Shown here: one piece after another, positions 1 through 54,380 of the stretch
Numbering within the stretch: position 1 is the stretch's first letter
Layout of the letters: each line of letters opens with the position of its first letter
Virus record (IMG/VR): IMGVR_UViG_3300038479_000056
Location: 1 to 54,380 of that record
Strand: one strand, 5' to 3'
Source of the DNA: a virus
Taxonomy: Duplodnaviria > Caudoviricetes
Length of the DNA stretch: 54,380 nt
The notes under the pieces: generated by a model
Seen by the model: only the letters and a program-made list of their open reading frames with translations
Told to the model about the DNA's origin: nothing
Database searches by the model: none
Translations under genes and position numbers: made by a program

Positions 1-1
1 T

Positions 2-61
2 CGGATTCATCACCGGGACCAACAGTTCAAGGAATCCAAGAAAAAGATCGTCTGTGCCTGA
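2..61 (+). CDS. 3' fragment of gene upstream of terminase (alternative allele)
   Basis: Frame 2 reads RIHHRDQQFKESKKKIVCA-TGA(59-61), overlapping the terL GTG at 54; the sequence was not seen elsewhere in the window. Confidence 0.45.
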   Translation, partial: RIHHRDQQFKESKKKIVCA

Positions 62-1856
62 CCTCATCTTTAAATATAACGTGTGGTGGCCGGAGGGCGC
101 GTCTGCCCTTGAGATCGAGCGCGAGTGCATTCGGCAGGGAGGCCGCTGGACGGTCAAAGGCAAGGAGCGCGGGGCGGGGTTGTTCGAGCATTTCAAGGCT
201 TTTTTTGATTTGTGCTGGCCGGAAGATCATCACAACCGCTGGAGCGATTTAATCTTGAGCAATCTGGTCACAAACCGGTTGACGGTCGTGGCTGGGCCGA
301 AAAACAGTCAAAAAACGAGGACGGGGGCGAAGTGGGCGCTGACCAAGTATTGGGCTTCGCCGTCGGACACGCAGGTTTTGCTCACCAGCACCGACCGGCG
401 CGGATTGCAGCAACGCATTCTGGGCGACATCAAAAGTCTTTTCGAGCGGGCCAGGAGAATTCATTCGCAGTTAGAGGGAAATTTCGTAGAGGCGCACGAC
501 GCCATTTTTACCGACGCCCTTTCGACCGGGGAAGGAACAAGGGACTGGCGGCGCGGCATCATCGGCGTGCCCATCCTGAGCAGCACCGGGGATTTTCAAG
601 GGCTGGCCATCAAGAATTTTGCCGGGATTAAGCAGGAACATCGCGTTTTGCTGGCGGACGAGATTCAGTTCGTGCCCGTTGAATACTTGAAAGTTCTTGA
701 CAGTCTTGACGATGGCGATTTCGCCGCGTGTATGCTGCTCAACCCGATAGCGGGCAACGGCAAGGCCGGGGACATGGTCAGCGAACCCATCCACGGTTGG
801 GGTAGTATCGGTGAAGTGACTAAGACCACGACCTGGAAGAACAAGTATGGCGGCGTTACCGTGCAGTTGGTGGGGACGGACAGTCCCAATTTCGATATTC
901 CGCTGGTCCATTATTACAAGAATTTGATTGATCGCAAGATGGCCGACGCGGTGGCGAGCCGTCCCGGAGGGAAGGACAGCCGGGAATGGTGGAGTCTCAT
1001 CATGGGCGTGCGCAAGAGCGGCGTGTTGGATTATCGAGTGCTGACGGTGGAGTTGGTTGAGAGCAATCACGGGTTTGACGATTGCAAATGGGAGATGGAA
1101 CCGGAGATCAAGGTCATCGGGATAGACGCCGGGTTCGGGGGCGATCCGTGCATTCTGACCTGGGCCATGTGCGGCAAGGAAGTGGGCAAGGGTCAGGTGA
1201 TGCGGTTTGGGGATCAGGAAGAAATTCCGATTGTGATCAGCCCGGCTTTGACCCCGGAAAAACAAATTGCGCTTTACGTCAAGAAACGGTGCGATGAACT
1301 GGGCGTGGCGCCGGAAGGAGTGTTCGCCGAATGCGGTATGCGGGCCACACTGATGCAGGAAATGGCGCTGATAGTCGGTGTGGGTGTCAACGCGGTCAAC
1401 GCGGGCGGGCCGGCCACACAAAGGCCGGTTCACAACGAATTTTACATTGACGATGAAAAGACAGGTCAAAAACGGCTCAAGACCTGTTACGAGCATTACA
1501 GCAAATTCGTCACCGAATTAAGTTTCACCGTGCGGGAATTGGTCATTGGCGGGCAGGCGCGGAAATTCCCCATTGGAGCGGCGGAAGAATTCGAGCAGAG
1601 AGAATCCCGGGACGTGTACAACAACCGGATTGAGCTTGAGACCAAGCGGGAATACAAAGAGCGCATGGGCGCGGGCAGCCCGAATTTATCGGACTCGGCA
1701 GCTATAACGGTGGAGGGCGCGCGCCGGATGGGGTTTGTGTTGGAACGGGTCAGCGACGGGACGGGCCAGGGTAAGGCCCCGGAGCGGGACTGGCTGGGGG
1801 ACGCCGCGGACGAACAGGAAAAACTCGAATCAGAACGCGAATTGATCTACGATTAG
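54..1856 (+). CDS. terL: Terminase large subunit
   Basis: Walker A-like VAGPKNSQKT, Walker B VLLADE, motif III-like LLNP, RNaseH/RuvC-like IGIDAGFGG, C-terminal SPNLSDS. Confidence 0.85.
   Translation: MPDLIFKYNVWWPEGASALEIERECIRQGGRWTVKGKERGAGLFEHFKAFFDLCWPEDHHNRWSDLILSNLVTNRLTVVAGPKNSQKTRTGAKWALTKYWASPSDTQVLLTSTDRRGLQQRILGDIKSLFERARRIHSQLEGNFVEAHDAIFTDALSTGEGTRDWRRGIIGVPILSSTGDFQGLAIKNFAGIKQEHRVLLADEIQFVPVEYLKVLDSLDDGDFAACMLLNPIAGNGKAGDMVSEPIHGWGSIGEVTKTTTWKNKYGGVTVQLVGTDSPNFDIPLVHYYKNLIDRKMADAVASRPGGKDSREWWSLIMGVRKSGVLDYRVLTVELVESNHGFDDCKWEMEPEIKVIGIDAGFGGDPCILTWAMCGKEVGKGQVMRFGDQEEIPIVISPALTPEKQIALYVKKRCDELGVAPEGVFAECGMRATLMQEMALIVGVGVNAVNAGGPATQRPVHNEFYIDDEKTGQKRLKTCYEHYSKFVTELSFTVRELVIGGQARKFPIGAAEEFEQRESRDVYNNRIELETKREYKERMGAGSPNLSDSAAITVEGARRMGFVLERVSDGTGQGKAPERDWLGDAADEQEKLESERELIYD
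68..194 (+). repeat. 127-nt exact repeat, copy 1
   Basis: Identical to 54254-54380. Confidence 0.95.
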
Positions 1857-1862
1857 CTGACT

Positions 1863-2516
1863 ATGAATAGAAACGAAACTCCTCCGGGCGGATTTCAATT
1901 CCATCAAGCGCAATCGGGCTGGTCCGCGCCAACACCAGTGGCCAGCACCTTTAACCAGACCGTTGAACTGATCATCCAGCATCGCCGGGCTAATCCGGCC
2001 ATGACCGCGCAGCACAAGCTCAGTCTGGACCCTGGCGCGGTCGGCACCGAGCTTGAGTCTTACACGGCGCGGAGATTGGGCCTGCCGGACCCAAAACCGG
2101 CTCCGGCACCGCCAACACGGCAGTCGATGTCGGGCAAGGTTGTTCAAGCTGTGGCAGACGTTAAAAAGCTGGCGGCGGGCGCGGCAGTCCTTTTTGAGTG
2201 GCAACAATCCGGCGACCCGCCAGTGGATCAGGAAGTGGCTAATCAGCGAGCAGTGATTTGTGCGACTTGTCCCAAGAATGAGGCAGCGGGATTCTCGCGT
2301 TATTTCACTGCGCCGGTGCAAGCTATCATTATGAAGCAGTTCGAGCGGTTGCATAAAATGAATCTAAAAACGCCTAGTGACGATAAGTTAAATGTTTGCC
2401 AGGCGTGTATCTGCCCGCTCAGGGGCAAGGTATGGGTTCCGTTGTCGTTGATTTTAAAACGGCTAAAACCGGAAGAACGCGCGGAGCTTGATCCTCGTTG
2501 CTGGATCACGAAATAG
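1863..2516 (+). CDS. Hypothetical protein with Cys motifs (possible metal binding)
   Basis: CATCPKN and CQACICP motifs; tightly packed after terL. Confidence 0.65.
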   Translation: MNRNETPPGGFQFHQAQSGWSAPTPVASTFNQTVELIIQHRRANPAMTAQHKLSLDPGAVGTELESYTARRLGLPDPKPAPAPPTRQSMSGKVVQAVADVKKLAAGAAVLFEWQQSGDPPVDQEVANQRAVICATCPKNEAAGFSRYFTAPVQAIIMKQFERLHKMNLKTPSDDKLNVCQACICPLRGKVWVPLSLILKRLKPEERAELDPRCWITK

Positions 2517-2843
2517 ATGAGCGACAAGAAGAAATGGCCGCTGGAGCAGGCGAAAGCCGTGGCCGTTGAATTGCTTTCTTACTTGCACGGCTTTTGTGAG
2601 CGGGCGCAAATCGCGGGCAGCATCCGGCGCGGCAAGTCTCTGGTGGGAGATATTGAGATTCTTTACATCCCCAAGATGGAGATGCGGAAAACGGATATGT
2701 TTTCGGCCCATGAAGTTGACCTGGCTGAAATTAAGGAGGGAAACACACTGTTGGAAACATTTGCAAAGCGTGTCAGCGATGCAATTACAGTAAACAAAAT
2801 AAACCGATCATTGCCGTTGTTCCAAATGGTCAACGTCTCTTAA
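2517..2843 (+). pseudogene. Truncated PolX/DNA polymerase beta-like nucleotidyltransferase
   Basis: AGSIRRGKSLVGDIEIL nucleotidyltransferase motif; similarity appears to end near residue 70, followed by an AT-rich tail. Confidence 0.6.
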
Positions 2844-2847
2844 TCTG

Positions 2848-3552
2848 ATGACCATTCTCTTGGCGTATATTTGCGTGACTGGTGGGCCAAAGACCCACGA
2901 ACTGGCCGCGCGATTCGTCGGGTCCTACTTAACTCACCCACCAGGAATTGAACACCAAACTGTGGTTGTCTGTAATGGCGGTCCACTTTCAACTGAAACG
3001 GCCCTGTTGTTCCTGCCGCTGGACGTAAAATTTTTTCCAAGGGAAAATGACGGCGGTTGGGATGTGAGCGGATTCCAAGATGTAGCCAAGAATTTCCAGT
3101 CAGATATGCAGGTAAATTTTGGTGAGAGTTGCTACCTGCACCGCCCCGGCTGGCTTCGGCAGCTTGCTCAAGCGTGGTCTGTTTTTGGCCCTGGGTTCTA
3201 TGGCGTGTTCTCAAGTCATGCCGTTCGCGCTCACCTGAACACGAACGCTTTTATGTGCGCGCCGAAGCACTTGACTGAATATCCAGCGGTGCGGACGCAT
3301 CGTGAGCGCTATGAGTTCGAGCACGGGCCGGACGCGCTGTGGCGGCGGCTGGACAGGAAAGGGGTGCCGGTGCGGTTGGTGACCTGGGACGGGACCTGGG
3401 CCAAGGGCGACTGGCGCAAGCCGGCCAACATCCTGTCCCGTGGCACGCAGGAAAATTCCCTCGTATTTTGCATTCATAACGAGAGATACTGGGCTGCTGA
3501 TCCGGCGACGAAGCGGAAATGGGCCAGTTACAGCGATGCGCCTTTCCATTGA
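2848..3552 (+). CDS. Glycosyltransferase-like hypothetical protein
   Basis: GT-A-like pattern (VVVCNGG, RENDGGWD); stop TGA is supplied by the end of tnpB element 1. Confidence 0.5.
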   Translation: MTILLAYICVTGGPKTHELAARFVGSYLTHPPGIEHQTVVVCNGGPLSTETALLFLPLDVKFFPRENDGGWDVSGFQDVAKNFQSDMQVNFGESCYLHRPGWLRQLAQAWSVFGPGFYGVFSSHAVRAHLNTNAFMCAPKHLTEYPAVRTHRERYEFEHGPDALWRRLDRKGVPVRLVTWDGTWAKGDWRKPANILSRGTQENSLVFCIHNERYWAADPATKRKWASYSDAPFH

Positions 3553-3710
3553 CATCCTCCCCGGCCTGAAGGCGCGGGGATTCCTTGAATACAAATATGC
3601 TAGACATTTGCAGAGCTAGGTTGGTTGACACTTCGACGAGCATGGCGCGCCGAGGCCGAAGCCTTGGCGTGACTGATATGCTCTCCATGTCCTTTAACCG
3701 GCTGTCCACC
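3549..3710 (-). ncRNA. Putative omegaRNA scaffold, element 1
   Basis: Position at tnpB 3' end/right end; guide predicted from flank TGGAAAGGCGCATCGC; 5' limit approximate. Confidence 0.55.
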
Positions 3711-4892
3711 GGCAAATTGAAGAATGTTTTTCGCGGCATTCTGATCTCTGTCCAAATGCTCGCCGCAGTTTTCGCATTTGAACTCGCGCACTTCCAAACC
3801 AAGGCTGCTGTGTATGTATCCGCAGGAATTGCACCGCCTGCTGCTTGGGAAGAATCTGTCTGCTACGCGCAACTCGCGGCCATACCAGGCACACTTGTAA
3901 GTCAGCATCGAACGGAACTGCCCAAAGCTGGCGCAACTGATATGCTTTGCGAGTTTGTGGTTCTTGACCATGCCGCGCACGTTCAAGTCCTCGATGGCCA
4001 GAACATCGAACCGGCGCACCAAATCTGTGGTGAGCTTGTCCAGTGTGTCCTTCCGGCAGTTGGCGATCTTGGCGTGCAAACGAGCCACTTTCAACCGCTG
4101 CTGATTCCAACGGCCACTGCCCTTGATGCGACGGGCGAGAACCCGTTGCAATCTCGCCAGCCTTGCGGCGTGGCGGGCAGTGTGGCGTGGGTTTGCCATC
4201 CGCTCGCCGTTACTCAAGGTTGCGAGCCGACTGATTCCAAGGTCAATCCCGACCATGCTTCCTGTCTTTGGGAGCGCGGCCTTGGCTGGTTCGTCCAGAC
4301 AAAGACTCACGAAATAGCGTCCATCCCTGCCCTTGGTTATCGTGCAGGTAGTAGGCTCGCTCGCGAAACCGCGACTCCATTTGACATGAAGCCGACCGAC
4401 TTTGGAAATTGTGAGGTTGCGGTTTGCCGCATCCCATTTGAAACCGCCAGAATGGTATTCGGCGGATTGCTTGTCGTGCTTGGAAGCAAACCTTGGATAG
4501 GCTGTCCGCTTGGCAAAGAAATTGGAGAACGCAGTTTGCAAGTGCCGCAATGCCTGCTGCTGTGGGATGCTGGACGATTCACGCAGAAAAGCAAACTCGC
4601 CGGTATTACGATGTTTAGTCCAAGCCGCGCTGCTGGCGTTGTAATTGACCGGCTTGCCGTCTTTGAAGCTGTCCGTGCGGAGGCGCAAGGCAAAATTGTA
4701 GGCGTGCCTGACACAGCCGAACTCCCGCGCCAGTTGCCGCGCTTGGCGGTCTGTCGGGTAGCATCGGAATGTCATGCGAACTTTCACTTGCAAGAATCTA
4801 CTCCGTCTTGTAAGGTTTGTCCAATGCTAATTTCAACAACTGAAAAAGCCGGGCTAAAGCCACGGGGTTTTCAACCCATAAGGAATGGATAA
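3585..4892 (+). other. Full-length antisense ORF across element 1
   Basis: 435 codons, codon-aligned with tnpB; its TAA overlaps the ATG at 4892 (TAATG); translation unproven. Confidence 0.4.
3600..4793 (-). CDS. tnpB: RNA-guided endonuclease TnpB
   Basis: FRCYPT N-terminus; RuvC GIDLG / IEDL / DRDQNAA; zinc finger CNSC..CENC. Confidence 0.95.
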   Translation of the reverse strand: MQVKVRMTFRCYPTDRQARQLAREFGCVRHAYNFALRLRTDSFKDGKPVNYNASSAAWTKHRNTGEFAFLRESSSIPQQQALRHLQTAFSNFFAKRTAYPRFASKHDKQSAEYHSGGFKWDAANRNLTISKVGRLHVKWSRGFASEPTTCTITKGRDGRYFVSLCLDEPAKAALPKTGSMVGIDLGISRLATLSNGERMANPRHTARHAARLARLQRVLARRIKGSGRWNQQRLKVARLHAKIANCRKDTLDKLTTDLVRRFDVLAIEDLNVRGMVKNHKLAKHISCASFGQFRSMLTYKCAWYGRELRVADRFFPSSRRCNSCGYIHSSLGLEVREFKCENCGEHLDRDQNAAKNILQFAGGQPVKGHGEHISHAKASASARHARRSVNQPSSANV

Positions 4893-5920
4893 TGAACGAG
4901 CCTATCCACATCATCAGCCTTGGGGCTGGAGTTCAATCGTCAACCGATGCGCTCATGGTTTCAGAGGGTGAACGCGGCCCTATGGTGTTGTGTGCGATCT
5001 GTGCAGACACCAAAAGAGAGCCTGGCAGCGTGTATTTGTGGCTCGCTAAACTTTGCGGGTGCGTTGTTCAGTTTCACGCAGACGGCAGGCCGTTTGTTGA
5101 ACCTGGAATTTATTCATCCGGGATGCTCAAGTTTCCGGTTCACATCGTAACTGCCGGGGATATTGTAGAGGATGCCCTGCGCGTCCGGCAACGGCTCGAT
5201 GGCAAAGGTTCATGGGTGCCTAGTGGCGTGCCTCATTATTCGATTAACGCGGACGGAACGCACGGCCACGGGCCAAGGCAATGCACGCATGATTTCAAAA
5301 TAGTTCCCATCGAAAGAGAATTGCGCCGCTTGATCGGGCGAGAGAAAATGTCGGCATGGAGGAAAGTTCACAAAACCGCCCTCAAAGAGATTTCAAAATA
5401 TCAGAAAGCCTTGGCCATTTGGAAACGCAATAGGAAACTAGACCCACTGCTTTTGCCTCCGACGTTTCCAAGTCGTGAATTCGATGAGTGCCAAGCTGAC
5501 CCGTTAGCTATACAGCGCATTGGCATCAGCACCGATGAGGCGTCCAGAGCGAAACCTTCGCGTGTTCCTTACTTGGTTCATATCTGGCCCCACCTTGACC
5601 ACGGCACAAATAGGGATGGCTGCATTGAATGGCTGGCGAAGCGTGGATTGGAAGCTCCTAAATCCGCCTGCGAATTTTGCCCCTACCATGATGACGATGA
5701 ATGGATTTGGTTGCGGGACATGGAGCCGGAAAGTTTTGAGAGGGCGGTAAAATTTGATTACGCTTACCGAGCCGCCAAAATACAGACGGTTTCAATCAAA
5801 GGCTTTGAACCCTTCATCCACCCCAGCCGACTGCCCTTGGACAAAGTCAAATTCAAAAAGTCGCACGGCAAACAACTAACCATGTTTAACAACGAGTGCG
5901 AAGGGATGTGCGGGGTATGA
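4892..5920 (+). CDS. PAPS reductase-like / PP-loop protein
   Basis: ISLGAGVQSS PP-loop, ADT..EP, KSACEFCPY, terminal ECEGMCGV. Confidence 0.75.
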   Translation: MNEPIHIISLGAGVQSSTDALMVSEGERGPMVLCAICADTKREPGSVYLWLAKLCGCVVQFHADGRPFVEPGIYSSGMLKFPVHIVTAGDIVEDALRVRQRLDGKGSWVPSGVPHYSINADGTHGHGPRQCTHDFKIVPIERELRRLIGREKMSAWRKVHKTALKEISKYQKALAIWKRNRKLDPLLLPPTFPSREFDECQADPLAIQRIGISTDEASRAKPSRVPYLVHIWPHLDHGTNRDGCIEWLAKRGLEAPKSACEFCPYHDDDEWIWLRDMEPESFERAVKFDYAYRAAKIQTVSIKGFEPFIHPSRLPLDKVKFKKSHGKQLTMFNNECEGMCGV

Positions 5921-6600
5921 AAACTGCCGTTTTTTTTCATACTCGGTTGAGCGGCGGTTACAATGTCGATTCGGGTGCGGCGGTGGAGCCCGGTTGGGGC
6001 CGGTCCCTTTTCTTGGAGCAAATGGCGGTTCTGGTCAAGAGCGGGTTGGCCGAGGCCGCCCAAGAATTCTTCATTGGTTTCAATGGGAGCCGCGGGGACT
6101 GGGCCTTTGTCTGTGACAATACTCCCGCCAAGGCCAAGATATTGCAGCACGGGGAGAACGCCCGGAGCTTGTTGCCGACGATGCGGTTTTTGCAGGACTG
6201 GTTGCCGGGCCACGAGGATTGGGCGGTGTTCTTTTCGCATGCCAAAGGAGCGTGTCATCCGAATGATCCTCTTACGACCCGGTGGCGGAATTGCATGACG
6301 CGGCATTGCATCACGAACTGGCGGCGGTGCGTGGCCGATTTGGAGGCCGGTTACGACGCGGTAGGTTGCCACTGGCTTCACAACAGGCCGAATGACCCAA
6401 ACGCGGACAGGTGGGGGGCCAACAGCTACTTTGGCGGGGTGTTCTGGGGCAGCAAGGCCAGGTATCTATTGACTCTGCCGCCGTTGCCGGACCTGGCGAC
6501 GGATCGGCACTCGTTTTATCTGCCCGAATTGTGGCTGGGCAATGGCAAGCCCAAGGTAAAGGACTACGCCCAAGGGCACGCGATTGGAGCCTGTCCGTGA
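5917..6600 (+). CDS. Glycosyltransferase-like hypothetical protein
   Basis: ATGA-coupled start; FFSHAKG, YDAVGC, FGGVFW and ELWLG motifs resemble phage GT-associated proteins. Confidence 0.5.
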   Translation: MKTAVFFHTRLSGGYNVDSGAAVEPGWGRSLFLEQMAVLVKSGLAEAAQEFFIGFNGSRGDWAFVCDNTPAKAKILQHGENARSLLPTMRFLQDWLPGHEDWAVFFSHAKGACHPNDPLTTRWRNCMTRHCITNWRRCVADLEAGYDAVGCHWLHNRPNDPNADRWGANSYFGGVFWGSKARYLLTLPPLPDLATDRHSFYLPELWLGNGKPKVKDYAQGHAIGACP

Positions 6601-7187
6601 ATGTGACCATCATTATGCCATTCTCGCGCGCGCACAATGCCGAGGCGATCAAGGCGTCCTTTGTTTCCGCCTGTGACGGGTTCAACGGCAAAGCCAGGCT
6701 GATTGCCGTTTGTTCCGATGAGGCGCACGTCGGTTTATTTGACGAATCGGTGCTGACTTTTTTGCCGCCGGGTCTGGACTGGTGCTATTTCAAATGCAAT
6801 CAAGCCTTGGAAAATTTGCAGCCGTCCAGCCCCGAAGATTATTTCGGTTTTGTGTGCGACGACGATCTTTATGAGCCGGGCTTTTTCGCGTCCCTGGAAC
6901 AACTGATCGGGGCCAGCCGCCCGCGAGTTATTGTCGTCAACATGAAGCGATGGTTTCACGAGGTCGCTGTGCGGGATGAATTGTCGGCCTGGCCGGATTC
7001 GATGCGGGTTGGGTTGGTGGGTTTGGAGCAATTCTACATTCGGGGCGACATCATGGGGCGGTGGCGGTTCAACCAAAATGTCTCGCACGGCGACGGAGAT
7101 TTGATGGCGCGACTGCACGCGGAGATGCCCCACGATTTCGTTTTCTTCCGGCACTTGTTCGTCCACTGGAACAAACTTCCCGCATGA
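6597..7187 (+). CDS. GT-A (family 2-like) glycosyltransferase
   Basis: GTGA-coupled start; VTIIMP N-terminus; YFGFVCDDDLY DxD motif. Confidence 0.65.
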   Translation: MNVTIIMPFSRAHNAEAIKASFVSACDGFNGKARLIAVCSDEAHVGLFDESVLTFLPPGLDWCYFKCNQALENLQPSSPEDYFGFVCDDDLYEPGFFASLEQLIGASRPRVIVVNMKRWFHEVAVRDELSAWPDSMRVGLVGLEQFYIRGDIMGRWRFNQNVSHGDGDLMARLHAEMPHDFVFFRHLFVHWNKLPA

Positions 7188-9586
7188 CAACCGCACCCAA
7201 CAAGAGTAAGAGTCAATTTATGAAATGGGACAAAGTTGGTGATGTAGAAGAAATTGTCTGGTTCTTAAGAACGAATGATTTAACCCGCGGGGCAAACCGG
7301 GAGAAGATCAACCGACTCTTTAATGGGGGACTTCCGTACAGTAAAGCGCAAGAAGCTGAAAATTCAGTTAGTGTCAACCGCAATTTCCTGACTGGCCCAA
7401 ACATTCTCACATCGGGGCGAGGTCAATGGAACAATGCTTTCCTCAAGCAAAAGACCTATTTCGGGGTCAGTCTTGATTCCGGTCCGGTCAACAAGCGGCA
7501 AGAGGCCGGGGCCATCATCACGCGCAACATCAATCGGCAGTTGAAGAAATGCCGGGCGCAGATGGAGCAAATCCGGGCCGAAGGCGCACAAGTTATTTTA
7601 CACGGTATCGCGCCTAGCGGATTTAAAGACCGGCGCTGTCCCATTCTAACGTCTTTGCCGGTTGCGAGTCTTCTTATTCCTGATGAAACTGATTTGGATT
7701 TTGAGAACCTAGAGTATTTCGCCGTATTCCGGGAATGGACGCCCTACCAACTTTACGCGCTAACGCACGGGCCGAAGGTTGATCCTGGTTGGAACATGGA
7801 AGCCGTCCAAGCTGAGTGGGATTATGTTAAAGAACAGACCCGAAAAGAATTGCCCGGTAGCAACACCTTGCAATTTATGCCTGAAAGAATAATGGAGCTT
7901 GAAAAACAGGCTGCTCTTTGGGGCACAACCGCCGTGCCGACGGTGGACGTGTGGGATTTCTACTTTCGCGAGGCTGAGGACGGGCAAGGTTGGTATCGGC
8001 GCATCATGCTGGATTGGGGCGCGGCTGAGGGCGGTCTGAACGCGAACAGCGCCCAGCCTGAGAGCCGAAACGGAGCAGGCGAAAAAGATTACGGCGGGTT
8101 TCTTTACACCAGCGGCCAGCGTAAGTACGCCAACAGCCTGAGCGAGATTTTACAGTGCCAATTTGGGGATTGCAGCGCTGTGGCGCCGTTCAAGTATCAT
8201 TCCGTGCGGAGCCTGGGCTGGCTGCTGTGGGGCGTGTGCGAGATCGAGAACCGGTTGCGCTGCCGATTCACCGAAAACATGTTTATGAACATGATGTGGT
8301 GGTTTAAGTGCGCCAGCGGCGGGGACATGGCGCGGGTCAAGAAAGCCATGTTCGAGCAGATCGGGGTCATTCCCGCCGGCATAACGATGATGACGGAGAA
8401 CGAACGGTTTAAGCCCGACGAAAAGTTGTGGGCGGTTATGGTGGAGCAGATTGAAAAAACCATGAATCAAAGCGCGGGATCGTTCATGGGCAACCCGGCT
8501 GACATTGGCAAGGAAGAGACAGCCACGGGCACAATGGCGCGCGTTCACAGCGTTGGCCAGATGATGGGGGGGATGCTGACACTGGCCTACGAATACAGCA
8601 AATACAAGTATCAGGAACAGAGCCGCCGGTTCTGCATCAAAAACAGCCCGTATCAGATGGTGAAAGATTTTCGGCTGGCTTGCCTCAAAGACGGCCTGGA
8701 CGCGGAAATGCTGGATTCGAGCCGGTGGAACATCGAGCCAGACCGGGCTTTGGGCGACGGCAATAAGATTTTGGAAATGGCCATCGCGCAAGGTCTGGAA
8801 AACATCAGGAAAAACGCGACACCGGACGGGCAACGGCTCATTGACCATCAGTACGTCGTGACGCTGACGGACCGGCCCGACCTGGCCGAGGCGCTTTTTC
8901 CATTGCAAGGCCAGAAGAAGCTCAGTCCGAGCAGTCACGACGCGCAACTGGCCGCCGACAGGATTCTGCGCGGGCTGCAATTCGCCATTCCGTCCGAGGC
9001 CGTGCCGGAAGATTACGTCATGGTCTGGCTGGGCGACATGGCGGCCGTCATCAAGCAGATTCAAGGGACGGGCAACGTCGGCACGATGCCGGAACTTTTG
9101 GGCCTGGCCAACCTGGGCCAGCACATCGGGCAAGCCATTGGCCTGATGGCGAGCGGGCATGGCAAGGAGCCGGGGCACGGCCAGAAACGGGGCGAGGCCG
9201 AGGACATGCACAAGATCAAGCAGTATAAGGACGCCCTGGGCAAGATGATGAACCTGGTCAAAGGCTTCGCGCAACGGCTCCAAGAGCAGCAGCAAAAGGG
9301 CAACGGGCACGGACTCGACCCGGAGAAGATGGCCAATATTCAGACCGATCAAATGAAGGTCAAGGCCAAAATTCAACTTGGTCAGGAGAGCCACGCGGCC
9401 AAGACCGCGCAGCGGCAGGCTGCATTTGAGCTTGAGCAACGGCGGAAAGACCGTGAAAGCGAGGCGGAAACCCGGCGCCAGAATCAGCGGACGGGCCAGG
9501 AGATCGCGCATAAACACCTGGACAAACTGCTGGACGCCCACCACCGAATGCTGGGCGAAGGCGACGAAAGGACTCAACAGGATTAA
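7184..9586 (+). CDS. Putative portal protein
   Basis: About 800 aa; lies between terL and scaffold/capsid; ETAT motif; Gln-rich coiled-coil tail; ATGA-coupled start. Confidence 0.65.
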   Translation: MTTAPNKSKSQFMKWDKVGDVEEIVWFLRTNDLTRGANREKINRLFNGGLPYSKAQEAENSVSVNRNFLTGPNILTSGRGQWNNAFLKQKTYFGVSLDSGPVNKRQEAGAIITRNINRQLKKCRAQMEQIRAEGAQVILHGIAPSGFKDRRCPILTSLPVASLLIPDETDLDFENLEYFAVFREWTPYQLYALTHGPKVDPGWNMEAVQAEWDYVKEQTRKELPGSNTLQFMPERIMELEKQAALWGTTAVPTVDVWDFYFREAEDGQGWYRRIMLDWGAAEGGLNANSAQPESRNGAGEKDYGGFLYTSGQRKYANSLSEILQCQFGDCSAVAPFKYHSVRSLGWLLWGVCEIENRLRCRFTENMFMNMMWWFKCASGGDMARVKKAMFEQIGVIPAGITMMTENERFKPDEKLWAVMVEQIEKTMNQSAGSFMGNPADIGKEETATGTMARVHSVGQMMGGMLTLAYEYSKYKYQEQSRRFCIKNSPYQMVKDFRLACLKDGLDAEMLDSSRWNIEPDRALGDGNKILEMAIAQGLENIRKNATPDGQRLIDHQYVVTLTDRPDLAEALFPLQGQKKLSPSSHDAQLAADRILRGLQFAIPSEAVPEDYVMVWLGDMAAVIKQIQGTGNVGTMPELLGLANLGQHIGQAIGLMASGHGKEPGHGQKRGEAEDMHKIKQYKDALGKMMNLVKGFAQRLQEQQQKGNGHGLDPEKMANIQTDQMKVKAKIQLGQESHAAKTAQRQAAFELEQRRKDRESEAETRRQNQRTGQEIAHKHLDKLLDAHHRMLGEGDERTQQD

Positions 9587-9740
9587 AGTTCCCCGGCCTA
9601 AAGGCACGGGGATTTAGCCGAGTCCTTCACCAACACCAAATCGCCATGCGGAACGCACGATTCAGAGTCAATATCGACAGACCCGATGCTTTTAGCGGCT
9701 TTAATGCTCGCCGTCTCCGAAGCGTTGCACGCTATGGAGA
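9583..9740 (-). ncRNA. Putative omegaRNA scaffold, element 2
   Basis: Overlaps tnpB 3' end and right-end hairpin; guide predicted TCCTGTTGAGTCCTTT; 5' limit approximate. Confidence 0.5.
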
Positions 9741-10779
9741 CAGACCGCGCCCGGATGTTCTTCGAGGCTTGGCGGTCTGCGTCGTCCTTGTGGCCGCACT
9801 TCTGACAACAGAAGCGCAAGCCTTTCCGGTTCGATGCCGAGACATGGCCGCAGGCACTACACCCACGGCTTGTGTTGCGGGGGCTGACGGACTCCAATTC
9901 GATTCCGACAGCAGCAGCCTTATAGGCGATCTTGAATCGCATATCGGCATACGGCCAGCGGTGAACTTTGGAACGGAGGTCTTTCCCCTTGCTCAGAGAA
10001 CTGTCTCGAATGTTCTCCAAGTTCTCGACCACGATGCGCCTTGCTCCAACCTCAACCGCGTAGCTGACCAGTGCCTTACTTGCCGTGTGGAGCAAGTGCG
10101 CGGTTACGGCAGCCTCATGCCCGGACATCCTTCGCAGGAGCCTCCGGGCACTTCTGGTGCCAACCGACTGGACAGCGGCGCGGGTGCGCCGGATACAAGA
10201 ACGACGGTGATTCAACACCCCGCCGTGGAAGAAAAATGGTTTGGCGTTTGCCGAGTTGGTAGCGACCAGCATTCGCTTGATGCCGAAATCACAGCCGACA
10301 ATGCAGCCCTCGGACTTCGGTTCGGGAATCTCGACTTCGTGAGCCAAGCAGAGAAACCACTGGTTGCCTATACGCTTGATCTTGGAGTCTTTCCAGTCGC
10401 CCTCTGGCAGTGGGCGGGAATCCACGACGGTCAGAAGTTCCCCCCAAAGTGTGATGCCTTTTTTGGTGCGATTGAAATCCCGCTTCCATACCGTCGGGAT
10501 AACGGCACGGGAAAACTTCGCAAGCCTCCAACGCTTGTTCGCCTTGGCGGTCTTGTAGGTGGCGCAGACGGTTTTGCAGAGGGAGCAGGCAAGTTGGGAA
10601 GGCAGCCCCATCTCTCGGAGGTTGGCGTAGTGAGCTTTTGCCAGTCGATTCGAGTTCAACTCCTCGGTCTTGAAGGCAATATCGGAAAGCCAGTTTGCAG
10701 CTTTCAGCCAAACAGCAAGCAATCCGTCAGCTTTTGTGCTGCCGGAAATCTTGAGCTTGACTGTGCGGATTGCTTTCAC
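9598..10779 (-). CDS. tnpB: RNA-guided endonuclease TnpB
   Basis: RTVKLK N-terminus; GCDFG / VVENL / DADRQAS; CSAC..CQKC. Confidence 0.95.
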   Translation of the reverse strand: MKAIRTVKLKISGSTKADGLLAVWLKAANWLSDIAFKTEELNSNRLAKAHYANLREMGLPSQLACSLCKTVCATYKTAKANKRWRLAKFSRAVIPTVWKRDFNRTKKGITLWGELLTVVDSRPLPEGDWKDSKIKRIGNQWFLCLAHEVEIPEPKSEGCIVGCDFGIKRMLVATNSANAKPFFFHGGVLNHRRSCIRRTRAAVQSVGTRSARRLLRRMSGHEAAVTAHLLHTASKALVSYAVEVGARRIVVENLENIRDSSLSKGKDLRSKVHRWPYADMRFKIAYKAAAVGIELESVSPRNTSRGCSACGHVSASNRKGLRFCCQKCGHKDDADRQASKNIRARSVSIACNASETASIKAAKSIGSVDIDSESCVPHGDLVLVKDSAKSPCL

Positions 10780-10787
10780 TACATTGA

Positions 10788-10816
10788 AGGCTACTACAAA
10801 GAAAAAACAATGTCAA
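10788..10816 (-). promoter_or_regulatory. Sigma70-like promoter of tnpB2
   Basis: TTGACA-17-TAGCCT ending about 9 nt before the GTG. Confidence 0.55.
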
Positions 10817-10845
10817 CCGAATTGCGAAGCGTGAAAAACAAATAA
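10810..10845 (+). pseudogene. tnpA: Putative tnpA N-terminal stub
   Basis: MSTELRSVKNK, divergent from tnpB; matches MSNELR of element 4. Confidence 0.45.
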
Positions 10846-10849
10846 GTCA

Positions 10850-12142
10850 ATGCAGGATATTTCTCAAATTACAGCGTGCTTGATTTCGTCGGGATTATTC
10901 CAGCCTATGGCGCATATTTTAGCCACGAAATGCAAAAGGGTTTTAATCTGGTCGCCGGATGAAAGAGATTTTCCGTCCGTGAAACAGGCCAGCATGGGCA
11001 GCGGCTTTCCCGACATCGAACGGGTGCGGGAGTTTTGGCCGTTGAAGAACGAAATAAGTTGCTTCGTTTTTCCCGATGTCTCCATGCCCGGCCTGCAACT
11101 CGAATTGGAGTCCCAAGGATACCCCGTTTGGGGAAGCCGCAACGGGGTTGATCTGGAATTGAAGCGGGAACGGTTCATGGAGGTCTTGGGCGAGATCGGT
11201 CTGGACGTGCCGCCGTTCCATGTCTGTGCTGGCATGGACGAACTCCGGGCCTATCTCCGGGACAATGAAGATCAATTCGTCAAGATCAGCCGTTTCCGGT
11301 TCGACATGGAAACGCACCATTGGCGGAACTGGGCGATGGACGAGAGCTGGTTGGATTGGCTTGCTTACAGCTTAGGGCCGGTCAAGGACGTGCTTCGGTT
11401 CCTGGTCTTTGCCAAGATCGAGACCGATCTTGAAATCGGTGGCGACACGTTCAATGTGCGCGGGCAATGGCCGGGGCTGATGCTGAACGCTTATGAGTAC
11501 AAGGATTCCACCTTGTTTTCGGCTGTGACCAAGCGCGAGGAAATGCCGGAACAGATTCAGGAAATAATGACGGCACTGACACCGTACTTGACCGAGTGCA
11601 ATTACCGGAACCAGATCAGTTTCGAGGACAGGGTCAAGGGCGACAAACATTACTTCATAGATGCCACGATGCGCGGAGGTATGCCGAGTTCTGGCAGTCA
11701 GCAGCTTCTTTGGGGCAACTTTCCTGAGATCGTTTGGGCCGGAGCAAATGGGGAACTGGTCGAGCCGGTGCCGTGGGCAAAGTTCAGCTTGGAGTGCATG
11801 GTGACGGCGGAAGCCGGGGACGCGCCGTGGATAAAATGCGAGTTTGACCAGGCACTTTTCCCGTGGCTTCGGCTTTCGGATTGCGCCCTTATCAATGGCA
11901 TTCACTGTTTCCCCCAAGAAGAATCGCATGGAGGGGAACTGGGTTGGTTGGTGGCTCTTGGGGATAGCCCGCAGGAAGTCTTAGACGAGGCAAAACGGCT
12001 GGCTGATTTGCTCCCGGACGGGTGCGATGCCAAGTTGGAAAATCTGGTCGGCCTCATCAAAGAAGTCGAAACCGGAGAGAAAGCGGGCGTGCCTTTTACC
12101 AGTTATCCAATTCCAACTCCCGGAGAAGTAGTTGCCGAATGA
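10850..12142 (+). CDS. ATP-grasp fold protein (PurD-like)
   Basis: GYPVWGS..LELKRERFMEVLGEIGLDVPPF, FVKIS and YFIDATMRGG resemble GAR synthetase-like ATP-grasp proteins. Confidence 0.65.
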   Translation: MQDISQITACLISSGLFQPMAHILATKCKRVLIWSPDERDFPSVKQASMGSGFPDIERVREFWPLKNEISCFVFPDVSMPGLQLELESQGYPVWGSRNGVDLELKRERFMEVLGEIGLDVPPFHVCAGMDELRAYLRDNEDQFVKISRFRFDMETHHWRNWAMDESWLDWLAYSLGPVKDVLRFLVFAKIETDLEIGGDTFNVRGQWPGLMLNAYEYKDSTLFSAVTKREEMPEQIQEIMTALTPYLTECNYRNQISFEDRVKGDKHYFIDATMRGGMPSSGSQQLLWGNFPEIVWAGANGELVEPVPWAKFSLECMVTAEAGDAPWIKCEFDQALFPWLRLSDCALINGIHCFPQEESHGGELGWLVALGDSPQEVLDEAKRLADLLPDGCDAKLENLVGLIKEVETGEKAGVPFTSYPIPTPGEVVAE

Positions 12143-12143
12143 T

Positions 12144-12374
12144 ATGAACCCGCTCCCAAACCTGCCGCCAGTTCAGTCCGCGCCCGCGCCAGCCCCGGCC
12201 CATGACCATACCGTGCGCGAGGGCCAGACCTGTCCGACCTGCAACCGGGTCAAGGAATACGCTACGACCAAGCCGGGCGTGATGCCGGGGAAAGGCACCA
12301 AAATCCGTGTCATGGCGACCAAGAGCCGGGGCCGGAAACAGGCTAAGGACGCACGAAAGGTGCGTTTCTATTAA
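12144..12374 (+). CDS. Small basic hypothetical protein (CxxC)
   Basis: CPTC motif; fills the gap between genes. Confidence 0.5.
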   Translation: MNPLPNLPPVQSAPAPAPAHDHTVREGQTCPTCNRVKEYATTKPGVMPGKGTKIRVMATKSRGRKQAKDARKVRFY

Positions 12375-12405
12375 CATGAAAAGACGCAATTTTTTAACAG
12401 CAAGT

Positions 12406-13302
12406 ATGGTTGCCGCTCCGTTCCCTTGGTTCGGGGGAAAGTCTCGCGCTGCGGAGCTTATCTGGAGCCGTCTTGGACCGGTCTCGAATTACGTCGAGCC
12501 TTTCGCGGGATCGTTGGCCGTGCTGCTAAATCGACCGCACCCTCCCAAGGCAGAAACCGTAAACGATCTGGACTGCTACCTTGCAAACTTTTGGCGTGCC
12601 GTCGCCGCCGTGCCCGAGGAAGTGGCGCGCTGGGCGGATTGGCCGGTAAATGAAGCCGACCTGCACGCCCGGCATACCGAGCTAATAGCCGCGAAAACCG
12701 CGCATCGAGAGCGGATGCTGACGGAGCCGGATTATTTTGACGCACGGCTTGCTGGGTGGTGGGTATGGGGGCAGTGCGCGTGGATCGGAACTGGGTGGAC
12801 TGTAGAGAAATCTAGGCAATTGCCGCACCTCGGGGACGCGGGGCGCGGTGTGAACCGGCAGTTGCCGCACCTTGGGGACGCGTGTCAGGAGTATTTCCTG
12901 ACTCTCTCACGCCGCCTGCGCCGCACGCGTGTGGCGTGTGGTCATTGGGACCGCGTGCTCGGTGATAGCGTGACTTGGAGGCATGGCATGACAGGGATTG
13001 TGCTAGACCCTCCTTACGACCAGGGTGAGATGGAATACGCCTCGCACACGGGCCTTTCGAGCGAAGTGCGTCACTGGTGTCTTGAGAACGGAAATCACGA
13101 ACTTTTGCGCATCGCGCTGTGCGGTTTGGAAGGGGAACACGATTTGCCAGGCTGGGATTGCGTCCCGTGGAAAGGTCGAGGCGGCTACGGCTCACAGCGA
13201 TCCGAAGGAAAGAACGAAAACCGAAAACTTGAACGCATCTGGTTCTCTCCAAATTGCGTGCCGGCCTATGACCTTTTTTTCAAAGTAGCCCACTACCAAT
13301 AA
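12406..13302 (+). CDS. DNA adenine methyltransferase (D12/Dam-like)
   Basis: PFPWFGGKS, YVEPFAGS, VNDLD, DPPY; alternative start at 12376. Confidence 0.9.
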   Translation: MVAAPFPWFGGKSRAAELIWSRLGPVSNYVEPFAGSLAVLLNRPHPPKAETVNDLDCYLANFWRAVAAVPEEVARWADWPVNEADLHARHTELIAAKTAHRERMLTEPDYFDARLAGWWVWGQCAWIGTGWTVEKSRQLPHLGDAGRGVNRQLPHLGDACQEYFLTLSRRLRRTRVACGHWDRVLGDSVTWRHGMTGIVLDPPYDQGEMEYASHTGLSSEVRHWCLENGNHELLRIALCGLEGEHDLPGWDCVPWKGRGGYGSQRSEGKNENRKLERIWFSPNCVPAYDLFFKVAHYQ

Positions 13303-13303
13303 T

Positions 13304-13582
13304 ATGCTTCGTTCACCCCGCGTTAAATTTGTTACAGGCCCGCACAAGGCTGCGTTTGAAACCATCGTTGCCAGCCAAGCCTTTGAAGAAGCGACTCTGG
13401 CCGCCCTACTCGAGTACCAAGCCAGTCTGCCGCTGGATTGCGACTTGAATCAAGCTGTTGCAGCTCATAACCAGATGGTGGGCGCGCGCCGGTTCCTGGA
13501 CACGCTTTGTTCCATCCACAAACCCGAAACCGTCCATAAACAGGCCGAACAAACCGGCTTGGACGAAACAGCAGGAGTATAA
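13304..13582 (+). CDS. Hypothetical protein preceding scaffold
   Basis: Tight packing; helical composition. Confidence 0.6.
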   Translation: MLRSPRVKFVTGPHKAAFETIVASQAFEEATLAALLEYQASLPLDCDLNQAVAAHNQMVGARRFLDTLCSIHKPETVHKQAEQTGLDETAGV

Positions 13583-13585
13583 CCT

Positions 13586-14854
13586 ATGTCAGCCGCATTA
13601 GCCCCGCCCCCAGCCGCCCCAGCGCCAGCAGCCGCCCCGCCCGCTTCGACGCCACCAACACCCTCTTCCGCGCCGCCAGCGCCTTCTCCTGAACGAAGAG
13701 GCGGTTCGCTCCGGGAAGAAATCGGCGCGGACTTTGACGAGGCGGATAAGCCGCGTGAACGCGGCCCGGATGGCAAGTTCAAGCCCGCCGACTCGAAACC
13801 GCCTGACCCAAAACCAGTCGAGCCGCCACCCGAACCGAAGCCCGGTGAAGTCACGCCGCCGGCTCCGGAAAAGCCCAAAGGCCAGGAACGGACGGCGGAT
13901 CTGCGCGCCAGCCGTGATAATTGGCAGCGCAAAGCGACTGAGCTTGAGCCGAAAGTGGCTGATCTTGAGCGGCAACTGGCCGAGTTTCGCGCCAAACCGC
14001 CCGTGGACCCCGGCCCGATCCAAGCGCAACTAAAGTCGTTGCAGGACGAAAACGCCCGGTTGCAGGAGACGGTCAGGTTCACGGCCTATAAAGAGTCCAG
14101 GGAATATCTGGAAACGGTTAGGAAACCGCTGGATGACGAATGGGCGGCGACGGCTGAGGACATCAATGGGTTCACGGTCGAATTGGCCGATGGCACCAGC
14201 CGCCCGGTGACGACCACCGACATCATGCGTCTGGGCGATGCCAACCTGAACGGCAAACAGCGCCAAGACCTCGCCCGGGAATGGTTTGGGGATTCTGCCG
14301 CGGCGATCCTTGCGCACGTCAATAATCTGCGCCATTTGTCCACCAAAGAAGCTCAAGCCGTGGCCAATGCCAAAACCAAGGCGGGCGAGCGCCAGACACA
14401 AATGACCACGGCCAGGACGCAGCAGGACGCGGCTTTGGGCAATGAATATGTCCAGTCGCAGACCGCGCTCGCTACGAAATATCCGAAATGGTTTGGGCCG
14501 GACCCGGCTGATGCGCCCGGAAACGAATTGCTCACCAAAGGCTTTCATTACGCCGATGCGGTGTTCAACAATGCGCCGGTCAAACAGGAGAACGGGACAA
14601 TGGCCCCGCTGACGCCGCAACAGCGCGTGCGCCGGCTGGCCGTCATCCGGGCCAAAGCCGCCAATCACGACCGGCTCGCGGCCAGGGTCAAGACCATGCA
14701 GCAAACCATAGCTGATCTAGAATCGGATTTGGCTGAATTCGGCAAGTCTGTCCCTGGTGGCGGCACCGCTTCCGCTCCGGGCGCGGCACCCAAGTACAAG
14801 AGCCTGACTGACGAAATCAACGCGGACTTCGAGGCCGCAGACAGGAAACGGTAA
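13586..14854 (+). CDS. Putative capsid scaffolding protein
   Basis: Pro-rich N-terminus with RGPDGKF, coiled coils, located upstream of capsid. Confidence 0.6.
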   Translation: MSAALAPPPAAPAPAAAPPASTPPTPSSAPPAPSPERRGGSLREEIGADFDEADKPRERGPDGKFKPADSKPPDPKPVEPPPEPKPGEVTPPAPEKPKGQERTADLRASRDNWQRKATELEPKVADLERQLAEFRAKPPVDPGPIQAQLKSLQDENARLQETVRFTAYKESREYLETVRKPLDDEWAATAEDINGFTVELADGTSRPVTTTDIMRLGDANLNGKQRQDLAREWFGDSAAAILAHVNNLRHLSTKEAQAVANAKTKAGERQTQMTTARTQQDAALGNEYVQSQTALATKYPKWFGPDPADAPGNELLTKGFHYADAVFNNAPVKQENGTMAPLTPQQRVRRLAVIRAKAANHDRLAARVKTMQQTIADLESDLAEFGKSVPGGGTASAPGAAPKYKSLTDEINADFEAADRKR

Positions 14855-15204
14855 TGACCGATCAGCCCTACATGGATTGCACCCGGCCCATCACCCAGGT
14901 GCGTCCTTTGCGCGGCCAGGTCTTGGTCGAACTGTTACCGGCCCCGTTCCAGATCGGGAGCATCTCGCTCCCGCCACAGACCAAACACCGGGCCGGGGCT
15001 GGGGGCGCGCTGGTCCGGGAAATGGAGAAATACCCACTTTTGGAAGGGTTGGTCAGAGCTGTAAATCCAACGCCGGGGGAAAAACCGGAAATTGTTCTTG
15101 GAGATCGAATCTTATGTCGCTTTTATGCCGGAAAGAATTTACGACACGCCGGAAAGGAGTGGAAGTTGCTTAAGCTGACTGACCTTGAAGGGGTTTTTGT
15201 TTGA
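14854..15204 (+). CDS. GroES/Cpn10-like co-chaperonin
   Basis: VRPLRGQVLVE...GLVRAV...LGDRILCRFYAG...LLKLTDLEGV. Confidence 0.75.
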   Translation: MTDQPYMDCTRPITQVRPLRGQVLVELLPAPFQIGSISLPPQTKHRAGAGGALVREMEKYPLLEGLVRAVNPTPGEKPEIVLGDRILCRFYAGKNLRHAGKEWKLLKLTDLEGVFV

Positions 15205-15263
15205 CCCCGACCCGATCCTGGGCCAGATTTGAACCGTCAGAATTGTTTGTTCTGGTGTGTTTG

Positions 15264-15294
15264 CCCCGGCTGCTGAGTGGTAGCCGGGGTTTTT
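15264..15294 (+). terminator. Intrinsic terminator
   Basis: CCCCGGCT..AGCCGGGG followed by TTTTT. Confidence 0.7.
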
Positions 15295-15361
15295 ATTGTT
15301 TTGCTCATGGCGTCTTTGCCTGTGACTGGCGGCATAGGCGCGATTGTAGGCTGTGAATTTT

Positions 15362-15532
15362 TCAGGATTGCGCAGTCGTGCTCGACGTTTGTGTTCTCTC
15401 CAATACGTTCTTTTTTGGTCTGCCGCCGAGCTTTCCGTTGCGCCGGGCCGCTCTGATTTTGGCCATTGATTTTGATTTTCCACCGACACGCCCACCGCGT
15501 CGGCCAAGAATAACTGCGTGTTTGTTTGGCAT
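15362..15532 (-). CDS. Small basic GG..RxNGKxGGRP protein
   Basis: Paralogous to the N-terminus of 48966-49415. Confidence 0.6.
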   Translation of the reverse strand: MPNKHAVILGRRGGRVGGKSKSMAKIRAARRNGKLGGRPKKNVLERTQTSSTTAQS

Positions 15533-15595
15533 ATCATTAACCCAAACAATACAGATTGCGCTTTGGGTTTGCCAGAAAAATCGTAAAAAAAGAAT

Positions 15596-15624
15596 TTGAC
15601 GAATCAAATCACCAGTTCTAAGTT
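15596..15624 (+). promoter_or_regulatory. Sigma70-like promoter for capsid operon
   Basis: TTGACG-17-TAAGTT with an A-rich upstream tract. Confidence 0.65.
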
Positions 15625-15630
15625 CGCATC

Positions 15631-15885
15631 ACAAAGTCCGCTGGTAGCAATACCTGGGCGGACAATGCCGAGTCCAATCTCGGAAGTCTGCGACGACTTC
15701 ATCTCGAAGCGCGGTTTCAGACAAATCCCAAAATGGCCGAGCAAGGATGCCGGCCAAAGCGGGCCGCAAACGCCGTAGCGGTTCGCCTTAAAATGCGGCC
15801 TGGGTTCCCAACTCAGGATGAGGGTTCGCTCCTCACGAACGGCATGTCCCAACGCAGAACGTGTGTCGTTGCGGTATGTGCCGAT
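15631..15885 (+). ncRNA. Multi-hairpin structured leader/ncRNA
   Basis: About nine consecutive stem-loops read by eye. Confidence 0.55.
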
Positions 15886-16083
15886 TTCCGACCTGTCTGC
15901 AAAATTTAATTCCTGTTAAGAGAGAGAAGAAGCATATCGATTGCCGAGCGTTTAGTGATATTTTGAGCCGCCGCGCGGAACATTTGGATTCCGAAATTAT
16001 CGTTGACCTTCATCCCCAAGACGGTTGGATTGGGCATGTGGCGACCGGCAAATTTCCCGCTGAACAAGGCGTTCAGCACACCT
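15876..16083 (+). CDS. Major capsid protein, exon 1
   Basis: Joins exon 2 in frame (GVQHT-F-DRFNQVW); start codon uncertain (15861 or 15876). Confidence 0.7.
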
Positions 16084-16355
16084 TAACGTAAGTCAGGGGT
16101 GCTTTTTGCGAGTAACGAACAAAATCGCAAGATGAAAAATCCAGGAAAATCGGTGAACGCTAAAGCCAATGGCCAAGCCAATACCGAGGCGAGCCGGGAC
16201 AACCCGGAAGCCGTAACGAGTCAGTGTGGCAGAGCGAGAGCCTGCCGCCGCGCTGGAAGCCGAATTACAGGCTAAGATGGACTCTGACCCTGCTGGAAAC
16301 AGCAGGAGCTTGGCAGAAATGACCAAGCCGCTCCGGGTGGAGTAGTAACAAATTG
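16084..16355 (+). ncRNA. Group I self-splicing intron, no ORF, 272 nt
   Basis: P1 CACCT/GGGTG with U.G pair; P10 GTCAG/TTGAC; P3 TCCAG/CTGGA; P4 TCGGTG/TACCGA; R CGTAACGAGTC; S AAGATGGACTC; terminal G16355. Confidence 0.9.
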
Positions 16356-17809
16356 TTGACCGTTTCAACCAGGTCTGGCCTGATTTGAGTTCGCCGTGGA
16401 CGCCGATTACGACGCAGGGTTGTGTCGGGAACCCGTGCGATCCGCCGTTGACCAAGATCGGGATGGGGTTCACGCGGTACAGCTACCAATTGTTCCAGAG
16501 GACGTATGGGACGGACCTGTTTTGTTTCCCGCAGATATTGAGTGCGGACCGGGCCAAGGAACAATTCGCGCACGTCGTCGAGACATTGCGCCGTAGCACG
16601 AGCATCATCCACAGTCATCGCGCGCGGTTGCAGGCGTTGCAATGGGCCGGGCAACAGTGGAGTTGTGCCGCTAACGGTTTGCAACCGATTGGCCAACTGG
16701 GCGTGGCGGCGGGTTATTGGGACCCGACGCAGACCGTATACAATTTGCCGACGTTGCCCACGAGCAAGATCACGGCGAAACATTTGATGCGCCGGGTGCA
16801 TCCGCAGATATTGTTGGGGGCATTGCGGAGGAAGATCGTTGGGAACAAGTATCAGAGCGATTCCAAAGACTACGGGAGCCAGCCGATGTTGGAATTCGCG
16901 TATGACATGGAAGGGATTTGGGAAATTACGGAGGGCAACCCGGAACTGACCGATCATTGGCGGTACAGTGAGTTTAACAGCACCGACGCCAAGGCGTATT
17001 ACAAGTACGGCTGGCAGGGGAGCGTGGGCAATTACGGGATTCGGCCCGATGTCATGCCGTTGCGGTTCACGAACCTGCAAACGCAGAACGCGGACGGGAC
17101 GCATCAGTTGCAACTCATTTTCCCCTATACCAACGTCAACGCGACCGAGGGCATCAAGGAACAGCCGCAGCAGATTTATCAGGATGCGCCCATTCAGGTG
17201 AACTTCATCTGGCACCGGATGGTGATGATCAAGCTGACGCGGGAGAGCACCAGCATCAATCCCGAAATGCCGTTTGCCATGTTGGATTTTGGCGGCAAAT
17301 GGATGTTCGCGATGAATAACCTGGGTGATTGCCTGCAAAGCGACGGCCTCTATCACGCCATCGACAATTCCTGGGGCAACAAGGGCCGGTTCCAAAGCTG
17401 GTTCAGCGACGCTTACAAGGTGGAATATCCCGAATTGGCGGAAGTGTTCTGGTGCCTGCGCGAACCGGCCTGCATCGTGGACTCGCCCCGGTGCGCTCCT
17501 GACCCTGGCTACCCTGCCGTCAGCTATGCCAGCGCCAACGCGCCTTGCGCGCCGTCGCCTATCGTCATTACCGAGTTGCCAGTGCTCAATCCGGGGACTT
17601 CAACCTACGAAATTGCGATGAACACAATCACTTGCAATGGCTTGCAGGTGGTTCATGCGCCAATTACTGGGACGGCTACGCTGGCGGCTCTTGTCGCTCA
17701 GATGAACACCGTGCTCTCGGCCCTCGGGACATGGGCGGTGTCGGGTGCGAACATCACGTTGACCACTTCGGCTTGCGCCAATATCGGCTTGCCGTTCACG
17801 GTAACATAA
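16356..17809 (+). CDS. Major capsid protein, exon 2
   Basis: Spliced CDS of 553 aa; follows scaffold and GroES; followed by a terminator. Confidence 0.75.
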
Positions 17810-17823
17810 TTGCGGTGTGGGTT

Positions 17824-17860
17824 GACGGGGCCGGGTTGTTGTTGGCCCGGCTCCGTTTCC
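17824..17860 (+). terminator. Terminator-like hairpin after capsid gene
   Basis: GACGGGGCCGGG..CCCGGCTCCGTT. Confidence 0.55.
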
Positions 17861-17874
17861 CGTAAAGGCTACTT

Positions 17875-18186
17875 ATGAACGAAAATGCGGACATGGACGC
17901 GCTTTACAGCGAGACCAAGCCAGTGGCACGGCCCGGTGAGCGGCCCAAACCCAAGTCGATTGATGAGCAGGAAGCTCAAGACATGGCGAAAACGGCTCTG
18001 GTCCCGCTGAAAGCTTTCAAAAATGGATGCGAAGTTGGCCAGAAATACACAATCGAAGTCGTGGCTGACCACGGCGAGGAGGTTGAGGTTAAGGTAGTGG
18101 AAGGCGAAACCGAGCCCAAACCCGAAATGGCGATGGCCAAAGCCGATGACGGCGGGGATGGTTATGCCGAAATGCTAAAAGAATGA
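17875..18186 (+). CDS. Acidic hypothetical protein
   Basis: ORF packing. Confidence 0.6.
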   Translation: MNENADMDALYSETKPVARPGERPKPKSIDEQEAQDMAKTALVPLKAFKNGCEVGQKYTIEVVADHGEEVEVKVVEGETEPKPEMAMAKADDGGDGYAEMLKE

Positions 18187-18190
18187 TTTT

Positions 18191-18562
18191 ATGGCACTAA
18201 ATTTAAATGCTCTGCTGAATAATTTGGTTCAAAACGCGACCTGTTGGGATTGTCTGAGCAAGACCGAGAAGAAGGAAGTGGAGGTTTATTTCCTGGCCTT
18301 GGCCTTGAAAGCCTTGGGTGGAGAAGACTACACCAACATCAACACGTTACGGCAGGGTGTAGCGTGTTACTGCGTGCCGGACGCGCGGCTGGACAGCTTC
18401 GACGTGGTGGTGGCCCAAACCCTGTGCGCGGCGGTGGGCGGGCCGACCCTGACCGTGACCGCGGCCAAGGCGGCCGTAACGTGCTGGTGCAATTTGGAAG
18501 AGCGGGAACTGCACGCGATGGAAATGAAGCTGAGAGCGCATTTGACCGCCTACAGCGCGTAA
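18191..18562 (+). CDS. Cys-rich putative virion protein
   Basis: Three repeats of an A-x-C-W/Y-x-C-like unit. Confidence 0.6.
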   Translation: MALNLNALLNNLVQNATCWDCLSKTEKKEVEVYFLALALKALGGEDYTNINTLRQGVACYCVPDARLDSFDVVVAQTLCAAVGGPTLTVTAAKAAVTCWCNLEERELHAMEMKLRAHLTAYSA

Positions 18563-18616
18563 CGCCAGAAAATTTGACCATGAAAAACCTGCATCCTGTT
18601 TATCGGGAGGTTCCAA

Positions 18617-18976
18617 GTGGCCTGTGATCCAGCAAGCCTAGTGGCGGAAAGCGACTGCATCAATTGTAGTCTCAGCCACAAACAAATCCTGGCCGCGTTG
18701 CTGTACGTGGCCGCAACCGCAGCAAGTATGAGCACAAACCCGTCAACTTTGGTGGCTGAATCGGCCTGTATCCGATGCGCCATGACCGAGAAACAAATCC
18801 TGGCCGCGCTGCTCTATGTCACGTGCGCCGGGGGCGGGAGCGGAGGCGGGGGCAGTGCCGCCCCAGATTCCATTAGTTACGCCGGGCCTCCCATCGTGAA
18901 TCCGCCCGCTCTAGCTTATGTGGTCGTCGATTCTAATTACGTGCAGTGGCAATATGGGCCTAACGGTTGGCAATAA
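18617..18976 (+). CDS. Cys-rich putative virion protein with internal duplication
   Basis: LVAESxCIxC..KQILAALLYV occurs twice. Confidence 0.65.
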   Translation: MACDPASLVAESDCINCSLSHKQILAALLYVAATAASMSTNPSTLVAESACIRCAMTEKQILAALLYVTCAGGGSGGGGSAAPDSISYAGPPIVNPPALAYVVVDSNYVQWQYGPNGWQ

Positions 18977-18994
18977 TTCTAGGACTAGTACAGT

Positions 18995-20095
18995 ATGAAA
19001 AAATCAAGCCCAATAATTTTCGTCTCTGCGTTGTTCGTGATGGCGATTGTTGTTTCCGTGCTCGCGGCGAGCTACAATTATTACGCGGGAGACTTTCAGG
19101 GTGGAGCGCGGCCATCGACCGTTTCGGAATTGGGTTCAGATGGTGGCTTATCTCTTGGAACGACTGGGCTTGTAGGCGCGGGAAACGCCCACATCAATGG
19201 CGCGGTTAATATTGGCGGGGTTACTTCACTGACTAACGGTTTGAATTTCATCACTGACGGCTTTTCTGATGGCATAAATTTTCCGCAAACGAGTCACGTT
19301 TACGAGGCCACTCTCGGTGGTGGGGTGCTGAACATTTTCGGCAATAACGGGATCATCCAATCTGGCGACGGAGGCGGCACAACCTTCCAAGACTTCATGC
19401 AAATGTCCACCAGCCCGTTCAGAGTTTCGGTTGGGGGACTGGTTTTTGCCAACGGCATCAGTAATGCGCCGACGCAAGGAACAACCAACAACGGCGTCGG
19501 GTTCTACGGCAACGGGGCTGGTATCACCAACACGCCGCTCCCGCCACAGGCCCTGACGAATGGACAACTGAATCAAGTCAACCTTCAAGGGCCGGTCTGG
19601 AACACCAACTCCGAGAATTTTTGGACGGCCAACCAAGGTTTAAATTTTTACAACTACGGCAATAACTCATGCACTATATCCGAAAACAACAACAGCCAAC
19701 TCAAGATAAGCTCCTACGCCCAGATGCAATTGTCAGCAGGCGGGGCTGGCGTCAATGTTAATACTGAGGACACTTTTACGGCGACAACTATACAGTGCAA
19801 CCCCACCAGCGGCAATGGAGGCATTGGCTCCTTTTGCACCATAGCCAACATTAGCTCTGTCAACGCCGCCGGCGTGACCAACACCAGCGGCATTAACTGG
19901 ATCGGAAACATCACCGGAACCAGCGGAACGTATGTGCTGTACAACCGCGGAGGGGCGTCGGGTGGGACGGCGGCGGCGACCGCCGTTTGGACGAACACCA
20001 TCCTGCCCACCGGCGCGTCTTTCATTTTGCCAGCTAATTGTGGCCTCCAAGTTGTGACGGGCGTGGGTGTGACAATTCAATACATCGCTTTTTAA
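18995..20095 (+). CDS. G/N/T-rich fibre-like protein with signal peptide
   Basis: MKK + hydrophobic core + VLA; FYGNGAGITN motif. Confidence 0.6.
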   Translation: MKKSSPIIFVSALFVMAIVVSVLAASYNYYAGDFQGGARPSTVSELGSDGGLSLGTTGLVGAGNAHINGAVNIGGVTSLTNGLNFITDGFSDGINFPQTSHVYEATLGGGVLNIFGNNGIIQSGDGGGTTFQDFMQMSTSPFRVSVGGLVFANGISNAPTQGTTNNGVGFYGNGAGITNTPLPPQALTNGQLNQVNLQGPVWNTNSENFWTANQGLNFYNYGNNSCTISENNNSQLKISSYAQMQLSAGGAGVNVNTEDTFTATTIQCNPTSGNGGIGSFCTIANISSVNAAGVTNTSGINWIGNITGTSGTYVLYNRGGASGGTAAATAVWTNTILPTGASFILPANCGLQVVTGVGVTIQYIAF

Positions 20096-20098
20096 TTT

Positions 20099-20506
20099 AT
20101 GAAAAAAAAACTCATTCTGTTGCTGTTGCTGGCTTGTTCTGCGCGCGCGCAAACGAACACGCCAGCCCCGCTCTCGCGCACCAACACCCTCAAACTGACC
20201 TGGCAATATCCCTACTCCGGGCTGACGACCAATCTCGGCTTTATCATTTACGGGACCACGAACCTGACGCTGCCGCAGACCAATTGGCCGGTCTATATGA
20301 CGGTGGGTGTGATCAACAATTATCAGCAGGCCGGGCCATTCGCCAATTTCGCGGTGCCCATTGCCCCCACCAACACGGCCCTGTTTCTGACGATAGCGGC
20401 CTCCAACCAGACCGGGGTGACGGTGTTTATGACGGGCACCAATTACCCGGCGCTGGATCCGCAACTGCTGGACTTTGCCGGTTTAAACATTACCGTTACT
20501 CCGTGA
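20099..20506 (+). CDS. Exported beta-rich protein
   Basis: MKKKLILLLLLACSARA-Q Sec signal; LTW..FIIYGTTNL. Confidence 0.65.
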   Translation: MKKKLILLLLLACSARAQTNTPAPLSRTNTLKLTWQYPYSGLTTNLGFIIYGTTNLTLPQTNWPVYMTVGVINNYQQAGPFANFAVPIAPTNTALFLTIAASNQTGVTVFMTGTNYPALDPQLLDFAGLNITVTP

Positions 20507-20889
20507 GCGATGCGGACCCGACAACGAGGGAACTGGCGATTGAGATTGAGCACGGGAAAGAAGTGGTGAATCTGCGGGTGAACGCTCTGACGGCCAGGCT
20601 GGACGCTTCCGACAAGGCCATTCGGGTGTACGAAACGTCGATGCAGGAGTGGAAAGCCAGCCATAACGAATGGAGGAAGTCACTGGAAGATTCCCGGAAG
20701 GACACTTTGAGCCGGTCCGAGGTCAATGCGAGATTTGAAATAATCATGGCCCGTGTGGACTCGCAAGAGAAATCCATCAATGAAAACCGGGGCCGGGCCA
20801 CCGGCTACAACGCCAGTTGGGGAATTTTAATAGCCATTCTAAGCTTGCTCTTTGCAGCTTGGCTTGTAGTGGTTGAAATGAAGAAGTAA
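20503..20889 (+). CDS. Coiled-coil protein with C-terminal TM helix (holin/antiholin-like)
   Basis: GTGA-coupled start; WGILIAILSLLFAAWLVV. Confidence 0.55.
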   Translation: MSDADPTTRELAIEIEHGKEVVNLRVNALTARLDASDKAIRVYETSMQEWKASHNEWRKSLEDSRKDTLSRSEVNARFEIIMARVDSQEKSINENRGRATGYNASWGILIAILSLLFAAWLVVVEMKK

Positions 20890-20904
20890 ACGAAAGGAAA
20901 AATT

Positions 20905-21147
20905 ATGAATTACCTGATGCTGGCGGAAGTAGGCGGCGGTGGAGTAGTCAAGCAACTGCTCTATTTGCTCTTGGTGATTGTGTGCTGCTTGATCGTATGG
21001 TTTCTCGGCAAATACGCCTTTCAGGTCTTTGAAGCGCCCCCGGTGTTTCTCAAGATTTGGACGTTTTTGTTCGTGCTCATCGCCGCGATTGTGCTGATCA
21101 ATTTTCTGCTGGGGCTGGGTGGGCATCCATTCCTGCCGACATGGTGA
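20905..21147 (+). CDS. Small two-TM membrane protein (holin candidate)
   Basis: Two hydrophobic helices; AAAGGA RBS. Confidence 0.6.
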   Translation: MNYLMLAEVGGGGVVKQLLYLLLVIVCCLIVWFLGKYAFQVFEAPPVFLKIWTFLFVLIAAIVLINFLLGLGGHPFLPTW

Positions 21148-21295
21148 TGCGCGCGCGCCCCACAGTCAAAGACGTGATGCGCGACCTGGCCTTGTTGCGG
21201 CGGCTGCCCCCGGTCCGGCCCAGCCCGCGCGCCAAACCGCGCCCCGTAGAACACCGGGGGTTGACAAAGACCGGGCCAAGAGGAAAAGTAACGGG

Positions 21296-21691
21296 ATGAA
21301 GAAATTTCTCCATGATCTGGCCGTGTGCGGGGCGGTCTGTGCGGCCACGGTGGGTTTGATGGCCGGGTTTGAAGGTTGTTCCACCAATACCGTTACCACC
21401 GCTTCGACCGTCAACGGCGTCCTTGTCTTGGGCGTGGACGGATCCATGCAAGGTTGGGCACTCTACGTTAATGGCAATACCAACGTGCCTGACTCTGAAA
21501 TTCTGGCCGTCTCCAATCTTTACAGTGCCTATTACTCCGGGGAAGTGGCCCTGTCCAATGCCTTTACCGCGTATGCGGCCAGTCCCGGCACCAACACTCA
21601 GGCGGTGGTCACAGCCGCCAGTTCGACTGTCGGAACGGTCGGAACCAACTTGATCAGCGCCATCAAGGCCTACAGCGTCACGACTAAATAA
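21296..21691 (+). CDS. Putative lipoprotein
   Basis: MKK..hydrophobic..AGFEG-C lipobox-like motif. Confidence 0.55.
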   Translation: MKKFLHDLAVCGAVCAATVGLMAGFEGCSTNTVTTASTVNGVLVLGVDGSMQGWALYVNGNTNVPDSEILAVSNLYSAYYSGEVALSNAFTAYAASPGTNTQAVVTAASSTVGTVGTNLISAIKAYSVTTK

Positions 21692-21695
21692 TCTT

Positions 21696-21920
21696 ATGGG
21701 AGCACTCGCACTTACAGTTTTGCAGTTGATCGAACAATACGGCCCGGAAGCGGTCACGGGGATTCAATCGCTGGTGGCCACGCTCGAAAGCGGTAGCACG
21801 TTGACAATCGCTGACGTGGAATCGGCCTTCGCGCCGCTCAAGCCTTACGCGGGTTACAACATTCGACTGGTCAAGGCCACGCCGCCCGCCACTCCCGCGC
21901 CCGCCGCCAAAGCAGCGTAA
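21696..21920 (+). CDS. Small hypothetical protein
   Basis: ORF packing. Confidence 0.55.
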   Translation: MGALALTVLQLIEQYGPEAVTGIQSLVATLESGSTLTIADVESAFAPLKPYAGYNIRLVKATPPATPAPAAKAA

Positions 21921-21961
21921 GTTATAAATTCAGGTGAATTTGAACAAGTGGAAGAATATTG

Positions 21962-22282
21962 ATGACAAATTCCTCGTTCATTTTCGATCCGCAAGCGTTG
22001 CAAACGCAAGTCAACGCCCTTCCTCCAGCCTGGCAGCATTACGTCGTCATGGGCATCATGGCCCTGATGGTGCTGGGGCGCATCCTGTCCTCCCCCACCA
22101 GCCCCGTAACGGCCCTTAAGAGCGTGTTCCTAGGAAGCGTTCACTCGATTTTGCCCAAGGGCACTACGACCACCACGCCGTTGCAACTGCCGACTCAGAC
22201 CGTCGTGGCCGCTACCACCACAAAGGCGGCAGTACTCCCGGTGACTGTCACTCCCAGCGGGCCAGCGCAGATTTCTAAGTAG
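21962..22282 (+). CDS. Single-TM hypothetical protein
   Basis: YVVMGIMALMVLGRIL. Confidence 0.55.
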   Translation: MTNSSFIFDPQALQTQVNALPPAWQHYVVMGIMALMVLGRILSSPTSPVTALKSVFLGSVHSILPKGTTTTTPLQLPTQTVVAATTTKAAVLPVTVTPSGPAQISK

Positions 22283-22286
22283 GCCC

Positions 22287-22826
22287 ATGACCCATTTTAA
22301 TATCACCGTTAACGTAACCCCGAAAGAAATTGAAAAACTTATGACTTCGCTCCAAAGCCTTACAGTGGCTATCAATGGCCTTCAAACCGCCGTAGCCCTC
22401 ATTCCCGCTGGCGCACCTGTCGCTGGCGATCCCGGCGCCACCGCCGCGCAAGTCACGGCAGCGGCCACGGCCATTGCCGCGCAGACTGCGATTTTGACGG
22501 CGGATGTCGCTGGCTCGACTACGCCGCCTGGAGTGCCGCTTGCGCCGACCGGAGTCGCTGCGGTTTCCAACGGTGGAGGTTCCGTTACGTTAAGTTGGAC
22601 ACCAGTGAGCGGGGCCACGAGCTATATCATCGAACAGAGTTTAACCTCCGGGGCAGGGTTTGTCCCCGGCACCAGCATCCCCGCGCCAGCTGCGACCACG
22701 CCGCCATCACTAGTGTCGGCTACCGTTTCCGGCTTAACCGTTGGCACGCCCATTTTCTTCGACGTTTTTGCGGTTTCGGCTGCCGGAACCAGCGTGTCGT
22801 CTGCGGAAGTTACCATTGTGCCTTAA
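22287..22826 (+). CDS. Fibronectin type III domain protein
   Basis: PLAPTGV..VTLSWTPVSGATSY..VSGLTVGT..FDVFAVSAAG. Confidence 0.75.
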   Translation: MTHFNITVNVTPKEIEKLMTSLQSLTVAINGLQTAVALIPAGAPVAGDPGATAAQVTAAATAIAAQTAILTADVAGSTTPPGVPLAPTGVAAVSNGGGSVTLSWTPVSGATSYIIEQSLTSGAGFVPGTSIPAPAATTPPSLVSATVSGLTVGTPIFFDVFAVSAAGTSVSSAEVTIVP

Positions 22827-22839
22827 GCAATTTGCGTTG

Positions 22840-23646
22840 ATGACCCCGCTTTTAACGGCGGCGGATTTGGAATTGGCCCGTGAGATGGCCTACTATTCCG
22901 CCGCCGCTTATCCCACCGCGCCGTATGCGGATGGGGCGCATCTGACCCTCCTGGGCGGTGTGGATGCGGTCTGGATGGTCAACGGCCAGTTTTCCGCGTT
23001 AGTTATCACCGATCACAGCATCGTGCTCGGCGGGCGCACGACCTTGGCGGTAACGGGTACGCGCAACCTCGCCAATTTCATCACGGACGATAAGTGCGTC
23101 CAGACGCCCATTGACTACGCCCGCAAGCTCAAGGTACAGGTGGGGTTCAACGAAGGCTTGGAGGCACTCTGGCCGCGCGTGGAGACCCTTTTAAAACGTC
23201 TCAACACCGCGCAATTTTGCCTGACCGGGCACAGTTTGGGCGGCGCTATCGTCCGGATGATCTCAGCCAAGATGGCCCTCAACGATTATCCGCGGCCTGA
23301 CGCGATTGTGACCATAGGCGAGCCGCGCAGCCTGAACCAATACGGGGCGGATTTGATGGATGACTTGGGACTGTACTCCCGCCGCTGGGTCAACAAGCTG
23401 GACATTGTGCCGCGCCTGCCGTTAATCACGCTGCTGCCGCCCCGCCACCTGTTCTGGCACTGCGCTCATAGCATCTGGATGGAGCCTACGGGCGGGTTGG
23501 AAGTGGACCGGCCTTGGTGGAAGAAGATCAAGTCGGACTTGGCCGGGTTACGGATGGAATGGGCATTGCGGAATTTGTCGCCTTTGACGGGGGACCATTC
23601 ATCGGCCCGATACGTGGCGGCACTGGCGTCGGCGGTGCTGGTTTAA
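22840..23646 (+). CDS. Class 3 lipase (alpha/beta hydrolase)
   Basis: TGHSLGG, TIGEPR, VNKLDIVPRLP, DHS..Y. Confidence 0.85.
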   Translation: MTPLLTAADLELAREMAYYSAAAYPTAPYADGAHLTLLGGVDAVWMVNGQFSALVITDHSIVLGGRTTLAVTGTRNLANFITDDKCVQTPIDYARKLKVQVGFNEGLEALWPRVETLLKRLNTAQFCLTGHSLGGAIVRMISAKMALNDYPRPDAIVTIGEPRSLNQYGADLMDDLGLYSRRWVNKLDIVPRLPLITLLPPRHLFWHCAHSIWMEPTGGLEVDRPWWKKIKSDLAGLRMEWALRNLSPLTGDHSSARYVAALASAVLV

Positions 23647-23688
23647 GACCGCGTTGACAAAGGGTCTCTGCAAGAGCAGGTTCACGTT

Positions 23689-24387
23689 ATGAGTGCTCGA
23701 TTATGCCGCGATGCCGTGCCGCTGAACACGCAATGTCCTTCACAAAATCCTTTTTCCAATTTAAGTTCCGAAGCAGAGGACGACCTGGATTATTTGAGCA
23801 CGTATTGGGCTTATGGCCCTGATGGCGGTGTGCCGCCATTTGGCCAGCCCTGGACGGCCCTCTCTTGCGGCGTCACCTACATTTCTCAGATTTCCCAACT
23901 TGACGCGAATTTGCAGGCGGCGGCGGCGGCGATGAATTGCGCGGGTAATAAGACAACTCCGATTCCGCCCGCGACGCCGAGCAATCCAAGCGGTCAGTTG
24001 TTCTTCAACGAACCTCAAACCTATTGTGTGTCGTGCCCGTTTCCGCCTGGCGGATTAAGTTGTTTTACCGTGCTGGCTGGGCTGTTTCAGGGCATCAATC
24101 AAGCTCAGGCGAACGCCTTTGCTTATGTGCAGGCTCAAATATGGGCGGTGCAATACATGTTCTGTTTTGGGGCGTGCCCGCCACCGGGAGAGGTCGGAGT
24201 GCCGTATTTGTTCCAACTGACAGCCAGCGGCGGAACCCCTCCGTACACGTTTTCCATCGCGGACGAAGGCGGAACGCTGCCAGACGGCCTGAGCTTGAGT
24301 TCGAGTGGGCTTATTTCGGGCACGCCGACAACGGCAATGGCGTTGAACGAAATCACTTTTAGCGTTAGCGATTCAGGATTGTTCTGA
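23689..24387 (+). CDS. Cys-rich protein with putative Ig domain
   Basis: GEVGVPY..LTASGGTPPYTFS..LPDGLSL..GLISGTPT. Confidence 0.75.
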   Translation: MSARLCRDAVPLNTQCPSQNPFSNLSSEAEDDLDYLSTYWAYGPDGGVPPFGQPWTALSCGVTYISQISQLDANLQAAAAAMNCAGNKTTPIPPATPSNPSGQLFFNEPQTYCVSCPFPPGGLSCFTVLAGLFQGINQAQANAFAYVQAQIWAVQYMFCFGACPPPGEVGVPYLFQLTASGGTPPYTFSIADEGGTLPDGLSLSSSGLISGTPTTAMALNEITFSVSDSGLF

Positions 24388-24400
24388 CCCAAAATTCATC

Positions 24401-25549
24401 ATGTTGACGGCCACTCTGCAATGTAATTTGCCTGTTTTGGCGGCGCCGCTGTCACAAAACGACACCGGGATCGACCAGGCTGTTTATGTTCCGGCGGCGG
24501 GGGCGCACCCGGCTTTCATCGCGGGCGTGCGCGGCGGTTACGTGTTAAAATTCGATCCGGGCACTGGCGCATATCAAAGTGCGGCCCGGTTCTGTTCGCC
24601 CAATTTCGGGGACGGCGCCATCTGCTACGACTCGGACCACGACAAGTTGATTGCGAGCTTTTGGAATGAGCAAAGTGCAAAATCTGAGTCGCATGACGCG
24701 CGGGGGCTATACAAGATCAATCCCGCGACTCTCGCGGTGGAATTGTTTACTTCCAGCGCCTCTTTGGGAACGAACATTCCAGAGGCCATTCACAATCTGC
24801 TTTATTTCAACGCCACGGCAGCCGCCGCTTCGAGTAATCCCACCAGTGCCGGGCTTTGGGCGGCTGCGCCTAATTTGCGGCAGTTCGATCCGGTGACATT
24901 CCTTCCCGGCACAGTTGATCCTGGGCCGGTTGCGGCTGGGGCTTATTATCCGATTTGGACTGATTTGGCGATGGACCTGAACCATGGCAACGCTTTCCAA
25001 ACCGAGCCGATCACGCAAAGGGTTTTGCAGCAGCCTGGCGCCCAGCAATGGTACACGAACACGGCCGGTTCTCCTCACGCCAACACTAGTGGCAATTTCG
25101 ACGCTTACGGCGTATGTGTATTTCTGCCTCCGGCATCTTCTCAATCATTACTCAACTTCTTCTATTACTACTCCATCCTTTACATCACGACCAGAGACGG
25201 GAAAGTGTATTATTACGCTACCAACACGCCTTATTTGACGCCCACATTCGATGCATGGAACCCAATAACTTTGCCGACTTCGACTGTGACGCCGGTGGCG
25301 TACCACATACGTTACAACCCGTTCAACGGTAAGATTTATGTGCCCGATGTCGCGGGCAACCAGGTGTACGTCATCGCGCCGAATTGGGACATTGCATCAA
25401 TCGTGCCGTCTCCTTACTACACGCTCACAGTCACTAACCCGATTACGGCCACCTATACAGGGTTTGATTCGCCGATAGACGTGGTTTTCACTCCATCGGG
25501 TTCTTTTGCCGTGCAACAGGGTTTGGTGGGCTTGAAACAATTTGAATAG
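24401..25549 (+). CDS. Beta-propeller (YncE-like) protein, paralog 1
   Basis: IRYNPFNGKIYV..NQVYVI. Confidence 0.65.
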   Translation: MLTATLQCNLPVLAAPLSQNDTGIDQAVYVPAAGAHPAFIAGVRGGYVLKFDPGTGAYQSAARFCSPNFGDGAICYDSDHDKLIASFWNEQSAKSESHDARGLYKINPATLAVELFTSSASLGTNIPEAIHNLLYFNATAAAASSNPTSAGLWAAAPNLRQFDPVTFLPGTVDPGPVAAGAYYPIWTDLAMDLNHGNAFQTEPITQRVLQQPGAQQWYTNTAGSPHANTSGNFDAYGVCVFLPPASSQSLLNFFYYYSILYITTRDGKVYYYATNTPYLTPTFDAWNPITLPTSTVTPVAYHIRYNPFNGKIYVPDVAGNQVYVIAPNWDIASIVPSPYYTLTVTNPITATYTGFDSPIDVVFTPSGSFAVQQGLVGLKQFE

Positions 25550-25557
25550 GAAATCAA

Positions 25558-26544
25558 ATGCTAGACAGTGCTGTTTATATCCCGCCAGACGACTTCGGCA
25601 ATCCCGCTTTCATTGTGGGTGTGCGCGGCGGCTACATATTCAGATTTGACCCGGCTACTTTCGCGTTACTGAGTTCGGCTCGGTTTTGTTCTCCCAGTTT
25701 CGGAGATTCCGCCATCTGCTGGGATTCGCTCAACAACAAGGTCATTGTCAGCTTTTGGAATGAGCAAAGTTCGGCGACTGGCCGTGGTCAAACGCCTTCC
25801 ACTGATACTCAGGATGCGCGGGGTCTGTATAGGATTAATCCCACCAGCCTTGTGACGGAACTATTTGCTTCGAGCGCCTCTTTGGGAGCGACCCCGCCCC
25901 AGGGCATTCACAATCTGGTTTACTCTCATCCTCTTGGCGACAACGTTTATTCAGGTTCGCCTCAAATATCGGTGTTTGATTCACACCTGCTTACCGGCAC
26001 CTGTTCGGCTCCTTTGGCTTATTATCCGATTTGGACTGATGTGGCAGTGGACGAGGTTAATGGCTTTGCTTATGCAACTGATCCTATTGGTCAGGCGATT
26101 AACGTCATTGCGACCACTCCTCCTGGCGCCCTTTCTCCCATCAGCACCGCGGGTTTCAACCCTTACGGAATATGCGTGGTTCCAAACCCAGTCCCGGCTT
26201 TTTCCGCGCAACCTTGGCTCTACGTCACGTCCAGGAGCGGAACGGTTTATTGGTGGCAGATAGGGGTCAGCAGCGCGTGGACCGGAATATCTTTGGGAGT
26301 AACGTACCCCATGCCGACACCGTTGCCGTATCATATTCGTTACAACCCGGTGGACGGGCTTGTTTATGTGCCCGATGTCCAAGGCAACGAGGTGTTCGTC
26401 ATCAACCCGGCCACTAAAACGGTTGTAGCCACCTATCCGACGCCGTACACCGCGCCGCTGGACTCGCCCATAGACGTGCTTTTCACCCCGACCAACGTCA
26501 TGGCCGTGCAACAGGGAATAAATGGTTTGGTGCTAATAAAATGA
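25558..26544 (+). CDS. Beta-propeller (YncE-like) protein, paralog 2
   Basis: Shares blocks GVRGGY, ARFCSP, SFWNEQS, YYPIWTD and DSPIDV with paralog 1. Confidence 0.65.
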   Translation: MLDSAVYIPPDDFGNPAFIVGVRGGYIFRFDPATFALLSSARFCSPSFGDSAICWDSLNNKVIVSFWNEQSSATGRGQTPSTDTQDARGLYRINPTSLVTELFASSASLGATPPQGIHNLVYSHPLGDNVYSGSPQISVFDSHLLTGTCSAPLAYYPIWTDVAVDEVNGFAYATDPIGQAINVIATTPPGALSPISTAGFNPYGICVVPNPVPAFSAQPWLYVTSRSGTVYWWQIGVSSAWTGISLGVTYPMPTPLPYHIRYNPVDGLVYVPDVQGNEVFVINPATKTVVATYPTPYTAPLDSPIDVLFTPTNVMAVQQGINGLVLIK

Positions 26545-26996
26545 TTATCAATGGCAATGATTTAATCTTCCAGGCTTTGGATCAAGTGCAGCGCAAGTTG
26601 AAATTGACTGGCGGCACCAACGGCACGAATGGAACCAACGGCACCAACGGCACCAACGGCATCGGGGCGGTGACAACCGTGGTGGCCATGTCCAACATCG
26701 CGGCTTTCTCCGTTGTGACTTCGGACGGCGTGCCAGCCAACAGCGGCACGGTGGGGCAAATCGGAACGGTGATTGGGATTGCGTTGGCGGCCATTGCGAC
26801 GGGTTTTTCAGGCCCCGTCCAGACGGCGGGCGCGGTCACAAATTTAAGTTGGACATGGGTGGCGGGAGACGTATTGTTTCTCAATGGGACAAGCCTTTCA
26901 ACGATTGCGCCTAGTGCCGGATTCGTGCAGGCCATCGGCACGGCGCAGAATTCATCGACCGTGGTGCTTGATCTTGGCATCCCAATTTTACTCTGA
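26541..26996 (+). CDS. Putative virion fibre/cement protein with collagen-like (GTN)n
   Basis: GTNGTNGTNGTNGTNG; C-terminal domain related to the next gene. Confidence 0.6.
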   Translation: MIINGNDLIFQALDQVQRKLKLTGGTNGTNGTNGTNGTNGIGAVTTVVAMSNIAAFSVVTSDGVPANSGTVGQIGTVIGIALAAIATGFSGPVQTAGAVTNLSWTWVAGDVLFLNGTSLSTIAPSAGFVQAIGTAQNSSTVVLDLGIPILL

Positions 26997-27003
26997 ATAA
27001 TTT

Positions 27004-27489
27004 ATGGCGATTCGCGCTCCACTCGTTCTAAATGCCGGCCAAATTCAACAGCTGCAAAGTTCGGATACGCTCAACGTGCCGATCTATTCCGGCGGCGATG
27101 TCATTGTTCAGACCAACAGCAGCGGTTCGCCGATTGTCTGCGGCACGCCGGTCTATACCAGCAGCGCCGACAATGTGGCCCCCGCTGAAGCCAATGCCGT
27201 GGGCACCACTTTCGTCATGGGTTTGGTTCAGGCTACGAGTATTGCAGGTTCGGCTTCGGGCAACATCCAGGTCAACGGCATCTTGACGCTGACCACGACC
27301 CAGTGGAACACGGCTTTTGGCACGGCGTCCGGTTTGACGCCGGGCACAACTTACTTTCTGTCGGCTACGACTGCGGGGCTGGGAACGGCCACGGCACCTT
27401 CGACGACGGGCCAGTACGTCACTCGGCTCGGCATCGCGCTCTCCACCACGGAGTTGCTCATCAACATCTCGCCACCTATTCTGCTATGA
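27004..27489 (+). CDS. Putative capsid fibre/cement protein
   Basis: GLTPGTTYFLS..G..TATAPS..GQYVTRLGIA. Confidence 0.6.
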   Translation: MAIRAPLVLNAGQIQQLQSSDTLNVPIYSGGDVIVQTNSSGSPIVCGTPVYTSSADNVAPAEANAVGTTFVMGLVQATSIAGSASGNIQVNGILTLTTTQWNTAFGTASGLTPGTTYFLSATTAGLGTATAPSTTGQYVTRLGIALSTTELLINISPPILL

Positions 27490-27680
27490 CGCGCACCGTA
27501 TTAGTGCTGGACAGCTTGGGCAACACGCAACAGTTGCAGAGCAATGATTGGACCCGGCAAGACGTGAGAATGGACGAGCTTGAGGCTAACTTGTCCGCGC
27601 TGGGGATGTTTCTCATGCTGCAAGGGTTTGAAATCCCGGAAGAACTGGCTAATAACTTGGAATTAACAGATACCGTTTAA
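27486..27680 (+). CDS. Small hypothetical protein
   Basis: ATGA-coupled start. Confidence 0.5.
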   Translation: MTRTVLVLDSLGNTQQLQSNDWTRQDVRMDELEANLSALGMFLMLQGFEIPEELANNLELTDTV

Positions 27681-27684
27681 TTTT

Positions 27685-28332
27685 ATGAATGTCGCCATTC
27701 TTGGACAAGTCGGCCCGCAGATTTTGTCGGACGGAACCATGCCGGTTCTACGCGCGTCGAAAACGGGCGAACTGGTCGTCGCGGAACTGCACGGCAAATA
27801 CGCGGAGCAGACTTATCGCGGCAACGTGTTTTGGGCGACCATGAGCGTGGGCGTTATTTTCCCCGCGCCCGGTGCGTTCTTCGCCCTTCCCATGACCCTT
27901 ACCAACCCCGCCGGGAGCGGCAAGAACCTGAATTTGATTTCATTTGACATGGTTTTCACCGCCATTCCCGGCACGCCGTTGACCGGCCTCTACGGCCTCT
28001 ATGTCAACAGTCTGCCCACGGCGGCCGCCGTCACCGGCACGGCCATACCCGTCCAGCCGGGCTTGATCGGCTCTGGTTACCAACCCGTTGGACGCGCCTG
28101 GTCAACGTCCACCTTGCCATCCGCCGCGACTTTATTGCTTCCATTCGCCACCAAAGTAACGGGCGAAGTTGCGGCGGTGGTTCCGATTTTAGGCGAATCT
28201 TCTTATCACATTGATTTTGACGGGCGAGTTGCGCTGGCCCCTGGCACCTCCATCACGCCGCAAATGACCGCAGCCGATACCACCAACGCCTCGGTGCTCT
28301 GCGCGTTTTGCTGGGAGGAAGTCTTAATTTAA
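27685..28332 (+). CDS. Putative virion protein
   Basis: Beta-rich composition; structural-module context. Confidence 0.55.
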   Translation: MNVAILGQVGPQILSDGTMPVLRASKTGELVVAELHGKYAEQTYRGNVFWATMSVGVIFPAPGAFFALPMTLTNPAGSGKNLNLISFDMVFTAIPGTPLTGLYGLYVNSLPTAAAVTGTAIPVQPGLIGSGYQPVGRAWSTSTLPSAATLLLPFATKVTGEVAAVVPILGESSYHIDFDGRVALAPGTSITPQMTAADTTNASVLCAFCWEEVLI

Positions 28333-28336
28333 TTGT

Positions 28337-30157
28337 GTGGCCAGTGATTCCAGAATAACCACGGGCCAGCTTGAATTTTCGCAAGGGATCGACAGCAGCA
28401 AGGTGCCGCTGATCCAATCCCAGGCCAATCCCAACGGTCTGCCCCGGAATATGCTCAGTTGGCTGACCAACGGCTCCTGCAGGGGAGGGGGCGTGACTCC
28501 GCGCGGCGGTTTCGAGCCTTTGGTCAAGGTCGCCCCGGCCAGCGCGGGGTTGTATCAGGGCGGTTTCCTTTACGACCAAAGCTCGCTCGGCGCGGGCGGG
28601 CATCCCTACCTGATGCTGTCCATCGGCGGGCGCATGATTCAGGTGCGGGTGGACACGGACAATTCGGTCAACGACGTGACCGGCGCTTTCGCTGACCCGG
28701 CGACCGTGGCCAAGGCTTATTTCGTTCAGGGCGTGCAATTTCTCGTGAAGCAGGCCGGGGACGGCCAGACGTTGCCGCTGTTTTGGGATGGGGCAACATT
28801 GCGCCGGTCCGTTGGTATTGGCGGGTCGCCCACCTCTGAACTGCCCGCGGCCACGGCGATGGCCTATTACCAGGGCCAATTCTGGTACGCGCAGAACAAC
28901 TCCTACTGCGCCGGGGACGTGATATTCGACAGCAGTTCAGGCACGGCACCCTACGAGTTTGCCGATTCGATCTTGAAAGTAACGGAGAACCCGGTGGCCT
29001 TTGGTGGGGATGGTTTTGCCATTCCGGCCGGGGCCGGGAACATTACGGGCTTTGGCATCCCGATCAGTCTGGACATGACTTTGGGTCAGGGACCGATTTT
29101 CATTTTCACCAGCAAACAGATTTACGCTTTGACCGTGCCCACGACGCGCGCGGACTGGATTGCGGCCACGTCCACCAACCAGCCGTTGCAGGTCATGGTG
29201 ATGAACGGGCAGGGCGCGACTTCCGACCGCAGCATTGTGGCGGTCAACGGCGACCTCTTTTTTCAGACCTTGGTGCCGGGAATAATGAGCTTTTTCATGG
29301 CCTTGCGCTATTTCGAGACTTGGGGCAACAGCCCGATCAGCAACAACATCAACCGGGTCATGCAGTTCAACAACCGGGCTTTGATGAACGTCGCTACCGG
29401 CATTTCCTTCAATAACCGGCTCTTGCAAGGCATTTTGCCCGTGCAAACGCCGGTGGGCATCGGCTACCAAGCTCTGGCCGTGCTGGACACCGACCCTGTC
29501 TCGACGCTCCAAAACCAGAATGACCCGGCCTGGGACGGCATGTACGAGGGCTTAGATTTCCTGCAATTGTTCGAGGGCGATTACGGCGGGTTGCAGCGGG
29601 CCTTTGCCGTCGTTCACAGCCGCCTCGATGACAGCATCGAAGTTTGGGAACTGAGCCTGGCCGACATTGCGGACCGGGCCAACACCACCGACCCGGAACG
29701 AATCACGATGTGGCTGGAAACACCCGCTTTTGACTGGTCCGAGTTCCCGCGCGCCGCCGGGGGCGGGCCGTTTGCCTGTAAACGCCTCGACGGAATTGAT
29801 GCGTGGTTTGACCAGGTACTAGGCACGGTACTCATCACAATTCAATTTCGGCCCGATCAAAATTCGTGTTGGTATGATTGGGGCACCACTGAAATCTGTT
29901 CGGCAGAAAATACCTGTGCGGACGTAGTTAATCCGCAGTGTTACCCTACACAGCCGAATAATCCCGGCTACCGGATGCCGATTTGCTTTGGGCCACCCAC
30001 GAATCCAGATTGTCAGCCCGGAAATAAGAGGCCAGTGACCGTCGGTTATTCTTTTCAGGTAAAGATCACCGTGAAAGGATACTGTCGATTGCGAGGTTTT
30101 CATTTGCACGCAGTTCCATTTCAGACTGCACCATTTTACCACATGATAAAGTGCTGA
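28337..30157 (+). CDS. Putative tail tubular B / DNA stabilisation protein
   Basis: About 600 aa, propeller-like composition (RSIVAVNGDLFF); last gene of the structural operon. Confidence 0.55.
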   Translation: MASDSRITTGQLEFSQGIDSSKVPLIQSQANPNGLPRNMLSWLTNGSCRGGGVTPRGGFEPLVKVAPASAGLYQGGFLYDQSSLGAGGHPYLMLSIGGRMIQVRVDTDNSVNDVTGAFADPATVAKAYFVQGVQFLVKQAGDGQTLPLFWDGATLRRSVGIGGSPTSELPAATAMAYYQGQFWYAQNNSYCAGDVIFDSSSGTAPYEFADSILKVTENPVAFGGDGFAIPAGAGNITGFGIPISLDMTLGQGPIFIFTSKQIYALTVPTTRADWIAATSTNQPLQVMVMNGQGATSDRSIVAVNGDLFFQTLVPGIMSFFMALRYFETWGNSPISNNINRVMQFNNRALMNVATGISFNNRLLQGILPVQTPVGIGYQALAVLDTDPVSTLQNQNDPAWDGMYEGLDFLQLFEGDYGGLQRAFAVVHSRLDDSIEVWELSLADIADRANTTDPERITMWLETPAFDWSEFPRAAGGGPFACKRLDGIDAWFDQVLGTVLITIQFRPDQNSCWYDWGTTEICSAENTCADVVNPQCYPTQPNNPGYRMPICFGPPTNPDCQPGNKRPVTVGYSFQVKITVKGYCRLRGFHLHAVPFQTAPFYHMIKC

Positions 30158-30251
30158 GGTGTTTCCAAGATTTTCGTCTCACGATGGAATGAATACAAGC
30201 GATGCTGACGTGGAATTCATTAGCTAATTGGGTTTGTTCTACATGTCCCAC
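30066..30251 (-). pseudogene. Remnant C-terminal HTH of an HNH homing endonuclease
   Basis: QTQLANEFHVSIACIHSIVRRKSWKHL; no HNH core upstream. Confidence 0.5.
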
Positions 30252-30501
30252 TGTTGGCCTCAGAACGGGGTTTTGAGCGTACCGGCACTATGTCAGGCCC
30301 GGTGGCAGAACGCGCGGTGGCGGGGCCGTGGTGTGGCTCAGGAACGGGTATTAGAGCAACGGGCGCGGCACCAATCCCATATTTCCTTTTGTTTAGATTT
30401 GCTCAGTTTGCGAAAATCGCCCGTCCACATTCCGGCTCGTTTGGCTTCACGATATGGGGTCAGGAATGGGCGGCGGAGACCGGTGCTTTTAAGTCGGATG
30501 C

Positions 30502-30870
30502 TCATAGAATTTCAATCTTGACCAGGACGCCGGGGCTGCCGCTGGATTTAATCTGCAAGTATTCCCATTCCAGACGCGGATCGGCGTCATCCACGCCCAG
30601 GCTGGCCGCTATGGCGTCCCGGAGCGGTTTTGCTGCGTAAGTTGCATTATCCGAGTCAAGGAGGCGCGGGCCGATTCGGATGATTGCAATGCGGACTTCC
30701 AGGCGGCGTGGACTTCGGCTGAGTACTTTCGGCTCACGCTCCAATGCTGATACCGGGTCTGGTTTGCGCTCTTGAGCTTGACCGGCACCCACACTACTAA
30801 GATCGAGGTTGCGGCGGATGGTGGATTGGCTGGCATGGGGAAAAAGTTTTTTGATTGTGGCAACATCCAT
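30502..30870 (-). CDS. RusA-like Holliday junction resolvase
   Basis: LLDSDNA..KPLRDAI..GVDDAD. Confidence 0.65.
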   Translation of the reverse strand: MDVATIKKLFPHASQSTIRRNLDLSSVGAGQAQERKPDPVSALEREPKVLSRSPRRLEVRIAIIRIGPRLLDSDNATYAAKPLRDAIAASLGVDDADPRLEWEYLQIKSSGSPGVLVKIEIL

Positions 30871-30872
30871 AA

Positions 30873-31250
30873 TCAGAACGGAGGATTTTCCCAATTACTT
30901 CGGGTCATTTTCGGGTTCTCTTGCTGGCTCCGTTGCTGGATAAGCCGCTGTGCGACCGCTATGGCCAGGAACCGGCGCGCGGCGGCGATATGTTTGCACT
31001 CGCGCCAGTCGGTGACAGGCTTGGTCTTGATCCGCTTCTGATGCTTGAATTGAAACGCCTCACATTGGCAGGCGCCGAAGCCGCTGAACGCGGCCAGATC
31101 GACGCGATGATGAATACCGGGCCGGGAATCGGACTCGACGGAGAACACCAGGTTCTCTCCGGTCGGCCTGACTCCCGGCACCAGTAGAGCGAGTGCGATC
31201 AAGCGGCCTTCGGTTCCGGGGCGGTGTTCATTCGGCCACCTCCGGGGCAT
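30873..31250 (-). CDS. SWIM-like zinc finger protein
   Basis: CQCEAF...ECKHI. Confidence 0.6.
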   Translation of the reverse strand: MPRRWPNEHRPGTEGRLIALALLVPGVRPTGENLVFSVESDSRPGIHHRVDLAAFSGFGACQCEAFQFKHQKRIKTKPVTDWRECKHIAAARRFLAIAVAQRLIQQRSQQENPKMTRSNWENPPF

Positions 31251-31539
31251 CCACGTCTTTGACTGTGATTTTATCTTTGCCCGGTTCCAATCTTAGCAAG
31301 TGTCCGTCCCACTGGTAAACCAGCGTGTTGCTGTTTCGCATCTGGCTCGCCAGAGATTCGGCGGCGGTTTTGACCGCTTCTTTGGCGTTGTCGGCGGCTT
31401 CCTTGGCGTCAATCCAATCGACGGCAAGTCGTTCCAGAGTTGGATTGCGAACTGGTGCCACTCCCTGCCCTTTCATCTCGGGCAAGTCCGGTTGCTTGAC
31501 CGTGCCCCGTCCTTTTCTGTTCATCGTTGCTTTTGGCAT
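31228..31539 (-). CDS. Hypothetical protein
   Basis: ORF packing. Confidence 0.6.
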   Translation of the reverse strand: MPKATMNRKGRGTVKQPDLPEMKGQGVAPVRNPTLERLAVDWIDAKEAADNAKEAVKTAAESLASQMRNSNTLVYQWDGHLLRLEPGKDKITVKDVDAPEVAE

Positions 31540-31648
31540 TTGTTTTGTCCTTTATTTTGGGGTTTCTATGGGTTGACTAAAGACCGGACTTTTCAGCAAA
31601 CCAATCAGTCACGGTCAAGTGATGTTCTCCGGTCGGGAATTTAGATTT

Positions 31649-31966
31649 TCATAGATCCCAATCCCCTTCCTTTTCTGCTACTCCAAACTCACCAAATCGA
31701 CAACGGCAACCATTCGGGTTCCAGAGACAATGAACACAGCATCCAACTAAGCCACCGGAATCGGTGTAAGTACGTTTTACGATTGCTTCACAACGCGGGC
31801 AGCGCGTCCTCCGGAACATGATATGCAGTGGTAAACATGGAACGAAACAAATCCAGACATCGGAATTCAACTCGCCTTTGCGCCAAAAAATCCCAATCCA
31901 GAAATCTTCCAGTTTCCACTCAAATCGGGCTGTGACAATCCAGTTCAAATCAGGAGTGGTAATCAT
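31649..31966 (-). CDS. Hypothetical Cys/Trp-rich protein
   Basis: DFWIGIFW and CxxC motifs. Confidence 0.55.
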   Translation of the reverse strand: MITTPDLNWIVTARFEWKLEDFWIGIFWRKGELNSDVWICFVPCLPLHIMFRRTRCPRCEAIVKRTYTDSGGLVGCCVHCLWNPNGCRCRFGEFGVAEKEGDWDL

Positions 31967-31969
31967 ACT

Positions 31970-32698
31970 TTAAAATTCGATCAAATCGACTCTTTCTAGA
32001 ATGCGCCGGAGAATTCCTCTGCTGTATTCATCAGAAAACCCGGCCTCGATCCGTTCCACGGCGAGGTCGGTCGTGAACAGCGTCGGCAGGCACTTGACCA
32101 GGCGGACGTTGAGCAATTCAAAAAATGCTTCCTCGCTGGCCGGCGTGGACCGGCCTTTGCCGAGATCGTCCAGGAATAGAATCTGGACCTTGCCCAACGC
32201 CGAAACGTACTCAAGCATCTGCCGTTGTTCCGAAGCGGCTAGGGCCGTGACGGTCGCCCGGAAGTCAACATGGGTCAGAGCGTTCATGGTCCGGCCCAGG
32301 TTCCACTCCCGTTGCAGCAGTTTCCACATAAACCGCGTCTTGCAATGGCCATTGTCGCCCGACACGAGCAAACCGCGCTCGCCATACTTCCAGTTGATGA
32401 GTTTGGCCAGGTTCTCGCTCTTAGACCATTTCCGACCCCATTCAATGTCCTTCTGGTACTCTGGCGGGCATAAGGTCTGCCAGCTTGTCAGCCGGGCATT
32501 TTCCGAAGCCATGATCTGCGCGGCCTTAATCTTGCCAGCCACGGCATCGGCACAGGTGTTGCACCTAACCTTGCCGGAACGGGCCATACGCTCCATTGCG
32601 CCGTGGTATGGCGCGTCCTCGGATGGTATCTCGACGGCGAACATGGCGCCGCACTCACAGCAGCGGACGGGAATTAGATCGTTGGCGGGCGCGGTCAT
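31970..32698 (-). CDS. DnaC/IstB-like ATPase (helicase loader)
   Basis: N-terminal CxxC pairs; GDNGHCKT; LFLDDLGK; PTLFTTD. Confidence 0.8.
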   Translation of the reverse strand: MTAPANDLIPVRCCECGAMFAVEIPSEDAPYHGAMERMARSGKVRCNTCADAVAGKIKAAQIMASENARLTSWQTLCPPEYQKDIEWGRKWSKSENLAKLINWKYGERGLLVSGDNGHCKTRFMWKLLQREWNLGRTMNALTHVDFRATVTALAASEQRQMLEYVSALGKVQILFLDDLGKGRSTPASEEAFFELLNVRLVKCLPTLFTTDLAVERIEAGFSDEYSRGILRRILERVDLIEF

Positions 32699-33495
32699 GG
32701 TTTGATAGCGAATTTAGCCCGCACATAATCCAGCGCGGCCAGATATTCTTTTTCATGTCGGGTTCCGGCATGGACTTCTTTGACTTGTGACTCAAATTTT
32801 TCGATTGAATCCAAAAAACAGCCCGCACCGATTTGGATTATTTCATTGAGAACATAGGCGGTCATCATGGCCGATCTCGAACCAAGCGGCCCAAGCACAA
32901 TACACTCGTATGTCATTGTGATGCTGGCCCCCTTACCGATGTTGGCCAGCGCACCGATGCTGGCCTCCTCACCGATGCTGGCCCGCTCACCGATGCTGGC
33001 CCGCTCACCGATGCTGGCCCGCTCACCGATGCTGGCCCCCTCACCGATGTTGACCCCCTCACCGATTCTGACCCCCTTACCGATTCTGGCCTCCTCACCG
33101 ATGCTGACCCCCTCACCGATGATGGCCCACTCACCGATTCTGGCCCCCTTACCGATGTTGGCCAGCGCACCGATTCTGGCCTCCTCCCCGATGTTGGCCA
33201 GCGCACCGATTCTGGCCCACTCACCGATGATGACCCCCTCACCGATTCTGACCCCCTCACCGATTCTGGCCAGCGCACCGATGTTGGCCCCCTCACCGAT
33301 GCTGGCCCGCTCACCGATTCTGGCCTCCTCACCGATGCTGACCCCCTCACCGATGTTGGCCAGCGCACCGATGTTGGCCTCCTCCCCGATGCTGGCCCCC
33401 TCACCGATGATGATTTGGCGTTGTTTTAGTTCGGCAGTTAAATCTCCTTCAAACAATTTTAACAGACCATTTTTTTCCTTGAGATATATTTTCAT
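32695..33495 (-). CDS. Left-handed beta-helix hexapeptide-repeat protein
   Basis: About 27 IGExAx repeats; C-terminal GPLGSR..GCF domain. Confidence 0.8.
   Translation of the reverse strand: MKIYLKEKNGLLKLFEGDLTAELKQRQIIIGEGASIGEEANIGALANIGEGVSIGEEARIGERASIGEGANIGALARIGEGVRIGEGVIIGEWARIGALANIGEEARIGALANIGKGARIGEWAIIGEGVSIGEEARIGKGVRIGEGVNIGEGASIGERASIGERASIGERASIGEEASIGALANIGKGASITMTYECIVLGPLGSRSAMMTAYVLNEIIQIGAGCFLDSIEKFESQVKEVHAGTRHEKEYLAALDYVRAKFAIKP
32920..33412. repeat. 18-bp coding tandem repeat
   Basis: Variants of the unit ACCGATGCTGGCCCGCTC. Confidence 0.9.
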
Positions 33496-33869
33496 TTCTT
33501 ATTTTCCTCAAGCCACCGTGTCGTGTAGGACTGGCGTTTAGGCTTTGTCGTTTCCGCGCCAAAAAAAGCCCGGATTTTAGGCAGATTTTCGGCTATATCT
33601 TTGAATGTGGCCACCCATTGGTGCCGGTACTTGTCCCGGCCCAGTCCAAGAATCATTCCTTTCAAAAATCCTTCCACTTCACATTTCAACAACGCCTCCA
33701 ATTCCGCCAAATCCTTGGCTTGGCGCGCGGCCCCAACCGGTTTCATCCTCGGGAACTGTTCCCAAAGCCGAACGGCGGCGGCGCGGGTCGCGTCAGAGAT
33801 CGGGTTAGGAACGGATTTCTTCATGAGCATCATTCGCATCCAGATCTCCGACCGCGCCCTTCCGGGCAT
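33492..33869 (-). CDS. Hypothetical protein (possible replication initiator C-terminal-like); start uncertain
   Basis: LWEQFPR motif; located upstream of the loader. Confidence 0.45.
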   Translation of the reverse strand: MPGRARSEIWMRMMLMKKSVPNPISDATRAAAVRLWEQFPRMKPVGAARQAKDLAELEALLKCEVEGFLKGMILGLGRDKYRHQWVATFKDIAENLPKIRAFFGAETTKPKRQSYTTRWLEENKK

Positions 33870-33954
33870 GAAACAGGTTCCGGCGCGGCGGGTTCAGTTT
33901 CTGTTCCAAGTCCGCAATCTGATCATGTCTTTGAAGCGGTTTCCTGCCATAACA

Positions 33955-35874
33955 TTAGAGTTGGATAAATTTTACTTCTTTGACGTTTTTAAAACCGGCA
34001 TACGCGGTTGCGTCTGGCTCAAGACAAATCGCTTGGTCAATAATGTTTTTTCGGACAAGCTGAATCAAGCGATCAACAACGATGACTTTTTTATCAGGCT
34101 GGAAAGTTGCAAGTTCATCAAGAATTATTAGCCGAATAGGTGCTAACGATGCGAGAGCGCAAGCAAAGGCCACATACGATAATTTTTGTTCGCTGTCGGA
34201 AAAGCATTCGTGCGTTATCCAGCTACCGAGCGGGGCCGTGAATCCCGGCCTGGCCATGTCCAGCTTGGACACGCGCCGGCCCAGGTCGCCCTCGACGAAT
34301 TCCAGCGGGCTATTGAGCATCCCGTCCGTGAAATGGCGGGCGGTGGCCAGGACGGTGCTAAAGGCAGTCTCTGTCGCTCTTTGCTGCTCATCCACAACAA
34401 GTTTTACGACCGACTTTAACACATCCGCCCTGGCTTGATTGGTGACAAGCTCGGCCTCAAGTTCCTCGCGCTTGGCCATGTCCCGCTCGTAAGTTTGTCG
34501 CAGACCTTGTTGCGACTGCAAGGTCGCGATTTTGGCTTTGAGATCGCGCCGATCCAAGTCCGTATTCGGCTCCGGAGCGGCAGCCGCGCTCAATTCCGCT
34601 GCTAGACTGTCCCGCGCCGCAATAGCATCGGCAATGGCTTCCTTGTCCGCTTCGAGCGCGGTCTTGGTATCGGCCCATTCCTGACTTTGTAGCCGATTCT
34701 CTGATTCGGTTTTGCGCATCTGGATGACAAAGCCTTTGAGGCTGGTCGCGTTCGCGCCGGCGTCGGTGTGAATGGTGGTGAGCGTGGCCAGCTTCGCTTG
34801 CAAATTCGCTATTTGCGCGCCGGCGGTCTTGACCGCCCGGTCTTGCCAGCCTTTCGCGGCCGATAGACATTTCGGGCAATGCGCGGCCACCCGCAAATCG
34901 CCGATCTCCGTTTGCAGCGCGTTAATGGTCGCGGTCAGATGCTCAATCCGGTTTGCGGCGTTTCCCTTCATTTCTAGCACCGTTTGCAATTCTTCTTCGA
35001 TATCATCAAGGGGCTGCGTCGGTTTGAGCTTGGCCATATCGGTAGCCACCGTCGCTAATTCGTTCCCGATGAAATCCAGCAGAGACAACACCGGCGTTTG
35101 CTGGTATTTGCGCGAGTAAGCCGCGAGCACGTTATTAACATTGTCCAGGCTCCGTTGCTTCGTGGCCCGGTCGGTCTGGTTTCCGACCTGGATTTGGGCC
35201 AGGGCTTGCCGGGCCTGCTCAAGTTCGCCGGCAACATCAGCGGGCTTGGAAGCGGGCAGCGTGAAACCATTGACCTTGCCCGCGGCGATCTTGGCTGTGT
35301 CGGCGGCGATCTTGGCCTCGACCTTGCAGCGATCAACCAACTGGGCAGAGCCGGTCATGGTATCAACCCATTCCGTCACTTCCTCGAGTACGGCCGCGCG
35401 CACTTTGGCCGGCATAACCTGTATCTCGTTCAGTCGGGTCTTGATCTTGGCGGGCAAATCCTTGCCCGCGCCGGGACATGACGCAAATATCGTCGCAATC
35501 CGTTCCGCGCCCGTCAACGCGAAGAAGCTCCTTGGCTCAAGTAGCAACGGCGGCATGGCCAAGTCCGGCGGCACCCCGCCCTCGACGCTGATCTTGCCCT
35601 TGGCGTCCCGGCTCCATTTCCAGTCCACCTTCCGGCCTTGCTCAAGCCCAAGATGAAGGCTCATTTCCCCGGCGCTATCCGGGTTCCCGGCCAAACACCA
35701 GATGCCTTTGGTGCCAATCGGCGGCGGGAGCGAACCGGCCAGAGCGAGGCGGATAGCTTTGGCGACACGAGTTTTTCCCATGTAATTCCCGCCTAAAATT
35801 AAGGTCACGGCTCCAAGTTCGTAATCGAAATCCGAGCCTTGGAAGTTCCGACCTTGGACAGATAGGATTTTCAT
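33955..35874 (-). CDS. SbcC/Rad50-like ATPase
   Basis: GGNYMGKT, coiled coil with CPKC hook, FSDSE signature, IILDE. Confidence 0.8.
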   Translation of the reverse strand: MKILSVQGRNFQGSDFDYELGAVTLILGGNYMGKTRVAKAIRLALAGSLPPPIGTKGIWCLAGNPDSAGEMSLHLGLEQGRKVDWKWSRDAKGKISVEGGVPPDLAMPPLLLEPRSFFALTGAERIATIFASCPGAGKDLPAKIKTRLNEIQVMPAKVRAAVLEEVTEWVDTMTGSAQLVDRCKVEAKIAADTAKIAAGKVNGFTLPASKPADVAGELEQARQALAQIQVGNQTDRATKQRSLDNVNNVLAAYSRKYQQTPVLSLLDFIGNELATVATDMAKLKPTQPLDDIEEELQTVLEMKGNAANRIEHLTATINALQTEIGDLRVAAHCPKCLSAAKGWQDRAVKTAGAQIANLQAKLATLTTIHTDAGANATSLKGFVIQMRKTESENRLQSQEWADTKTALEADKEAIADAIAARDSLAAELSAAAAPEPNTDLDRRDLKAKIATLQSQQGLRQTYERDMAKREELEAELVTNQARADVLKSVVKLVVDEQQRATETAFSTVLATARHFTDGMLNSPLEFVEGDLGRRVSKLDMARPGFTAPLGSWITHECFSDSEQKLSYVAFACALASLAPIRLIILDELATFQPDKKVIVVDRLIQLVRKNIIDQAICLEPDATAYAGFKNVKEVKFIQL

Positions 35875-35877
35875 GGC

Positions 35878-36315
35878 TTAATATGGGATTGAATCATCTT
35901 CTTCCACCGGCGGCGGCGCGGGCTTGCCACCGGGCCGGGGCGGGGCTGCGGCAGAGGCAGGGGCAGGGGCAGGGGCAGGGGCGGCAGCGGCTTGGGGGCG
36001 GGGCGCGCGTACACGAATGCCGCCAGTGATCCTGCCGCCGTACACGATGTTCGGGTCATCGTACAGCACGATTTTGCGCCCCGGCCAATGCTCGGTTTCG
36101 CGCGAGCCAACAATGTTGGCGATCATTTCACGGTTAACCTTGTTGCAGGCCAGCCCCTTATCCACCTCGGCGAAGAAAATCACCGGCTTATTTTCCGGTG
36201 AATCATCTTGGCGGGCCACGTTTTGGACTTCGATTTTTGTGATGGTGACAAGGATGCCACGGCCACAGTCTTGTTTCGTTAAGTATCTGCTTTCGCTGAA
36301 TTGGTCTATGTTCAT
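35878..36315 (-). CDS. Putative ssDNA-binding protein
   Basis: OB-like core (SRYL..NKVN..GGIRVR); Pro/Ala linker; acidic tail DDSIPY. Confidence 0.65.
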   Translation of the reverse strand: MNIDQFSESRYLTKQDCGRGILVTITKIEVQNVARQDDSPENKPVIFFAEVDKGLACNKVNREMIANIVGSRETEHWPGRKIVLYDDPNIVYGGRITGGIRVRAPRPQAAAAPAPAPAPASAAAPPRPGGKPAPPPVEEDDSIPY

Positions 36316-36378
36316 ATTAAGTTCAGGTTCATGTTTTGTTTATCCCCGCACCCGCCACAACGGCGGATCAGGAAAGGG

Positions 36379-37107
36379 TTAAATCTTCTCTCTCAGCACG
36401 GCCTCGAACACGGCCCGCGTCGCGGCGTGAACGCCTTCCGGGGCCATCAAGAAGCCGCTGTTGTCCGCTGTATTTGGCGCTACGCCGGTCAGCACTGCGG
36501 CCAGGCAACGGTCGTAAAGCAGCACCAAAGCCATTATTCGCGCGGCATCGGAATTGGGAATGGAACCGGGAGCGACGAGCGGCGCAACTGCCGCTTTTGG
36601 TCCGCGGTCAGTTGTCGGGCCGGGTTCACCGCTCCCGGAAATGGGACCTGGAGCGATGAGCGGCGCAGCTTGCGCTTTTGCCCCGCCCTCAGTTGCCGAA
36701 GGGCTGGTTCGAAGTTCATCGCTCCCGGAAATTGGTTTCGGCTCTGGCTGTTTCACTTCCGCCTCGACCCAGTGCAGTTCGCCTTTAGCCGTGAGCCGGA
36801 GCAGCTCCTTGGCATCTACCTTGACCCCGAACAGCCGTTTGTGCTCGTTCTCGGTCGAGAGCAGGCACAGGCCCTTGCCAACGGCGCTGGCGGGCACGGC
36901 GGGCTTGTTGACAATCTCCACCGCGACTTCGGCCCCGGCCTTGTCAGTCAGAATAAGCGTCTGGACGCTCCAAGGCCGCTTCGTGCCGTCCGGGTTGACG
37001 GCGATGTCGGCATAATGTTCGCCCACGGCTTTGACCACGCCCCGGACACCGGCCAGAACCGTGCCGGGCGCGAGCGTGGGAATGACGGAGATGGGAGTTA
37101 GGGTCAT
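36379..37107 (-). CDS. Hypothetical OB-fold-like protein with repeated linker
   Basis: QTLILTDKAGAEV; internal repeats. Confidence 0.55.
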   Translation of the reverse strand: MTLTPISVIPTLAPGTVLAGVRGVVKAVGEHYADIAVNPDGTKRPWSVQTLILTDKAGAEVAVEIVNKPAVPASAVGKGLCLLSTENEHKRLFGVKVDAKELLRLTAKGELHWVEAEVKQPEPKPISGSDELRTSPSATEGGAKAQAAPLIAPGPISGSGEPGPTTDRGPKAAVAPLVAPGSIPNSDAARIMALVLLYDRCLAAVLTGVAPNTADNSGFLMAPEGVHAATRAVFEAVLREKI

Positions 37108-37111
37108 AGGG

Positions 37112-37468
37112 TTATTTTTCTATTGTCAGCAAAGCTAGCACTTCCCGACGCCAATATCTCTGAGCACCAACTTTGGCGGCGGCGAGTGTTTTGAATCGGT
37201 GCCTTTTTTTTGTCAAAGAATTGAAAATTTCTCCGCAGTGACCGCATCTGTCAGGGTTTGCTCCCCAGTACTGATACACTCCCCATTTGAACGGACGCCT
37301 CGGAAAGCATCTACCGGGTTCATACACACAAACAACTCTGGCTTCTGAGCATGTCTCACCAAACCAGCAGCCGGATGAAGCAAGCACCCATCGCAGAGGT
37401 TTGACTGTAATTTTGCTCACTTGGAACCTTCTTGTTGCAGGGCCAAAGCAATGAGGCGGCGAATCCAA
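37112..37468 (-). CDS. Hypothetical protein
   Basis: ORF; start uncertain. Confidence 0.45.
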   Translation of the reverse strand: MDSPPHCFGPATRRFQVSKITVKPLRWVLASSGCWFGETCSEARVVCVYEPGRCFPRRPFKWGVYQYWGANPDRCGHCGEIFNSLTKKRHRFKTLAAAKVGAQRYWRREVLALLTIEK

Positions 37469-37560
37469 TTTTGTACGTTCAACCCTTCTTTTTTTGCCTC
37501 GATGCGGACCAGCGCCAGCGTTTGCGATTCAAGTTTCAAATGAACTTGTTTTATCTTCAT
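37417..37560 (-). CDS. Ribbon-helix-helix-like regulator
   Basis: KQVHLKL..VRIEAKKEGLNVQNWIRRLI; promoter-like TTGCGT..TATCTT just upstream. Confidence 0.6.
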   Translation of the reverse strand: MKIKQVHLKLESQTLALVRIEAKKEGLNVQNWIRRLIALALQQEGSK

Positions 37561-37667
37561 GCACCCGAAGATACCGAACGTCACAAATAACGCAAGAACT
37601 ATTTTTCGCTTTTTTAGCATCCCCTCTCAAATCCCGTTCCCGTAACGGCTTGCGACTGGAAATAATT

Positions 37668-37808
37668 TCAATAAAAGCCTGCCTTGTTTGGCCCTGGTAC
37701 AATTCGTTTCTTTTTCTTGTGTTTGTGCTTCCCCTTGTCGATGTGCTCGGTTTTGCGACTCATGTAGTCCGCGTATGATTTCTTCGGGCCGTCTGATTTG
37801 GCTGGCAT
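37668..37808 (-). CDS. 46-aa Lys-rich protein (not in ORF track)
   Basis: MPAKSDGPKKSYADYMSRKTEHIDKGKHKHKKKKRIVPGPNKAGFY; starts 3 nt after the previous stop. Confidence 0.5.
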   Translation of the reverse strand: MPAKSDGPKKSYADYMSRKTEHIDKGKHKHKKKKRIVPGPNKAGFY

Positions 37809-37811
37809 GAT

Positions 37812-40800
37812 TTATTTCCTTTTGAGGGACAGGTAATTGTCCCGGATTTTGTGTCGTTCCGCCACCGCCGCCTCATAGACCTTCAACTGTGCGTGGTCGA
37901 GGCTGTCCATGAACTTGCGTTCATTGGCTTTGCTGCCCGTGAACCTGGGCGGGGACGGGTGACCTTCGCGGTCAAGTGGGTTCAACACCTTGTCAACTTC
38001 CTTTTTGGTCCGGGTCAGGCGCAACTTATCGTAGGCGGCCTGGGCCTTCTTGAGGTCTGCGCCTCCAAGGGCGTCCCGGAGCGGGTTATACACGGACGGG
38101 GCAAACGTGGATTGCAATTCCCGTTCGTATTCTTCCTTGATTTTCGGATCATCACTCTTGCTGGCCCAAGTCTTGGCCATGTCCCGCGCCTGCATGGCCG
38201 CCGTCTTGGCCGGTTCGGTCTTGAATCCGAGCGAGCTTGTGATCTGACGTTGCACCGCGCCCGGTTTAGGCGGGTCAATTAAGCCGGGCGCAATTTTGCT
38301 GCCGATAGCCCTGGACCCCTGGCTGACTGAGATTGGGACCGGCACAAGTTGAGTGGCGGCTTTGACGGCGCGCGCCGCCGTGCCCACCAGCTTTTGGTTC
38401 GTCACCGGGTCTTTGCCGGTGCCCATCACCATCATGGCCCGGCCAAGGTTGCCCAGTTTGTTCTCCGCAATCTGAGTGGCGGCATCGGCCACGGACGGTT
38501 TTTCGCGGCTATACCGCAATACGTCATGCGTGATCTCCGCAAAAACCGACAGCGGCGAAATAAAGAAGCCCGGCGGTTTACCGGTAATATCCGGTATCCA
38601 GGCGTCCAGTTTGTGACCTTCCTCCTTGTTTTGGAAAGTCAACTGGTGGCGGGTGGCCAGGTTCAAAAGTTGTGTGCCAATGAAGTAAGCGGCCAGCCCC
38701 GTGCCCACACTTTTGCCCGCCGTGCCGATGTTGAATCCCTTTCCCGTCGCGGCGCCATAAGCGGCCTGCCCGATTTGTTTGGCCCCGCGCATTTCGCCCC
38801 GCGCCAATCCTTCCACCCATTGCGGAGCCAGAAAGAGAATCTGATTAACCGAACGCACAGACGGATTCTTGAAGATGGACTCCTTTTGCAGATTGCCAAA
38901 CAGCACGTTCAAGTCACTGGCCACTTTCCGGGCCACGGCGGTTCGGTCCAGGTCCGGGTTTGCTTTGGCCACGCGCTCAAATTCGACCAGATACGATTGT
39001 GTTATCGCGCTGCGCGTCATTTTGTCGAACACCCACTTTTGCACCGCGCCCGTCACCGGGAAATCCTGCAACCATTGGCGATAGATCACGTCCGCCACCC
39101 GGCCGGCGTTCAAGCCGTTCTTGACCCCGAATTTGACCGTGACAATCCGGCTCTCGGTCAATGGCCGGCCCTGGACCTCAATCGTGCGCGGTCGCGCCGC
39201 CCAATCGGCCATGTCCTGCGTAATGACGCCGTTCTGGACGGCCTGCGGCAGATCGCGCGTTTGATACTCCACCAAAGCCAGACCACGCTTGAGCGTGTCG
39301 CCCAGGATGGCTTGGTGCGTGATGGTAGCCGCCCGTTGGAGCGTGCGGCTGACATGGAAGGTGTCCAGGGCCAGCCCGATATGTTTCTCCACGGCGGCAA
39401 GGTCTTGCAGGGTGCCGACCACCGCCGATTCCGCTATCTGACTGGAAGCGGTCAGGGCATTGACCAGCCGATGGTAGCCGGAGTGCATGGCCACAGCCAT
39501 GCCCGGCATGATCTCCATGCGGTTGTAGCCAATCGGGACGCGCTCTTGCATGTCAGTTGTGCCATCGGGCCGTTGCACCTTGATTTTGGGTATATCCGTC
39601 ACCAACGGCTTGCCGTCCGCCGCGTCTTTCATGGCCCGCATCTGATCGAAAAACGCTTTGCGCTGGACGATCTTCTCACCCTGATACACTCGGTTCTCCA
39701 CCAAATCGGCAATGTTCAGCGTGCGCGGCACAAACTTGGCTTGGATGGCACTGGAATAATCATCAAATGACTTGCCTTTCTGGAATTGCGTCGAGACGCC
39801 GCCGCCCTTGGAATGGCCCAACACAACCGGCCCGGTCGAGGACGTGAGCAAATCAATGTCATGCCGCTGCGGGACGTACCAATCCTCGTAAGCCACATTG
39901 ACCCCGGCCCGAACATCGCGCTTGTATTGCGAATCCAACTGGTTCTTGGCCCGTTCCGCCAGCGGTTGCAACTCGGCAAAATGGGCAATGGCATACTTCA
40001 CCGACTGCGCGGCTTTAATGGCGGCATTGGCCTCGATTTGTTGCTTCTGGTTTCTGAACTGTTGCGCGGCGGTCTGCAAATCGGTCAGTTGCGCTTCGAG
40101 GTAAGCGCGTGGATCGCCCGGATAATACCGCGCGCCGCCGGGTTTGGGGACAAGCGGGGCGGGACCGCTCATCTTCATGGCCTGCATGACAAAGGTGGTC
40201 GCGTTCAACTGCTGTTCAGTGCCCCGCAGCCGGAGCGAGTTACCCGCCGCCTGACCAGTCATGCGCGGGATGTTATCGGCGGCATTGGCCAGTTTGGGCA
40301 AGTCAACCTTGATGGCGTGCCGGGAAAAGATTTGAGCGATGCCCCGGCCAAAATTGGTTGTGGCCCGCTGAATCCGGGCCAGCGTTTCGTTGCCGGGCTT
40401 CAAGCCAAGAGCTTCCTGGTCAACGCCAATGTCATGCGGACGGGCCGCACCGGGGCCGGTGGGCAACGGAGGTTCACCCGCGCTCATGGTGGAGCCGGGC
40501 GCAAGACCGGATTGCGGCTGGACAGGTTTTGGCTGACTGGGATTGGCCTCCGGTGCGGGAGCGGGTGCAGCCAATTCCTTTGATGGAGTGACAGGCGAAG
40601 TCTTAGCTTCTTTTGCCGTCAACTTTCCAACCGAATCTTCCAATGCCGACGCATATTTTTCATCTGTCCAGTTGAGTTTGTGCGCATTCAGTCGCAATCC
40701 ATTCAGAAATGACGAGTCTAGTCCACTCAGCGAAAACAATGCTGACTCAGCCTCTTGGATTCTATTATCAAGCGGCGTCATCTTTTTGGCGCGACGTGGG

Positions 40801-42284
40801 GCTTCCACCGAAATTGTTCCAATCGACGGACGTTCCTCCTTCCCCGTCCCAGCCTTCACAGCGGGCGGGGCTTCGGCGAGCTTGGCCTCCGGCGCGGGCG
40901 CGGCGGCAGGAGCGGCAATCTTTGGTTGCGTTCCGCCGTGCCGATTCTCCAAGACATAGATTTCCCTGCTGAGTCTCTCAAACTCTTGACCGGCGGCCTT
41001 GTCGCCGCTCAACCATCCCTGCTGGTATTTCAATTTTTCTTTGGTCAAGGCATTGCGTTTGTCGATTTCTTCTTGTGTCCAGCCTGATTGATCTCTGTCG
41101 TGCTTCGCTTTCCTCTCTAAAAGCAGCTGTTCTTCTTCTTCACGAGTCTGCCCAAGCGAATTGCGCGGTTCAGCAGAGGCGGGCGGTACAGACGCTGGAG
41201 GTTTGGCTGCGGGCGCAGGCGCGGCCTCGACCGGCTTTGAGGGTGTGACAGGCGCGTCCGAGGTTGTCACATTTTCGGGCTTGACCTCGACCGGCCCCGG
41301 AACGGCCCGTGGTGGAGCTATGGCGGCCACCGGCAAGGCTTCTGACCGGGGCGGGGCCAAGGCTGGCACTTGCGCCGTGGTCTCTGCTGGCACGGTGCCG
41401 GGCGCGGGTGGCGGGGCAATAGGCCGTGGCTGTGGCGGGGCTGGCGGCGACTCCGGGGCCGCGACGGGCGTAATGTCCTTCACCGGTGGTTTGGGCACTG
41501 TCTCCGCGGTGAACGGCACGGGTTGTGCCCGTTTCATCGTTTCCAGATTCGGTTCCGTCTTGGGCTTCAACACCTGCTCCATCTTGGCTTTGGCCGCCTG
41601 AATCTTTTCCGACGCGGCTCCCGTGGGCGCACTCAGGATGGCCAATGTGTCCACAATCGCGCTACCAACGTCCCCTGTCACCGCCGCGGCCATTTCGCCG
41701 GGTTGCCTTTGGGCTTTGGGTGTTCCAGCCACCGTGCCGGTCGCCGTGCCCAAATGCCGGATGTTCGCCGCTCCCGCAATTGGTATGGCCAGCCTGCTAA
41801 TGGCTCGGCCCGCCAATCCAGACTCGCCCAAAATCGGCCCAAGGACGCCTGCGCCGGTCAGAACAGGAGCGGCAACCTTCCCCACCGCTTCCGACACGCG
41901 CTCTGCCCCTTGCAGCCACGGCGAGATGCCTTTCATGTCTTTGGCATCAAGCTGAGGACGGATGGCTTCAAGGGACATTACATCACCCGCACTGCCAACC
42001 ATTCTACCACCAACGTCTTTGAGCGTTTCGCCAAAACCTGAAAGAGTTGGAAGTCTTTTGGGCGGGACAGCGCCAGCCGATTCTTGTTGGATTCTGGACT
42101 GGCCGAAAGGATCGTAGGGAGTTTTGACGCCGCCAAGCCTCGATATTTGCGCCGGAGTCAGCCCTTCCGGCGGCGGTGGAACAGGCGCGGCTTTGGGCGC
42201 CGGTGTGGCCACCACAGCGTCACCCCAATCATTTGTCGCTAGTTCGGCCACCGCAACATCGCCCCAATCGTTCGTGCTCGGCAT
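37812..42284 (-). CDS. Large putative internal virion/ejection protein
   Basis: 1490 aa; repeated NDWGD at the N-terminus; Pro/Ala-rich then helical; last of three ejection-like genes. Confidence 0.6.
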   Translation of the reverse strand: MPSTNDWGDVAVAELATNDWGDAVVATPAPKAAPVPPPPEGLTPAQISRLGGVKTPYDPFGQSRIQQESAGAVPPKRLPTLSGFGETLKDVGGRMVGSAGDVMSLEAIRPQLDAKDMKGISPWLQGAERVSEAVGKVAAPVLTGAGVLGPILGESGLAGRAISRLAIPIAGAANIRHLGTATGTVAGTPKAQRQPGEMAAAVTGDVGSAIVDTLAILSAPTGAASEKIQAAKAKMEQVLKPKTEPNLETMKRAQPVPFTAETVPKPPVKDITPVAAPESPPAPPQPRPIAPPPAPGTVPAETTAQVPALAPPRSEALPVAAIAPPRAVPGPVEVKPENVTTSDAPVTPSKPVEAAPAPAAKPPASVPPASAEPRNSLGQTREEEEQLLLERKAKHDRDQSGWTQEEIDKRNALTKEKLKYQQGWLSGDKAAGQEFERLSREIYVLENRHGGTQPKIAAPAAAPAPEAKLAEAPPAVKAGTGKEERPSIGTISVEAPRRAKKMTPLDNRIQEAESALFSLSGLDSSFLNGLRLNAHKLNWTDEKYASALEDSVGKLTAKEAKTSPVTPSKELAAPAPAPEANPSQPKPVQPQSGLAPGSTMSAGEPPLPTGPGAARPHDIGVDQEALGLKPGNETLARIQRATTNFGRGIAQIFSRHAIKVDLPKLANAADNIPRMTGQAAGNSLRLRGTEQQLNATTFVMQAMKMSGPAPLVPKPGGARYYPGDPRAYLEAQLTDLQTAAQQFRNQKQQIEANAAIKAAQSVKYAIAHFAELQPLAERAKNQLDSQYKRDVRAGVNVAYEDWYVPQRHDIDLLTSSTGPVVLGHSKGGGVSTQFQKGKSFDDYSSAIQAKFVPRTLNIADLVENRVYQGEKIVQRKAFFDQMRAMKDAADGKPLVTDIPKIKVQRPDGTTDMQERVPIGYNRMEIMPGMAVAMHSGYHRLVNALTASSQIAESAVVGTLQDLAAVEKHIGLALDTFHVSRTLQRAATITHQAILGDTLKRGLALVEYQTRDLPQAVQNGVITQDMADWAARPRTIEVQGRPLTESRIVTVKFGVKNGLNAGRVADVIYRQWLQDFPVTGAVQKWVFDKMTRSAITQSYLVEFERVAKANPDLDRTAVARKVASDLNVLFGNLQKESIFKNPSVRSVNQILFLAPQWVEGLARGEMRGAKQIGQAAYGAATGKGFNIGTAGKSVGTGLAAYFIGTQLLNLATRHQLTFQNKEEGHKLDAWIPDITGKPPGFFISPLSVFAEITHDVLRYSREKPSVADAATQIAENKLGNLGRAMMVMGTGKDPVTNQKLVGTAARAVKAATQLVPVPISVSQGSRAIGSKIAPGLIDPPKPGAVQRQITSSLGFKTEPAKTAAMQARDMAKTWASKSDDPKIKEEYERELQSTFAPSVYNPLRDALGGADLKKAQAAYDKLRLTRTKKEVDKVLNPLDREGHPSPPRFTGSKANERKFMDSLDHAQLKVYEAAVAERHKIRDNYLSLKRK

Positions 42285-43147
42285 TATTCGCCTTTGGTGT
42301 AAGTCTGGCCGTCCGGCCCGATATACTGCGTGCCCGGTTCGAGCGCGTCCCGTTCTTCCTTGCTCTTAACTTGAGGATGGTTCGGGTTAGCCCCCGGCGC
42401 GACGGCGGGCGCAGCCGGATTGGACAACGCCTCGATTTCATCATCAACACCCTTTAACTGGGCCAAACCTTCTTTGACAACTTCTTGCTGGTCAGCACTT
42501 TGCGGAGTTCGCTCTTCAAATTCCCCCGCCAATTCTTTGCGCTTGTCCAGTAAGGTTTTCAGCCTTCGTTTCGTGCCCGCCTCAGTTTCCCGAAACGATT
42601 CCTTCTTCGCGTTAGCCTGGTCTATTCGGCCCTGCCGTTCTTCTTCTCGCGTTGTGTGCGCTTCCTCGAATGTTTGATGCGGTGTCAGAGACGGCGGGGC
42701 CAGCAACTTTGTCGTCTCGGCCCGCGTGTGGGCCAGTTGCGCCTTCTGCAAGTCTGTCGGTTGCGCGGGCGGCTGTTGCAACTGCATCGCCTCGCTCATG
42801 CCCGTGCTGCTCTTGAACAGCAACGGCGCCCACTTCGTAAAGGCCGTGGCCGCCGACATCCCGCCCTGCAAATCGGTTTGGTAGCCGCGTTGTGCCATCC
42901 ATTGTTCGCTGGCCGCAATCGCTTTGAGGGCCTTCTCGACACCCACCTGTTGCATGGTCTGCTGATAAGCGTCGCCCATGTCGGGCAGAGTCGCCCCGCC
43001 GTAATTTATGGGCACGGGTGGCGGCGCAGGTGGTGCCGGCGGCGGCGCGATGACGGTTGTGCCCGAGGGCGGCGCGATGCCGGCCCCGGCCCCGGTCGCA
43101 AGCTGGCCCATGTCGGGAGACGGCGCCAATGAAGGGAAATCGGCCAT
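42284..43147 (-). CDS. Putative ejection protein
   Basis: Gln-rich; C-terminal LEPGTQYIGPDGQTYTK. Confidence 0.55.
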   Translation of the reverse strand: MADFPSLAPSPDMGQLATGAGAGIAPPSGTTVIAPPPAPPAPPPVPINYGGATLPDMGDAYQQTMQQVGVEKALKAIAASEQWMAQRGYQTDLQGGMSAATAFTKWAPLLFKSSTGMSEAMQLQQPPAQPTDLQKAQLAHTRAETTKLLAPPSLTPHQTFEEAHTTREEERQGRIDQANAKKESFRETEAGTKRRLKTLLDKRKELAGEFEERTPQSADQQEVVKEGLAQLKGVDDEIEALSNPAAPAVAPGANPNHPQVKSKEERDALEPGTQYIGPDGQTYTKGE

Positions 43148-43150
43148 AAC

Positions 43151-44125
43151 TCACAGTCCGCCGTACTGATTATACTGATCCTGCAAATCTTGCTGATCCT
43201 GCTCTTGTTGCATTTGATCCGTTACTGACGTTGGCCCCGTGCCAAGGGGATTATACAAATTTGACGGGTCCTGCGCTTGTGCTTGTGTGCCGACGTATTG
43301 TCCACTCTGGTCAACCGGAGAGTTTATTCCATAACCCTGTGGCACGCCTGGATTCGGGCCTGAAATCCAGTTTCCTTGCACGTCATAATAACCCGAAGCA
43401 TTCGGATCAGCCGGTGTCGGTGCCACCGGAGTTGGCGCCGCCGGAGTCGGTGCCGCCGGAGTCGGATTATAGAGCGTGGACGGCTGTGTGGCCGTTCCCG
43501 TCACCCCGCCCGGATTGGTGGGATTGATGAACAGGTTCGGGATGTTGCCTTGATTCCCAGTGGGCTGAACTTGAGGCTGGGCCGGGTTGGGCAGGTAATT
43601 GATCGGATTGATGGGAGTTGGATTGCCGACCGGAGCTATCCCCACTGGCGCCACCGGATTCGCCACCCGATTTGAGCTAATGGCCGCATTCAAGGCACTT
43701 TCGCCTTGACTGACTTGACTCAAACTGGTCAAACCTAGGGCTTGCATCAAGCTGGCCGTAGAATTCTGACCGCCCGGACTGCCCGTGGCCACGCCCCGCT
43801 GCGCCGCTTCCTGATCGAGCAAAGTCACCACGTCAGGCGGTAATTGGCCTTGAAGCGCACTGCTAATATCGGTGCTGGCTTGCGTTTGCAAACCGGCCTG
43901 GCCCGGAAGCGGTTGCGCCAGATTGGCTGCGGTCTGTCCCCCCAACGCCGCGGCATTGGCCGCTCCCTGCGCCGCCAAAGCCGTTTGGTCGGCTCCCGCC
44001 ATGCTGGTGTTCTGCTGCGTATTCAACAGCGTCCCAAAAGTGGTCAGTGGATTCGGCTCGTACGGAGAAGAGAGTACATTACCTTGAATGTCCGTGTAAG
44101 TTCCGGCGTTGAGTGCGGCTGACAT
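43151..44125 (-). CDS. Putative ejection/pilot protein
   Basis: Q/N/P/A-rich low complexity; AAQRG..G motif. Confidence 0.5.
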   Translation of the reverse strand: MSAALNAGTYTDIQGNVLSSPYEPNPLTTFGTLLNTQQNTSMAGADQTALAAQGAANAAALGGQTAANLAQPLPGQAGLQTQASTDISSALQGQLPPDVVTLLDQEAAQRGVATGSPGGQNSTASLMQALGLTSLSQVSQGESALNAAISSNRVANPVAPVGIAPVGNPTPINPINYLPNPAQPQVQPTGNQGNIPNLFINPTNPGGVTGTATQPSTLYNPTPAAPTPAAPTPVAPTPADPNASGYYDVQGNWISGPNPGVPQGYGINSPVDQSGQYVGTQAQAQDPSNLYNPLGTGPTSVTDQMQQEQDQQDLQDQYNQYGGL

Positions 44126-44130
44126 AAAAT

Positions 44131-45177
44131 TTATTGAAACTGTCTTTCTAATGGGGCTGACCCGAACACACTCACGCTGATGGCCGGCCTTTCTCGTCCC
44201 ATAGCATGGTCGAGTTGACCGAATAAAAGCGCGATAGCTTTAGCGTGCTTTTGCGCCGCAAGCGCGGCTGATTTTGTGTTTTCCTGCGATTCCAAACGAA
44301 TCGCTTGCACTTCCTCAATGAGCGCGGGGATGTTTCCGATCAATAAATAATCTGAATCTGAACTTACTGGTGTGAACTCCAATTTGCACTGCGCCGTCAC
44401 CCGAATCGTGCCGTGCCCGGCTTGGCAATGCCGATCCAAGCCACCAACCAGGTATTGCCGGTAGGCCGCGCTGGTCTCGCTCGGTTCCATGAAGCTCAAC
44501 GGCGCGCTGGTCAGCGCCAGCGGATCCATTTGCATGATCGTTACCGGCCCGTAGGTGCCATCCTTTTCTATCCCGGTGATCTCGCTGAACTGGTTCAGGC
44601 TCAGAATGAAGGGCTGGGCCAAAATCAGGCTCTCCCCGGAAATGGTCCGGTTCGTCACCGGGTCGGTGCCGAGAATCACATTCCCGTTCTGATCTCGGCC
44701 TTGAACGATGATGGTCCTGCCCACGTCACGGGCATCGGTCGGGAACACCTGGATTTGCTGCGGAGTCCGGGCCAGCCGGCCAAGGGTCGGGACATAATCG
44801 CGGTCGTAGGCTTGCAACACGCCGCCATGCCTGTGCTCGTGGTGGTCTTGCAAACCACGCCCAAAATCAAGAAACTCGAAAAATCCATTTTGAATTGGCG
44901 TTGGATGATTGCTGACATCCATCACGATTGCGCGCGCCACACCGCGCGGGCAAGTCAAATAGGGCTTTTCTCGTGAGACGTTAAATCGAAATTTCGCCCA
45001 TGCTCCCCACCAACCTTCTTCCGGCGCCATTGGATCGTAAAGCAGTCTTTCCGTGGCCGCGTTCAAGATAGCCGCTTGGGCAGGGATGTCCGCGTTGCAG
45101 AGGCCGATCAGATTGCCGACACTTTCGGCGTAACCCGCCAGCCGGGTTCTGAAATCTCTGAAACAAACTCTATTCAT
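44131..45177 (-). CDS. Putative tail tubular A / head-tail adaptor
   Basis: ILNAATERLL..WWG N-terminus, helical C-terminus; precedes ejection genes. Confidence 0.5.
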   Translation of the reverse strand: MNRVCFRDFRTRLAGYAESVGNLIGLCNADIPAQAAILNAATERLLYDPMAPEEGWWGAWAKFRFNVSREKPYLTCPRGVARAIVMDVSNHPTPIQNGFFEFLDFGRGLQDHHEHRHGGVLQAYDRDYVPTLGRLARTPQQIQVFPTDARDVGRTIIVQGRDQNGNVILGTDPVTNRTISGESLILAQPFILSLNQFSEITGIEKDGTYGPVTIMQMDPLALTSAPLSFMEPSETSAAYRQYLVGGLDRHCQAGHGTIRVTAQCKLEFTPVSSDSDYLLIGNIPALIEEVQAIRLESQENTKSAALAAQKHAKAIALLFGQLDHAMGRERPAISVSVFGSAPLERQFQ

Positions 45178-45226
45178 TTCTTGACTATTCCCTACGCCTT
45201 TTGGCAGGATTAGCAACAAGAAAGAT

Positions 45227-45255
45227 GCGCCGCCGGGCCTGTAACCCAGCGGCGC
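45227..45255 (-). terminator. Terminator-like hairpin
   Basis: GCGCCGCTGGG..CCCGGCGGCGC followed by ATCTTTCTT on the minus strand. Confidence 0.55.
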
Positions 45256-45278
45256 GAAACTAACTATGAGCTTCGAGC

Positions 45279-46526
45279 TTACGCCCGAGTACTTGGCCAG
45301 TCAACAAATAACGGCAGGGAATCCCGCCATTGATGGTGGGAGGAATTGCCGCCCTTGACAAACTGTGTTTTATTTTCTGTATTTGAATAATGACAGTGAC
45401 GGTCCAATTGAAACTGATGCCCGATGCGGCGACCGCCGCATCGATGGAGGCCACTTTGCGGGCGTGCAACGGGGCGGCTGACTGGCTTTCGGAGCGCGCC
45501 TGGGGCAACCGGAAATTCGGGCAGTTCGCTTTGCAATCCGCTTTCTACAAGGACATTCGGGCAATGTTTAACATCGGGGCGCAGGCATCCTGCTTGATCT
45601 GCGCTAAAGTGGCCGATGCCTACAAACTCGACACCGAAACGCAGCGGACCTTCCGACCTTTGGGCAGCATCGCCTACGATGTCCGTAATTTGAAAATTCA
45701 CATTGAGAAGCGCGTGGCCTCGATCTGGACCATTGACGCTCGGTGCAAGGTTCCATTTCAGTGCGGCGATTACCAGGTTGATCTGCTCCGCAAAGGTCTG
45801 ATAAAGCAATCCGACCTCGTGCGCCGCCGGGATGGCCGATGGTTCCTGATGGTTTCTGTGACGCTTCCAGACACCGAGGAGTTGAAAGTGACCGACATTT
45901 TGGGCGTGGACCTGGGCATCGCTGTCATAGCCGCCGATTCGGACGGCAACAAATACTCCGGCTCCAAGTTGAATAAAATCCGGCACAGGAACAAATCGTT
46001 GCGCCGGAAGTTGCAGCGCAAAGGGACCAAGTCGGCCAAGCGGCTGTTGAAAAAGAGGAGCGCAAAAGAGGCTCGCTTCGCCCGTGACTGCAATCATGTT
46101 ATTTCCAAGAAGCTCGTATCGCTGGCTAAACGCACCAACCGCGCCATTGCACTCGAAGAACTCGACGGCATTGGCCGGAGGATAAGGGTTAGAAAAAGTC
46201 AGCGATACGGGTTGCATAGCTGGGCTTTCGCGCAACTGGGCCAGTTCACCCGTTACAAGGCCGCGATAGCAGGAGTGCCGGTGATCTTCATTGACCCGCA
46301 CTATACATCCCAGCGATGCAGCCAATGCGGCCACACCTCCAGAGCCAACCGCAAAACGCGGTCGGAATTTCTCTGCCAGAAGTGCGGCCATGCGTCCCAT
46401 GCGGACACAAACGGTTCGCTGAACATTAGGGCCTTGGGCCTGGACGTTCTGCGAACGGGCGCTTTCATACGCCCATACGCGGAGGCCACTACCTATGCCA
46501 ACTGACATGGGCTTATCCATCTGCAA
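45279..46526 (-). other. Full-length antisense ORF across element 3
   Basis: 415 codons, codon-aligned; stops shortly before the terminator; translation unproven. Confidence 0.35.
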
Positions 46527-46551
46527 TCCCGCCGTTCACGGTGGGTCTATG
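45305..46551 (+). mobile_element. IS200/IS605-family non-autonomous tnpB element 3 (ends approximate)
   Basis: Matching subterminal hairpins ATCCCGCCATTGATGGTGGG (left) and ATCCCGCCGTTCACGGTGGG (right); TTGACA at 45355. Confidence 0.75.
45390..46505 (+). CDS. tnpB: RNA-guided endonuclease TnpB
   Basis: TVQLKL; GVDLG / ALEEL / HADTNG; CSQC..CQKC. Confidence 0.95.
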   Translation: MTVTVQLKLMPDAATAASMEATLRACNGAADWLSERAWGNRKFGQFALQSAFYKDIRAMFNIGAQASCLICAKVADAYKLDTETQRTFRPLGSIAYDVRNLKIHIEKRVASIWTIDARCKVPFQCGDYQVDLLRKGLIKQSDLVRRRDGRWFLMVSVTLPDTEELKVTDILGVDLGIAVIAADSDGNKYSGSKLNKIRHRNKSLRRKLQRKGTKSAKRLLKKRSAKEARFARDCNHVISKKLVSLAKRTNRAIALEELDGIGRRIRVRKSQRYGLHSWAFAQLGQFTRYKAAIAGVPVIFIDPHYTSQRCSQCGHTSRANRKTRSEFLCQKCGHASHADTNGSLNIRALGLDVLRTGAFIRPYAEATTYAN

Positions 46552-46581
46552 AAAACGAGGCTATCCCACCAAAACGAGGCT

Positions 46582-46848
46582 CTAGGATGGCTCAGGCCGT
46601 ATCTGGAGTGCCTGGGTAAGTGTCTCGTAAGCCATTCCTACCCTGCCCTGTTCCAGTTCCGACACCGCCTCGATGATGGCCCCGCGCAGCCTGTCCTCGG
46701 TTGTAATCCTGACCAGCGGCAGGCCCGCCGCAGCCAGATTTTCGTTCAGGCCGATGGTGGCCGCGAACCGTGGCCGGTCCTCTCGCGCGTCTTCCTGGTC
46801 CTGGGCCAGCACCGCCGCATCTAATTCCTCCCATTCTTTGGTGTTCAT
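46582..46848 (-). CDS. Hypothetical protein
   Basis: ATGA-coupled to the helicase. Confidence 0.6.
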   Translation of the reverse strand: MNTKEWEELDAAVLAQDQEDAREDRPRFAATIGLNENLAAAGLPLVRITTEDRLRGAIIEAVSELEQGRVGMAYETLTQALQIRPEPS

Positions 46849-48797
46849 AGTTTGATTTCTCCTATCTGCCGTAAGCAGAGCCTTTTTGCGAGCACCGCTT
46901 GTTTTGCCGTCAGAACCGGCAATCCGGCCAAGGCCCGGCCAATGGCCGCGTCCACCTTCGAGAACCCGGATCCGGCCTCGTCCAACCGCTTTAATTCAGC
47001 GTGAATGGCCAGATTTTGCTCTGTCGTCATCAGCAGGGCTTCTTCGGCTATCTCTTTCCGTTTCCCAATCGGTTCATGGCGGGCCACCAAGACCGGCTCG
47101 GTCGCCCATTCGCCCGGATCCGTGTCCAGGGCTTTCTCGATGATTTCCTGTTTGGCCAAGATGGTTTGAATTATCCAGGCGTCGATGCTGCCTCTGACAA
47201 CCAGGTGTTTGATGAGCACGTTATCCCGTTGCCCGATGCGATGGATGCGATCGGAGGCTTGTTCCATCTTGGCCGGTGACCAGTCAATTTCGATGAACGA
47301 ACAAAGCCGCGCCGCCGTCAGCGTAATCCCCTCCCCACAAGCCCGAATGCTGCCGAAAAACGGCCCGCATCCAGGCTCGCTCTGGAATCGGTCAACAATG
47401 GCTTGCCTGTCCTCTGCCGGAGTTTCCCCAGTGATGGCCACGCTGCCTGGAAAAGCCGATCTTAAACCAGCAATTACGTCCGAATGGTGCGCAAAAATTA
47501 CCTGTTTTACCGAAAACTCATCCAAATCCTCTTTGATGGCTTCAATGGCCGCCGGCAGTTTGGCCAGCGCGGTTTGATGACGCACCTTGGCCATTTCCGT
47601 GAAGGGGATGTTGTGCGCCGCCGCCAGCGCCTTGACGGCCGCCTTGAATGCATCGTCGCTCTCCAATGCGCGCGCCAGTTCAATGCCGGCCTGGGCCTGC
47701 TCAAGCTCGGCTGCGTAGCGGCTGCTGACGGCGTTCTCTTGGGCCAGAGCCGCCCCCATTTCGTCCCCTTCCAATTCCACCACCACCCGCGTTTTGGCCG
47801 GGAGTTCTCGCAAAACTTCGGCTTTGAGCCGCCTGATGAGCACCCCGGTTTCTCTTAAAATTATTTGGAGTTCATTCAGGTTGCTCGCCCCGGAAACATC
47901 CATCCCCCACCCATTACTCACCATCCCGCAATACCGTTTTGCGTAACCCCAGTACGATCGCCACCGCGCCGGGTCCAGAAAGTTGAGCGTGGTAAAGAGT
48001 TCAATGGGCCGGTTCTCTATCGGAGTTCCAGAACAGCACAACCGATACCGGGCCCTCAACGGCGCCAGGCCAGCCTTTTTGTCGCCCATGATGGCCTTTG
48101 TCCGCTGGGCCTTGGGATTTTTACACGCCTGGCTTTCGTCCAGTATCACCAAATCCCAGTCCAGCATCCGCATCCGCTTCGCCCATTTAGCTGCTATATC
48201 GTAGTTGGCTATCACGATTTCCGTAGCCGGCCACCTCTGCCCGCTGGCCATGCCGATCTCCAATTTGCGCACGCTCCATCGCTTCATCTCTCGCGCCCAA
48301 AAATTCTTTAAACTCGCCTTGGTGAACACCAGCACCCGCTTGATTTCAGGGTTGCAATTCATCACCCCAACCGCCTGACATGATTTACCTAATCCAGGTT
48401 GATCACCGATCAAGACCCCGCCTTCGCCCCGGCTGAATTTCCTCACACAAAATTGAATGCCCGCCTTCTGAAATGGGTAGTATTTCAACCCCTCCGGACA
48501 GGGCGGCTCAAAGTCACCCACCGGCGCCGCCGCCCGGCTTAACTCCGCGCTGGCTTCTCGCTCCGCCTCAACCCCGGCCCCAAGCGGCGTCCACCACGAG
48601 GCCATGAAATTTTTTGATTCTTTGGGCCATGTGCCGATACTAATTCCAGCGGCTTTTAATTCTGTTTTGCGATCTCTCCACAGACACCAAAAAGCCTCTG
48701 TAACAGGGGCGCTGCGAACCTGGCGCCGCAAGTTTGGAATCTCCCGCGGCTCTGACCAGGGGAGAAGCGAAGAAATGTCAATGGCGGTTTGTGTCAT
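46845..48797 (-). CDS. SNF2-family helicase
   Basis: DQPGLGKS, LDESQ, SGTPIENR, GEGITLT, QASDRIHRIGQ. Confidence 0.92.
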   Translation of the reverse strand: MTQTAIDISSLLPWSEPREIPNLRRQVRSAPVTEAFWCLWRDRKTELKAAGISIGTWPKESKNFMASWWTPLGAGVEAEREASAELSRAAAPVGDFEPPCPEGLKYYPFQKAGIQFCVRKFSRGEGGVLIGDQPGLGKSCQAVGVMNCNPEIKRVLVFTKASLKNFWAREMKRWSVRKLEIGMASGQRWPATEIVIANYDIAAKWAKRMRMLDWDLVILDESQACKNPKAQRTKAIMGDKKAGLAPLRARYRLCCSGTPIENRPIELFTTLNFLDPARWRSYWGYAKRYCGMVSNGWGMDVSGASNLNELQIILRETGVLIRRLKAEVLRELPAKTRVVVELEGDEMGAALAQENAVSSRYAAELEQAQAGIELARALESDDAFKAAVKALAAAHNIPFTEMAKVRHQTALAKLPAAIEAIKEDLDEFSVKQVIFAHHSDVIAGLRSAFPGSVAITGETPAEDRQAIVDRFQSEPGCGPFFGSIRACGEGITLTAARLCSFIEIDWSPAKMEQASDRIHRIGQRDNVLIKHLVVRGSIDAWIIQTILAKQEIIEKALDTDPGEWATEPVLVARHEPIGKRKEIAEEALLMTTEQNLAIHAELKRLDEAGSGFSKVDAAIGRALAGLPVLTAKQAVLAKRLCLRQIGEIKL

Positions 48798-48969
48798 ACG
48801 CGCGGAAGGCAATCCTAAATCCATCGCCGTTGAGCCGCCTTCTAATCAGTTCGCGAATTTGCTTCACGTTGCATCCAGCGCGTAAGTAATCTGGCAGAGC
48901 TGCAAGAATGTCATCGCATTTCTGTAGTGCTTCCGCTTCGCCTTTTGACAATGGGGTGTAAACGCTCAT
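48778..48969 (-). CDS. Small hypothetical protein
   Basis: ATGA-coupled start. Confidence 0.5.
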   Translation of the reverse strand: MSVYTPLSKGEAEALQKCDDILAALPDYLRAGCNVKQIRELIRRRLNGDGFRIAFRAYDTNRH

Positions 48970-49415
48970 ACGCCGGGATGATCTTTGGCCCAGTCGCGCA
49001 AGTAACGGCCAGCGATGATTTTTTGCATGTATCCGCCGTTGACCGCCAGCCATTCAAGTTGCGGCTTGCTGGCCGCTTCCCAATTAGCCGTAAACCAACC
49101 CGGCGTTGGATCCGGTGTTACGATTTGCGGCCCAAGAACCATGGACATTCTACCTTTGCCTTGACCCCACCTCGGGGGCCATTCCCCACGCCACCCACAG
49201 CCTTGCGTGTGGCAGCGCACGGTTCTTAGGATTTTCACTCCACCCAGGCCATCATCGGTGGTGTCGCGCCCAAAGTGCTCGCCTGAGCACAGAGGGCAAA
49301 CAAACGGCAGGCTTGGCCTTCCGCCGCGTTTTCCGTTCTCACGAACGGCCCGCGCCTTGGCGGCCGATTTCGCCACGCCGCCAAGGCGACCCAATGCTTG
49401 CGCGTGCTTGTTCAT
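48966..49415 (-). CDS. Basic GG..RENGKRGGRP domain plus Zn-ribbon protein
   Basis: Paralog of 15362-15532; CPLC..CHTQGC. Confidence 0.6.
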   Translation of the reverse strand: MNKHAQALGRLGGVAKSAAKARAVRENGKRGGRPSLPFVCPLCSGEHFGRDTTDDGLGGVKILRTVRCHTQGCGWRGEWPPRWGQGKGRMSMVLGPQIVTPDPTPGWFTANWEAASKPQLEWLAVNGGYMQKIIAGRYLRDWAKDHPGV

Positions 49416-49678
49416 GGCGTCTCAGTGGCGCTTTCTTCGCCACGGATAATTTCTATGGTCAGTTCATTTTCGCGAGCCGCCGCCAACCCCCCTTCGTAGC
49501 CTCTCAGCCATTTTCGGAGAACTATGCGAGCAAGTTGCTCGACCGGGAGGGTAAATCTGGTGTGCTCCAACACATCCGCCATGCCGCACCCACCATCCGA
49601 GGTGACGGTGAGAGAGTTACCTGTCGCCGTCGCGTGCGCCCCTGTGCCAATGTCAGTTATAGAGATTTGTGTTTTCAT
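49412..49678 (-). CDS. Hypothetical early protein
   Basis: ORF packing. Confidence 0.55.
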   Translation of the reverse strand: MKTQISITDIGTGAHATATGNSLTVTSDGGCGMADVLEHTRFTLPVEQLARIVLRKWLRGYEGGLAAARENELTIEIIRGEESATETP

Positions 49679-49681
49679 AAT

Positions 49682-50017
49682 TTACCAATTTCCAGGCCCA
49701 TCTGGGCGGGTCGTATCCACGGTCGGGCGGGCGTCGGCAAATGTAGGCTCAAGCCCATATACATCCGGGCCAAGGTATTTATGGCCACGGAAGTAATCCG
49801 ATATATTCACGCCGTCATTACGATCTGGCCACCATCCTTGGTGGACGACCTCGACATACACCAGCGATGGGTCAATCCTTGCCACTTCCCGCGCCTTGGT
49901 GGCGGATATTTCATCTTGCGCCGCTTCAACCGGGTCAGCGTATTTTCGCAAGGTCAATCCGTCTCGCGCCGCCAGACGCATTGCGTTCTCGCCGTTTATT
50001 TTATAGATTTCGTTCAT
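49682..50017 (-). CDS. Hypothetical early protein
   Basis: ATGA coupling. Confidence 0.55.
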   Translation of the reverse strand: MNEIYKINGENAMRLAARDGLTLRKYADPVEAAQDEISATKAREVARIDPSLVYVEVVHQGWWPDRNDGVNISDYFRGHKYLGPDVYGLEPTFADARPTVDTTRPDGPGNW

Positions 50018-50484
50018 TCCGCGGCCTTTCGGCGCCAGGCCAGCCAAGCCTCACTGATTTCGTCGGAATCTCTATACTCGAGCGACTCCAACCCTTGCTT
50101 TCCTGTGGCAGGGTCTTGCGCCCACGTGTCGGTAATCCGGTACCGTCCGCAGTAGCAGCATACCTCAGTGATTTTGAACCCGCCTCCATGCCCCTGCACG
50201 CCGGGACTCTCTGCACAACCTCCTACCACACTCAGCGGCGAGACCCAATCATGCTCGCCAGCCCAGCAGTCCGCTACCGTGGGCGGCACCTCAATCGTAT
50301 GTCTCTCGGGTCCTCCCTCTGCACTCCCTTCCTCATCCTTATCCTGCCGCACCACGCAAGTTACCCATGTTGTCTTGTCCCCACTGCCCCAATCCCCTGT
50401 ATCTACCCATTTTTGGCACGCCGCTCGCGCCGATTCAGCCTCAATTTCTTTTTCTCCATTCCCGTCCGTCACTCTGTATGTCAT
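50014..50484 (-). CDS. Hypothetical early protein
   Basis: HDW..GC..CCYCG pattern. Confidence 0.6.
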   Translation of the reverse strand: MTYRVTDGNGEKEIEAESARAACQKWVDTGDWGSGDKTTWVTCVVRQDKDEEGSAEGGPERHTIEVPPTVADCWAGEHDWVSPLSVVGGCAESPGVQGHGGGFKITEVCCYCGRYRITDTWAQDPATGKQGLESLEYRDSDEISEAWLAWRRKAAE

Positions 50485-50600
50485 ATATTTTCTTTCATTT
50501 CCGCTCAAAATTACCATCTCCTAACCCACGCCACAAGCACCGGCCCCAGTACCAACGGTAACCAAAACCATTCCTCAGCCAGCGACCAAATAACTCCCCA

Positions 50601-50643
50601 TCTCGCTTCATGCTCATTGTCCACTTCTCGCTTCATGCTCATT
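50601..50643. repeat. 18-bp direct repeat
   Basis: TCTCGCTTCATGCTCATT at 50601 and 50626. Confidence 0.8.
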
Positions 50644-50851
50644 CTCCCCCCCCCATTATTTGTTGCCGTATAATGTCAAATCCCTCTTCATGGTCCCACA
50701 CGGGATCCCCATTGGTTTCAATCACTTCACGTCCGTCCACTTCGTACAACGTCATCCGGTTGTCTCCTACACCACCGCTCCCAAGCTTTTTTATCCCGCG
50801 TCCTCCGCAGTACTTCCGAATCCCTATACTTGTTATTTTGTTAGTCTTCAT
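50639..50851 (-). CDS. Hypothetical early protein
   Basis: First gene after the promoter; ETNGDPVW. Confidence 0.6.
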   Translation of the reverse strand: MKTNKITSIGIRKYCGGRGIKKLGSGGVGDNRMTLYEVDGREVIETNGDPVWDHEEGFDIIRQQIMGGGE

Positions 50852-50873
50852 TATGTTTTTATTCTTGGTCCAA

Positions 50874-50900
50874 ATATATCATTGTAACCGACAACGTCAA
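50874..50900 (-). promoter_or_regulatory. Sigma70-like early promoter
   Basis: TTGACG..TATATT with an A-rich upstream tract. Confidence 0.6.
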
Positions 50901-51015
50901 CCTTTTATATCGCTTTATTTTTAACCATTCCCTCCCGGTTTGGCCCTCTTCTTGCTCTGTACTATATATATACCTTGTCTCTTGACCTTCTCTCTTCCCC
51001 TTGCTACCTTCCGTC

Positions 51016-51501
51016 ATGACTTGGTCATCTCAAGAGACTATCGCACGTAACCAGTCCACTCTCCATCGCGCTCTTGTCTCCGCAGGACAACTCCGCAGAC
51101 ATGCACGTAACCGTGCCCTGCGACAAGCCGAAAAAGATCGTCTTATAACCGAGCGTAACCGCCATTTAACCCTCCCAGAATCCGACGCCGGCCAAATCCT
51201 GGCCATGACCGGCCCAAACCCTACCCCAGCCATGCTCCAAGCTAGTGCCACCGCCCTGGCCAAACTGCGCTCAGGAAGGTCCGGTTCCAGGCCCGGTAGG
51301 CCCAAACCCGGGCCCGCTCCAAAGCTGGTCCTGACCTACGATGAGCCTGTACACGCTCCTGTTCCTGCCACTGCTCCTGTCCCTGCTCTTGCTCCTGTCC
51401 CTGTTCTTGCTCCTGTCCCTGTCCCTGTTCCTGTCCCTGTCCCTGTCCCTGCTCCTCTCATGCCCAGTCTCAAGCCTAGACCAGATCAGTGGGATGATTA
51501 G
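51016..51501 (+). CDS. Hypothetical protein with (PV)n tail
   Basis: Basic N-terminus; hexamer repeat encoding PVPVPV. Confidence 0.5.
   Translation: MTWSSQETIARNQSTLHRALVSAGQLRRHARNRALRQAEKDRLITERNRHLTLPESDAGQILAMTGPNPTPAMLQASATALAKLRSGRSGSRPGRPKPGPAPKLVLTYDEPVHAPVPATAPVPALAPVPVLAPVPVPVPVPVPVPAPLMPSLKPRPDQWDD
51355..51455. repeat. CCTGTY/CCTGCT hexamer tandem repeat
   Basis: Seen directly; reverse-complement-like tract at 51890-51929. Confidence 0.85.
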
Positions 51502-52070
51502 AGCCTGACTCTTGCTCTGGTCTGTTCTGTTTTCCGCAGACCAGCTTCGCTGGACTGCGATGTTGATCGCTCCCGAGCTTCGCTCTCTCGCTCTCAACTG
51601 TTGTGTTGGTCTCTCTTACATTGTTCCATCATGAACATTCTAAGGAATCTCTTGTTTTCCAGCCCTGTCCCGGCCCCCGGCAGGGGGGGGACCGCGCGGG
51701 ACGCCGGCGGGACGGGGTATGAGCAGCCCTTTTACAGATAGGAAAGGAAACCGGATGAATTTGTTATCCTAAAAGCCAGGGGGTGCGGGGGGGCGTAGCC
51801 CCCCGCGTACCGGGGACAGGGCCGGGAGCAGGTTTTGTTTTGGGGGATTTGGGGGGAGAACGACTGTACTAAAAAAACCGGAAAAAAAAGCAGGAACAGG
51901 ACTGGGACAGGGACAGGGACTGGGACTGGTTTAGAACCTGGATTTGAATCTGAAGCTGGTTCTGTGTCAGGGTTAGAAGCGGGGCAAGAATCGGATCTGG
52001 GCATGGCACTATCCCCCGTGTGGAGGACAGCCAACTCATTACCGGCAGTTTATCTGCGCGGGCCGCGGGG

Positions 52071-52655
52071 TTACGTGATCGCGGGAATTTGAGAAGAATC
52101 CTGGCTTACGCCACGCTCCGCAACAGGGTGACGTGTCCAATCCTGTGGTGGGACCAAGCTTTGGGCTTGGCAACGGTCGCTCGGCTCAACGTGTCTTTCT
52201 GTTGAGTCTTGATGAGCGCATCCTGGGTATTCGTTAACGAGTGGCCCCCCAACCTGCTCGGAATGGGGTACGTGGGCCGCGTTGGCCGATGGGCCTACTG
52301 TGCGCGGCGCCGGGTTTAACTCGCCGACCTTTGCTGACTTGATCGGATTATAGGCGGCGCCGACTTGGGCGCGGGCCTGTTGAGGGGAGATGCCCTCGTA
52401 CATGCCGGGGCGAAATTTTCGGATTCGATGAATTTCTTTGGGACTGAGCCTGAAATTGCCTGGGTTACGATCAGGGAGAGGGGTCAGGCCGGCATTGGAA
52501 CGGAGAGCGGGCGGGGCTTTCCAATGTTTGGCCATGTGAGGGTGTTGAGCGCGCCACGCTGCCAGGCGGGCTTTGCGCAATGAGAGGAACTCTCTTTGGG
52601 ATAAAGGTTTGCGGGTGCGGTTTTCGCGTCTTACTTTATCCCAATCGCGGGGCAT
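52071..52655 (-). CDS. Basic hypothetical protein
   Basis: MPRDWDKVRRENR; own upstream promoter. Confidence 0.45.
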   Translation of the reverse strand: MPRDWDKVRRENRTRKPLSQREFLSLRKARLAAWRAQHPHMAKHWKAPPALRSNAGLTPLPDRNPGNFRLSPKEIHRIRKFRPGMYEGISPQQARAQVGAAYNPIKSAKVGELNPAPRTVGPSANAAHVPHSEQVGGPLVNEYPGCAHQDSTERHVEPSDRCQAQSLVPPQDWTRHPVAERGVSQDSSQIPAIT

Positions 52656-52673
52656 CAGAAGGCCCTCCGAACA

Positions 52674-52743
52674 ATCAGAGTGCCAACCAGTGGTAGTTGC
52701 TTAGGCTTCCCCCCGTCACATGGGGTCTGGTTGGCACTCTGAT
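52674..52743 (-). ncRNA. Leader stem-loop with 17-bp perfect stem
   Basis: ATCAGAGTGCCAACCAG / CTGGTTGGCACTCTGAT. Confidence 0.55.
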
Positions 52744-52808
52744 AGTTGAACTGTGACATTCCTAGCATGGTGCAAATTAGATTATGTCCTGAATTTTGTC
52801 CACAGGCG

Positions 52809-52837
52809 TTTATAGAACAGGTTGGGGCTGTGTGCAA
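52809..52837 (-). promoter_or_regulatory. Sigma70-like promoter
   Basis: TTGCAC-17-TATAAA. Confidence 0.6.
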
Positions 52838-52850
52838 CAAAAATCTTCAA

Positions 52851-53045
52851 TTATTTTTCCTTGAACCAGACCTCGAAGTCTTTGAGGACGCGGCGGATTT
52901 GGCCGGCTTTGGCCAGCAATTCGCAATGGCTCTGGCAGATATTCTCCGGGATGCCGGAGATGCAGGCGATGTATTTGGGCTGGAAAGAGAGGCCGGCGGC
53001 GGCGGAATTGAGTATGGTCTGGATGGCGATGGAGTGTTGGTTCAT
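52851..53045 (-). CDS. Small winged-helix-like protein
   Basis: GLSFQPKYIACISGIPENICQSHCELLAKAGQI. Confidence 0.55.
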   Translation of the reverse strand: MNQHSIAIQTILNSAAAGLSFQPKYIACISGIPENICQSHCELLAKAGQIRRVLKDFEVWFKEK

Positions 53046-53080
53046 ACACTGTGATTATTTCTACGAAGCTCGTTTGACAT
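53042..53080 (-). pseudogene. tnpA: Putative tnpA N-terminal stub
   Basis: MSNELRRNNHSV resembles Y1 transposase N-termini (..RxxHSVY..); divergent from tnpB. Confidence 0.55.
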
Positions 53081-54253
53081 ATTCAATCCTTTGAATATAT
53101 TAAGCGAGTGAAGTTGACTGTTCAAGTGAAACTTTTGCCGACGCCAGAACAATCGAAGGCGTTGCGCGAAACTCTGGAGTTGGCGAATCAAGCGGCATGT
53201 CGTCTGTCGGAACTGTGCTGGGAAAAGAAGGAGTTTCGCCAGTTCCCAATGCACCGTTTGTTCTACAAACAGATTCGCAGTGAGTTCGATTTGTCCTCTC
53301 AGGTTGTTGTCCGCCTTAACTCCAAGGTTGCTGACGCCTACAAGCTGGACGAGAAGACGCAACGCACTTTTCGCAAGCACGGCAGCATTTCCTACGACGC
53401 TCGCATTCTTGATTTCCAACTTCCTGCCTCGACCGTGAGCATCTGGACTGTGAGAGGAAGGTTGAAACATATTCAGTTTGTCTGTGGCGAGCGCCAGCGT
53501 AAGCTGCTGGAACTTCCGAAAGGCGAGAGCGATTTGGTTCTGCGTGACCGCAAGTGGTATCTCAACGTGACCGTGGACGTGCCAGAGGAACGCGAACAGG
53601 AAGTTGTTGGCTGGCTTGGCATCGACCTTGGACTGGTGAACCTCGCGCAGAGTTCCGACGGGCAGACATTCGGTGACGCTCGCAAGACAGCCGGTATTCG
53701 CGCTCGGCGATGGCGGCAGAGAAAGCGACTTCAAAAGAAAGGCACGCGCAAGGCCAAGCGCATCCTGCACCGGCTCAGTGGACGGGAACAAAGATTTATG
53801 CGGGACGTGAATCACGTCGTCGCCAAACAGATTTGCGGTGTTGCTAAACGCACGAATCGAGGGATTGCCTTGGAAGATTTGAAAGGTATTCGTTCGAGGA
53901 TCAGGGCTAACCGAAAGCAACGCCGCATCCTGCACTCGTGGGCCTTCGCGGATCTCCAAGCGAAGATTGCCTACAAGGGCAGGCTTATCGGAGTGCCGGT
54001 CAAACTCGTTGACCCTCGCAACACCAGCCGGACTTGTCCGGCCTGCGGCAGTGTCAGTAAGAAGAACCGGCCCACACGCGATAAGTTCGCGTGCCAGTCG
54101 TGCGGGTTTACCGCCGATGCCGATACCAACGCAGCGGGAAACATTTCTCGCCGGGGTGCCTTCAATCACCCGCACGTAACGGAAATTAGTTGTGGCAAAA
54201 TCCATGACCGTATCCAGTTACAATCCCCATCCCTTCAGGGAGGGGTAATTGAA
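53046..54253 (+). mobile_element. IS200/IS605-family non-autonomous tnpB element 4
   Basis: Right-end hairpin CCCCATCCCTTCAGGGAGGGG then TAATTGAA; right junction fixed (+/-1 nt) by the empty allele at 64-68; preceded by TCAT. Confidence 0.8.
53074..53101 (+). promoter_or_regulatory. Sigma70-like promoter, leaderless tnpB4
   Basis: TTGACA-16-TATATT; GTG begins 7 nt after the -10 box. Confidence 0.65.
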
Positions 54254-54259
54254 CTTTAA
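53108..54259 (+). CDS. tnpB: RNA-guided endonuclease TnpB
   Basis: TVQVKLLPT; GIDLG / ALEDL / DADTNAA; CPAC..CQSC; stop codon lies in the flank. Confidence 0.95.
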   Translation: MKLTVQVKLLPTPEQSKALRETLELANQAACRLSELCWEKKEFRQFPMHRLFYKQIRSEFDLSSQVVVRLNSKVADAYKLDEKTQRTFRKHGSISYDARILDFQLPASTVSIWTVRGRLKHIQFVCGERQRKLLELPKGESDLVLRDRKWYLNVTVDVPEEREQEVVGWLGIDLGLVNLAQSSDGQTFGDARKTAGIRARRWRQRKRLQKKGTRKAKRILHRLSGREQRFMRDVNHVVAKQICGVAKRTNRGIALEDLKGIRSRIRANRKQRRILHSWAFADLQAKIAYKGRLIGVPVKLVDPRNTSRTCPACGSVSKKNRPTRDKFACQSCGFTADADTNAAGNISRRGAFNHPHVTEISCGKIHDRIQLQSPSLQGGVIEL

Positions 54260-54380
54260 ATATAACGTGTGGTGGCCGGAGGGCGCGTCTGCCCTTGAGA
54301 TCGAGCGCGAGTGCATTCGGCAGGGAGGCCGCTGGACGGTCAAAGGCAAGGAGCGCGGGGCGGGGTTGTTCGAGCATTTC
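54249..54380 (+). CDS. terL: terL 5' end, element-containing allele (TTG start)
   Basis: GGAGG then TTG AAC TTT AAA TAT, in frame with terL. Confidence 0.6.
   Translation, partial: MNFKYNVWWPEGASALEIERECIRQGGRWTVKGKERGAGLFEHF
54254..54380 (+). repeat. 127-nt exact repeat, copy 2 (circular closure)
   Basis: Identical to 68-194. Confidence 0.95.

Follow-up and report, generated by a model that had tools for sequence, protein, structure and literature searches.

The viral record analyzed here (the window, that is, the entire record of 54,380 nt, assigned to the database class 'linear' with a completeness estimate of 96%) ends in the same sequence that follows its first 67 letters, preceded each time by different sequence, which raises the question of whether a single contig holds two versions of one locus, with and without a transposon-related element. 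The original prediction took positions 1-194 for the empty target allele, and the right end of the window for the occupied allele, of the fourth tnpB element of this phage (element 4). Self-comparison of the window bore out the repeat itself: 68-194 equals 54254-54380 at 100% over exactly 127 nt, and the letters upstream diverge at once, reading ...GACCTCAT followed by CTTTAAA at 60-74 and ...TAATTGAA followed by CTTTAAA at 54246-54260.

The suspicion that the repeat is an assembler overlap also proved sound, as it behaves like one; 127 is a common largest assembler k. The end overlap is exact, displaced by the 67 nt that precede its left copy, and from the offset (54254-68) the circle measures 54,186 bp. 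The record is thus a closed circular 54,186-bp phage genome (68..54253 plus the overlap) to which 67 nt of a second allele are attached as a spur. There is a practical lesson in this, since a complete circular genome was filed as linear owing to the spur. The features discussed below are collected in Table 1.

Table 1. Features at the two ends of the window and the evidence on which each was assigned.
Feature	Position	Strand	Evidence
Spur of the minor, element-free allele: 3' end of RHH-like ORF and native terL start	1..67	+	Uniqueness, L007, X1/X5
Probable large terminase (terL), start as in the element-free allele	54..1856	+	Homologues, weak match to P22 gene 2 protein
Candidate TAM (TCAT) of the element-free allele, immediately 5' of the guide match	64..67	+	Sequence
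Left copy of the 127-nt overlap, circle start	68..194	+	Repeat analysis
Predicted target of the element 4 guide, CTTTAAATATAACGTG, within terL codons 5-10	68..83	+	Pattern scan
64-aa ORF, its ATG (CAT 53043-45 on +) abutting the left edge of element 4	52850..53045	-	No family match
TTCAT immediately 5' of the element left edge	53041..53045	+	Sequence; X5 contig with 93-nt loose end
TnpB element 4 (1208 nt), made up of a left end carrying the promoter-like site, tnpB and an omega-RNA-like right end	53046..54253	+	X5 loose end; junction; terminal motif
Promoter-like TTGACA-16-TATATT (11/12) inside the left end	53074..53101	+	Site scan, 1 found; shuffles mean 0.8
tnpB4, 383 aa; stop TAA 54257-59, 6 nt beyond the element, in the terL flank	53108..54259	+	ORF, domains
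Omega-RNA-like scaffold; terminal hairpin 54225-54245, then TAATTGAA	54090..54253	+	Folding, alignment
GGAGG 54239-43, TAA 54246-48, TTG 54249-51	54239..54251	+	Sequence; translation ...REG-stop-LNFKYNVWW
Right copy of the 127-nt overlap, opening with the predicted 16-nt guide of the element 4 omega RNA	54254..54380	+	Repeat analysis, pattern scan

The spur has no second copy in the window, where probes 11-37 and 44-67 matched only themselves at up to 3 mismatches (0/100 shuffles matched), and it belongs to none of the window's repeat families. Outside the window, positions 193-9072 of L007, an independent metagenome contig, correspond to window 15-8894, with 99.85% identity along 8880 nt, and this contig carries the spur junction with 245 nt upstream. 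That the start of the window shows a native gene end and terL start was also upheld, both by this shared context and by the reading frames: in frame 2 of the spur a small RHH-like ORF runs to its TGA stop at 59-61, and GTG 54-56 is the native terL start. In L007 the RHH-like ORF is 57 aa long; its resemblance to the Omega_Repress profile is sub-threshold (E 0.017, 15.8 bits vs a cut-off of 33.3), and no homologue was found in the window or in four terL relatives. Window positions 1-14, which have no meaningful second copy, differ from L007 as an in-frame variant of the RHH tail.

The gene that begins here is a 600-aa ORF with homologues 51-56% identical in 4 viral contigs. It gave a weak match to the P22 gene 2 protein (E 0.57) and no Pfam or PHROG match, and its nearest Atlas clusters are viral, some of them named terminase (leads only); on this weak evidence it is probably terL. 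The N-termini of the four relatives begin 3-5 codons ahead of a conserved KY/RY, which fits both the GTG at 54 and the TTG at 54249. In the occupied allele the element right end abuts terL codon 5 and, by its letters, gives terL a Shine-Dalgarno-like GGAGG and a new in-frame TTG start. Element 4 probably also supplies a terL promoter; the stretch from tnpB to terL showed no terminator-like site.

In the element-free allele the place of element 4 is taken by a segment of about 275 nt or more, here called Z, comprising the 57-aa RHH-like gene and the first 4 2/3 native codons of probable terL. Its sequence is known in part (the first 30 and the last 245 nt), and X1 record 4 and a loose end in X5 both terminate with ...GTGCCTGACCTCAT ahead of 54254. 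Compared with element 4 and with 52000-53045 in both orientations, the known 245 nt (L007 1-245) scored no better than shuffled sequence, and Z is therefore not an element scar. The opening 30 letters of Z have no match in the window with as many as 3 mismatches allowed, and the first 16 of them none in the 11 loci compared. Exact-pattern scans of viral contigs with the element-free junction, the occupied junction, the L007 RHH-gene region and the first 30 letters of Z returned no matches.

Contigs of four runs were compared with the window, X1 being a separate assembly of one run made with a different assembler. X1 contains an element-bearing contig of 20,971 nt (depth 24.3), which covers 44500-54283 and with it the element, and an element-free contig of 249 nt (depth 6.55), in which 219 letters ending ...CCTGACCTCAT are joined to 54254-54283; both extend 30 letters past the junction, 31 letters counting as a bridge. 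These depths are per-contig means and are not additive (24.3 + 6.55 vs 25.1 for the terL contig), and X1 is possibly the source sample of the window itself, which would make it a second assembly and not a second sample. In X2 a 7,724-nt contig fully bridges the occupied junction, while X5 (3/30 window bins without contig cover) has the element-free end ahead of 54254, and one of its contigs departs from the window right behind 53045. The coexistence of element-bearing and target-bearing genomes in one sample, as originally proposed, is thus seen in X1 and in the window's own assembly. The phage population is present in 20 runs of 14 studies. On the left flank, one X5 contig tracks the window to 53045 and another variant diverges at 52985; since this second element-free variant (X1 record 2, X9 joint) seems to diverge already there, the region may be a mosaic hot spot. 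The phage carries four unrelated TnpB elements in 54 kb, several of them polymorphic between samples; element 3 is swapped for other sequence in X5 and X9.

The right end of the window is indeed the right end of a TnpB element, the overlap copy adjoining a real tnpB gene. TnpB4 matches PF07282 (E 4.7e-20, 71.9 bits, cut-off 26.3) and PF01385 (E 2.4e-08, 34.7 bits, cut-off 30.5), as well as ISDra2 TnpB (E 1.4e-06), and its alignment to the Cas12f 9nzq places lgiDlG/ialEdl/adaDtnaa opposite lgvDmG/iqmEdl/anaDfnas; the D, E and D of the stretches GIDLG, ALEDL and DADTNAA we take to be the RuvC catalytic positions. Its relatives in genomic contigs are distant (33-52% identity at 10 loci, the nearest at 52%), so the TAM is not readable from multiple copies, and no close relative was found in viral contigs. 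The omega-RNA-like region has a predicted fold with an MFE of -60 kcal/mol (z -2.88; 0/200 shuffles as good), and in an alignment the terminal hairpin plus TA(A/G)TTGA(A/C/T) is common to element 4 and 5 related right ends; Rfam gave no family match anywhere in the window.

The left end is a different matter. The 400 nt preceding tnpB4 hold no hairpin resembling that of the right end (score 16 vs a null mean of 16.2), whereas elements 3 and 1 have a left-end hairpin match with scores of 30 and 24, and the 'hairpin+AGGAATTG' of the relatives is absent from element 4, whose left end looks truncated. The edge at 53045/53046 is drawn from a single contig of one run (X5), one outside the contig pieces listed. 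A search of all 54,380 nt for TnpA (PF01797) gave 0 matches at E<=10. The 64-aa ORF to the left of the element and a 194-aa ORF had no Pfam or PHROG match.

The predicted 16-nt guide occurs in the window at only two places at up to 3 mismatches, at 68 (after cctcat) and at 54254 (after attgaa). TCAT stands 5' of the 16-nt right-flank match in the element-free allele, as the original prediction had it, and is absent from the occupied one, which reads TGAA at that position; TCAT plus CTTTAAATATAACGTG is plausible as a TAM plus guide match, a reading drawn from one left flank and one target. The same motif lies at both edges, as TTCAT at 53041-45 and CTCAT at 63-67 (one site each), against a TCAT background frequency of 0.0037 per position; if the left end is truncated, the TCAT at 53042-45 may be there by chance. 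The CAT of this motif doubles as the start codon of the 64-aa ORF. For ISGst5, another IS200/IS605 element, an excerpt of 10.1101/2023.03.14.532601 gives TTCAT as the TAM.

Several other accounts of the two junctions have to be weighed. An assembly chimera or a prophage-host junction would find in a 67-nt spur at a contig end its typical place, and in the difference between window 1-14 and L007 a further hint; the same junction is nevertheless present in L007, from another assembly, with 245 nt upstream, and in the X1 and X5 contigs made by a different assembler, while the end of the spur ORF overlaps the terL start and the 1-14 difference preserves the frame. L007 together with X1 and X5 rules this account out, and we give it next to no credence. 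Hardly better placed is the strict form of the original prediction, with 1-194 as the precise empty site, excised or never occupied, of the same genome. Identity of the right flank, with TCAT ahead of it, speaks for this form, but a true empty site would join ...GGTTCAT (53039-53045) to CTTTAAAT, and the element-free allele reads otherwise: neither 1-67 nor L007 1-245 matches anything left of the element or elsewhere in the circle, and an X5 contig departs from the window exactly at 53045/53046 into different sequence. This unmatched sequence and the X5 continuation behind 53045 rule out a precise excision site, which we consider very improbable, and the element therefore replaces a segment. 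Judged from these comparisons, 'empty allele' is too simple, as the two versions differ by an exchanged segment and are not an insertion/excision pair.

How the exchange is to be explained is a separate matter. What separates the two lineages of this phage might be no more than a recombination cassette of the usual kind ahead of terL; TnpB4 would then be a passenger that is inactive or leaves the variant untouched, and the two TCATs would be there by chance. Such an inert mosaic would agree with the variability of the region (the X1 record 2 and X9 joint suggest a variant diverging at 52985, and element 3 is exchanged in X5 and X9), with the in-frame variant of the RHH tail at 1-14 and with a left end of element 4 without the expected hairpin. 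We consider it unlikely, though not to be neglected, given that the right breakpoint matches the conserved terminal motif of the element to the base, that TCAT is found at both edges in spite of its low background, and that the ORF, the GIDLG/ALEDL/DADTNAA stretches, the promoter-like site and the structured 3' end are all intact. Exactness of both edges, with TCAT at each, would suit instead an insertion 3' of one TCAT after which a second intramolecular TnpA-type reaction or a TCAT slip removed Z and re-aimed the guide at terL, and TTCAT-type target motifs do exist in the IS family according to an excerpt of 10.1101/2023.03.14.532601. This phage, however, has no TnpA, the left end lacks a hairpin resembling the right end, no intermediate with element plus Z is present among the contig rows listed, and a deletion reaction of this kind in IS200/IS605 would itself be conjecture, making this course of events quite improbable.

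We therefore favor, with a probability of about 0.6, a complete circle with element 4 and a co-occurring target-bearing variant, in which a TnpB-only element would have the means to cleave co-infecting genomes that lack it. The main genome has this element, of IS200/IS605 type, between the small leftward ORF and probable terL, and in the rarer variant Z stands in its place. As Z ends in TCAT, followed by the right-flank sequence of the element, the variant carries the target predicted by the standard TnpB rule, while the element-bearing genome would be protected because TGAA stands at the TAM position. On co-infection, TnpB4 in complex with its omega RNA would then cut variant genomes in the first terL codons, and repair off the element-bearing genome would copy the element and erase Z (homing with co-conversion), or else the cut genome would be lost; we infer both cleavage and homing by TnpB4 from the sequence. 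The arrangement may have originated by insertion beside one TCAT and loss up to the other, or by arrival through recombination, and with a left end that looks truncated and no TnpA, spread based on recombination seems more likely than transposition.

A natural peat-phage population here contains an element-bearing genome and a near-identical genome with an intact predicted target, so that phage-to-phage spread of TnpB could be tested directly with real sequences. A broader view, possible but held tentatively, is that TnpB-only elements are natural RNA-guided weapons of homing and exclusion among co-infecting phages; element 4 would be aimed at the first terL codons of rivals, overwrite their RHH cassette upon repair and have joined the terL expression unit, and the four TnpB elements would form an arsenal reshuffled across peat sites.

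Element 4 resembles IS200/IS605 TnpB elements such as ISDra2 and ISGst (structures 8exa/8h1j), as described in the available part of 10.1101/2023.03.14.532601, in its OrfB_IS605 and TNB zinc-ribbon domains, in a structured RNA region, here predicted, that takes in the 3' part of the gene and ends with the element, and in a predicted guide taken from the flank with a 4-5-nt motif 5' of the target, where the element end replaces the motif and would so protect the occupied site. Unlike those elements, it lies in a genome without TnpA and has no left-end hairpin like that of its right end; its tnpB ORF spans the whole RNA scaffold, with the stop in the flank, and the element-free allele holds another segment instead of left plus right flank. 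A small RHH-like ORF adjoining a TnpB-related junction recalls the Arc (RHH) proteins of IS605 elements (10.64898/2026.09.24.754181, in part), although here it belongs to the element-free allele, outside the element.

The free-standing homing endonucleases of T-even phages (intronless homing, localized marker exclusion) offer a second parallel: in the sections of PMC13565253 that treat them, the nuclease gene lies between conserved phage genes and the target in the competitor's version of a neighboring gene, with co-copying of nearby markers, loss of the competitor segment and variable boundaries of the converted tract, as would be expected here; recognition by element 4, in contrast, would rely on an RNA guide and a TAM, read from sequence alone, and not on protein. 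A known role of TnpB is to restore the transposon once it has been excised. The same sections of PMC13565253 report that IS605 spread through a population of plasmids in a way that needed TnpB but not TnpA ('non-restorative homing') and propose homing into co-infecting phages, which there awaits validation. The plasmid case was an experiment with a clean difference in the presence of the element, whereas here we deal with a natural phage population and a replaced segment; as in that case, spread of element 4 would need only TnpB, its RNA, a homologous replicon bearing the target, and recombination (PMC13565253, same sections).

The 127 nt at 68-194 and at 54254-54380 are 100% identical, as the original prediction had noted, and the letters upstream of the two copies diverge at once, reading ...GACCTCAT| at the window start versus ...GGGGTAATTGAA| at its end. 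Positions 1-67 have no second copy in the window: probes 11-37 and 44-67 gave the self match only (≤3 mismatches; 0/100 shuffles matching), and none of the repeat families of the window covers them. In metagenome assemblers, 127 is a usual largest k. Read most simply, this layout is a path through two edges of an assembly graph, a 194-nt edge (1-194) and a loop starting and ending in the same 127-mer, which gives a 54,186-bp circle plus a 67-nt spur. The record (54,380 nt, completeness estimate 96%) is classed as linear since the spur offsets its end repeat, but in fact it closes to a circle of 54,186 bp.

Scanning metagenomes with window 30-67 as query, we obtained a 9,072-nt contig (L007) whose positions 193-9072 match window 15-8894 with 99.85% identity over 8,880 nt, gap-free, and which contains the exact 127-mer at 246-372. 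Upstream, this contig carries a 57-aa ORF (66..239) ending in ...KKKIVCA*, whose stop overlaps the GTG at window 54 and whose only RHH-type match is sub-threshold (Omega_Repress, E 0.017). Window 1-14 differs in its letters from L007 179-192 and is 3 nt shorter, keeping the frame of the RHH-like ORF; in the protein the difference amounts to R-IHH-R against R-LADI-R, with AGG -> CGG. With its frame kept, window 1-14 looks like a coding variant and not a chimera, and like a second allele of the small RHH-like gene. The spur, which L007 carries too, is a real allele.

Coordinates of the probable terL and of the four TnpB genes in the window
Feature	Position	Strand	Remarks
Probable terL	54..1856	+	600-aa ORF; 5' end holds the start copy of the 127-nt repeat
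TnpB gene	3600..4793	-	
TnpB gene	9598..10779	-	
TnpB gene	45390..46505	+	
tnpB4	53108..54259	+	383 aa; PF07282 E 4.7e-20, PF01385 E 2.4e-08

TnpB4, the protein of element 4, aligns to Cas12f/TnpB proteins of known structure, with 27 distinct PDB sequences at E≤0.001 and a best E of 9.4e-23, and its stretches GIDLG, ALEDL and DADTNAA sit opposite the corresponding stretches of 9nzq. None of 200 shuffles folds as well as the final 164 nt of element 4 (z -2.88); Rfam gave no match. At the right end, a hairpin (54225-54245) is followed by TAATTGAA; a hairpin and then TA(A/G)TTGA(A/C/T) is the plan common to five related right ends, those of element 3 of the window and of four genomic relatives (33-52% protein identity), and thus the repeat boundary 54253|54254 is the real right end of element 4. 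The left end has no hairpin like the right-end one, as is also the case for element 2 (elements 1 and 3 have one), and lacks the 'hairpin + AGGAATTG' left end common to element 3 and two relatives. Truncation of this end is thus probable, and it speaks against transposition at the present day.

The first 10 kb of the window are present in 20 listed runs from 14 studies (peat and permafrost metagenomes). Four runs, X1 (possibly the source sample of the window), X2, X5 and X9, were compared on 44500-54380, all as contigs of another assembler. In X1, a 20,971-nt contig (depth 24.3) passes through element 4 to 54283, and a 249-nt contig of depth 6.55 continues into 54254-54283 after 219 letters that end ...AAGAAAAAGATCGTCTGTGCCTGACCTCAT; depths are per-contig means and do not sum exactly. 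Both contigs cross the junction by 30 letters, the bridge rule being 31, and such a reach is expected of a k=31 graph at a fork. A 7,724-nt contig of X2 fully bridges the occupied junction, in X5 the element-free end precedes 54254, and X9 has the inner part of element 4 mismatch-free (53502-54235, depth 15). Thus, of the 4 runs, one properly bridges the occupied junction and another nearly does, two show the element-free end, as does L007, and element-bearing and element-free versions occur together in one run (X1).

What stands in the element-free genomes is not a clean empty site. A contig of X5 tracks the window to 53045 and continues with 93 letters of other sequence (GGGTTGGGTTGG...), which places the left edge of element 4 at 53045|53046, based on one contig of one run, and shows that element-free genomes hold another segment, Z, in its place. 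The first 30 letters of Z are absent from the window (≤3 mismatches) and its first 16 from 11 loci examined, L007 among them. Z measures at least about 275 nt, or 338 nt should there be no overlap between its 93-nt and 245-nt parts, and contains the RHH-like gene plus the first 4 2/3 codons of terL. The same site is occupied either by element 4 (1,208 nt) or by Z. The proposal of 1-194 as a strict empty allele had to be abandoned: a true empty site would join the left flank of element 4 to CTTTAAAT, but neither L007 1-245 nor window 1-67 has a match anywhere in the circle. TCAT (0.0037 per position in the window) precedes both edges, in ...GGTTCAT|element 4 and in ...GACCTCAT|CTTTAAAT; for ISGst5, an IS200/IS605 element, the available text of 10.1101/2023.03.14.532601 gives TTCAT as TAM. 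Moreover, a contig of X9 joins 52985 to 54254 across unspecified letters, and a 100-nt contig of X1 (record 2, depth 4) has only 52955-52985 (31 nt) in common with the window, with other letters on both sides; a second element-free variant may diverge already at 52985, with a diverged 5' half of a 64-aa ORF.

The ORF on the right of element 4 is probably terL: homologues with 51-56% identity occur in 4 viral contigs, it matches the nuclease domain of the P22 large terminase weakly (E 0.57), and its Atlas neighbours are viral, some of them named terminase (leads only); neither Pfam nor PHROG gave a match. The junction cuts its codon 5 (GTG CCT GAC CTC AT|C TTT AAA TAT), and its relatives begin 3-5 codons upstream of a conserved KY/RY. 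The right end of element 4 supplies, in the occupied allele, GGAGG-5 nt-TTG AA|C TTT, its TTG standing directly behind an in-frame TAA, so that terL would begin M-N-F-K-Y..., a start of normal length. Since the tnpB4 stop (TAA, 54257-59) falls within this start region, expression of terL is probably joint with that of tnpB4 or coupled to it. The remaining left end of element 4 holds a promoter-like TTGACA-16-TATATT site (11/12), and no terminator-like site was found before terL.

The four TnpB proteins share 26-45% mutual identity within one 54-kb phage genome, and TnpA (PF01797) was found nowhere in the window. The element 3 region (45305-46551) is polymorphic too: contigs of X5 and X9 depart from the window after 45304 and rejoin it at 46552, carrying different letters in between, which indicates that element 3 is replaced by other sequence and not simply absent; depth in X5 is zero across 45490-46149. 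Close by on its right lies a 659-aa SNF2-family helicase ORF (46845-48824(-); PF00176 E 1.4e-25, PF00271 E 3.8e-11). Where a contig of X5 joins the window at ~49173, the letters ahead of it are identical to the right end of element 1 (…TTCAGGCCGGGGAGGATGTCAAT), with 7 more; this suggests an extra element-1-type copy at that position in this other sample.

Elsewhere, a 266-aa ORF (32695-33495(-)) is built mostly from some 25 tandem units of 18 nt, which encode hexapeptides of the IGEGAS/IGEEAR type (hexapeptide-repeat, beta-helix-like). The adjoining ORFs 24401-25549 (382 aa) and 25558-26544 (328 aa) resemble each other in several stretches (74-78% nucleotide identity, offset by about 1.1 kb) and look like a tandem gene duplication. 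Runs of CCTGTC/CCTGCT units occupy 51346-51465 and 51897-51929, and an inverted copy lies some 450 nt away; contigs of the other assembler break there, those of X1 and X2 ending at 51354 and restarting at 51461.

A TnpB takes as its guide the ~16 nt that follow its element on the right, and a target requires a TAM; by this rule the predicted omega RNA guide of element 4 is CTTTAAATATAACGTG. This 16-mer is confined to the two junctions, where cctcat precedes it in the element-free allele and attgaa in the occupied one, flanks from which element-free genomes are predicted to be targets and the carrier genome to be immune. The original prediction stands in the coexistence of both alleles and in its target logic, which fits, although not in its strict empty allele. 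On mixed infection, TnpB4 would cut the element-free terL within its first codons, and repair templated by the carrier would copy element 4 in and overwrite Z; alternatively, the cut genome would be lost. The replacement itself could have arisen by insertion beside one TCAT and loss of the segment to the other TCAT, or by import through recombination from another phage.

Element 4 is a TnpB-only IS200/IS605-type element: it shares the protein features and the symmetry of the candidate TAM with that type and has a putative omega-RNA-like end, but it departs from the type in having no TnpA, no matched end hairpins and no clean empty site. Phage-borne TnpB genes are on record already, e.g. in cyanophages (available text of 10.64898/2026.02.14.705889), and a limited literature search returned no description of a phage population in which a TnpB element occurs alongside its intact target allele. 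Element 4 offers an unusual and testable population setting, in which its predicted copying into element-free genomes would be the same process as the 'non-restorative homing' that PMC13565253, in the part available, reports for plasmids and proposes for phages.

Follow-up and report, generated by a model that had tools for sequence, protein, structure and literature searches.

A 54-kb viral contig from peat soil (IMGVR_UViG_3300038479_000056, about 96% complete), whose full 54,380 nt are termed here the window, carries four cassettes, all of them IS200/IS605-family insertion sequences with the RNA-guided nuclease gene tnpB and without a transposase. They are recent, polymorphic acquisitions in one lineage of a widespread peat and permafrost phage. 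The identity of the cassettes, the differing states of IS1 and IS3 versus IS2 and IS4, the target motif and the resulting position at gene junctions, and the recent acquisition are, taken together, close to certain. We further propose that RNA-guided homing between co-infecting phages has taken part in their spread, and the whole statement, insertion sequences plus homing step, is given a probability of roughly 55%.

Four tnpB genes in two kinds of element

The four genes, tnpB1 (3600..4793, minus strand, 397 aa), tnpB2 (9598..10779, minus strand, 393 aa), tnpB3 (45390..46505, plus strand, 371 aa) and tnpB4 (53108..54259, plus strand, 383 aa; the recorded form is 381 aa from 53114), are divergent, with about 21% identity to TnpB1. 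Every one of them passes the Pfam cut-offs of PF07282 (Cas12f1-like_TNB) and PF01385 (OrfB_IS605) as well as NCBIfam NF040570 (guided_TnpB), and the alignment holds D184, E268 and D350 (TnpB1 numbering) and a CxxC...CxxC zinc finger invariant in all four. These positions agree with the alignment of TnpB1 to solved TnpB-like chains, among which the ISDra2 TnpB matches it from end to end (E 2e-59), marking TnpB1 as ISDra2-like. The other three fall by NCBIfam into the Cas12f-like TnpB clade, and searches with TnpB2 and TnpB3 also placed these two nearer to Cas12f-like TnpBs. A type V-F CRISPR-Cas12f system was ruled out for want of a repeat-spacer array close to any of the four genes (the sole arrays in the window are 18-nt and 9-nt coding repeats away from these genes), and a nuclease-dead repressor of the TldR type was ruled out by the intact D/E/D triad. 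The dN/dS values of the tnpB comparisons, a check proposed in the initial annotation, range from 0.08 to 0.30 (0.08-0.12 for tnpB2 against its relatives in contigs L026 and L028) and indicate purifying selection, but mostly of the history preceding arrival in the phage. Identical TnpB2 and TnpB3 proteins are encoded on 7 and 9 contigs, respectively; no relatives of TnpB3 or TnpB4 were present in the viral contigs searched.

Together the elements occupy about 5.06 kb of the 54,186-nt cycle (9.3%), in line with the initial annotation of four distinct intact cassettes on about 9% of the genome. IS1 (3549..4888, minus strand, 1340 nt) is a complete, non-autonomous, tnpB-only element with hairpins at both ends. 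Flanks that diverge in three contexts set its right end at 3549, and the terminal ...GTCAA, read in reverse complement, gives the TGA stop of g2848 (3550-3552). The right-end hairpin (3558..3581, minus strand) would close the presumed omega RNA on its 3' side, and the approximate left-end hairpin (4849..4867, minus strand) is homologous to the left ends of copies in L023, L026, L028 and L029, a left end common to IS1-type and IS2-type elements. A left boundary at 4877, drawn from cross-context comparison, was replaced by 4888 on the basis of the empirical empty-site joint. IS3 (45305..46553, plus strand) is also tnpB-only and probably complete in the same sense: its two hairpins (left 45321-45341, right 46526-46545) match each other, and of its two putative boundaries the right one is placed by analogy with an element on contig L043. 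The latter was the only IS-like stretch among 12 found with the IS3 hairpin pattern; the other 11 had no TnpB match and look like chance hits in coding sequence.

IS2 (9583..10849, minus strand) and IS4 (53046..54253, plus strand) keep the right-end hairpin only (9590-9613 and 54223-54245) and lack both the left-end hairpin and tnpA. Homology of IS2 to its relatives in L026-L028 covers 9583-10829, and we infer that 10830-10849 is a remnant of the left end; the right end supplies the TAA stop of g7061 (9584-9586). Set against the complete tnpA of L026, both elements reveal remnants of this gene. In IS2 it is a stretch of 7 codons (10810..10830, plus strand), whose ATG overlaps the -35 box of tnpB, TTGACA(T), at 10810-10816. 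IS4 follows the motif TTCAT (53041-45) and begins with a tnpA remnant of 12 codons (53046..53080, minus strand; MSNELRRNNHSV), the ATG of which likewise overlaps a -35 box (53074-53079). Its right end lies at 54253, or at 54259 if CTTTAA belongs to the element, an ambiguity that arises because CTTTAA is common to the alternative allele B (see below) and to the right terminus of IS2. Apart from these remnants, the window yielded neither a Y1 nor a serine transposase domain at E<=10. Thus the absence of a full tnpA, the missing left-end hairpins of elements 2 and 4, now also apparent from their relatives, the D/E/D triad, zinc finger and right-end hairpin of all four, and three TTGACA boxes (10811-10816 in IS2, 45355-45360 in IS3 and 53074-53079 in IS4) had all been read correctly from the initial annotation onward. 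IS2 and IS4 descend from an IS605-type ancestor in which tnpA and tnpB were divergently oriented. Having lost tnpA and the left end, they cannot be moved by a Y1 transposase even in trans, and are now movable only by recombination or homing.

IS1 and IS2 both recur in unrelated viral contigs, the former at 98% (L020-22) and 86% (L023/24) nucleotide identity and the latter at 92% (L026/27, L028) and 76% (L029). Similarity of these contigs to the window is confined to the element, which fixes its ends. A full Y1 tnpA, divergent from an IS2-type tnpB, is present in 2 of the 5 viral records searched: L026 and L027 hold the divergent pair between left and right hairpins, while L028 and L029 are tnpB-only (IS1341-type) forms with both ends, in contrast to IS2 and IS4 of the window, which lack the left one.

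Presumed guide RNAs, target motif and gene junctions

The terminal right-end hairpin of IS1 is invariant in six copies whose TnpBs are 38-98% identical. Within the presumed omega RNA, compensatory changes affect 7 of the 20 pairs predicted, an inner stem covaries, and fold z-scores range from -1.4 to -3.9; no omega RNA or intron family of Rfam matched the window or the insertion in L009. The predicted guides, and hence targets, are the flanks next to the right ends: 3533..3548 (minus strand, the first 16 nt beyond IS1) for TnpB1, 9567..9582 (minus strand, window form) for TnpB2, and 54254..54269 (plus strand, identical to 68-83) for TnpB4, the last overlapping the start of ORF1. Each predicted guide matches only its own flank within the window. 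In all four IS-free alleles seen, T(C/T)AT stands directly 5' of the guide-matching sequence, as ATTAT for IS1, ATCAT and TTCAT for two junction forms of IS2, and CTCAT for IS4. The same motif, mostly TTCAT, marks independent insertions throughout the family. That the target-adjacent motif of TnpB equals the target motif of TnpA is our assumption by analogy with characterised systems. Any canonical insertion would leave T(C/T)AT beside the flank, and the motif alone cannot demonstrate homing.

The motif does explain where the elements sit. TTCAT is the reverse complement of ATGAA, therefore insertions fall just 5' of opposite-strand starts or at stops, which places all four elements at gene junctions, as originally described, and lets right ends supply the stops of two genes. 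This may be stated as a junction rule for compact genomes, with the target motif being the reverse complement of ATGAA or ATAAA. The further claim that three elements lie beside essential head genes or within their operon held only for the terminase-like ORF1 next to IS4; g10850 next to IS2 is ATP-grasp-like, while g2848, g4892 and g7061 are unassigned or PAPS-reductase-like, and most neighbouring genes have no Pfam or PHROGs assignment. As for the helper functions suggested earlier, the SSB-like and RusA-like genes had no Pfam match at E<=1, and the SbcC-like gene is backed weakly by PHROG 77 (4e-8), its SMC_N match staying below the cut-off.

Presence and absence in the phage population

No close relatives were found among GenBank phages (megablast, tblastn) or, in single-protein scans with g7061 and the SNF2 helicase, in viral contigs. 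The IS1, IS2 and IS4 sites were compared in Logan contigs of four peat or permafrost runs, which are assembled contigs and not raw reads, so that allele phase is not derivable from them and frequencies are unreliable. Other samples, and to some extent the same ones, contain phages nearly identical to this one that are devoid of IS1 and IS2 and have another allele where IS4 sits; a few substitutions per 10 kb separate the IS-bearing lineage from these IS-free genomes. The expected presence and absence at orthologous sites is thus observed. Among more distant relatives (L002-L010), none of the nine carries tnpB at these sites in the stretches examined, and the homologues of g7061 and g10850 are adjacent in both relatives that span the two genes.

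At the IS1 site, contigs of three of the four runs contain the empty joint 3548|4889, with ATTAT preceding the target and no microhomology, making a precise filled/empty pair without target duplication. The C-terminal H allele of g2848, which goes with IS1, is found on 16 contigs and the Q allele of the empty site on 22. No co-conversion around IS1 was seen in the Logan contigs. At the IS2 site, the body of the element (bins 9725-10472) has zero depth in two of the four runs, and a joint in one run leads from 9582 directly to 10947, a position at which loose ends gather. The intervening 10850..10946 (plus strand) is a diverged tract of 97 nt at the 5' end of g10850, linked to IS2 and starting exactly at its left boundary. 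The two g10850 alleles, of 430 and 433 aa, differ in about half of their first 33-36 residues and are identical thereafter; among the matches listed they occur on 15 and 16 contigs, and other polymorphisms of the gene are unlinked to the N-terminal type. Flank co-conversion, predicted from the start, therefore has a candidate at IS2 and none at IS1. That said, this divergence could reflect common phage mosaicism in the haplotype into which IS2 inserted by chance.

The alternative at the IS4 site is visible in the contig itself, which consists of the cycle plus a 67-nt tail (positions 68-194 are identical to 54254-54380). This tail (1..67, plus strand) is allele B upstream of ORF1, also found in L001, X1, X17 and X18, and holds the 3' portion of a small RHH-like gene, whose terminal ...CTCAT abuts the target of TnpB4. 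Since allele B and the left flank of IS4 are non-homologous, the two do not form a simple filled/empty pair. No host could be named: in a scan with one genome per species, the nearest genomic relative of TnpB1 was 52% identical.

Homing, transposition and other readings

TnpB is encoded by some of the most abundant genes of prokaryotes, and the reason for this success is debated. In the course of events that we propose, each element would first have entered the phage through conventional insertion by a TnpA acting in trans; related copies with tnpA and the intact ends of IS1 mean that plain transposition explains this first arrival. TnpB would then take up an omega RNA that closes with the conserved right-end hairpin and reads on into the flank, and this guide would direct it against the IS-free allele. 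During co-infection it may cut genomes lacking the element, and repair from an IS-bearing genome would copy the element together with adjacent DNA, resulting in a transposase-independent homing or gene drive, of which the 97-nt tract at the IS2 boundary would be the expected co-conversion scar. IS1, and perhaps IS3, can be explained by transposition alone. The general proposition, that TnpB cassettes devoid of transposase and left end persist in phages as RNA-guided free-standing homing genes co-transferring adjacent phage DNA, is more tentative, and we rate it somewhat short of even. The homing interpretation of the initial annotation is plausible and in part supported: it gains from the polymorphism, the IS2 tract and the dN/dS values, and loses from the intact ends of IS1, the tnpA-bearing relatives and the SSB-like and RusA-like helper genes that did not materialize.

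The elements might instead be plain passengers, inserted during phage replication by a TnpA of the host or of a co-resident element, tolerated between genes and inconsequential for the phage, with the loss of tnpA and left ends being decay under packaging pressure, the polymorphism a recent insertion not yet purged or fixed, and the diverged tract unrelated mosaicism. The intact ends of IS1 fit this reading, and so do the right-end module that is multi-copy in the same metagenomes (2-4x depth, many loose ends at 3547-3586), left-end hairpin deletions elsewhere, e.g., in L020-22, and the cyanophage A-1(L), whose tnpB is reported to be identical to host copies (10.64898/2026.02.14.705889). The initial annotation had named identical copies in a host chromosome with tnpA as a sign of plain recent transposition; what we found is related copies with tnpA on other viral contigs. 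Against this reading, a lineage only a few substitutions per 10 kb from IS-free genomes has four different intact elements, and the immobile IS2 and IS4 keep intact nuclease genes along with promoters and right ends, truncation having stopped just upstream of the tnpB promoter. The exact start of the diverged tract at the IS2 boundary and dN/dS as low as 0.08 also speak against it, and on balance we regard the passenger reading as doubtful, though a real contender.

Domestication, in which the nucleases exclude related phages, cut host DNA or, as nuclease-dead-like RNA-guided repressors, silence adjacent genes rather than home selfishly, is improbable. TnpB-derived repressors are described (10.1101/2023.11.30.569447), and the guides lie at the ends or starts of conserved genes, that of TnpB4 at the terminase-like ORF1; but the catalytic residues are intact in all four proteins, no guide matches beyond its own flank in the window, and absence from many near-identical genomes means that the elements are not fixed in the biology of the phage. 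Least probable is a misjoining of tnpB cassettes to the phage contig through repeats. The tail beyond the cycle and a right-end module repeated in the community could invite such an error, yet an independent 9-kb contig (L001) has IS1 at the same place with 99.85% identity, contigs of several runs bridge the junctions, and the exact TnpB2 and TnpB3 proteins recur on multiple contigs as noted above.

Among known systems, ISDra2 of Deinococcus radiodurans is close to IS1, with a full-length TnpB alignment, the same catalytic and zinc-finger motifs, subterminal hairpins, a 5-nt target motif preceding the left end and, for IS1 by prediction, a guide from the right flank. The ISDra2 target motif is TTGAT. 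The window elements differ in having no tnpA, in their T(C/T)AT motif, mostly TTCAT, and in residing in a phage. An IS605 TnpB has been reported to act experimentally as a gene drive in multicopy plasmids without TnpA (Mears et al., PMC11870625); as proposed here for phages, TnpB cuts the IS-free copies and IS-bearing copies take over, whereas the phage case offers evidence from a natural population. “Transposon non-restorative homing” has been put forward as theory for co-infecting phages (PMC13565253), where the Seg and Mob homing genes of T-even phages are portrayed as nucleases between conserved genes with presence/absence and flank co-conversion. The first two features recur here and the third has a candidate at IS2, but the window nucleases are predicted to recognize targets by guide RNA and a short motif and are of transposon origin. 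The cyanophage A-1(L) is likewise a tailed phage with a tnpB absent from close relatives, for which a long antisense reading frame is reported (10.64898/2026.02.14.705889). Its tnpB is described as identical to five host copies, as opposed to the 52% of TnpB1, and the phage studied here has four distinct elements, of which two are truncated.

The literature searched contained no description of a natural phage population in which tnpB is present or absent by genome or is co-converted with its flanks, and if our reading is true, this would be the first natural evidence that a transposon can home in a virus in the non-restorative way and independently of a transposase. The phage provides four predicted triplets of nuclease, guide and target with natural empty alleles, two elements unable to transpose and a candidate scar, and is therefore a good natural case for asking whether TnpB spreads like homing genes between co-infecting viruses; it also adds four compact nucleases of 371-397 aa and their putative target motifs. 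At IS2, the two junction forms are 55 nt apart, and under homing they would represent a self-retargeting drive, in which deletion at the right end as far as the next T(C/T)AT creates a new guide that would also match the older form of IS2.

The phage and its four tnpB genes

This tailed phage, widespread in peat, carries four tnpB elements of the IS200/IS605 family which are newly acquired and still polymorphic, two of them being immobilised. At least half of the words of its first 10 kb are present in 20 public runs from 14 studies, peat or permafrost metagenomes in all cases named. The 54,380-nt record is estimated to be 96% complete, and its 127-nt end repeat (positions 68-194 equal 54254-54380) indicates that the contig is a 54,186-nt cycle plus a 67-nt tail. 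No similar phage was found in GenBank, and Pfam and PHROGs searches of the genes returned almost no matches, an SNF2 helicase (46845-48824, minus strand) being among the few; language-model features describe ORF1 (81-1856) as large terminase subunit-like (score 0.99) and g10850, a gene beside IS2, as viral ATP-grasp protein-like (0.97). Repeats comprise an 18-nt tandem unit of at least 25 copies (32812-33484), a repeat of hexapeptide type within a minus-strand ORF (32695-33495), a second, shorter 18-nt array at 51346-51465, and stretches of 74-78% nucleotide identity (repeat families D4, D6, D7 and D11) between the paralogous neighbours 24401-25549 and 25558-26544.

Elements IS1 to IS4 bear tnpB1 (3600-4793) and tnpB2 (9598-10779) on the minus strand and tnpB3 (45390-46505) and tnpB4 (53108-54259) on the plus strand. 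The initial annotation had called all four intact and divergent, which is borne out by domain and family profile matches and by the conserved D/E/D; TnpB2-TnpB4 are about 21% identical to TnpB1, and the positions invariant across the alignment of the four include D, E and D along with two CxxC pairs. Comparison with solved structures showed TnpB1 to be ISDra2-like along its whole length, and placed TnpB2 and TnpB3 nearer to Cas12f-like TnpBs; the second-ranked NCBIfam family is Cas12f2 for TnpB2, TnpB3 and TnpB4. The window contains no CRISPR array and, as had been claimed, no transposase (no Y1 or serine transposase domain at E<=10), and the hairpins at the right ends, like the TTGACA boxes of three elements, stand at the positions described. 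The proposed helper genes are unsupported: those called SSB-like and RusA-like had no Pfam match at E<=1, and the SbcC-like one found some match in Pfam and PHROGs, its assignment being weak. TnpB1 has a dN/dS of 0.18-0.24 when copies from different viruses are compared; the TnpB2 values are 0.08-0.12 relative to the copies in viral stretches L026 and L028 and 0.30 relative to L029.

The antisense strand of each tnpB is open in register across the whole gene (3585-4892 and 9646-10845 on the plus strand, 45279-46526 and 53042-54205 on the minus strand). TTA, TCA and CTA codons number 0, 0, 0 and 1 in tnpB1-4, versus 131 of 9344 (1.4%) in 19 other window genes, and the chance of such an open frame is roughly P 0.004 per gene. 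The frame is also open in L020, L023, L026, L028 and L029, even where synonymous divergence is saturated, and continues in L026 into tnpA as a 528-aa ORF; it is absent in L037, L041 and the Firmicutes TnpBs compared. A comparable reverse-strand ORF has been reported for a cyanophage tnpB (10.64898/2026.02.14.705889).

Element ends, predicted omega RNA and mobility

With TnpB1 and TnpB2 as queries, viral contigs yielded nine close loci, and a tenth (L025) which is only 26% identical. In all nine, the match to the window is limited to the element and the flanks are unrelated; IS1 copies share 98% nucleotide identity in one context (L020-22) and 86% in another (L023/24), and IS2 copies 92% in L026/27 and L028 and 76% in L029. 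The points at which flanks diverge across these contexts fix the right termini of IS1 (...GTCAA at 3549) and IS2 (...CTTTAA at 9583), whose reverse complements supply the stop codons of the adjoining genes g2848 (TGA, 3550-3552) and g7061 (TAA, 9584-9586). The right end of IS4 is at either 54253 or 54259.

When the common right-end hairpin served as query, 13 viral stretches matched, of which five belong to additional records; in three of these five the terminal hairpin is nearly invariant, with TnpBs only 38-41% identical to TnpB1. Compensatory changes at 7 of the 20 predicted pairs of the inner stem upstream of it (six copies) fit a predicted omega RNA; Rfam gave no omega RNA match in the window, and the single-sequence fold z-scores are modest (-1.4 to -3.9). 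An IS1-type right-end module also lies at L033:13406-13437, with no tnpB within 1.7 kb upstream, and may represent a cargo-less or differently loaded element. In the Logan contigs of runs X9 and X18, the IS1 module (3547-3586) has 2-4 times the depth of its flanks and many different loose ends, which indicates that it is common to other elements of the same communities.

Of five viral records searched for a Y1 transposase domain, the two containing L026 and L027 have one (E ~1e-34); there tnpA adjoins an IS2-type tnpB in divergent orientation. The tnpA start codon lies within the tnpB -35 box (TTGACAT being ATGTCAA on the opposite strand), a seven-base overlap at L026:5963-5969 which is retained at 10810-10816 and 53074-53080 in the window, and occupancy of the tnpB promoter may thus be coupled with tnpA translation. 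The left end of the full L026-type element is homologous to that of IS1, hence ISDra2-like and Cas12f-like cargo share the same ends. Compared with this full element, window IS2 retains 7 codons of tnpA and IS4 12 codons (MSNELRRNNHSV), and both have lost the left-end hairpin; in IS4, TTCAT directly abuts the left boundary with no left-end sequence between. Other forms occur elsewhere: L028 has lost most of tnpA and kept the left end, L029 is tnpB-only with both ends present, and the IS1-type element of L020-22 has its left hairpin deleted. Judged from these ends, TnpA in trans could still move IS1 and also IS3, given the matching hairpins of the latter; IS2 and IS4 are not movable in this way.

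IS-free alleles in natural populations

The presence/absence comparison of orthologous sites, suggested by the initial annotation, yielded alleles free of IS1 and IS2 and another allele at the IS4 site. No tnpB occurs in the fetched stretches of nine distant relatives (ORF1 identity 47-63%), and two of these span both g7061 and g10850, whose homologues there have just one tiny ORF between them, acidic and 20-26 aa long (MPEGW...DDD; L007:7510-7595 and L002:5975-6040), with stop and start codons that overlap. This ORF is gone from the window form, displaced by IS2, and is found in the IS-free allele between 9582 and 10947. A 9-kb contig 99.85% identical to the window (L001) has IS1 together with the tail allele upstream of ORF1.

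We compared the Logan contigs of four metagenome runs (X1, X9, X17 and X18) over window positions 1-11200. In X9, X17 and X18, and not in X1, possibly the source run, position 3548 is joined to 4889, skipping 1340 nt with no microhomology; at this joint the TAA that ends g2848 overlaps with the ATG of g4892. Among the protein alleles of g2848, the one with C-terminal H, whose stop IS1 supplies, occurs on 16 contigs and the one with C-terminal Q on 22. The body of IS2 (bins 9725-10472) has zero depth in X17 and X18, and X18 holds the joint 9582 to 10947. In X1 and X9 a second IS2 junction has 55 extra nt separating g7061 from the right end of IS2; they comprise three g10850 codons and the beginning of the tiny acidic ORF, and they reach exactly from the right terminus of IS2 to the following T(C/T)AT site. 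At the fourth site, X1 has the IS4 right end as well as the RHH-type allele joined to position 68, and X17 and X18 have the RHH-type allele alone. Other substitutions among these genomes are few, about 26 listed places in 11 kb across three runs. Contigs of X9 and X18 also lead from 8894 back to 6639 across 8 intervening letters, possibly a duplication or rearranged variant within g7061; L001 ends at 8894.

The five bases 5' of the element left end, read as the target motif, are TTCAT in L023, L026, L028, L029, the IS4 left flank and probably L020, TTTAT in L037, TTCAA in L041, TGCAT at window IS2, and ATTAT at window IS1 from the empirical empty-allele joint. Reverse-complemented, TTCAT reads ATGAA, and in L020, L023, L026, L029 and at window IS1, IS2 and IS4 the CAT serves as start codon for the opposite-strand neighbour. 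This, with selection against disruptive insertions, explains the siting of the elements at gene junctions, and no function needs to be invoked. Each predicted 16-nt guide matches its own flank alone within the window, and T(C/T)AT directly precedes the guide-matching sequence in all four IS-free configurations seen: ATTAT for IS1, on the tnpB strand immediately before the sequence flanking its right end; ATCAT for IS2 in its window form; TTCAT for its 55-nt form, deduced from loose ends and the protein start MTKMK of the 433-aa g10850; and, for IS4, CTCAT (63-67) in allele B, the alternative sequence upstream of ORF1. T(C/T)AT beside a guide target is what canonical insertion leaves. Resident TnpBs would recognise IS-free genomes if the TAM equals the transposase target motif, as in characterised systems.

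Proposed spread of the elements and flanking variation

We give about one chance in two to a reading where, during mixed infection, the TnpB-omega RNA complex would cut the IS-free genome and recombination would copy the element with some flanking DNA into it. Spread of this kind driven by TnpB has been shown in plasmids (PMC11870625), and a 2026 review lists co-infecting phages as a theoretical case (PMC13565253). The main rival is that these are plain, decaying passenger elements. Flank co-conversion, another check from the initial annotation, turned up a candidate tract beside IS2. The gene g10850 has a 430-aa form (window and 15 contigs) and a 433-aa form (16 contigs) among the listed cluster members, which differ at about half of their N-terminal 33-36 residues and are identical beyond; the alternative allele rejoins window DNA at 10947, so that the diverged tract spans 97 nt from the IS2 left boundary. 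The IS2-free state was paired with the 433-aa form in all contigs seen, and other polymorphic sites are unlinked to the N-terminal type. At the fourth element, the IS4 left flank (a 64-aa minus-strand gene, 52851-53045, of a 10-member cluster with variable N-termini) is not homologous to the RHH-like gene which lies on the plus strand upstream of ORF1 in allele B (1-61), L001 (61-238) and L008. Foreign left-side DNA beside an exact junction on the right would be expected if the element had homed in from a diverged donor; the alternative is ordinary phage mosaicism.

ORF1 itself is variable, one X17 contig having 894 extra letters at 658/665, where X9 has loose ends. In the phage relative L009 (5097-5899), the P-loop of the homologue contains an insert that preserves a single open frame, and Rfam detected no intron there; the insert begins with Cys, ends with HN and is followed by S, and appears intein-like from these residues. 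The other strand of L009 carries an ORF that has an HNH-like motif.

Follow-up and report, generated by a model that had tools for sequence, protein, structure and literature searches.

A TnpB-only IS200/IS605 element lying backwards at the end of a phage gene replaces the stop codon of that gene

The DNA analysed here, referred to as the window, is the whole 54,380-nt record IMGVR_UViG_3300038479_000056 of a Caudoviricetes virus from IMG/VR. Element 1, one of four TnpB elements that it carries, lies antisense in a phage operon, between a gene for a 234-aa protein, for which no Pfam or PHROG family was matched, and a gene for a PAPS-reductase-like protein (Table 1). Its TnpB matches the Pfam families OrfB_IS605, Cas12f1-like_TNB and HTH_OrfB_IS605 (E 2.8e-30, 2e-23 and 1.6e-13) and aligns over the full length with ISDra2 TnpB (PDB 8h1j and 8exa; E 2.4e-59). 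The RuvC catalytic residues are intact: GIDLGI, AIEDL and DRDQNAAKNI align with ISDra2 TnpB at its conserved D, E and D positions. Given that PF01797, the tnpA or Y1 (HUH) transposase family, has no match in the whole 54-kb record, Element 1 is regarded as non-autonomous (IS1341-type).

The ends of Element 1 have the architecture of the IS200/IS605 family, in that each bears a subterminal imperfect hairpin and terminal inverted repeats are absent. Copies in other phage contigs have different flanks, which start directly after ...GTCAA, and the right-end hairpin also adjoins TnpB genes that are only 28-41% identical to that of Element 1. TTAT adjoins the left ends of Element 1, Element 2 and two further elements (L033 and L039), consistent with insertion 3' of a fixed motif, and ATAA up to 4892 is preserved in a second copy of the Element 1 left end whose flank is different (X17 record 15). 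The tRNA scan found none, no terminator-like site occurs in 3300-5100, and no Rfam family is matched in the window at the gathering threshold. A weak match to HgcC (RF00062; 19.8 bits, below the gathering score of 50; E 0.025) covers 3540-3685 on the minus strand, where the IS200/IS605 TnpB model would place a guide RNA; both the existence and the position of this RNA are predicted from the model.

Table 1. Features of Element 1, its flanking phage genes and Element 2 (positions in the window)
Feature	Position	Strand	Description	Basis
Upstream phage gene	2848..3552	+	234 aa; last codon CAT and stop TGA span the junction	
Predicted omega-RNA guide template (right-end flank)	3529..3548	-	Antisense to the terminal codons of the upstream phage gene	IS200/IS605 TnpB model, as outlined in excerpts of PMC10055086 and 10.1101/2025.02.20.638934
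Probable omega-RNA region	3540..3685	-	3' end of tnpB through right end; weak hint	Sub-threshold Rfam match
Element 1	3549..4888	-	1,340 bp, TnpB-only, IS200/IS605 family	Stretch missing from empty-allele contigs
Right-end terminal TCAA	3549..3552	-	Plus strand: T (third base of last codon) and TGA (new stop)	
Right-end subterminal imperfect hairpin	3558..3580	-	Followed by 5-nt linker, then terminal TCAA	DNA fold -9.5 kcal/mol, z -1.97
Codon-aligned antisense open frame	3585..4892	+	435 codons, from 33 nt past the donated stop to the original TAA	
tnpB of Element 1	3600..4793	-	397 aa, predicted RNA-guided nuclease	Pfam
Promoter-like site upstream of tnpB	4795..4823	-	TGGACA, 17 nt, TAGATT	Consensus scan only
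Left-end subterminal imperfect hairpin	4841..4873 (core 4849-4865)	-		DNA fold -9.5 kcal/mol, z -2.70
TTAT transposon-adjacent motif (TAM)	4889..4892	-	Plus strand: A and TAA (original stop of the host gene)	
Downstream phage gene	4892..5920	+	342 aa, PAPS-reductase-like	phrog_424, E 1.1e-24
Element 2	9583..10841	-	Second TnpB-only element, stop geometry like Element 1	

The 234-aa reading frame closes with CCT TTC CAT TGA at 3541-3552, the last four bases of which are the end motif TCAA read on the coding strand as TTGA; at the other end, beside the left end, TTAT reads ATAA. An earlier note on this DNA had recognized both readings, and had reconstructed the empty site as CCT TTC CA|A TAA TG, with only the last residue changed by the insertion, from Q to H. 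Contigs from three of four public runs carry exactly this site, joining 3548 to 4889, skipping 1,340 bases and reading CCA|ATAATG (X19, 1,560 nt; X17, 1,083 nt; X13, 70 nt), so that the search for empty alleles in related contigs, which the note had proposed, returned the predicted junction. The fourth run, X20, has no such joint, and parts of Element 1 are without cover in X17, X19 and X20. Because no letters fit both sides of the joint ('both' = 0), its position is unambiguous and the insertion is seamless, without target-site duplication. The empty contigs have no listed differences up to about 190 nt from the joint, and in them TTAT directly adjoins the right-end flank, so that the TAM lies beside the flank matching the predicted guide, as homing by TnpB and omega-RNA would demand. 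Other searches around the site were less productive: no relative emerged when IMG/VR was scanned with the gene for the 234-aa protein, the 24-nt left-flank pattern had no exact match, synteny is lacking at L010, which holds the nearest relative of the downstream gene (77% identity), and the one locus from the metagenome scan (L015) is a filled allele.

The two alleles are also found among proteins. P0122 (21 contigs) and P0121, the form of the window (16 contigs), differ solely at residue 234, which is Q or H, and the 12 members of the protein cluster divide equally, six having the C-terminus ...APFQ and the other six ...APFH. Replacement of the stop codon by an element lying backwards in the last codon of a phage gene is confirmed, and the interpretation of the junction given in the earlier note is supported. 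Its view that antisense insertion of this kind is nearly scarless holds for the upstream protein, altered in one residue, and is limited to that protein. On the downstream side, ATAATG at 4889-4894 has the ATG (4892) of the next gene overlapping the original TAA (TAATG), and AAGGA (4880-4884), located 7 nt upstream of this ATG, is part of the left end of Element 1.

The same geometry recurs at Element 2, whose right end, TTAA, reads T and TAA and whose TTAT lies at 10842-10845; no hairpin was found at its left end in the DNA fold (z -0.42). The last residue of the upstream 800-aa protein is D in the window and E in 13 of the 15 cluster members listed, the sequences being otherwise identical, and the empty allele of Element 2 is thereby seen at the protein level, an IMG/VR scan with this protein having found nothing. 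Beyond the window, a survey of ten independent phage insertions that share the right-end hairpin (IMG/VR plus the window) includes seven in which the stop donated by the element end closes a long antisense gene, with frames of 113 to 868 codons, three of them with family matches that reach near the C-terminus. In the other three (L032, L039 and L036), no gene is closed. The left-end boundaries and motifs of L034, L040, L036, L043 and Element 4 are assigned by sequence comparison rather than from empty alleles. A relaxed hairpin pattern matched at least 120 stretches, and TnpB lies upstream in 12 of 131 candidate sites, all 12 already in the set, with no further TnpB-linked site among the matches listed; an IMG/VR scan with the TnpB of Element 3 also found nothing. 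Among GenBank phages, four of the six loci examined have this geometry. They are those of Gifsy-1, Klebsiella phage ZCKp20p, Pseudomonas phage 5399 and Alicyclobacillus phage KKP_3916, and in each the convergent gene has an annotated stop that coincides with the TCA of a terminal TCAA. TnpB relatives occur in nine loci of the bacterial genome collection (26-52% identity), of which the seven full-length ones (30-52%) were examined; their right ends differ, and these loci were not comparable. In one bacterial locus, L022, the element simply interrupts a response-regulator gene.

The boundaries of Element 1, its empty allele, the two protein alleles and the recurrence of the geometry are matters of observation; very probably, all of them reflect a non-autonomous antisense IS200/IS605 element that sits at TTAT and restores the stop with TCAA, the excess of such sites being mainly survivorship. 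Element 1 is an insertion sequence of this family that retains tnpB and a putative guide-RNA region, lacks tnpA and lies antisense in the operon. Members of the family insert directly on the 3' side of a short motif, without duplicating the target; the motif is fixed, and here it is TTAT. Read along the coding strand of the host it is A|TAA, so that one class of target sites consists of a TAA stop and the base before it, the last one of the final codon. The opposite end, for its part, has to finish in TCAA, which gives T and TGA on the host strand. The stop of the interrupted gene is thereby restored where it was, and the change is confined to the third base of its final codon (CAA to CAT, Q234H). 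Arrival may have depended on TnpA supplied in trans, or on cutting of empty genomes by TnpB and its guide RNA followed by recombinational copying. A possible source of TnpA is an element of the type of L040, a related phage element with the same right-end hairpin, in which tnpA (Y1_Tnp, E 2.8e-33) stands next to a gene whose TnpB shares 96% identity with that of Element 2. Insertions elsewhere in a densely coding phage genome probably destroy genes and are lost, which would leave an excess at stops, and a stop-free antisense frame translated across the element may help to keep downstream genes expressed.

Random landing on TTAT, with stop replacement as mere luck, might serve for a single case, given that 10 of 220 TTAT sites, counted over both strands of the window with the four elements excluded, coincide with an antisense in-frame stop by a crude gene call of greedy longest ORFs. 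It is contradicted by Elements 1 and 2 both lying on such sites (p ~0.002), by seven of ten phage insertions against the per-site rate of 10/220 (p ~4e-8), and by the same geometry in four named GenBank phages. A more demanding alternative, that TTAT or TCAT together with TCAA or TTAA have been selected to regenerate a stop, making the elements specialists of stop or stop/start operon junctions, is considered unlikely. It draws strength from the reverse complement of a stop lying in register, in both motif classes, in all ten hairpin-sharing elements and the four GenBank cases, and from the stop-free antisense frame as a further apparent adaptation to backwards reading in this phage. The enrichment itself depends on the yardstick. 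Antisense-stop sites make up about 40% of the tolerable TTAT sites, because 10 lie on stops and 15 outside genes, and while seven of ten exceeds this expectation, the excess is not significant (p = 0.055); the enrichment of TTAT elements at antisense stops that the earlier note proposed to look for is thus significant against all TTAT sites and not against tolerable ones. The end tetranucleotides are, moreover, constrained by TnpA cleavage-site recognition, and other family members use motifs free of stops, such as TTGAT of ISDra2. Given this constraint and the precedent of TTAC and TCAA in IS608, the motifs may be inherited chemistry.

A different objection concerns direction: the Q-ending alleles might be secondary, produced by seamless excision from a phage that was filled ancestrally. 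According to excerpts of 10.1101/2025.02.20.638934, the exact original site is regained when IS200/IS605 elements excise, and both histories leave identical sequence, so that the two alleles alone cannot separate insertion from excision. The 234-aa protein has 125 homologues, however, and of the 120 listed, 58 have PFx as their C-terminus, at the same position, mostly as PFK, PFR or PFQ, with PFH in only one; distant homologues with no sign of the element thus end where the empty allele ends, which makes this history improbable. The geometry is in any case unchanged under either history. In our reading, insertion with stop donation reflects known transposon chemistry and selection in a compact genome, rather than a demonstrated purpose-built device.

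The four tnpB genes of this phage have a further property in common. TTA, CTA and TCA, the codons that become stops on the opposite strand, number 0, 0, 0 and 1 in them (all three absent from that of Element 1), a total of 1/1,544 against 15.5 per 1,000 in a comparison set of 30 phage genes, each with at least one such codon. Because these codons are nearly absent, the codon-aligned antisense frames stay open to the original stop, and in Elements 1 and 2 the frame runs through the non-coding left end as well, stopping at the original TAA. The other frames of the four genes contain 7-19 stops. The stop-free reverse frame thus arises from a specific avoidance, as in ambigrammatic genes. No Pfam family matches the predicted products of the reverse frames; the predicted product of that in Element 1 has 23 homologous database proteins (44-96% identity).

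It is possible, if rather doubtful, that the TnpB elements of this phage lineage are adapted to being read backwards by host ribosomes. On such a model, which starts from codon content and frame positions, the tnpB genes would have been purged of the three codons, and the left end would have the length that brings the original stop of the host gene, part of the TTAT or TCAT motif, into the antisense frame. A ribosome that has completed the upstream gene on the donated stop could initiate anew just within the element, translate a 'bridge' of about 400 codons and terminate on the original stop, which overlaps or abuts the start of the next gene. Ribosomes may read across Element 1 in this manner. 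If so, translational coupling would be restored and transcriptional polarity avoided, making the insertion harmless operon-wide, and the persistence of four different TnpB elements (~9% of the genome) without a transposase would be explained, as would their spread by guide-RNA homing between co-infecting phages. A plainer account, quite plausible if somewhat short of an even chance, is that these are ordinary functionless 'shadow' ORFs arising from codon bias. Two phage genes are likewise almost without the three codons (1/474 and 1/234), as are TnpB genes of high-GC phages, to an extent that is not significant (P1312, 0/368; Lizziana, 1/445). The stop-donating elements of Gifsy-1, ZCKp20p, phage 5399 and KKP_3916 contain 7-19 of them, from which it follows that an open antisense frame is not required for tolerance. 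Codon bias alone, however, fits poorly with the specificity of the depletion: third-base A is used equally in tnpB and phage genes (14.2% against 14.8%), other rare NNA codons (ATA, AGA, CGA and GTA) are not avoided, the probability of zero such codons under the synonymous usage of the phage is 0.0003-0.0013 per tnpB gene, and the four genes represent three lineages with only 26-45% identity. Continuation of the open frame through the non-coding left ends of Elements 1 and 2 argues in the same direction.

TnpB elements, the ancestors of Cas12, are very common, and their persistence in genomes that have hardly any DNA to spare is poorly explained. Filled and empty alleles from the same environments provide base-level proof that fixed end motifs allow residence in a stop codon at a cost of at most one residue. 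Backwards stop replacement seems to be a widespread means by which such elements reside without harm in densely packed phage genomes, including well-known phages such as Gifsy-1. For annotation, where a gene converges on tnpB, its C-terminal residue and stop codon may be part of the transposon. The specific depletion of TTA, CTA and TCA in four tnpB genes of one phage is a new, testable observation, and translation of the reverse frame, if it occurs, would give a selfish element a splicing-free route around polar effects. Nothing in the literature that was searched describes the ends of IS200/IS605 elements as donating stops, or an antisense tnpB frame that is open; an earlier description may exist.

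Among the closest known systems are the TnpB-only (IS1341-type) elements of the IS200/IS605 family, for which ISDra2 TnpB serves as the reference (PDB 8h1j, 8exa and 8bf8); Element 1 shares with them the full-length TnpB match, subterminal hairpins, the lack of target duplication and a fixed motif beside the left end. In contrast to ISDra2, Element 1 has no tnpA, lies antisense in a phage operon, carries a tnpB without TTA, CTA or TCA, and adjoins TTAT, the motif of ISDra2 being TTGAT. IS608 of Helicobacter pylori, with TTAC and TCAA and the same hairpin spacing, resembles Element 1 in its ends: the target tetranucleotide precedes the left hairpin by about 19-21 nt, TCAA finishes the right end about 10 nt past the right hairpin, and GAAT lies just 5' of the hairpin. 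The likeness is one of end architecture alone, as the targets differ (TTAC and TTAT) and Element 1 lacks tnpA. In IS608 a pairing rule relates the bases 5' of the left hairpin to the target motif; applied to the difference between TTAT and TCAT, the four bases AAAA fit TTAT, but GAAA has no clear fit to TCAT, and this explanation was dropped.

The TCAT motif belongs to the gipA element of Gifsy-1 (NC_010392.1 and AF246666.1), which like Element 1 is TnpB-only, the two TnpBs being 48.6% identical, and lies antisense in a phage, between homologues of gpZ and gpU. Its right end, a hairpin followed by AGCAG and TCAA, supplies the TGA of gpZ, much as Element 1 donates a stop. It differs in its motif, which reads ATGA on the host strand, a stop/start overlap, and in its tnpB, where 14 of 376 codons are TTA, CTA or TCA and close the antisense frame. 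The element-free Fels-1 reads ...CGA TGA, with the ATGA overlap, where Gifsy-1 reads ...CG|T TGA; Fels-1 is a homologue with 77% identity, and no true empty allele of the Gifsy-1 element was found in the phage collection.

TTTAT, the tested TAM of ISGst2 TnpB2 from Geobacillus stearothermophilus (Meers et al., PMC10055086), contains the TTAT of Element 1, and the homing model described in excerpts of that paper, in which the target at the empty site consists of the TAM plus the right-end flank, would apply here as well; the two are likened by TAM and model only, and stop codons have no mention in the excerpted text. IStrons, which combine IS605 or IS607 with a group I intron, are, in excerpted accounts, likewise TnpB-bearing elements made harmless inside genes. 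In Element 1, the harmlessness comes from position rather than splicing, no group I intron being matched in the window by Rfam at the gathering threshold. Partial accounts of two other systems offer parallels to the antisense arrangement, namely the ambigrammatic narnaviruses, in which the reverse codon-aligned frame is stop-free over the whole gene, as in the tnpB genes of this phage, and the 'hidden HNH' ShiLan insertion of phage methylases, in which the gene of a selfish nuclease runs in the opposite direction and the host frame remains open. These involve other molecules and replicons, whereas here the donated stop closes the host gene and a separate, putative antisense frame follows.

The 234-aa phage gene whose last codon holds Element 1 (3549-4888, minus strand) closes with CCT TTC CAT TGA at 3541-3552, and the ATG within ATAATG at 4889-4894, on the far side, opens the next ORF. 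The earlier note had claimed exactly these letters and predicted from them an empty allele (phage DNA without the element) reading CCA|ATAATG, which was searched for by aligning the contigs of four public sequencing runs to window 3200-5200. Exact matches, joining 3548 to 4889, are present in contigs of X19 (1,560 nt), X17 (1,083 nt), and X13 (70 nt), and no such joint was found among the aligned contigs of X20. The joint skips 1,340 bases, starting with TT and ending with GG, with zero letters assignable to both sides. An empty allele with a differing junction, named beforehand as the refuting finding, was looked for as well, and only the predicted junction was seen; filled and empty forms are both present in X13. 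That only the last residue is altered (Q to H) is borne out by the 90%-identity cluster of the 234-aa protein, in which six of the 12 members end in ...APFH and six in ...APFQ, and in which P0122 (21 contigs) differs from the window's protein, P0121 (16 contigs), solely at residue 234. Distant homologues support the PFx position as a probable natural protein end: 58 of 120 listed homologues end in PFx (PFK 28, PFR 20, PFQ 5), and 1 of 120 in PFH. The earlier note's observation is confirmed; its interpretation of the junction finds support.

Two further details concern the downstream gene. In X13, the left-end-bearing contig differs from the window at 4897-4898 (codons 2-3), where the empty-allele contig is identical to it; this difference may be linked to the filled allele and so mark it. 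The outermost left end (4880-4884) gives AAGGA on the host strand at a distance of 7 nt from the downstream ATG, which in the empty allele has no Shine-Dalgarno-like motif ahead and overlaps the stop instead (TAATG).

Element 1 is a TnpB-only IS200/IS605 element, in which only tnpA is missing and which is hence non-autonomous. Its TnpB aligns over the full length with ISDra2 TnpB (8h1j, 8exa; E 2.4e-59), the catalytic columns holding D, E, and D, and a consensus scan places a promoter-like site upstream of the gene; terminator-like sites are absent around the element on either strand. A weak Rfam match to HgcC at 3540-3685(-), scoring 19.8 bits where the threshold is 50, lies in the expected guide-RNA region and is only a hint of a guide RNA. 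The boundaries and the TTAT target motif (TAM) drawn in the earlier note are supported by the outermost 37 nt of the right end, which recur in many contigs with differing sequence on both sides, and by an X17 contig in which the left end adjoins a foreign flank that still starts with ATAA. A 98%-identical copy in another phage (database loci L033, L037, L041, and L042) has lost the left-end hairpin through deletion between two TTGAAA repeats (compared with window 4838-4888), so that its start has moved to a TTAT lying inside the left end of the window's element; TnpA can probably no longer mobilise it, yet it still closes a 146-codon nuclease-like gene.

Positions of the four tnpB elements of the window and of the ends of Element 1
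Feature	Position	Strand	Remarks
Element 1	3549-4888	-	
Element 1 right end, hairpin	3558-3580	-	Right end 51 nt in all; imperfect hairpin, then GGATG and terminal TCAA; DNA fold
Element 1 tnpB	3600-4793	-	All three TnpB Pfam domains
Element 1 left end, core	4849-4865	-	Left end 95 nt in all; core of its imperfect hairpin; DNA fold
Element 2	9583-10841	-	
Element 2 tnpB	9598-10779	-	
Element 3	~45220-46560		
Element 3 tnpB	45390-46505	+	
Element 4	~53048-54258		
Element 4 tnpB	53108-54259	+	

The window (54,380 bp, 56% GC, 96% complete according to CheckV) encodes four TnpBs that share only 26-45% pairwise identity, and neither a Y1 transposase (tnpA) nor a tRNA was found in its whole length; about 9% of this transposase-less 54-kb genome consists of the four differing elements. 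Bases 68-194 are repeated as the final 127 bases (54254-54380), with the first 67 bases unique within the window, and the right end of Element 4 adjoins this terminal repeat. In a related contig (L015, 1-260), terminase is preceded by a further sequence missing from the window, and variants that carry Element 4 upstream of the terminase gene appear to have been merged in the assembly with others that lack it; a simple insertion of Element 4 was ruled out, its left flank being unmatched in L015. Past the right-end hairpin of Element 3, two copies of the 11-mer AAAACGAGGCT, spaced 20 nt apart (46545-46584), come just ahead of the stop at which a convergent minus-strand gene ends (TAG, 46582-46584), and Element 3 seems to stand clear of this stop by a few bases instead of interrupting it.

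The 800-aa gene upstream of Element 2 ends with CAG GA|T TAA, where the right end of the element consists of a hairpin of the Element 1 type followed by ACT and TTAA, and TTAT is found on the left flank at 10842-10845, just ahead of the next ATG. Thirteen of the 15 listed proteins of its 20-member cluster end in E and two, the window's included, in D, the last residue being the only difference between P0132 and P0146 and between P0144 and P0134. The left end of Element 2 (10780-10841) has no hairpin (fold z -0.42); it appears to have been cut short at a TTAT which in the related loci L040 and L036 is an internal one.

Scanning IMG/VR for the shared right-end hairpin gave 13 loci representing eight distinct sites, or 10 with the two window elements. 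At seven of these 10, the donated stop (TGA from TCAA, TAA from TTAA) closes an antisense open frame, 113 to 868 codons in length; the frames at L032, L039, and L036 run to only 2, 16, and 9 codons. Three of the five such frames outside the window match phage protein families up to near the C-terminus. TTAT adjoins the left ends of Elements 1 and 2, L033, and L039, and in L034, L040, and L036, T-TCAT comes ahead of a left-end start that is conserved; on the host strand, TCAT reads ATGA, a common stop/start overlap. Among GenBank phages, the best 15 of 429 matching records yielded six loci for examination, each from a different host genus. In four of them, Gifsy-1, Klebsiella phage ZCKp20p, Pseudomonas phage 5399, and Alicyclobacillus phage KKP_3916, tnpB lies antisense between operon genes, and the annotated stop of the convergent gene is the TCA of the terminal TCAA. 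The TCAA end is also present in Thermobifida phage P1312, where, however, an annotated antisense CDS spans the whole element; Mycobacterium phage Lizziana carries tnpB in sense orientation. The P1312 CDS (L166 2384-3802), a 472-aa 'hypothetical protein', reads the complete tnpB element in antisense and stops on the TGA of the TCAT/ATGA junction.

In Gifsy-1 (L161 2875-4165), the gipA element splits ...TCA CG|T TGA, with CTG|ATGA GCAAACAC at the opposite flank, and the homologous element-free gpZ/gpU junction of Fels-1 reads ...ACC CGA TGA ACAAACAC. In Gifsy-1, the insertion lies antisense within the ATGA where the tail genes gpZ and gpU overlap, and its end provides the gpZ stop; gipA, which has long carried a Peyer's-patch virulence-factor annotation, encodes an IS-element TnpB.

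As for arrival, a phage element at L040 and L031 carries a Y1 transposase beside a TnpB 96% identical to that of Element 2 and has the same right-end hairpin, which also occurs beside TnpBs 38-41% identical to that of Element 1; thus, one TnpA type could mobilise all hairpin-sharing elements in trans. The L040/L031 element is a full IS605-type one with divergent tnpA (Y1_Tnp E 2.8e-33), and the antisense frame of tnpB in L040 is open for 549 codons, in frame with tnpA. In the empty allele, TTAT directly abuts the right-end flank, and a published model holds TAM plus right-end flank to be the site on which the element's TnpB-guide complex itself acts (PMC10055086; 10.1101/2025.02.20.638934). 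Such a complex would cut empty genomes during co-infection, whereupon the element would be copied in. We infer that this is the likely route of spread, which would explain filled and empty forms in the same samples.

All four window tnpB genes also contain a long antisense ORF, codon-aligned with tnpB. Only TTA, CTA, and TCA yield stops in this frame, and they number 0, 0, 0, and 1 in 397, 393, 371, and 383 codons, compared with 182 in 11,746 codons of 30 phage genes, each of which has at least one; with the phage's synonymous codon choice, a given gene would lack all three with a probability of 0.0003-0.0013. Stops number 7-19 in each of the other four frames, as they do in phage genes. Given that third-position A is equally frequent in tnpB and phage genes (14.2% vs 14.8%) and that the usage of ATA, AGA, CGA, GTA, and other NNA codons is normal, the deficit is accounted for neither by GC content nor by codon optimisation in general. 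The three codons are absent from the close relatives L033, L034, L040, and L036 and number 2, 3, and 6 in L032, L039, and L043. The frame is open across a clade, as judged from 23 database 'proteins' of 277-432 aa homologous to the Element 1 antisense product (44-96% identity). In Elements 1 and 2, it continues through the non-coding left end to the original TAA, which overlaps the next ATG in the former and precedes it by 4 nt in the latter; in Element 4, it ends on a TGA overlapping a minus-strand ATG.

As a hypothesis, itself rated below even odds, we propose that translation of this frame would bridge the element, keeping coupling and read-through in the operon. That it reflects ordinary shadow-ORF codon bias is a serious alternative, to which we give somewhat less than even weight. 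The stop-donating elements of Gifsy-1, ZCKp20p, 5399, and KKP_3916 contain 7-19 TTA/CTA/TCA codons, so an open frame is not required for tolerance everywhere. A stop-free reverse frame of tnpB is not described in the literature searched. The open frame stands as a further feature, well supported statistically and still puzzling.

Whether stop donation reflects chance, filtering, or design can be judged from the 220 TTAT sites in the window outside the elements, of which, by a crude gene set, 15 lie outside genes and 10 on an antisense in-frame stop, the two occupied ones included. Against all these sites, two of two in the window (p ~0.002) and seven of 10 in the survey (p ~4e-8) exclude chance; against tolerable sites only (10/25), seven of 10 gives p = 0.055, and the plain reading is therefore known transposon chemistry combined with purifying selection in a compact genome. 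Elements of the IS200/IS605 type insert seamlessly after a fixed motif and finish in a fixed tetranucleotide, making stop donation largely a predictable consequence of that chemistry under selection. It has no description in the literature searched. The motif pair regenerates stops and might itself have been shaped by selection, which we consider unlikely. Element 1 is no IStron, and no Rfam family reaches gathering score in the window. The motif pair of IS608 is TTAC and TCAA, and its resemblance to the TTAT and TCAA of Element 1 argues that the motifs were inherited, not invented for stop donation.

What the first reader, a model, noticed from the sequence alone, without database searches (positions are those of the whole stretch)
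3585..54205. Every tnpB carries a full-length antisense ORF that hands ribosomes to the next phage gene (candidate polarity-suppressing system)
Seen: 4/4 elements have an unbroken antisense frame (435, 399, 415 and 387 codons). Each starts just inside the right end, crosses the AT-rich promoter region and lies on the strand of the adjacent phage operon. Element 1 ends in TAATG (4890-4894), element 2 ends 4 nt before ATG 10850, element 4 ends in ATGA (53045-53042), and element 3 ends before a terminator. Inference: the frame is kept open so the 1.2-kb insert is translated, avoiding Rho polarity and preserving translational coupling. It may or may not yield a functional protein. Caveat: all are in the codon-aligned register that opens when TTA/CTA/TCA are rare. 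Other long genes here show long but only partial antisense ORFs.
Basis: partly seen in the sequence, partly recalled or inferred. Interest (0 to 1): 0.9.

Follow-up and report, generated by a model that had tools for sequence, protein, structure and literature searches.

The report
Stop-free reverse frames across phage transposons
Four unrelated TnpB transposons sit backwards inside this peat-soil phage's operons, and each keeps its non-coding strand free of stop codons, most likely so that ribosomes reading the phage message can cross the insert and reach the next phage gene.

Summary
The four tnpB genes are only about 21% identical to each other. Together they hold 1 TTA/CTA/TCA codon where 27 are expected. 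Other A-ending codons are normal, and the other two registers are full of such triplets.

The trait is widespread. Among 212 tnpB relatives from viral and metagenome contigs, stop-free copies lie mostly backwards to their neighbours (64 antisense, 6 sense). Copies with stops lie mostly forwards (18 antisense, 36 sense). A strict phylogenetic pair test is underpowered (p about 0.125).

Only the absence of stops is conserved, not the product. The reverse frame has dN/dS of 0.9-2.0, against 0.08-0.25 for TnpB.

Metagenome contigs give the empty site of element 1. It sits one base before the native TAA of a TAATG stop/start overlap. Its right end supplies a new stop, and its reverse frame ends on the native TAA. 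Elements 2 and 4 keep 7 and 12 codons of a divergent tnpA. In a 96%-identical relative the reverse frame runs in frame into a complete TnpA.

Translation, and any role of Rho, are inferred, not shown. Element 3 ends before a terminator-like hairpin. This scan noted the same trait earlier on other DNA. My literature searches found no published description for TnpB.

The parts
3549..4888 (-). Element 1: a complete tnpB-only IS200/IS605-type element, 1340 bp
   Evidence: Contigs of 3 of the 4 runs laid (X15, X5, X8) join 3548 directly to 4889, with no ambiguity at the joint. Depth inside the element is lower than in the flanks, so the insertion is polymorphic. GC-rich hairpin-like repeats lie near both ends.
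3600..4793 (-). tnpB T1, 397 aa
   Evidence: Pfam HTH_OrfB_IS605, OrfB_IS605 and Cas12f1-like_TNB. It has 0 TTA/CTA/TCA against 6.3-6.9 expected.
3585..4892 (+). Reverse frame A1, 435 codons. It starts 32 nt after the upstream gene's stop and ends on the native TAA that overlaps ATG 4892.
3549..3702 (-). Right end of element 1, a candidate omega-RNA region. Its last bases, read on the + strand, supply the new TGA stop (3550-3552) of gene 2848-3552.
   Evidence: RNA-library run X16 has summed contig depth 558 (1319 at position 3644) in bin 3428-3741, against 0-16 in its other 29 bins. One contig ends at 3702 in adapter sequence. Contigs carry no strand, and other copies of this end may contribute. 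The terminal motif is conserved in T1-family relatives. Rfam gives no match.
2848..3552 (+). Phage gene upstream of element 1. Its last codon and its stop are altered by the insertion.
   Evidence: In the empty allele the gene ends CAA TAA, overlapping the next ATG. In the filled allele it ends CAT TGA.
4892..5920 (+). Phage gene downstream of element 1 (PAPS-reductase-like)
   Evidence: PHROG 424. In relative L158 its ATG overlaps an unrelated upstream ORF's stop as ATGA.
9583..10841 (-). Element 2. The right-end boundary is firm. The left boundary is approximate, and no left-end hairpin is present.
   Evidence: Eleven copies in other flanks (77-92% nucleotide identity to element 2) lose similarity to the window at 9583 (1659-1661 in query coordinates; exactly there in 9). 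Variant joints lie at 9582/9583 in X15, X8 and X5. The left side has no hairpin.
9598..10779 (-). tnpB T2, 393 aa
   Evidence: Pfam. It has 0 TTA/CTA/TCA against 7.6-10.0 expected.
9646..10845 (+). Reverse frame A2, 399 codons. It ends 4 nt before ATG 10850.
10810..10829 (+). Relic of a divergent tnpA (first 7 codons). Its ATG overlaps the -35 box of the tnpB promoter on the other strand.
   Evidence: Alignment with the tnpA start of L254. The A2 tail reads MSTELRSVKNK*.
10850..12142 (+). Phage gene downstream of element 2, with no SD-like match
   Evidence: Anti-SD duplex energy is -0.3 kcal/mol.
45390..46505 (+). tnpB T3, 371 aa
   Evidence: Pfam. It has 0 TTA/CTA/TCA against 5.7-6.3 expected.
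45279..46526 (-). Reverse frame A3, 415 codons
45310..45331 (+). Left-end hairpin of element 3. A similar hairpin follows the tnpB stop.
   Evidence: The same hairpin type occurs at the left ends of relatives.
45227..45255 (-). Terminator-like hairpin 24 nt after the A3 stop
   Evidence: 13 pairs, 10 of them G-C, followed by a T-rich tail.
53108..54259 (+). tnpB T4, 383 aa
   Evidence: Pfam. It has a single TTA, at 54218, which bounds the reverse frame. A promoter-like site lies at 53074-53101.
53042..54205 (-). Reverse frame A4, 387 codons. It ends in ATGA with the next ORF.
53046..53080 (-). Relic of a divergent tnpA (first 12 codons), abutting the phage ATG
   Evidence: Alignment. The A4 tail reads MSNELRRNNHSV*.
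52851..53045 (-). 64-aa ORF downstream of element 4, with no SD-like match
   Evidence: Anti-SD duplex energy is +0.2 kcal/mol. No Pfam match.

Best explanation
Each tnpB element lies backwards inside a phage transcription unit. Its operon-strand frame, in the register aligned codon for codon with tnpB, is kept free of stop codons by selection. The cost to TnpB is nil, because only the synonymous choices TTA, CTA and TCA are avoided. The likely benefit is that ribosomes on the phage message translate across the 1.26-1.34 kb insert. That would avoid a long untranslated stretch (premature termination, decay) and would deliver ribosomes to the stop/start junction of the next phage gene.

Shown: the stop depletion, its specificity, its persistence through saturating synonymous change, the lack of conservation of the product, the junction anatomy, and the empty site of element 1.

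Inferred: that the frames are translated, how ribosomes load, and whether the gain is anti-Rho polarity, translational coupling or RNA protection.
For: (1) Depletion. There is 1 TTA/CTA/TCA codon against 27.3 expected in four tnpBs that are only 21-22% identical to each other. A within-gene control gives the same result. The depletion is register-specific.

(2) Generality. Relatives at every GC level show it. Examples are L297 (GC3 0.31) with 1 against 24.6, L135 with 0 against 14.4, and L086 with 1 against 22. Flanking control ORFs of 250 aa or more with GC3 below 0.5 are never stop-free (0 of 79).

(3) Context. Among 212 viral and metagenome rows, open copies are 64 antisense, 6 sense and 18 mixed or unknown. 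Closed copies are 18, 36 and 18. Another 52 rows are ambiguous. Raw Fisher p is 7e-12. At one count per 70%-identity cluster the table is 24/4 against 12/18, p = 4e-4.

(4) The product is not conserved. The reverse frame has dN/dS of 0.88-1.97 in the 19 usable pairs (above 1 in all but two; one of the 20 printed rows, T2 vs L270, was a misalignment and is discarded). TnpB dN/dS is 0.08-0.25 in the 11 of those pairs where dS could be estimated, with dS of 0.34 up to saturation in all but the nearly identical T1-L163 pair (dS 0.04). Stops are still absent.

(5) Junctions. Spacings here are -1, +4 and -4 nt. Among relatives, 6 of 18 open viral rows with a co-oriented left ORF have -4 or -1. In five T1-family copies in different flanks, the stop is the last triplet before the flank diverges.

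(6) Empty allele of element 1. It shows a native TAATG junction. The right end gives the upstream gene a new stop, and the reverse frame ends on the native TAA.

(7) The phage relies on tight spacing. In my gene list, 21 of 39 adjacent gene spacings are between -4 and +8 nt. SD signal is weak overall (median -3.5 against -2.4 kcal/mol at random positions). The genes after elements 2 and 4 score -0.3 and +0.2.
Against: - There are no strand-resolved RNA, ribosome or peptide data. The RNA-library contigs cover the elements but carry no strand.
- The phylogenetically independent pair test is not significant. Of 18 pairs that differ in orientation, openness goes the same way in 3.5, the other way in 0, and does not differ in 14.5 (median p 0.125). 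Openness behaves as a lineage trait.
- 12 clusters are antisense yet closed, and 4 are sense yet open.
- Bacterial open copies show no orientation bias (6 sense, 2 antisense with both flanks called; orientation calls are weak at high GC).
- A3 is followed by a terminator-like hairpin, and the next start is 59 nt away.
- A4 has no upstream gene or promoter-like site on the contig.
- Reverse-frame starts lie 32, 59 and 55 nt after the upstream stops, with weak SD (A2 +2.4 kcal/mol). The review read here says coupling falls off beyond about 30-40 nt.
- My flank gene calls are a simple longest-ORF heuristic, not a gene finder.
Confidence: 0.6

Rival explanations
1. The frames are open by chance or by general codon bias: rare TTA/CTA/TCA in a 55% GC genome, or in the elements' former host.
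For: Long partial antisense ORFs occur under other genes here. In actinobacterial relatives with high GC3, control ORFs are also often stop-free (37 of 123 at GC3 above 0.8).
Against: There is 1 such codon against 27 expected, while other A-ending codons are normal. The within-gene model is conservative. Relatives with GC3 of 0.29-0.47 are open where 0 of 79 control ORFs are. The depletion is register-specific. The four tnpBs are independent lineages.
Confidence: 0.02
2. Each reverse frame encodes a functional protein: a second gene of the transposon, or a phage protein.
For: The ORFs are full length, have start codons, and persist across relatives.
Against: Pfam finds no family in 4 of 4. The four products are only 15-22% identical to A1 (18 and 15% for A3 and A4), no more alike than their TnpBs. 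dN/dS is about 1-2, and identity decays much faster than for TnpB (96 to 82%, 85 to 58%, 65 to 41%). Start positions and ends vary with context.
Confidence: 0.05
3. The frame is, or was, a long translated leader that brings ribosomes from host read-through transcripts to a divergently placed tnpA. Transposase synthesis would then depend on host transcription. In the tnpA-less copies here the frame would be a relic.
For: L254 has a TnpB 96% identical to T2. Its 528-aa reverse ORF carries a complete Y1_Tnp domain at residues 400-520 (E 6e-32). In the T2 family, 14 of 16 open copies with an adjacent divergent tnpA have it in phase, and 11 of those have no stop between. Many are near-identical copies of one lineage. 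A2 and A4 end in the first 7 and 12 tnpA codons.
Against: 83 of 101 open rows have no adjacent tnpA, including all 15 T1-family, 29 of 30 T4-family and 13 of 15 T3-family rows. Yet they stay open through saturated synonymous divergence. In high-GC relatives with a divergent tnpA, 8 of 30 are in phase, about chance. A fusion of 400 unconserved residues to a 140-aa transposase has no known precedent (from my own knowledge).
Confidence: 0.1
4. Translation of the reverse frame matters, but for shielding the phage RNA (against RNases, or against pairing with tnpB mRNA or omega RNA) and not for polarity or hand-off to the next gene.
For: Element 3 keeps the frame although a terminator-like hairpin follows it. 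The abstract on ambigrammatic narnaviruses proposes that translation itself protects RNA.
Against: Exact -4/-1 overlaps with the next start recur. The downstream genes after elements 2 and 4 lack SD. That points to delivery of ribosomes. The two ideas are not exclusive.
Confidence: 0.15

Closest known systems
MIRUs (mycobacterial interspersed repetitive units), as described in Brown & Wade 2025, J Bacteriol (PMC12548453; passages read)
   Same: Both are mobile sequences that insert at gene junctions. [quoted passage not shown] The review suggests this minimises the effect on that gene's expression. Elements 1 and 4 here end at -1 and -4.
   Different: MIRUs are short, gene-less repeats of mycobacteria. 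Here the bridge is about 400 codons long and is the reverse strand of a working nuclease gene on a 1.26-1.34 kb transposon in a phage. It needs sustained avoidance of three sense codons.
Ambigrammatic narnaviruses (reverse ORF of Culex narnavirus 1; Retallack et al. 2021, PMC8316113; abstract read)
   Same: [quoted passage not shown] It is maintained by selection, and translation itself is proposed as the function.
   Different: Narnaviruses are eukaryotic RNA viruses, and both strands are their own RNAs. Here the element is DNA, and the reverse strand is read as part of a host (phage) operon and ends at the host's gene junction.
IS200/IS605-family tnpB-only (IS1341-type) elements with omega RNA, such as ISDra2 and IS608 (recalled; no call)
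   Same: TnpB has the RuvC D-E-D residues and a zinc ribbon. Subterminal hairpins are present. Insertion is next to a short motif without target duplication. The guide-adjacent right end is conserved.
   Different: My searches found no description of stop-free reverse frames, or of their link to backward insertion in operons, for this family.
IStrons: group I intron plus IS607/IS605-type tnpB, spliced out of host transcripts (recalled; named also in earlier scan notes)
   Same: Both are TnpB-bearing elements that lessen the cost of sitting inside host genes or operons.
   Different: IStrons act at the RNA level by self-splicing and in the sense orientation. Here no ribozyme was found (Rfam gave no match), and the proposed relief works through translation of the reverse strand.

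Membership tests
IS200/IS605-family TnpB (OMEGA) element | TnpB protein with OrfB_IS605 and zinc-ribbon (TNB) domains and the RuvC D-E-D residues | tested here: met
   Pfam hits in 4 of 4. D184, E268, D350 and the four Cys are invariant in the alignment of the four.
IS200/IS605-family TnpB (OMEGA) element | Subterminal hairpins at both ends | tested here: inconclusive
   Similar hairpins lie at both ends of elements 1 and 3. Elements 2 and 4 have a right-end hairpin or conserved end only. On the left they have a tnpA relic and no hairpin.
IS200/IS605-family TnpB (OMEGA) element | Insertion 3' of a short target motif without target-site duplication; precise empty site | tested here: met
   Shown for element 1 only. 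The joint 3548 to 4889 appears in contigs of 3 of the 4 runs laid, with no shared letters at the joint. The flank on the tnpB strand ends in TTAT. A second insertion site seen as loose ends in X15 and X8 shares the same four letters.
IS200/IS605-family TnpB (OMEGA) element | Omega RNA from the 3' end of tnpB and the right end | tested here: inconclusive
   A very deep RNA-library contig covers roughly 3556-3702 in X16, but it carries no strand. Rfam gives no match. No fold or covariation analysis was done.
IS200/IS605-family TnpB (OMEGA) element | Y1 transposase TnpA (autonomous members) | tested here: not met
   No tnpA lies in the window. Only 7- and 12-codon relics remain. Relatives such as L254 carry it. 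The four are non-autonomous.
MIRU-like coupling ORF elements | [quoted passage not shown] | tested here: met
   Met for 3 of 4: -1 (A1), +4 (A2) and -4 (A4). Not met for A3, which is 59 nt away with a hairpin between.
MIRU-like coupling ORF elements | Short gene-less repeat of mycobacteria | tested here: not met
   These are 1.26-1.34 kb gene-bearing transposons in a phage from peat or permafrost metagenomes.
Ambigrammatic (reverse-ORF) arrangement | Full-length reverse ORF in the codon-aligned register, kept by selection against TTA/CTA/TCA | tested here: met
Ambigrammatic (reverse-ORF) arrangement | Reverse ORF shown to be translated | not testable with these tools
   Only unstranded contigs of RNA libraries were available.

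The most novel reading that the evidence does not exclude
These IS605-type elements are built as seamless operon inserts.
- The target motif on the tnpB strand (TTAT) is the reverse complement of A-TAA, so a backward insertion lands one base before a gene's TAA stop.
- The conserved right-end terminus, read backwards, gives that gene a replacement stop in phase.
- A roughly 400-codon stop-free bridge then carries ribosomes across the element to the native stop/start junction.
- In full-length relatives the same bridge runs in frame into TnpA. Host ribosomes would then also make the transposase, tying transposition to host operon expression.
Probability: 0.25. Interest if true: 0.9.

Novelty: new variant of a known kind. 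Interest (0 to 1): 0.8.

Why it matters
If the reading is right, TnpB transposons (the ancestors of Cas12) have a third way, besides self-splicing IStrons and guide-RNA homing, to live inside essential operons at low cost. They make their own reverse strand translatable.

It would explain how phages tolerate several 1.3-kb insertions between tightly coupled genes. It would give annotators a rule: long 'hypothetical' ORFs opposite tnpB are bridges, not genes. It would add a natural, testable case of translation needed for its own sake in bacteria. It also suggests a design rule for inserting cargo into operons without polarity.

Tried and rejected
- Close relatives of T3 in viral contigs by single-protein scan: none found. 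I switched to alignment queries.
The phage-sized contigs of about 46-60 kb that hold several tnpB relatives could therefore not be fetched.
- Megablast of window 10850-14854 against GenBank phages: no match.
- PHROGs named 2 of 10 phage proteins. Pfam named 0 of 10 further ORFs. The flanking genes stay mostly unnamed.
- L158 is not a true empty site for element 1, because its upstream gene is unrelated. It only shows that the downstream gene is natively ATGA-coupled.
- I first read the left junctions of T1 and T4 as a TTCAT motif. The contig joint then placed element 1's end four bases further in, at TTAT. For T4 the junction is a tnpA-relic breakpoint, not a left end.
- I modelled element 2's left end at TTAT as well. 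Comparison with relatives shows that its left side is a truncated tnpA region, so that boundary is only approximate.
- Gap sizes between tnpB and its neighbours do not separate open from closed antisense copies (45 against 8 rows).
- Parts of the window without cover in RNA-library contigs were not used as evidence.
- Row 'T2 vs L270' was a misalignment and is discarded.
- Rows dropped before counts: tblastn matches covering fewer than 300 query residues, matches on the minus strand of a locus, and ORFs cut by a locus end. 292 tnpB rows were kept from 331 loci.
- The IS900 'hed' ORF named in an earlier scan note could not be verified: one search listed nothing relevant. I do not rely on it.
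- Supplementary files were not consulted.
- No structure prediction, complex prediction or atlas search was run, because dN/dS near 1 made them uninformative.

Full report
**What is there.** The window is a whole 54,380-bp virus record. Near-identical DNA occurs in peat and permafrost metagenomes. Four ORFs carry the TnpB domains OrfB_IS605 and Cas12f1-like_TNB:
- T1 3600-4793(-)
- T2 9598-10779(-)
- T3 45390-46505(+)
- T4 53108-54259(+)

They are only 21-22% identical to T1. All keep the RuvC D-E-D residues and the four zinc-ribbon cysteines. Each lies opposite to its flanking phage genes. Each is covered by a long ORF on the other strand: A1 435 aa, A2 399 aa, A3 415 aa and A4 387 aa. All four are in the codon-aligned register. 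None has a Pfam match.

**Is it more than chance?** An antisense stop in this register needs a sense TTA, CTA or TCA codon.
- The four tnpBs hold 0, 0, 0 and 1 of these. The single one, at 54218, bounds A4.
- The 45 other genes I listed hold 204 in 13,373 codons.
- Given each tnpB's Leu and Ser content and the phage's synonymous usage, 27.3 are expected.
- Other A-ending codons are normal or high in the tnpBs: ACA 17 against 10.6 expected, CCA 16 against 6.5, GCA 25 against 13.4, GTA 6 against 7.9.
- A within-gene model scales TCN, CTN and TTR by the same gene's use of NCA and GTA. It expects 6.3, 10.0, 5.7 and 5.9. It under-predicts the other phage genes (175 expected, 204 observed).
- The other two registers carry 10-19 such triplets per gene.
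- None of the 17 other genes of 300 or more codons is fully open.
- The frames also cross 21-36 non-coding codons of AT-rich left-end sequence without a stop. The joint shuffle probability is about 6e-4. The A3 segment is bounded by its own first stop, so that number is generous.

**Relatives.** I gathered DNA for relatives with alignment queries:
- T3/T4-type, from bacterial genomes: 80 loci.
- T3/T4-type, from viral contigs: 77 loci.
- T1-type, from viral contigs: 80 loci.
- T2-type, from viral contigs: 10 loci.
- T2-type, from metagenome contigs: 79 loci.

After dropping partial matches, 292 tnpB rows remained: 147 viral, 65 metagenome and 80 bacterial.

The depletion is widespread and bimodal. 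Examples are L135 (GC3 0.30) with 0 against 14.4, L086 with 1 against 22, and L297 (GC3 0.31) with 1 against 24.6. By contrast L128 has 22 against 19.6 and L107 has 25 against 32. Of 79 flanking control ORFs with GC3 below 0.5, none is stop-free. The trait is therefore not peculiar to this phage.

**Context.** I called a copy 'open' if it had at most 1 such codon where 4.5 or more were expected. I called it 'closed' if observed/expected was at least 0.5. I called its orientation from the nearest ORFs of 100 aa or more within 500 nt, using a simple heuristic. The 212 viral and metagenome rows fall as follows:

| Class | Antisense | Sense | Mixed/unknown |
|---|---|---|---|
| Open | 64 | 6 | 18 |
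| Closed | 18 | 36 | 18 |
| Ambiguous | 28 | 10 | 14 |

The raw Fisher p is 7e-12. Counting each 70%-identity cluster once per category gives 24/4 against 12/18, p = 4e-4.

The stricter test on a tree is not significant. It found 18 independent pairs that differ in orientation. Openness went the same way in 3.5, the other way in 0, and did not differ in 14.5 (median p 0.125, and likewise). Openness thus behaves as a slowly changing lineage trait, with 13 changes on the tree. It is correlated with a backward life-style, and it is not a site-by-site adaptation.

In bacterial genomes, open copies show no clear orientation bias. With both flanks called, 6 are sense and 2 antisense. Orientation calls are weak at high GC.

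**The product is not conserved.** One search printed 20 comparisons with relatives. One (T2 vs L270) was a misalignment and is discarded.
- TnpB dN/dS is 0.08-0.25 in the 11 pairs where dS could be estimated. In all but the nearly identical T1-L163 pair (dS 0.04), dS runs from 0.34 to saturation.
- The reverse frame has dN/dS of 0.88-1.97 in the 19 usable pairs (above 1 in all but two).
- Reverse-frame identity falls much faster than TnpB identity: 96 to 82%, 85 to 58%, and 65 to 41%.

So synonymous sites of tnpB are free to change, except that they never create a reverse stop. This argues against a functional reverse protein and for selection on translatability itself.

**Junction anatomy here.**
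- A1 ends in TAATG with gene 4892-5920.
- A2 ends 4 nt before ATG 10850.
- A4 ends in ATGA with a 64-aa ORF.
- A3 ends 24 nt before a 13-bp terminator-like hairpin, and the next candidate start is 59 nt away.

Contigs of 3 of the 4 runs laid join 3548 to 4889. Element 1 is therefore 3549-4888 and is polymorphic in nature. In X5 the depth is about 49-52 in the flanks and 11-18 inside the element.

The empty allele reads so that the upstream gene ends CAA TAA, with the TAA overlapping the next gene's ATG. This is a native coupling junction. The element sits one base before that TAA. The first bases of its right end, read on the operon strand, give the upstream gene a new in-phase TGA. Its reverse frame ends on the native TAA. 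On the tnpB strand the flank ends in TTAT. A second insertion site of the same left end, seen as loose ends in X15 and X8, shares those four letters.

The right-end terminus is conserved in T1-type relatives. Element 2's terminus is conserved in eleven copies that lie in different flanks. It likewise supplies the TAA stop of gene 7061-9586.

Among relatives, 6 of 18 open viral rows with a co-oriented left ORF have a stop/start spacing of -4 or -1. My measure picks the nearest in-frame start, which favours small gaps, and two of the six rows are one site. Five T1-type copies in different flanks stop on the last triplet before the flank diverges.

A2 and A4 end in MSTELRSVKNK* and MSNELRRNNHSV*. 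These tails align with the start of a divergently placed tnpA in relative L254, over 7 and 12 codons. Elements 2 and 4 are therefore derivatives of an IS605-type element that lost tnpA and its left end. The two breakpoints are independent, and both landed next to the following phage ATG.

In L254, whose TnpB is 96% identical to T2, the reverse ORF is 528 aa and carries a complete Y1_Tnp domain at residues 400-520. In the T2 family, 14 of 16 open copies with an adjacent divergent tnpA have it in phase, 11 of them without an intervening stop. Many of these are near-identical copies of one lineage.

This fits a continuous translated path across a full-length element. It also allows a second reading, in which host ribosomes reach TnpA. 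Against that as the general cause, 83 of 101 open rows have no adjacent tnpA.

**Why translation would matter in this phage.** In my gene list, 21 of 39 adjacent gene spacings lie between -4 and +8 nt. SD-like pairing is weak overall (median -3.5 kcal/mol, against -2.4 at random positions). The genes after elements 2 and 4 score -0.3 and +0.2. In relative L158, the homolog of gene 4892-5920 is ATGA-coupled to an unrelated upstream ORF. A 1.3-kb untranslated insert would break such chains.

How ribosomes enter the reverse frames is open. The first starts lie 32, 59 and 55 nt after the upstream stops, with weak or no SD. The review read here reports that coupling fades beyond about 30-40 nt. A4 has no upstream gene or promoter-like site on the contig.

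**Comparison with what is known.**
- Brown & Wade 2025 (passages) describe MIRUs as mobile repeats that insert at start codons, so that an internal ORF is coupled at -4 nt, probably minimising harm. This is the closest functional parallel, but MIRUs are short and gene-less.
- The abstract on ambigrammatic narnaviruses describes a full-length reverse ORF whose translation itself seems to matter. This parallels the architecture, but in a eukaryotic RNA virus.
- Four literature searches on tnpB with antisense ORFs, phage orientation, polarity or ribosome profiling listed nothing that describes this trait for TnpB or IS200/IS605. Supplements were closed and not consulted.
- What I state about IS608 end motifs, TnpB homing and IStrons is recalled, not taken from a call.

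**Earlier notes of this scan.** Several AI follow-ups reported the same trait on other DNA, including other phages and an archaeal ribosomal operon. I took from them the MIRU and narnavirus leads, and I read those two papers myself (passages of the first, the abstract of the second). All counts here are from my own calls.

**Verdict.** Selection for stop-freeness is very likely (about 0.9). The translational-bridge explanation is the best supported (about 0.6), but no expression data test it. I class it as a new variant of a known kind: coupling ORFs of mobile elements, and ambigrammatic frames.

Noticed in passing
window 3549-4888 and 9583-10841: Both elements are polymorphic in natural populations. 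In run X5 the depth is about 49-52 in the flanks, 11-18 in element 1 and about 26 in element 2. Empty-site contigs for element 1 occur in 3 of the 4 runs laid. The empty site carries the flank motif followed by the sequence next to the right end, which is what a guide-RNA homing model would need (the model is recalled).
   Followed up: partly
window about 3556-3702: RNA-library run X16 has summed contig depth 558 (1319 at position 3644) here, against 0-16 in its other 29 bins. A contig ends at 3702 in adapter sequence. This is a candidate abundant omega RNA of element 1. Alternatively it comes from gene-less mini-copies: loose ends at 3680 join this right end directly to another flank in X5 and X8.
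   Followed up: partly
L254 4548-6134(-): A 528-aa ORF is made of the reverse strand of tnpB fused in frame to a complete Y1 transposase (TnpA) domain. Eleven T2-family copies show the same continuity.
   Followed up: partly
window 10805-10835 and 53060-53101: The -35 box of the tnpB promoter overlaps, on the other strand, the ATG of the tnpA relic. The tnpB start codons lie only a few bases after the -10 box, so tnpB mRNAs may be leaderless.
   Followed up: no
window 48966-50673: Both strands are open here. ORFs 49106-50155(+) and 49867-50673(+) lie opposite three minus-strand ORFs (49412-49678, 49682-50047, 50014-50517) that contain no TTA, CTA or TCA. None has a Pfam match, so which strand codes is unclear.
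   Followed up: partly
window 16385-17809(+): This 474-codon gene has only 1 TTA/CTA/TCA and a 376-aa antisense ORF (16265-17395). It is the most open of the non-tnpB genes and has GC3 of 0.75.
   Followed up: no
window 46550-46585: An 11-nt direct repeat occurs twice, just outside the right-end hairpin of element 3 and next to the stop of the upstream gene 46582-46848(-). The right boundary of element 3 was not resolved.
   Followed up: no
whole window: Shine-Dalgarno-like pairing before phage genes is barely above background. Many genes start a few bases after an A/T-rich stop region, which suggests translation largely by coupling. One T2 relative in the protein search is labelled by its source as from a Terracidiphilus MAG. 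Together with the peat habitat, this hints at an acidobacterial host.
   Followed up: no
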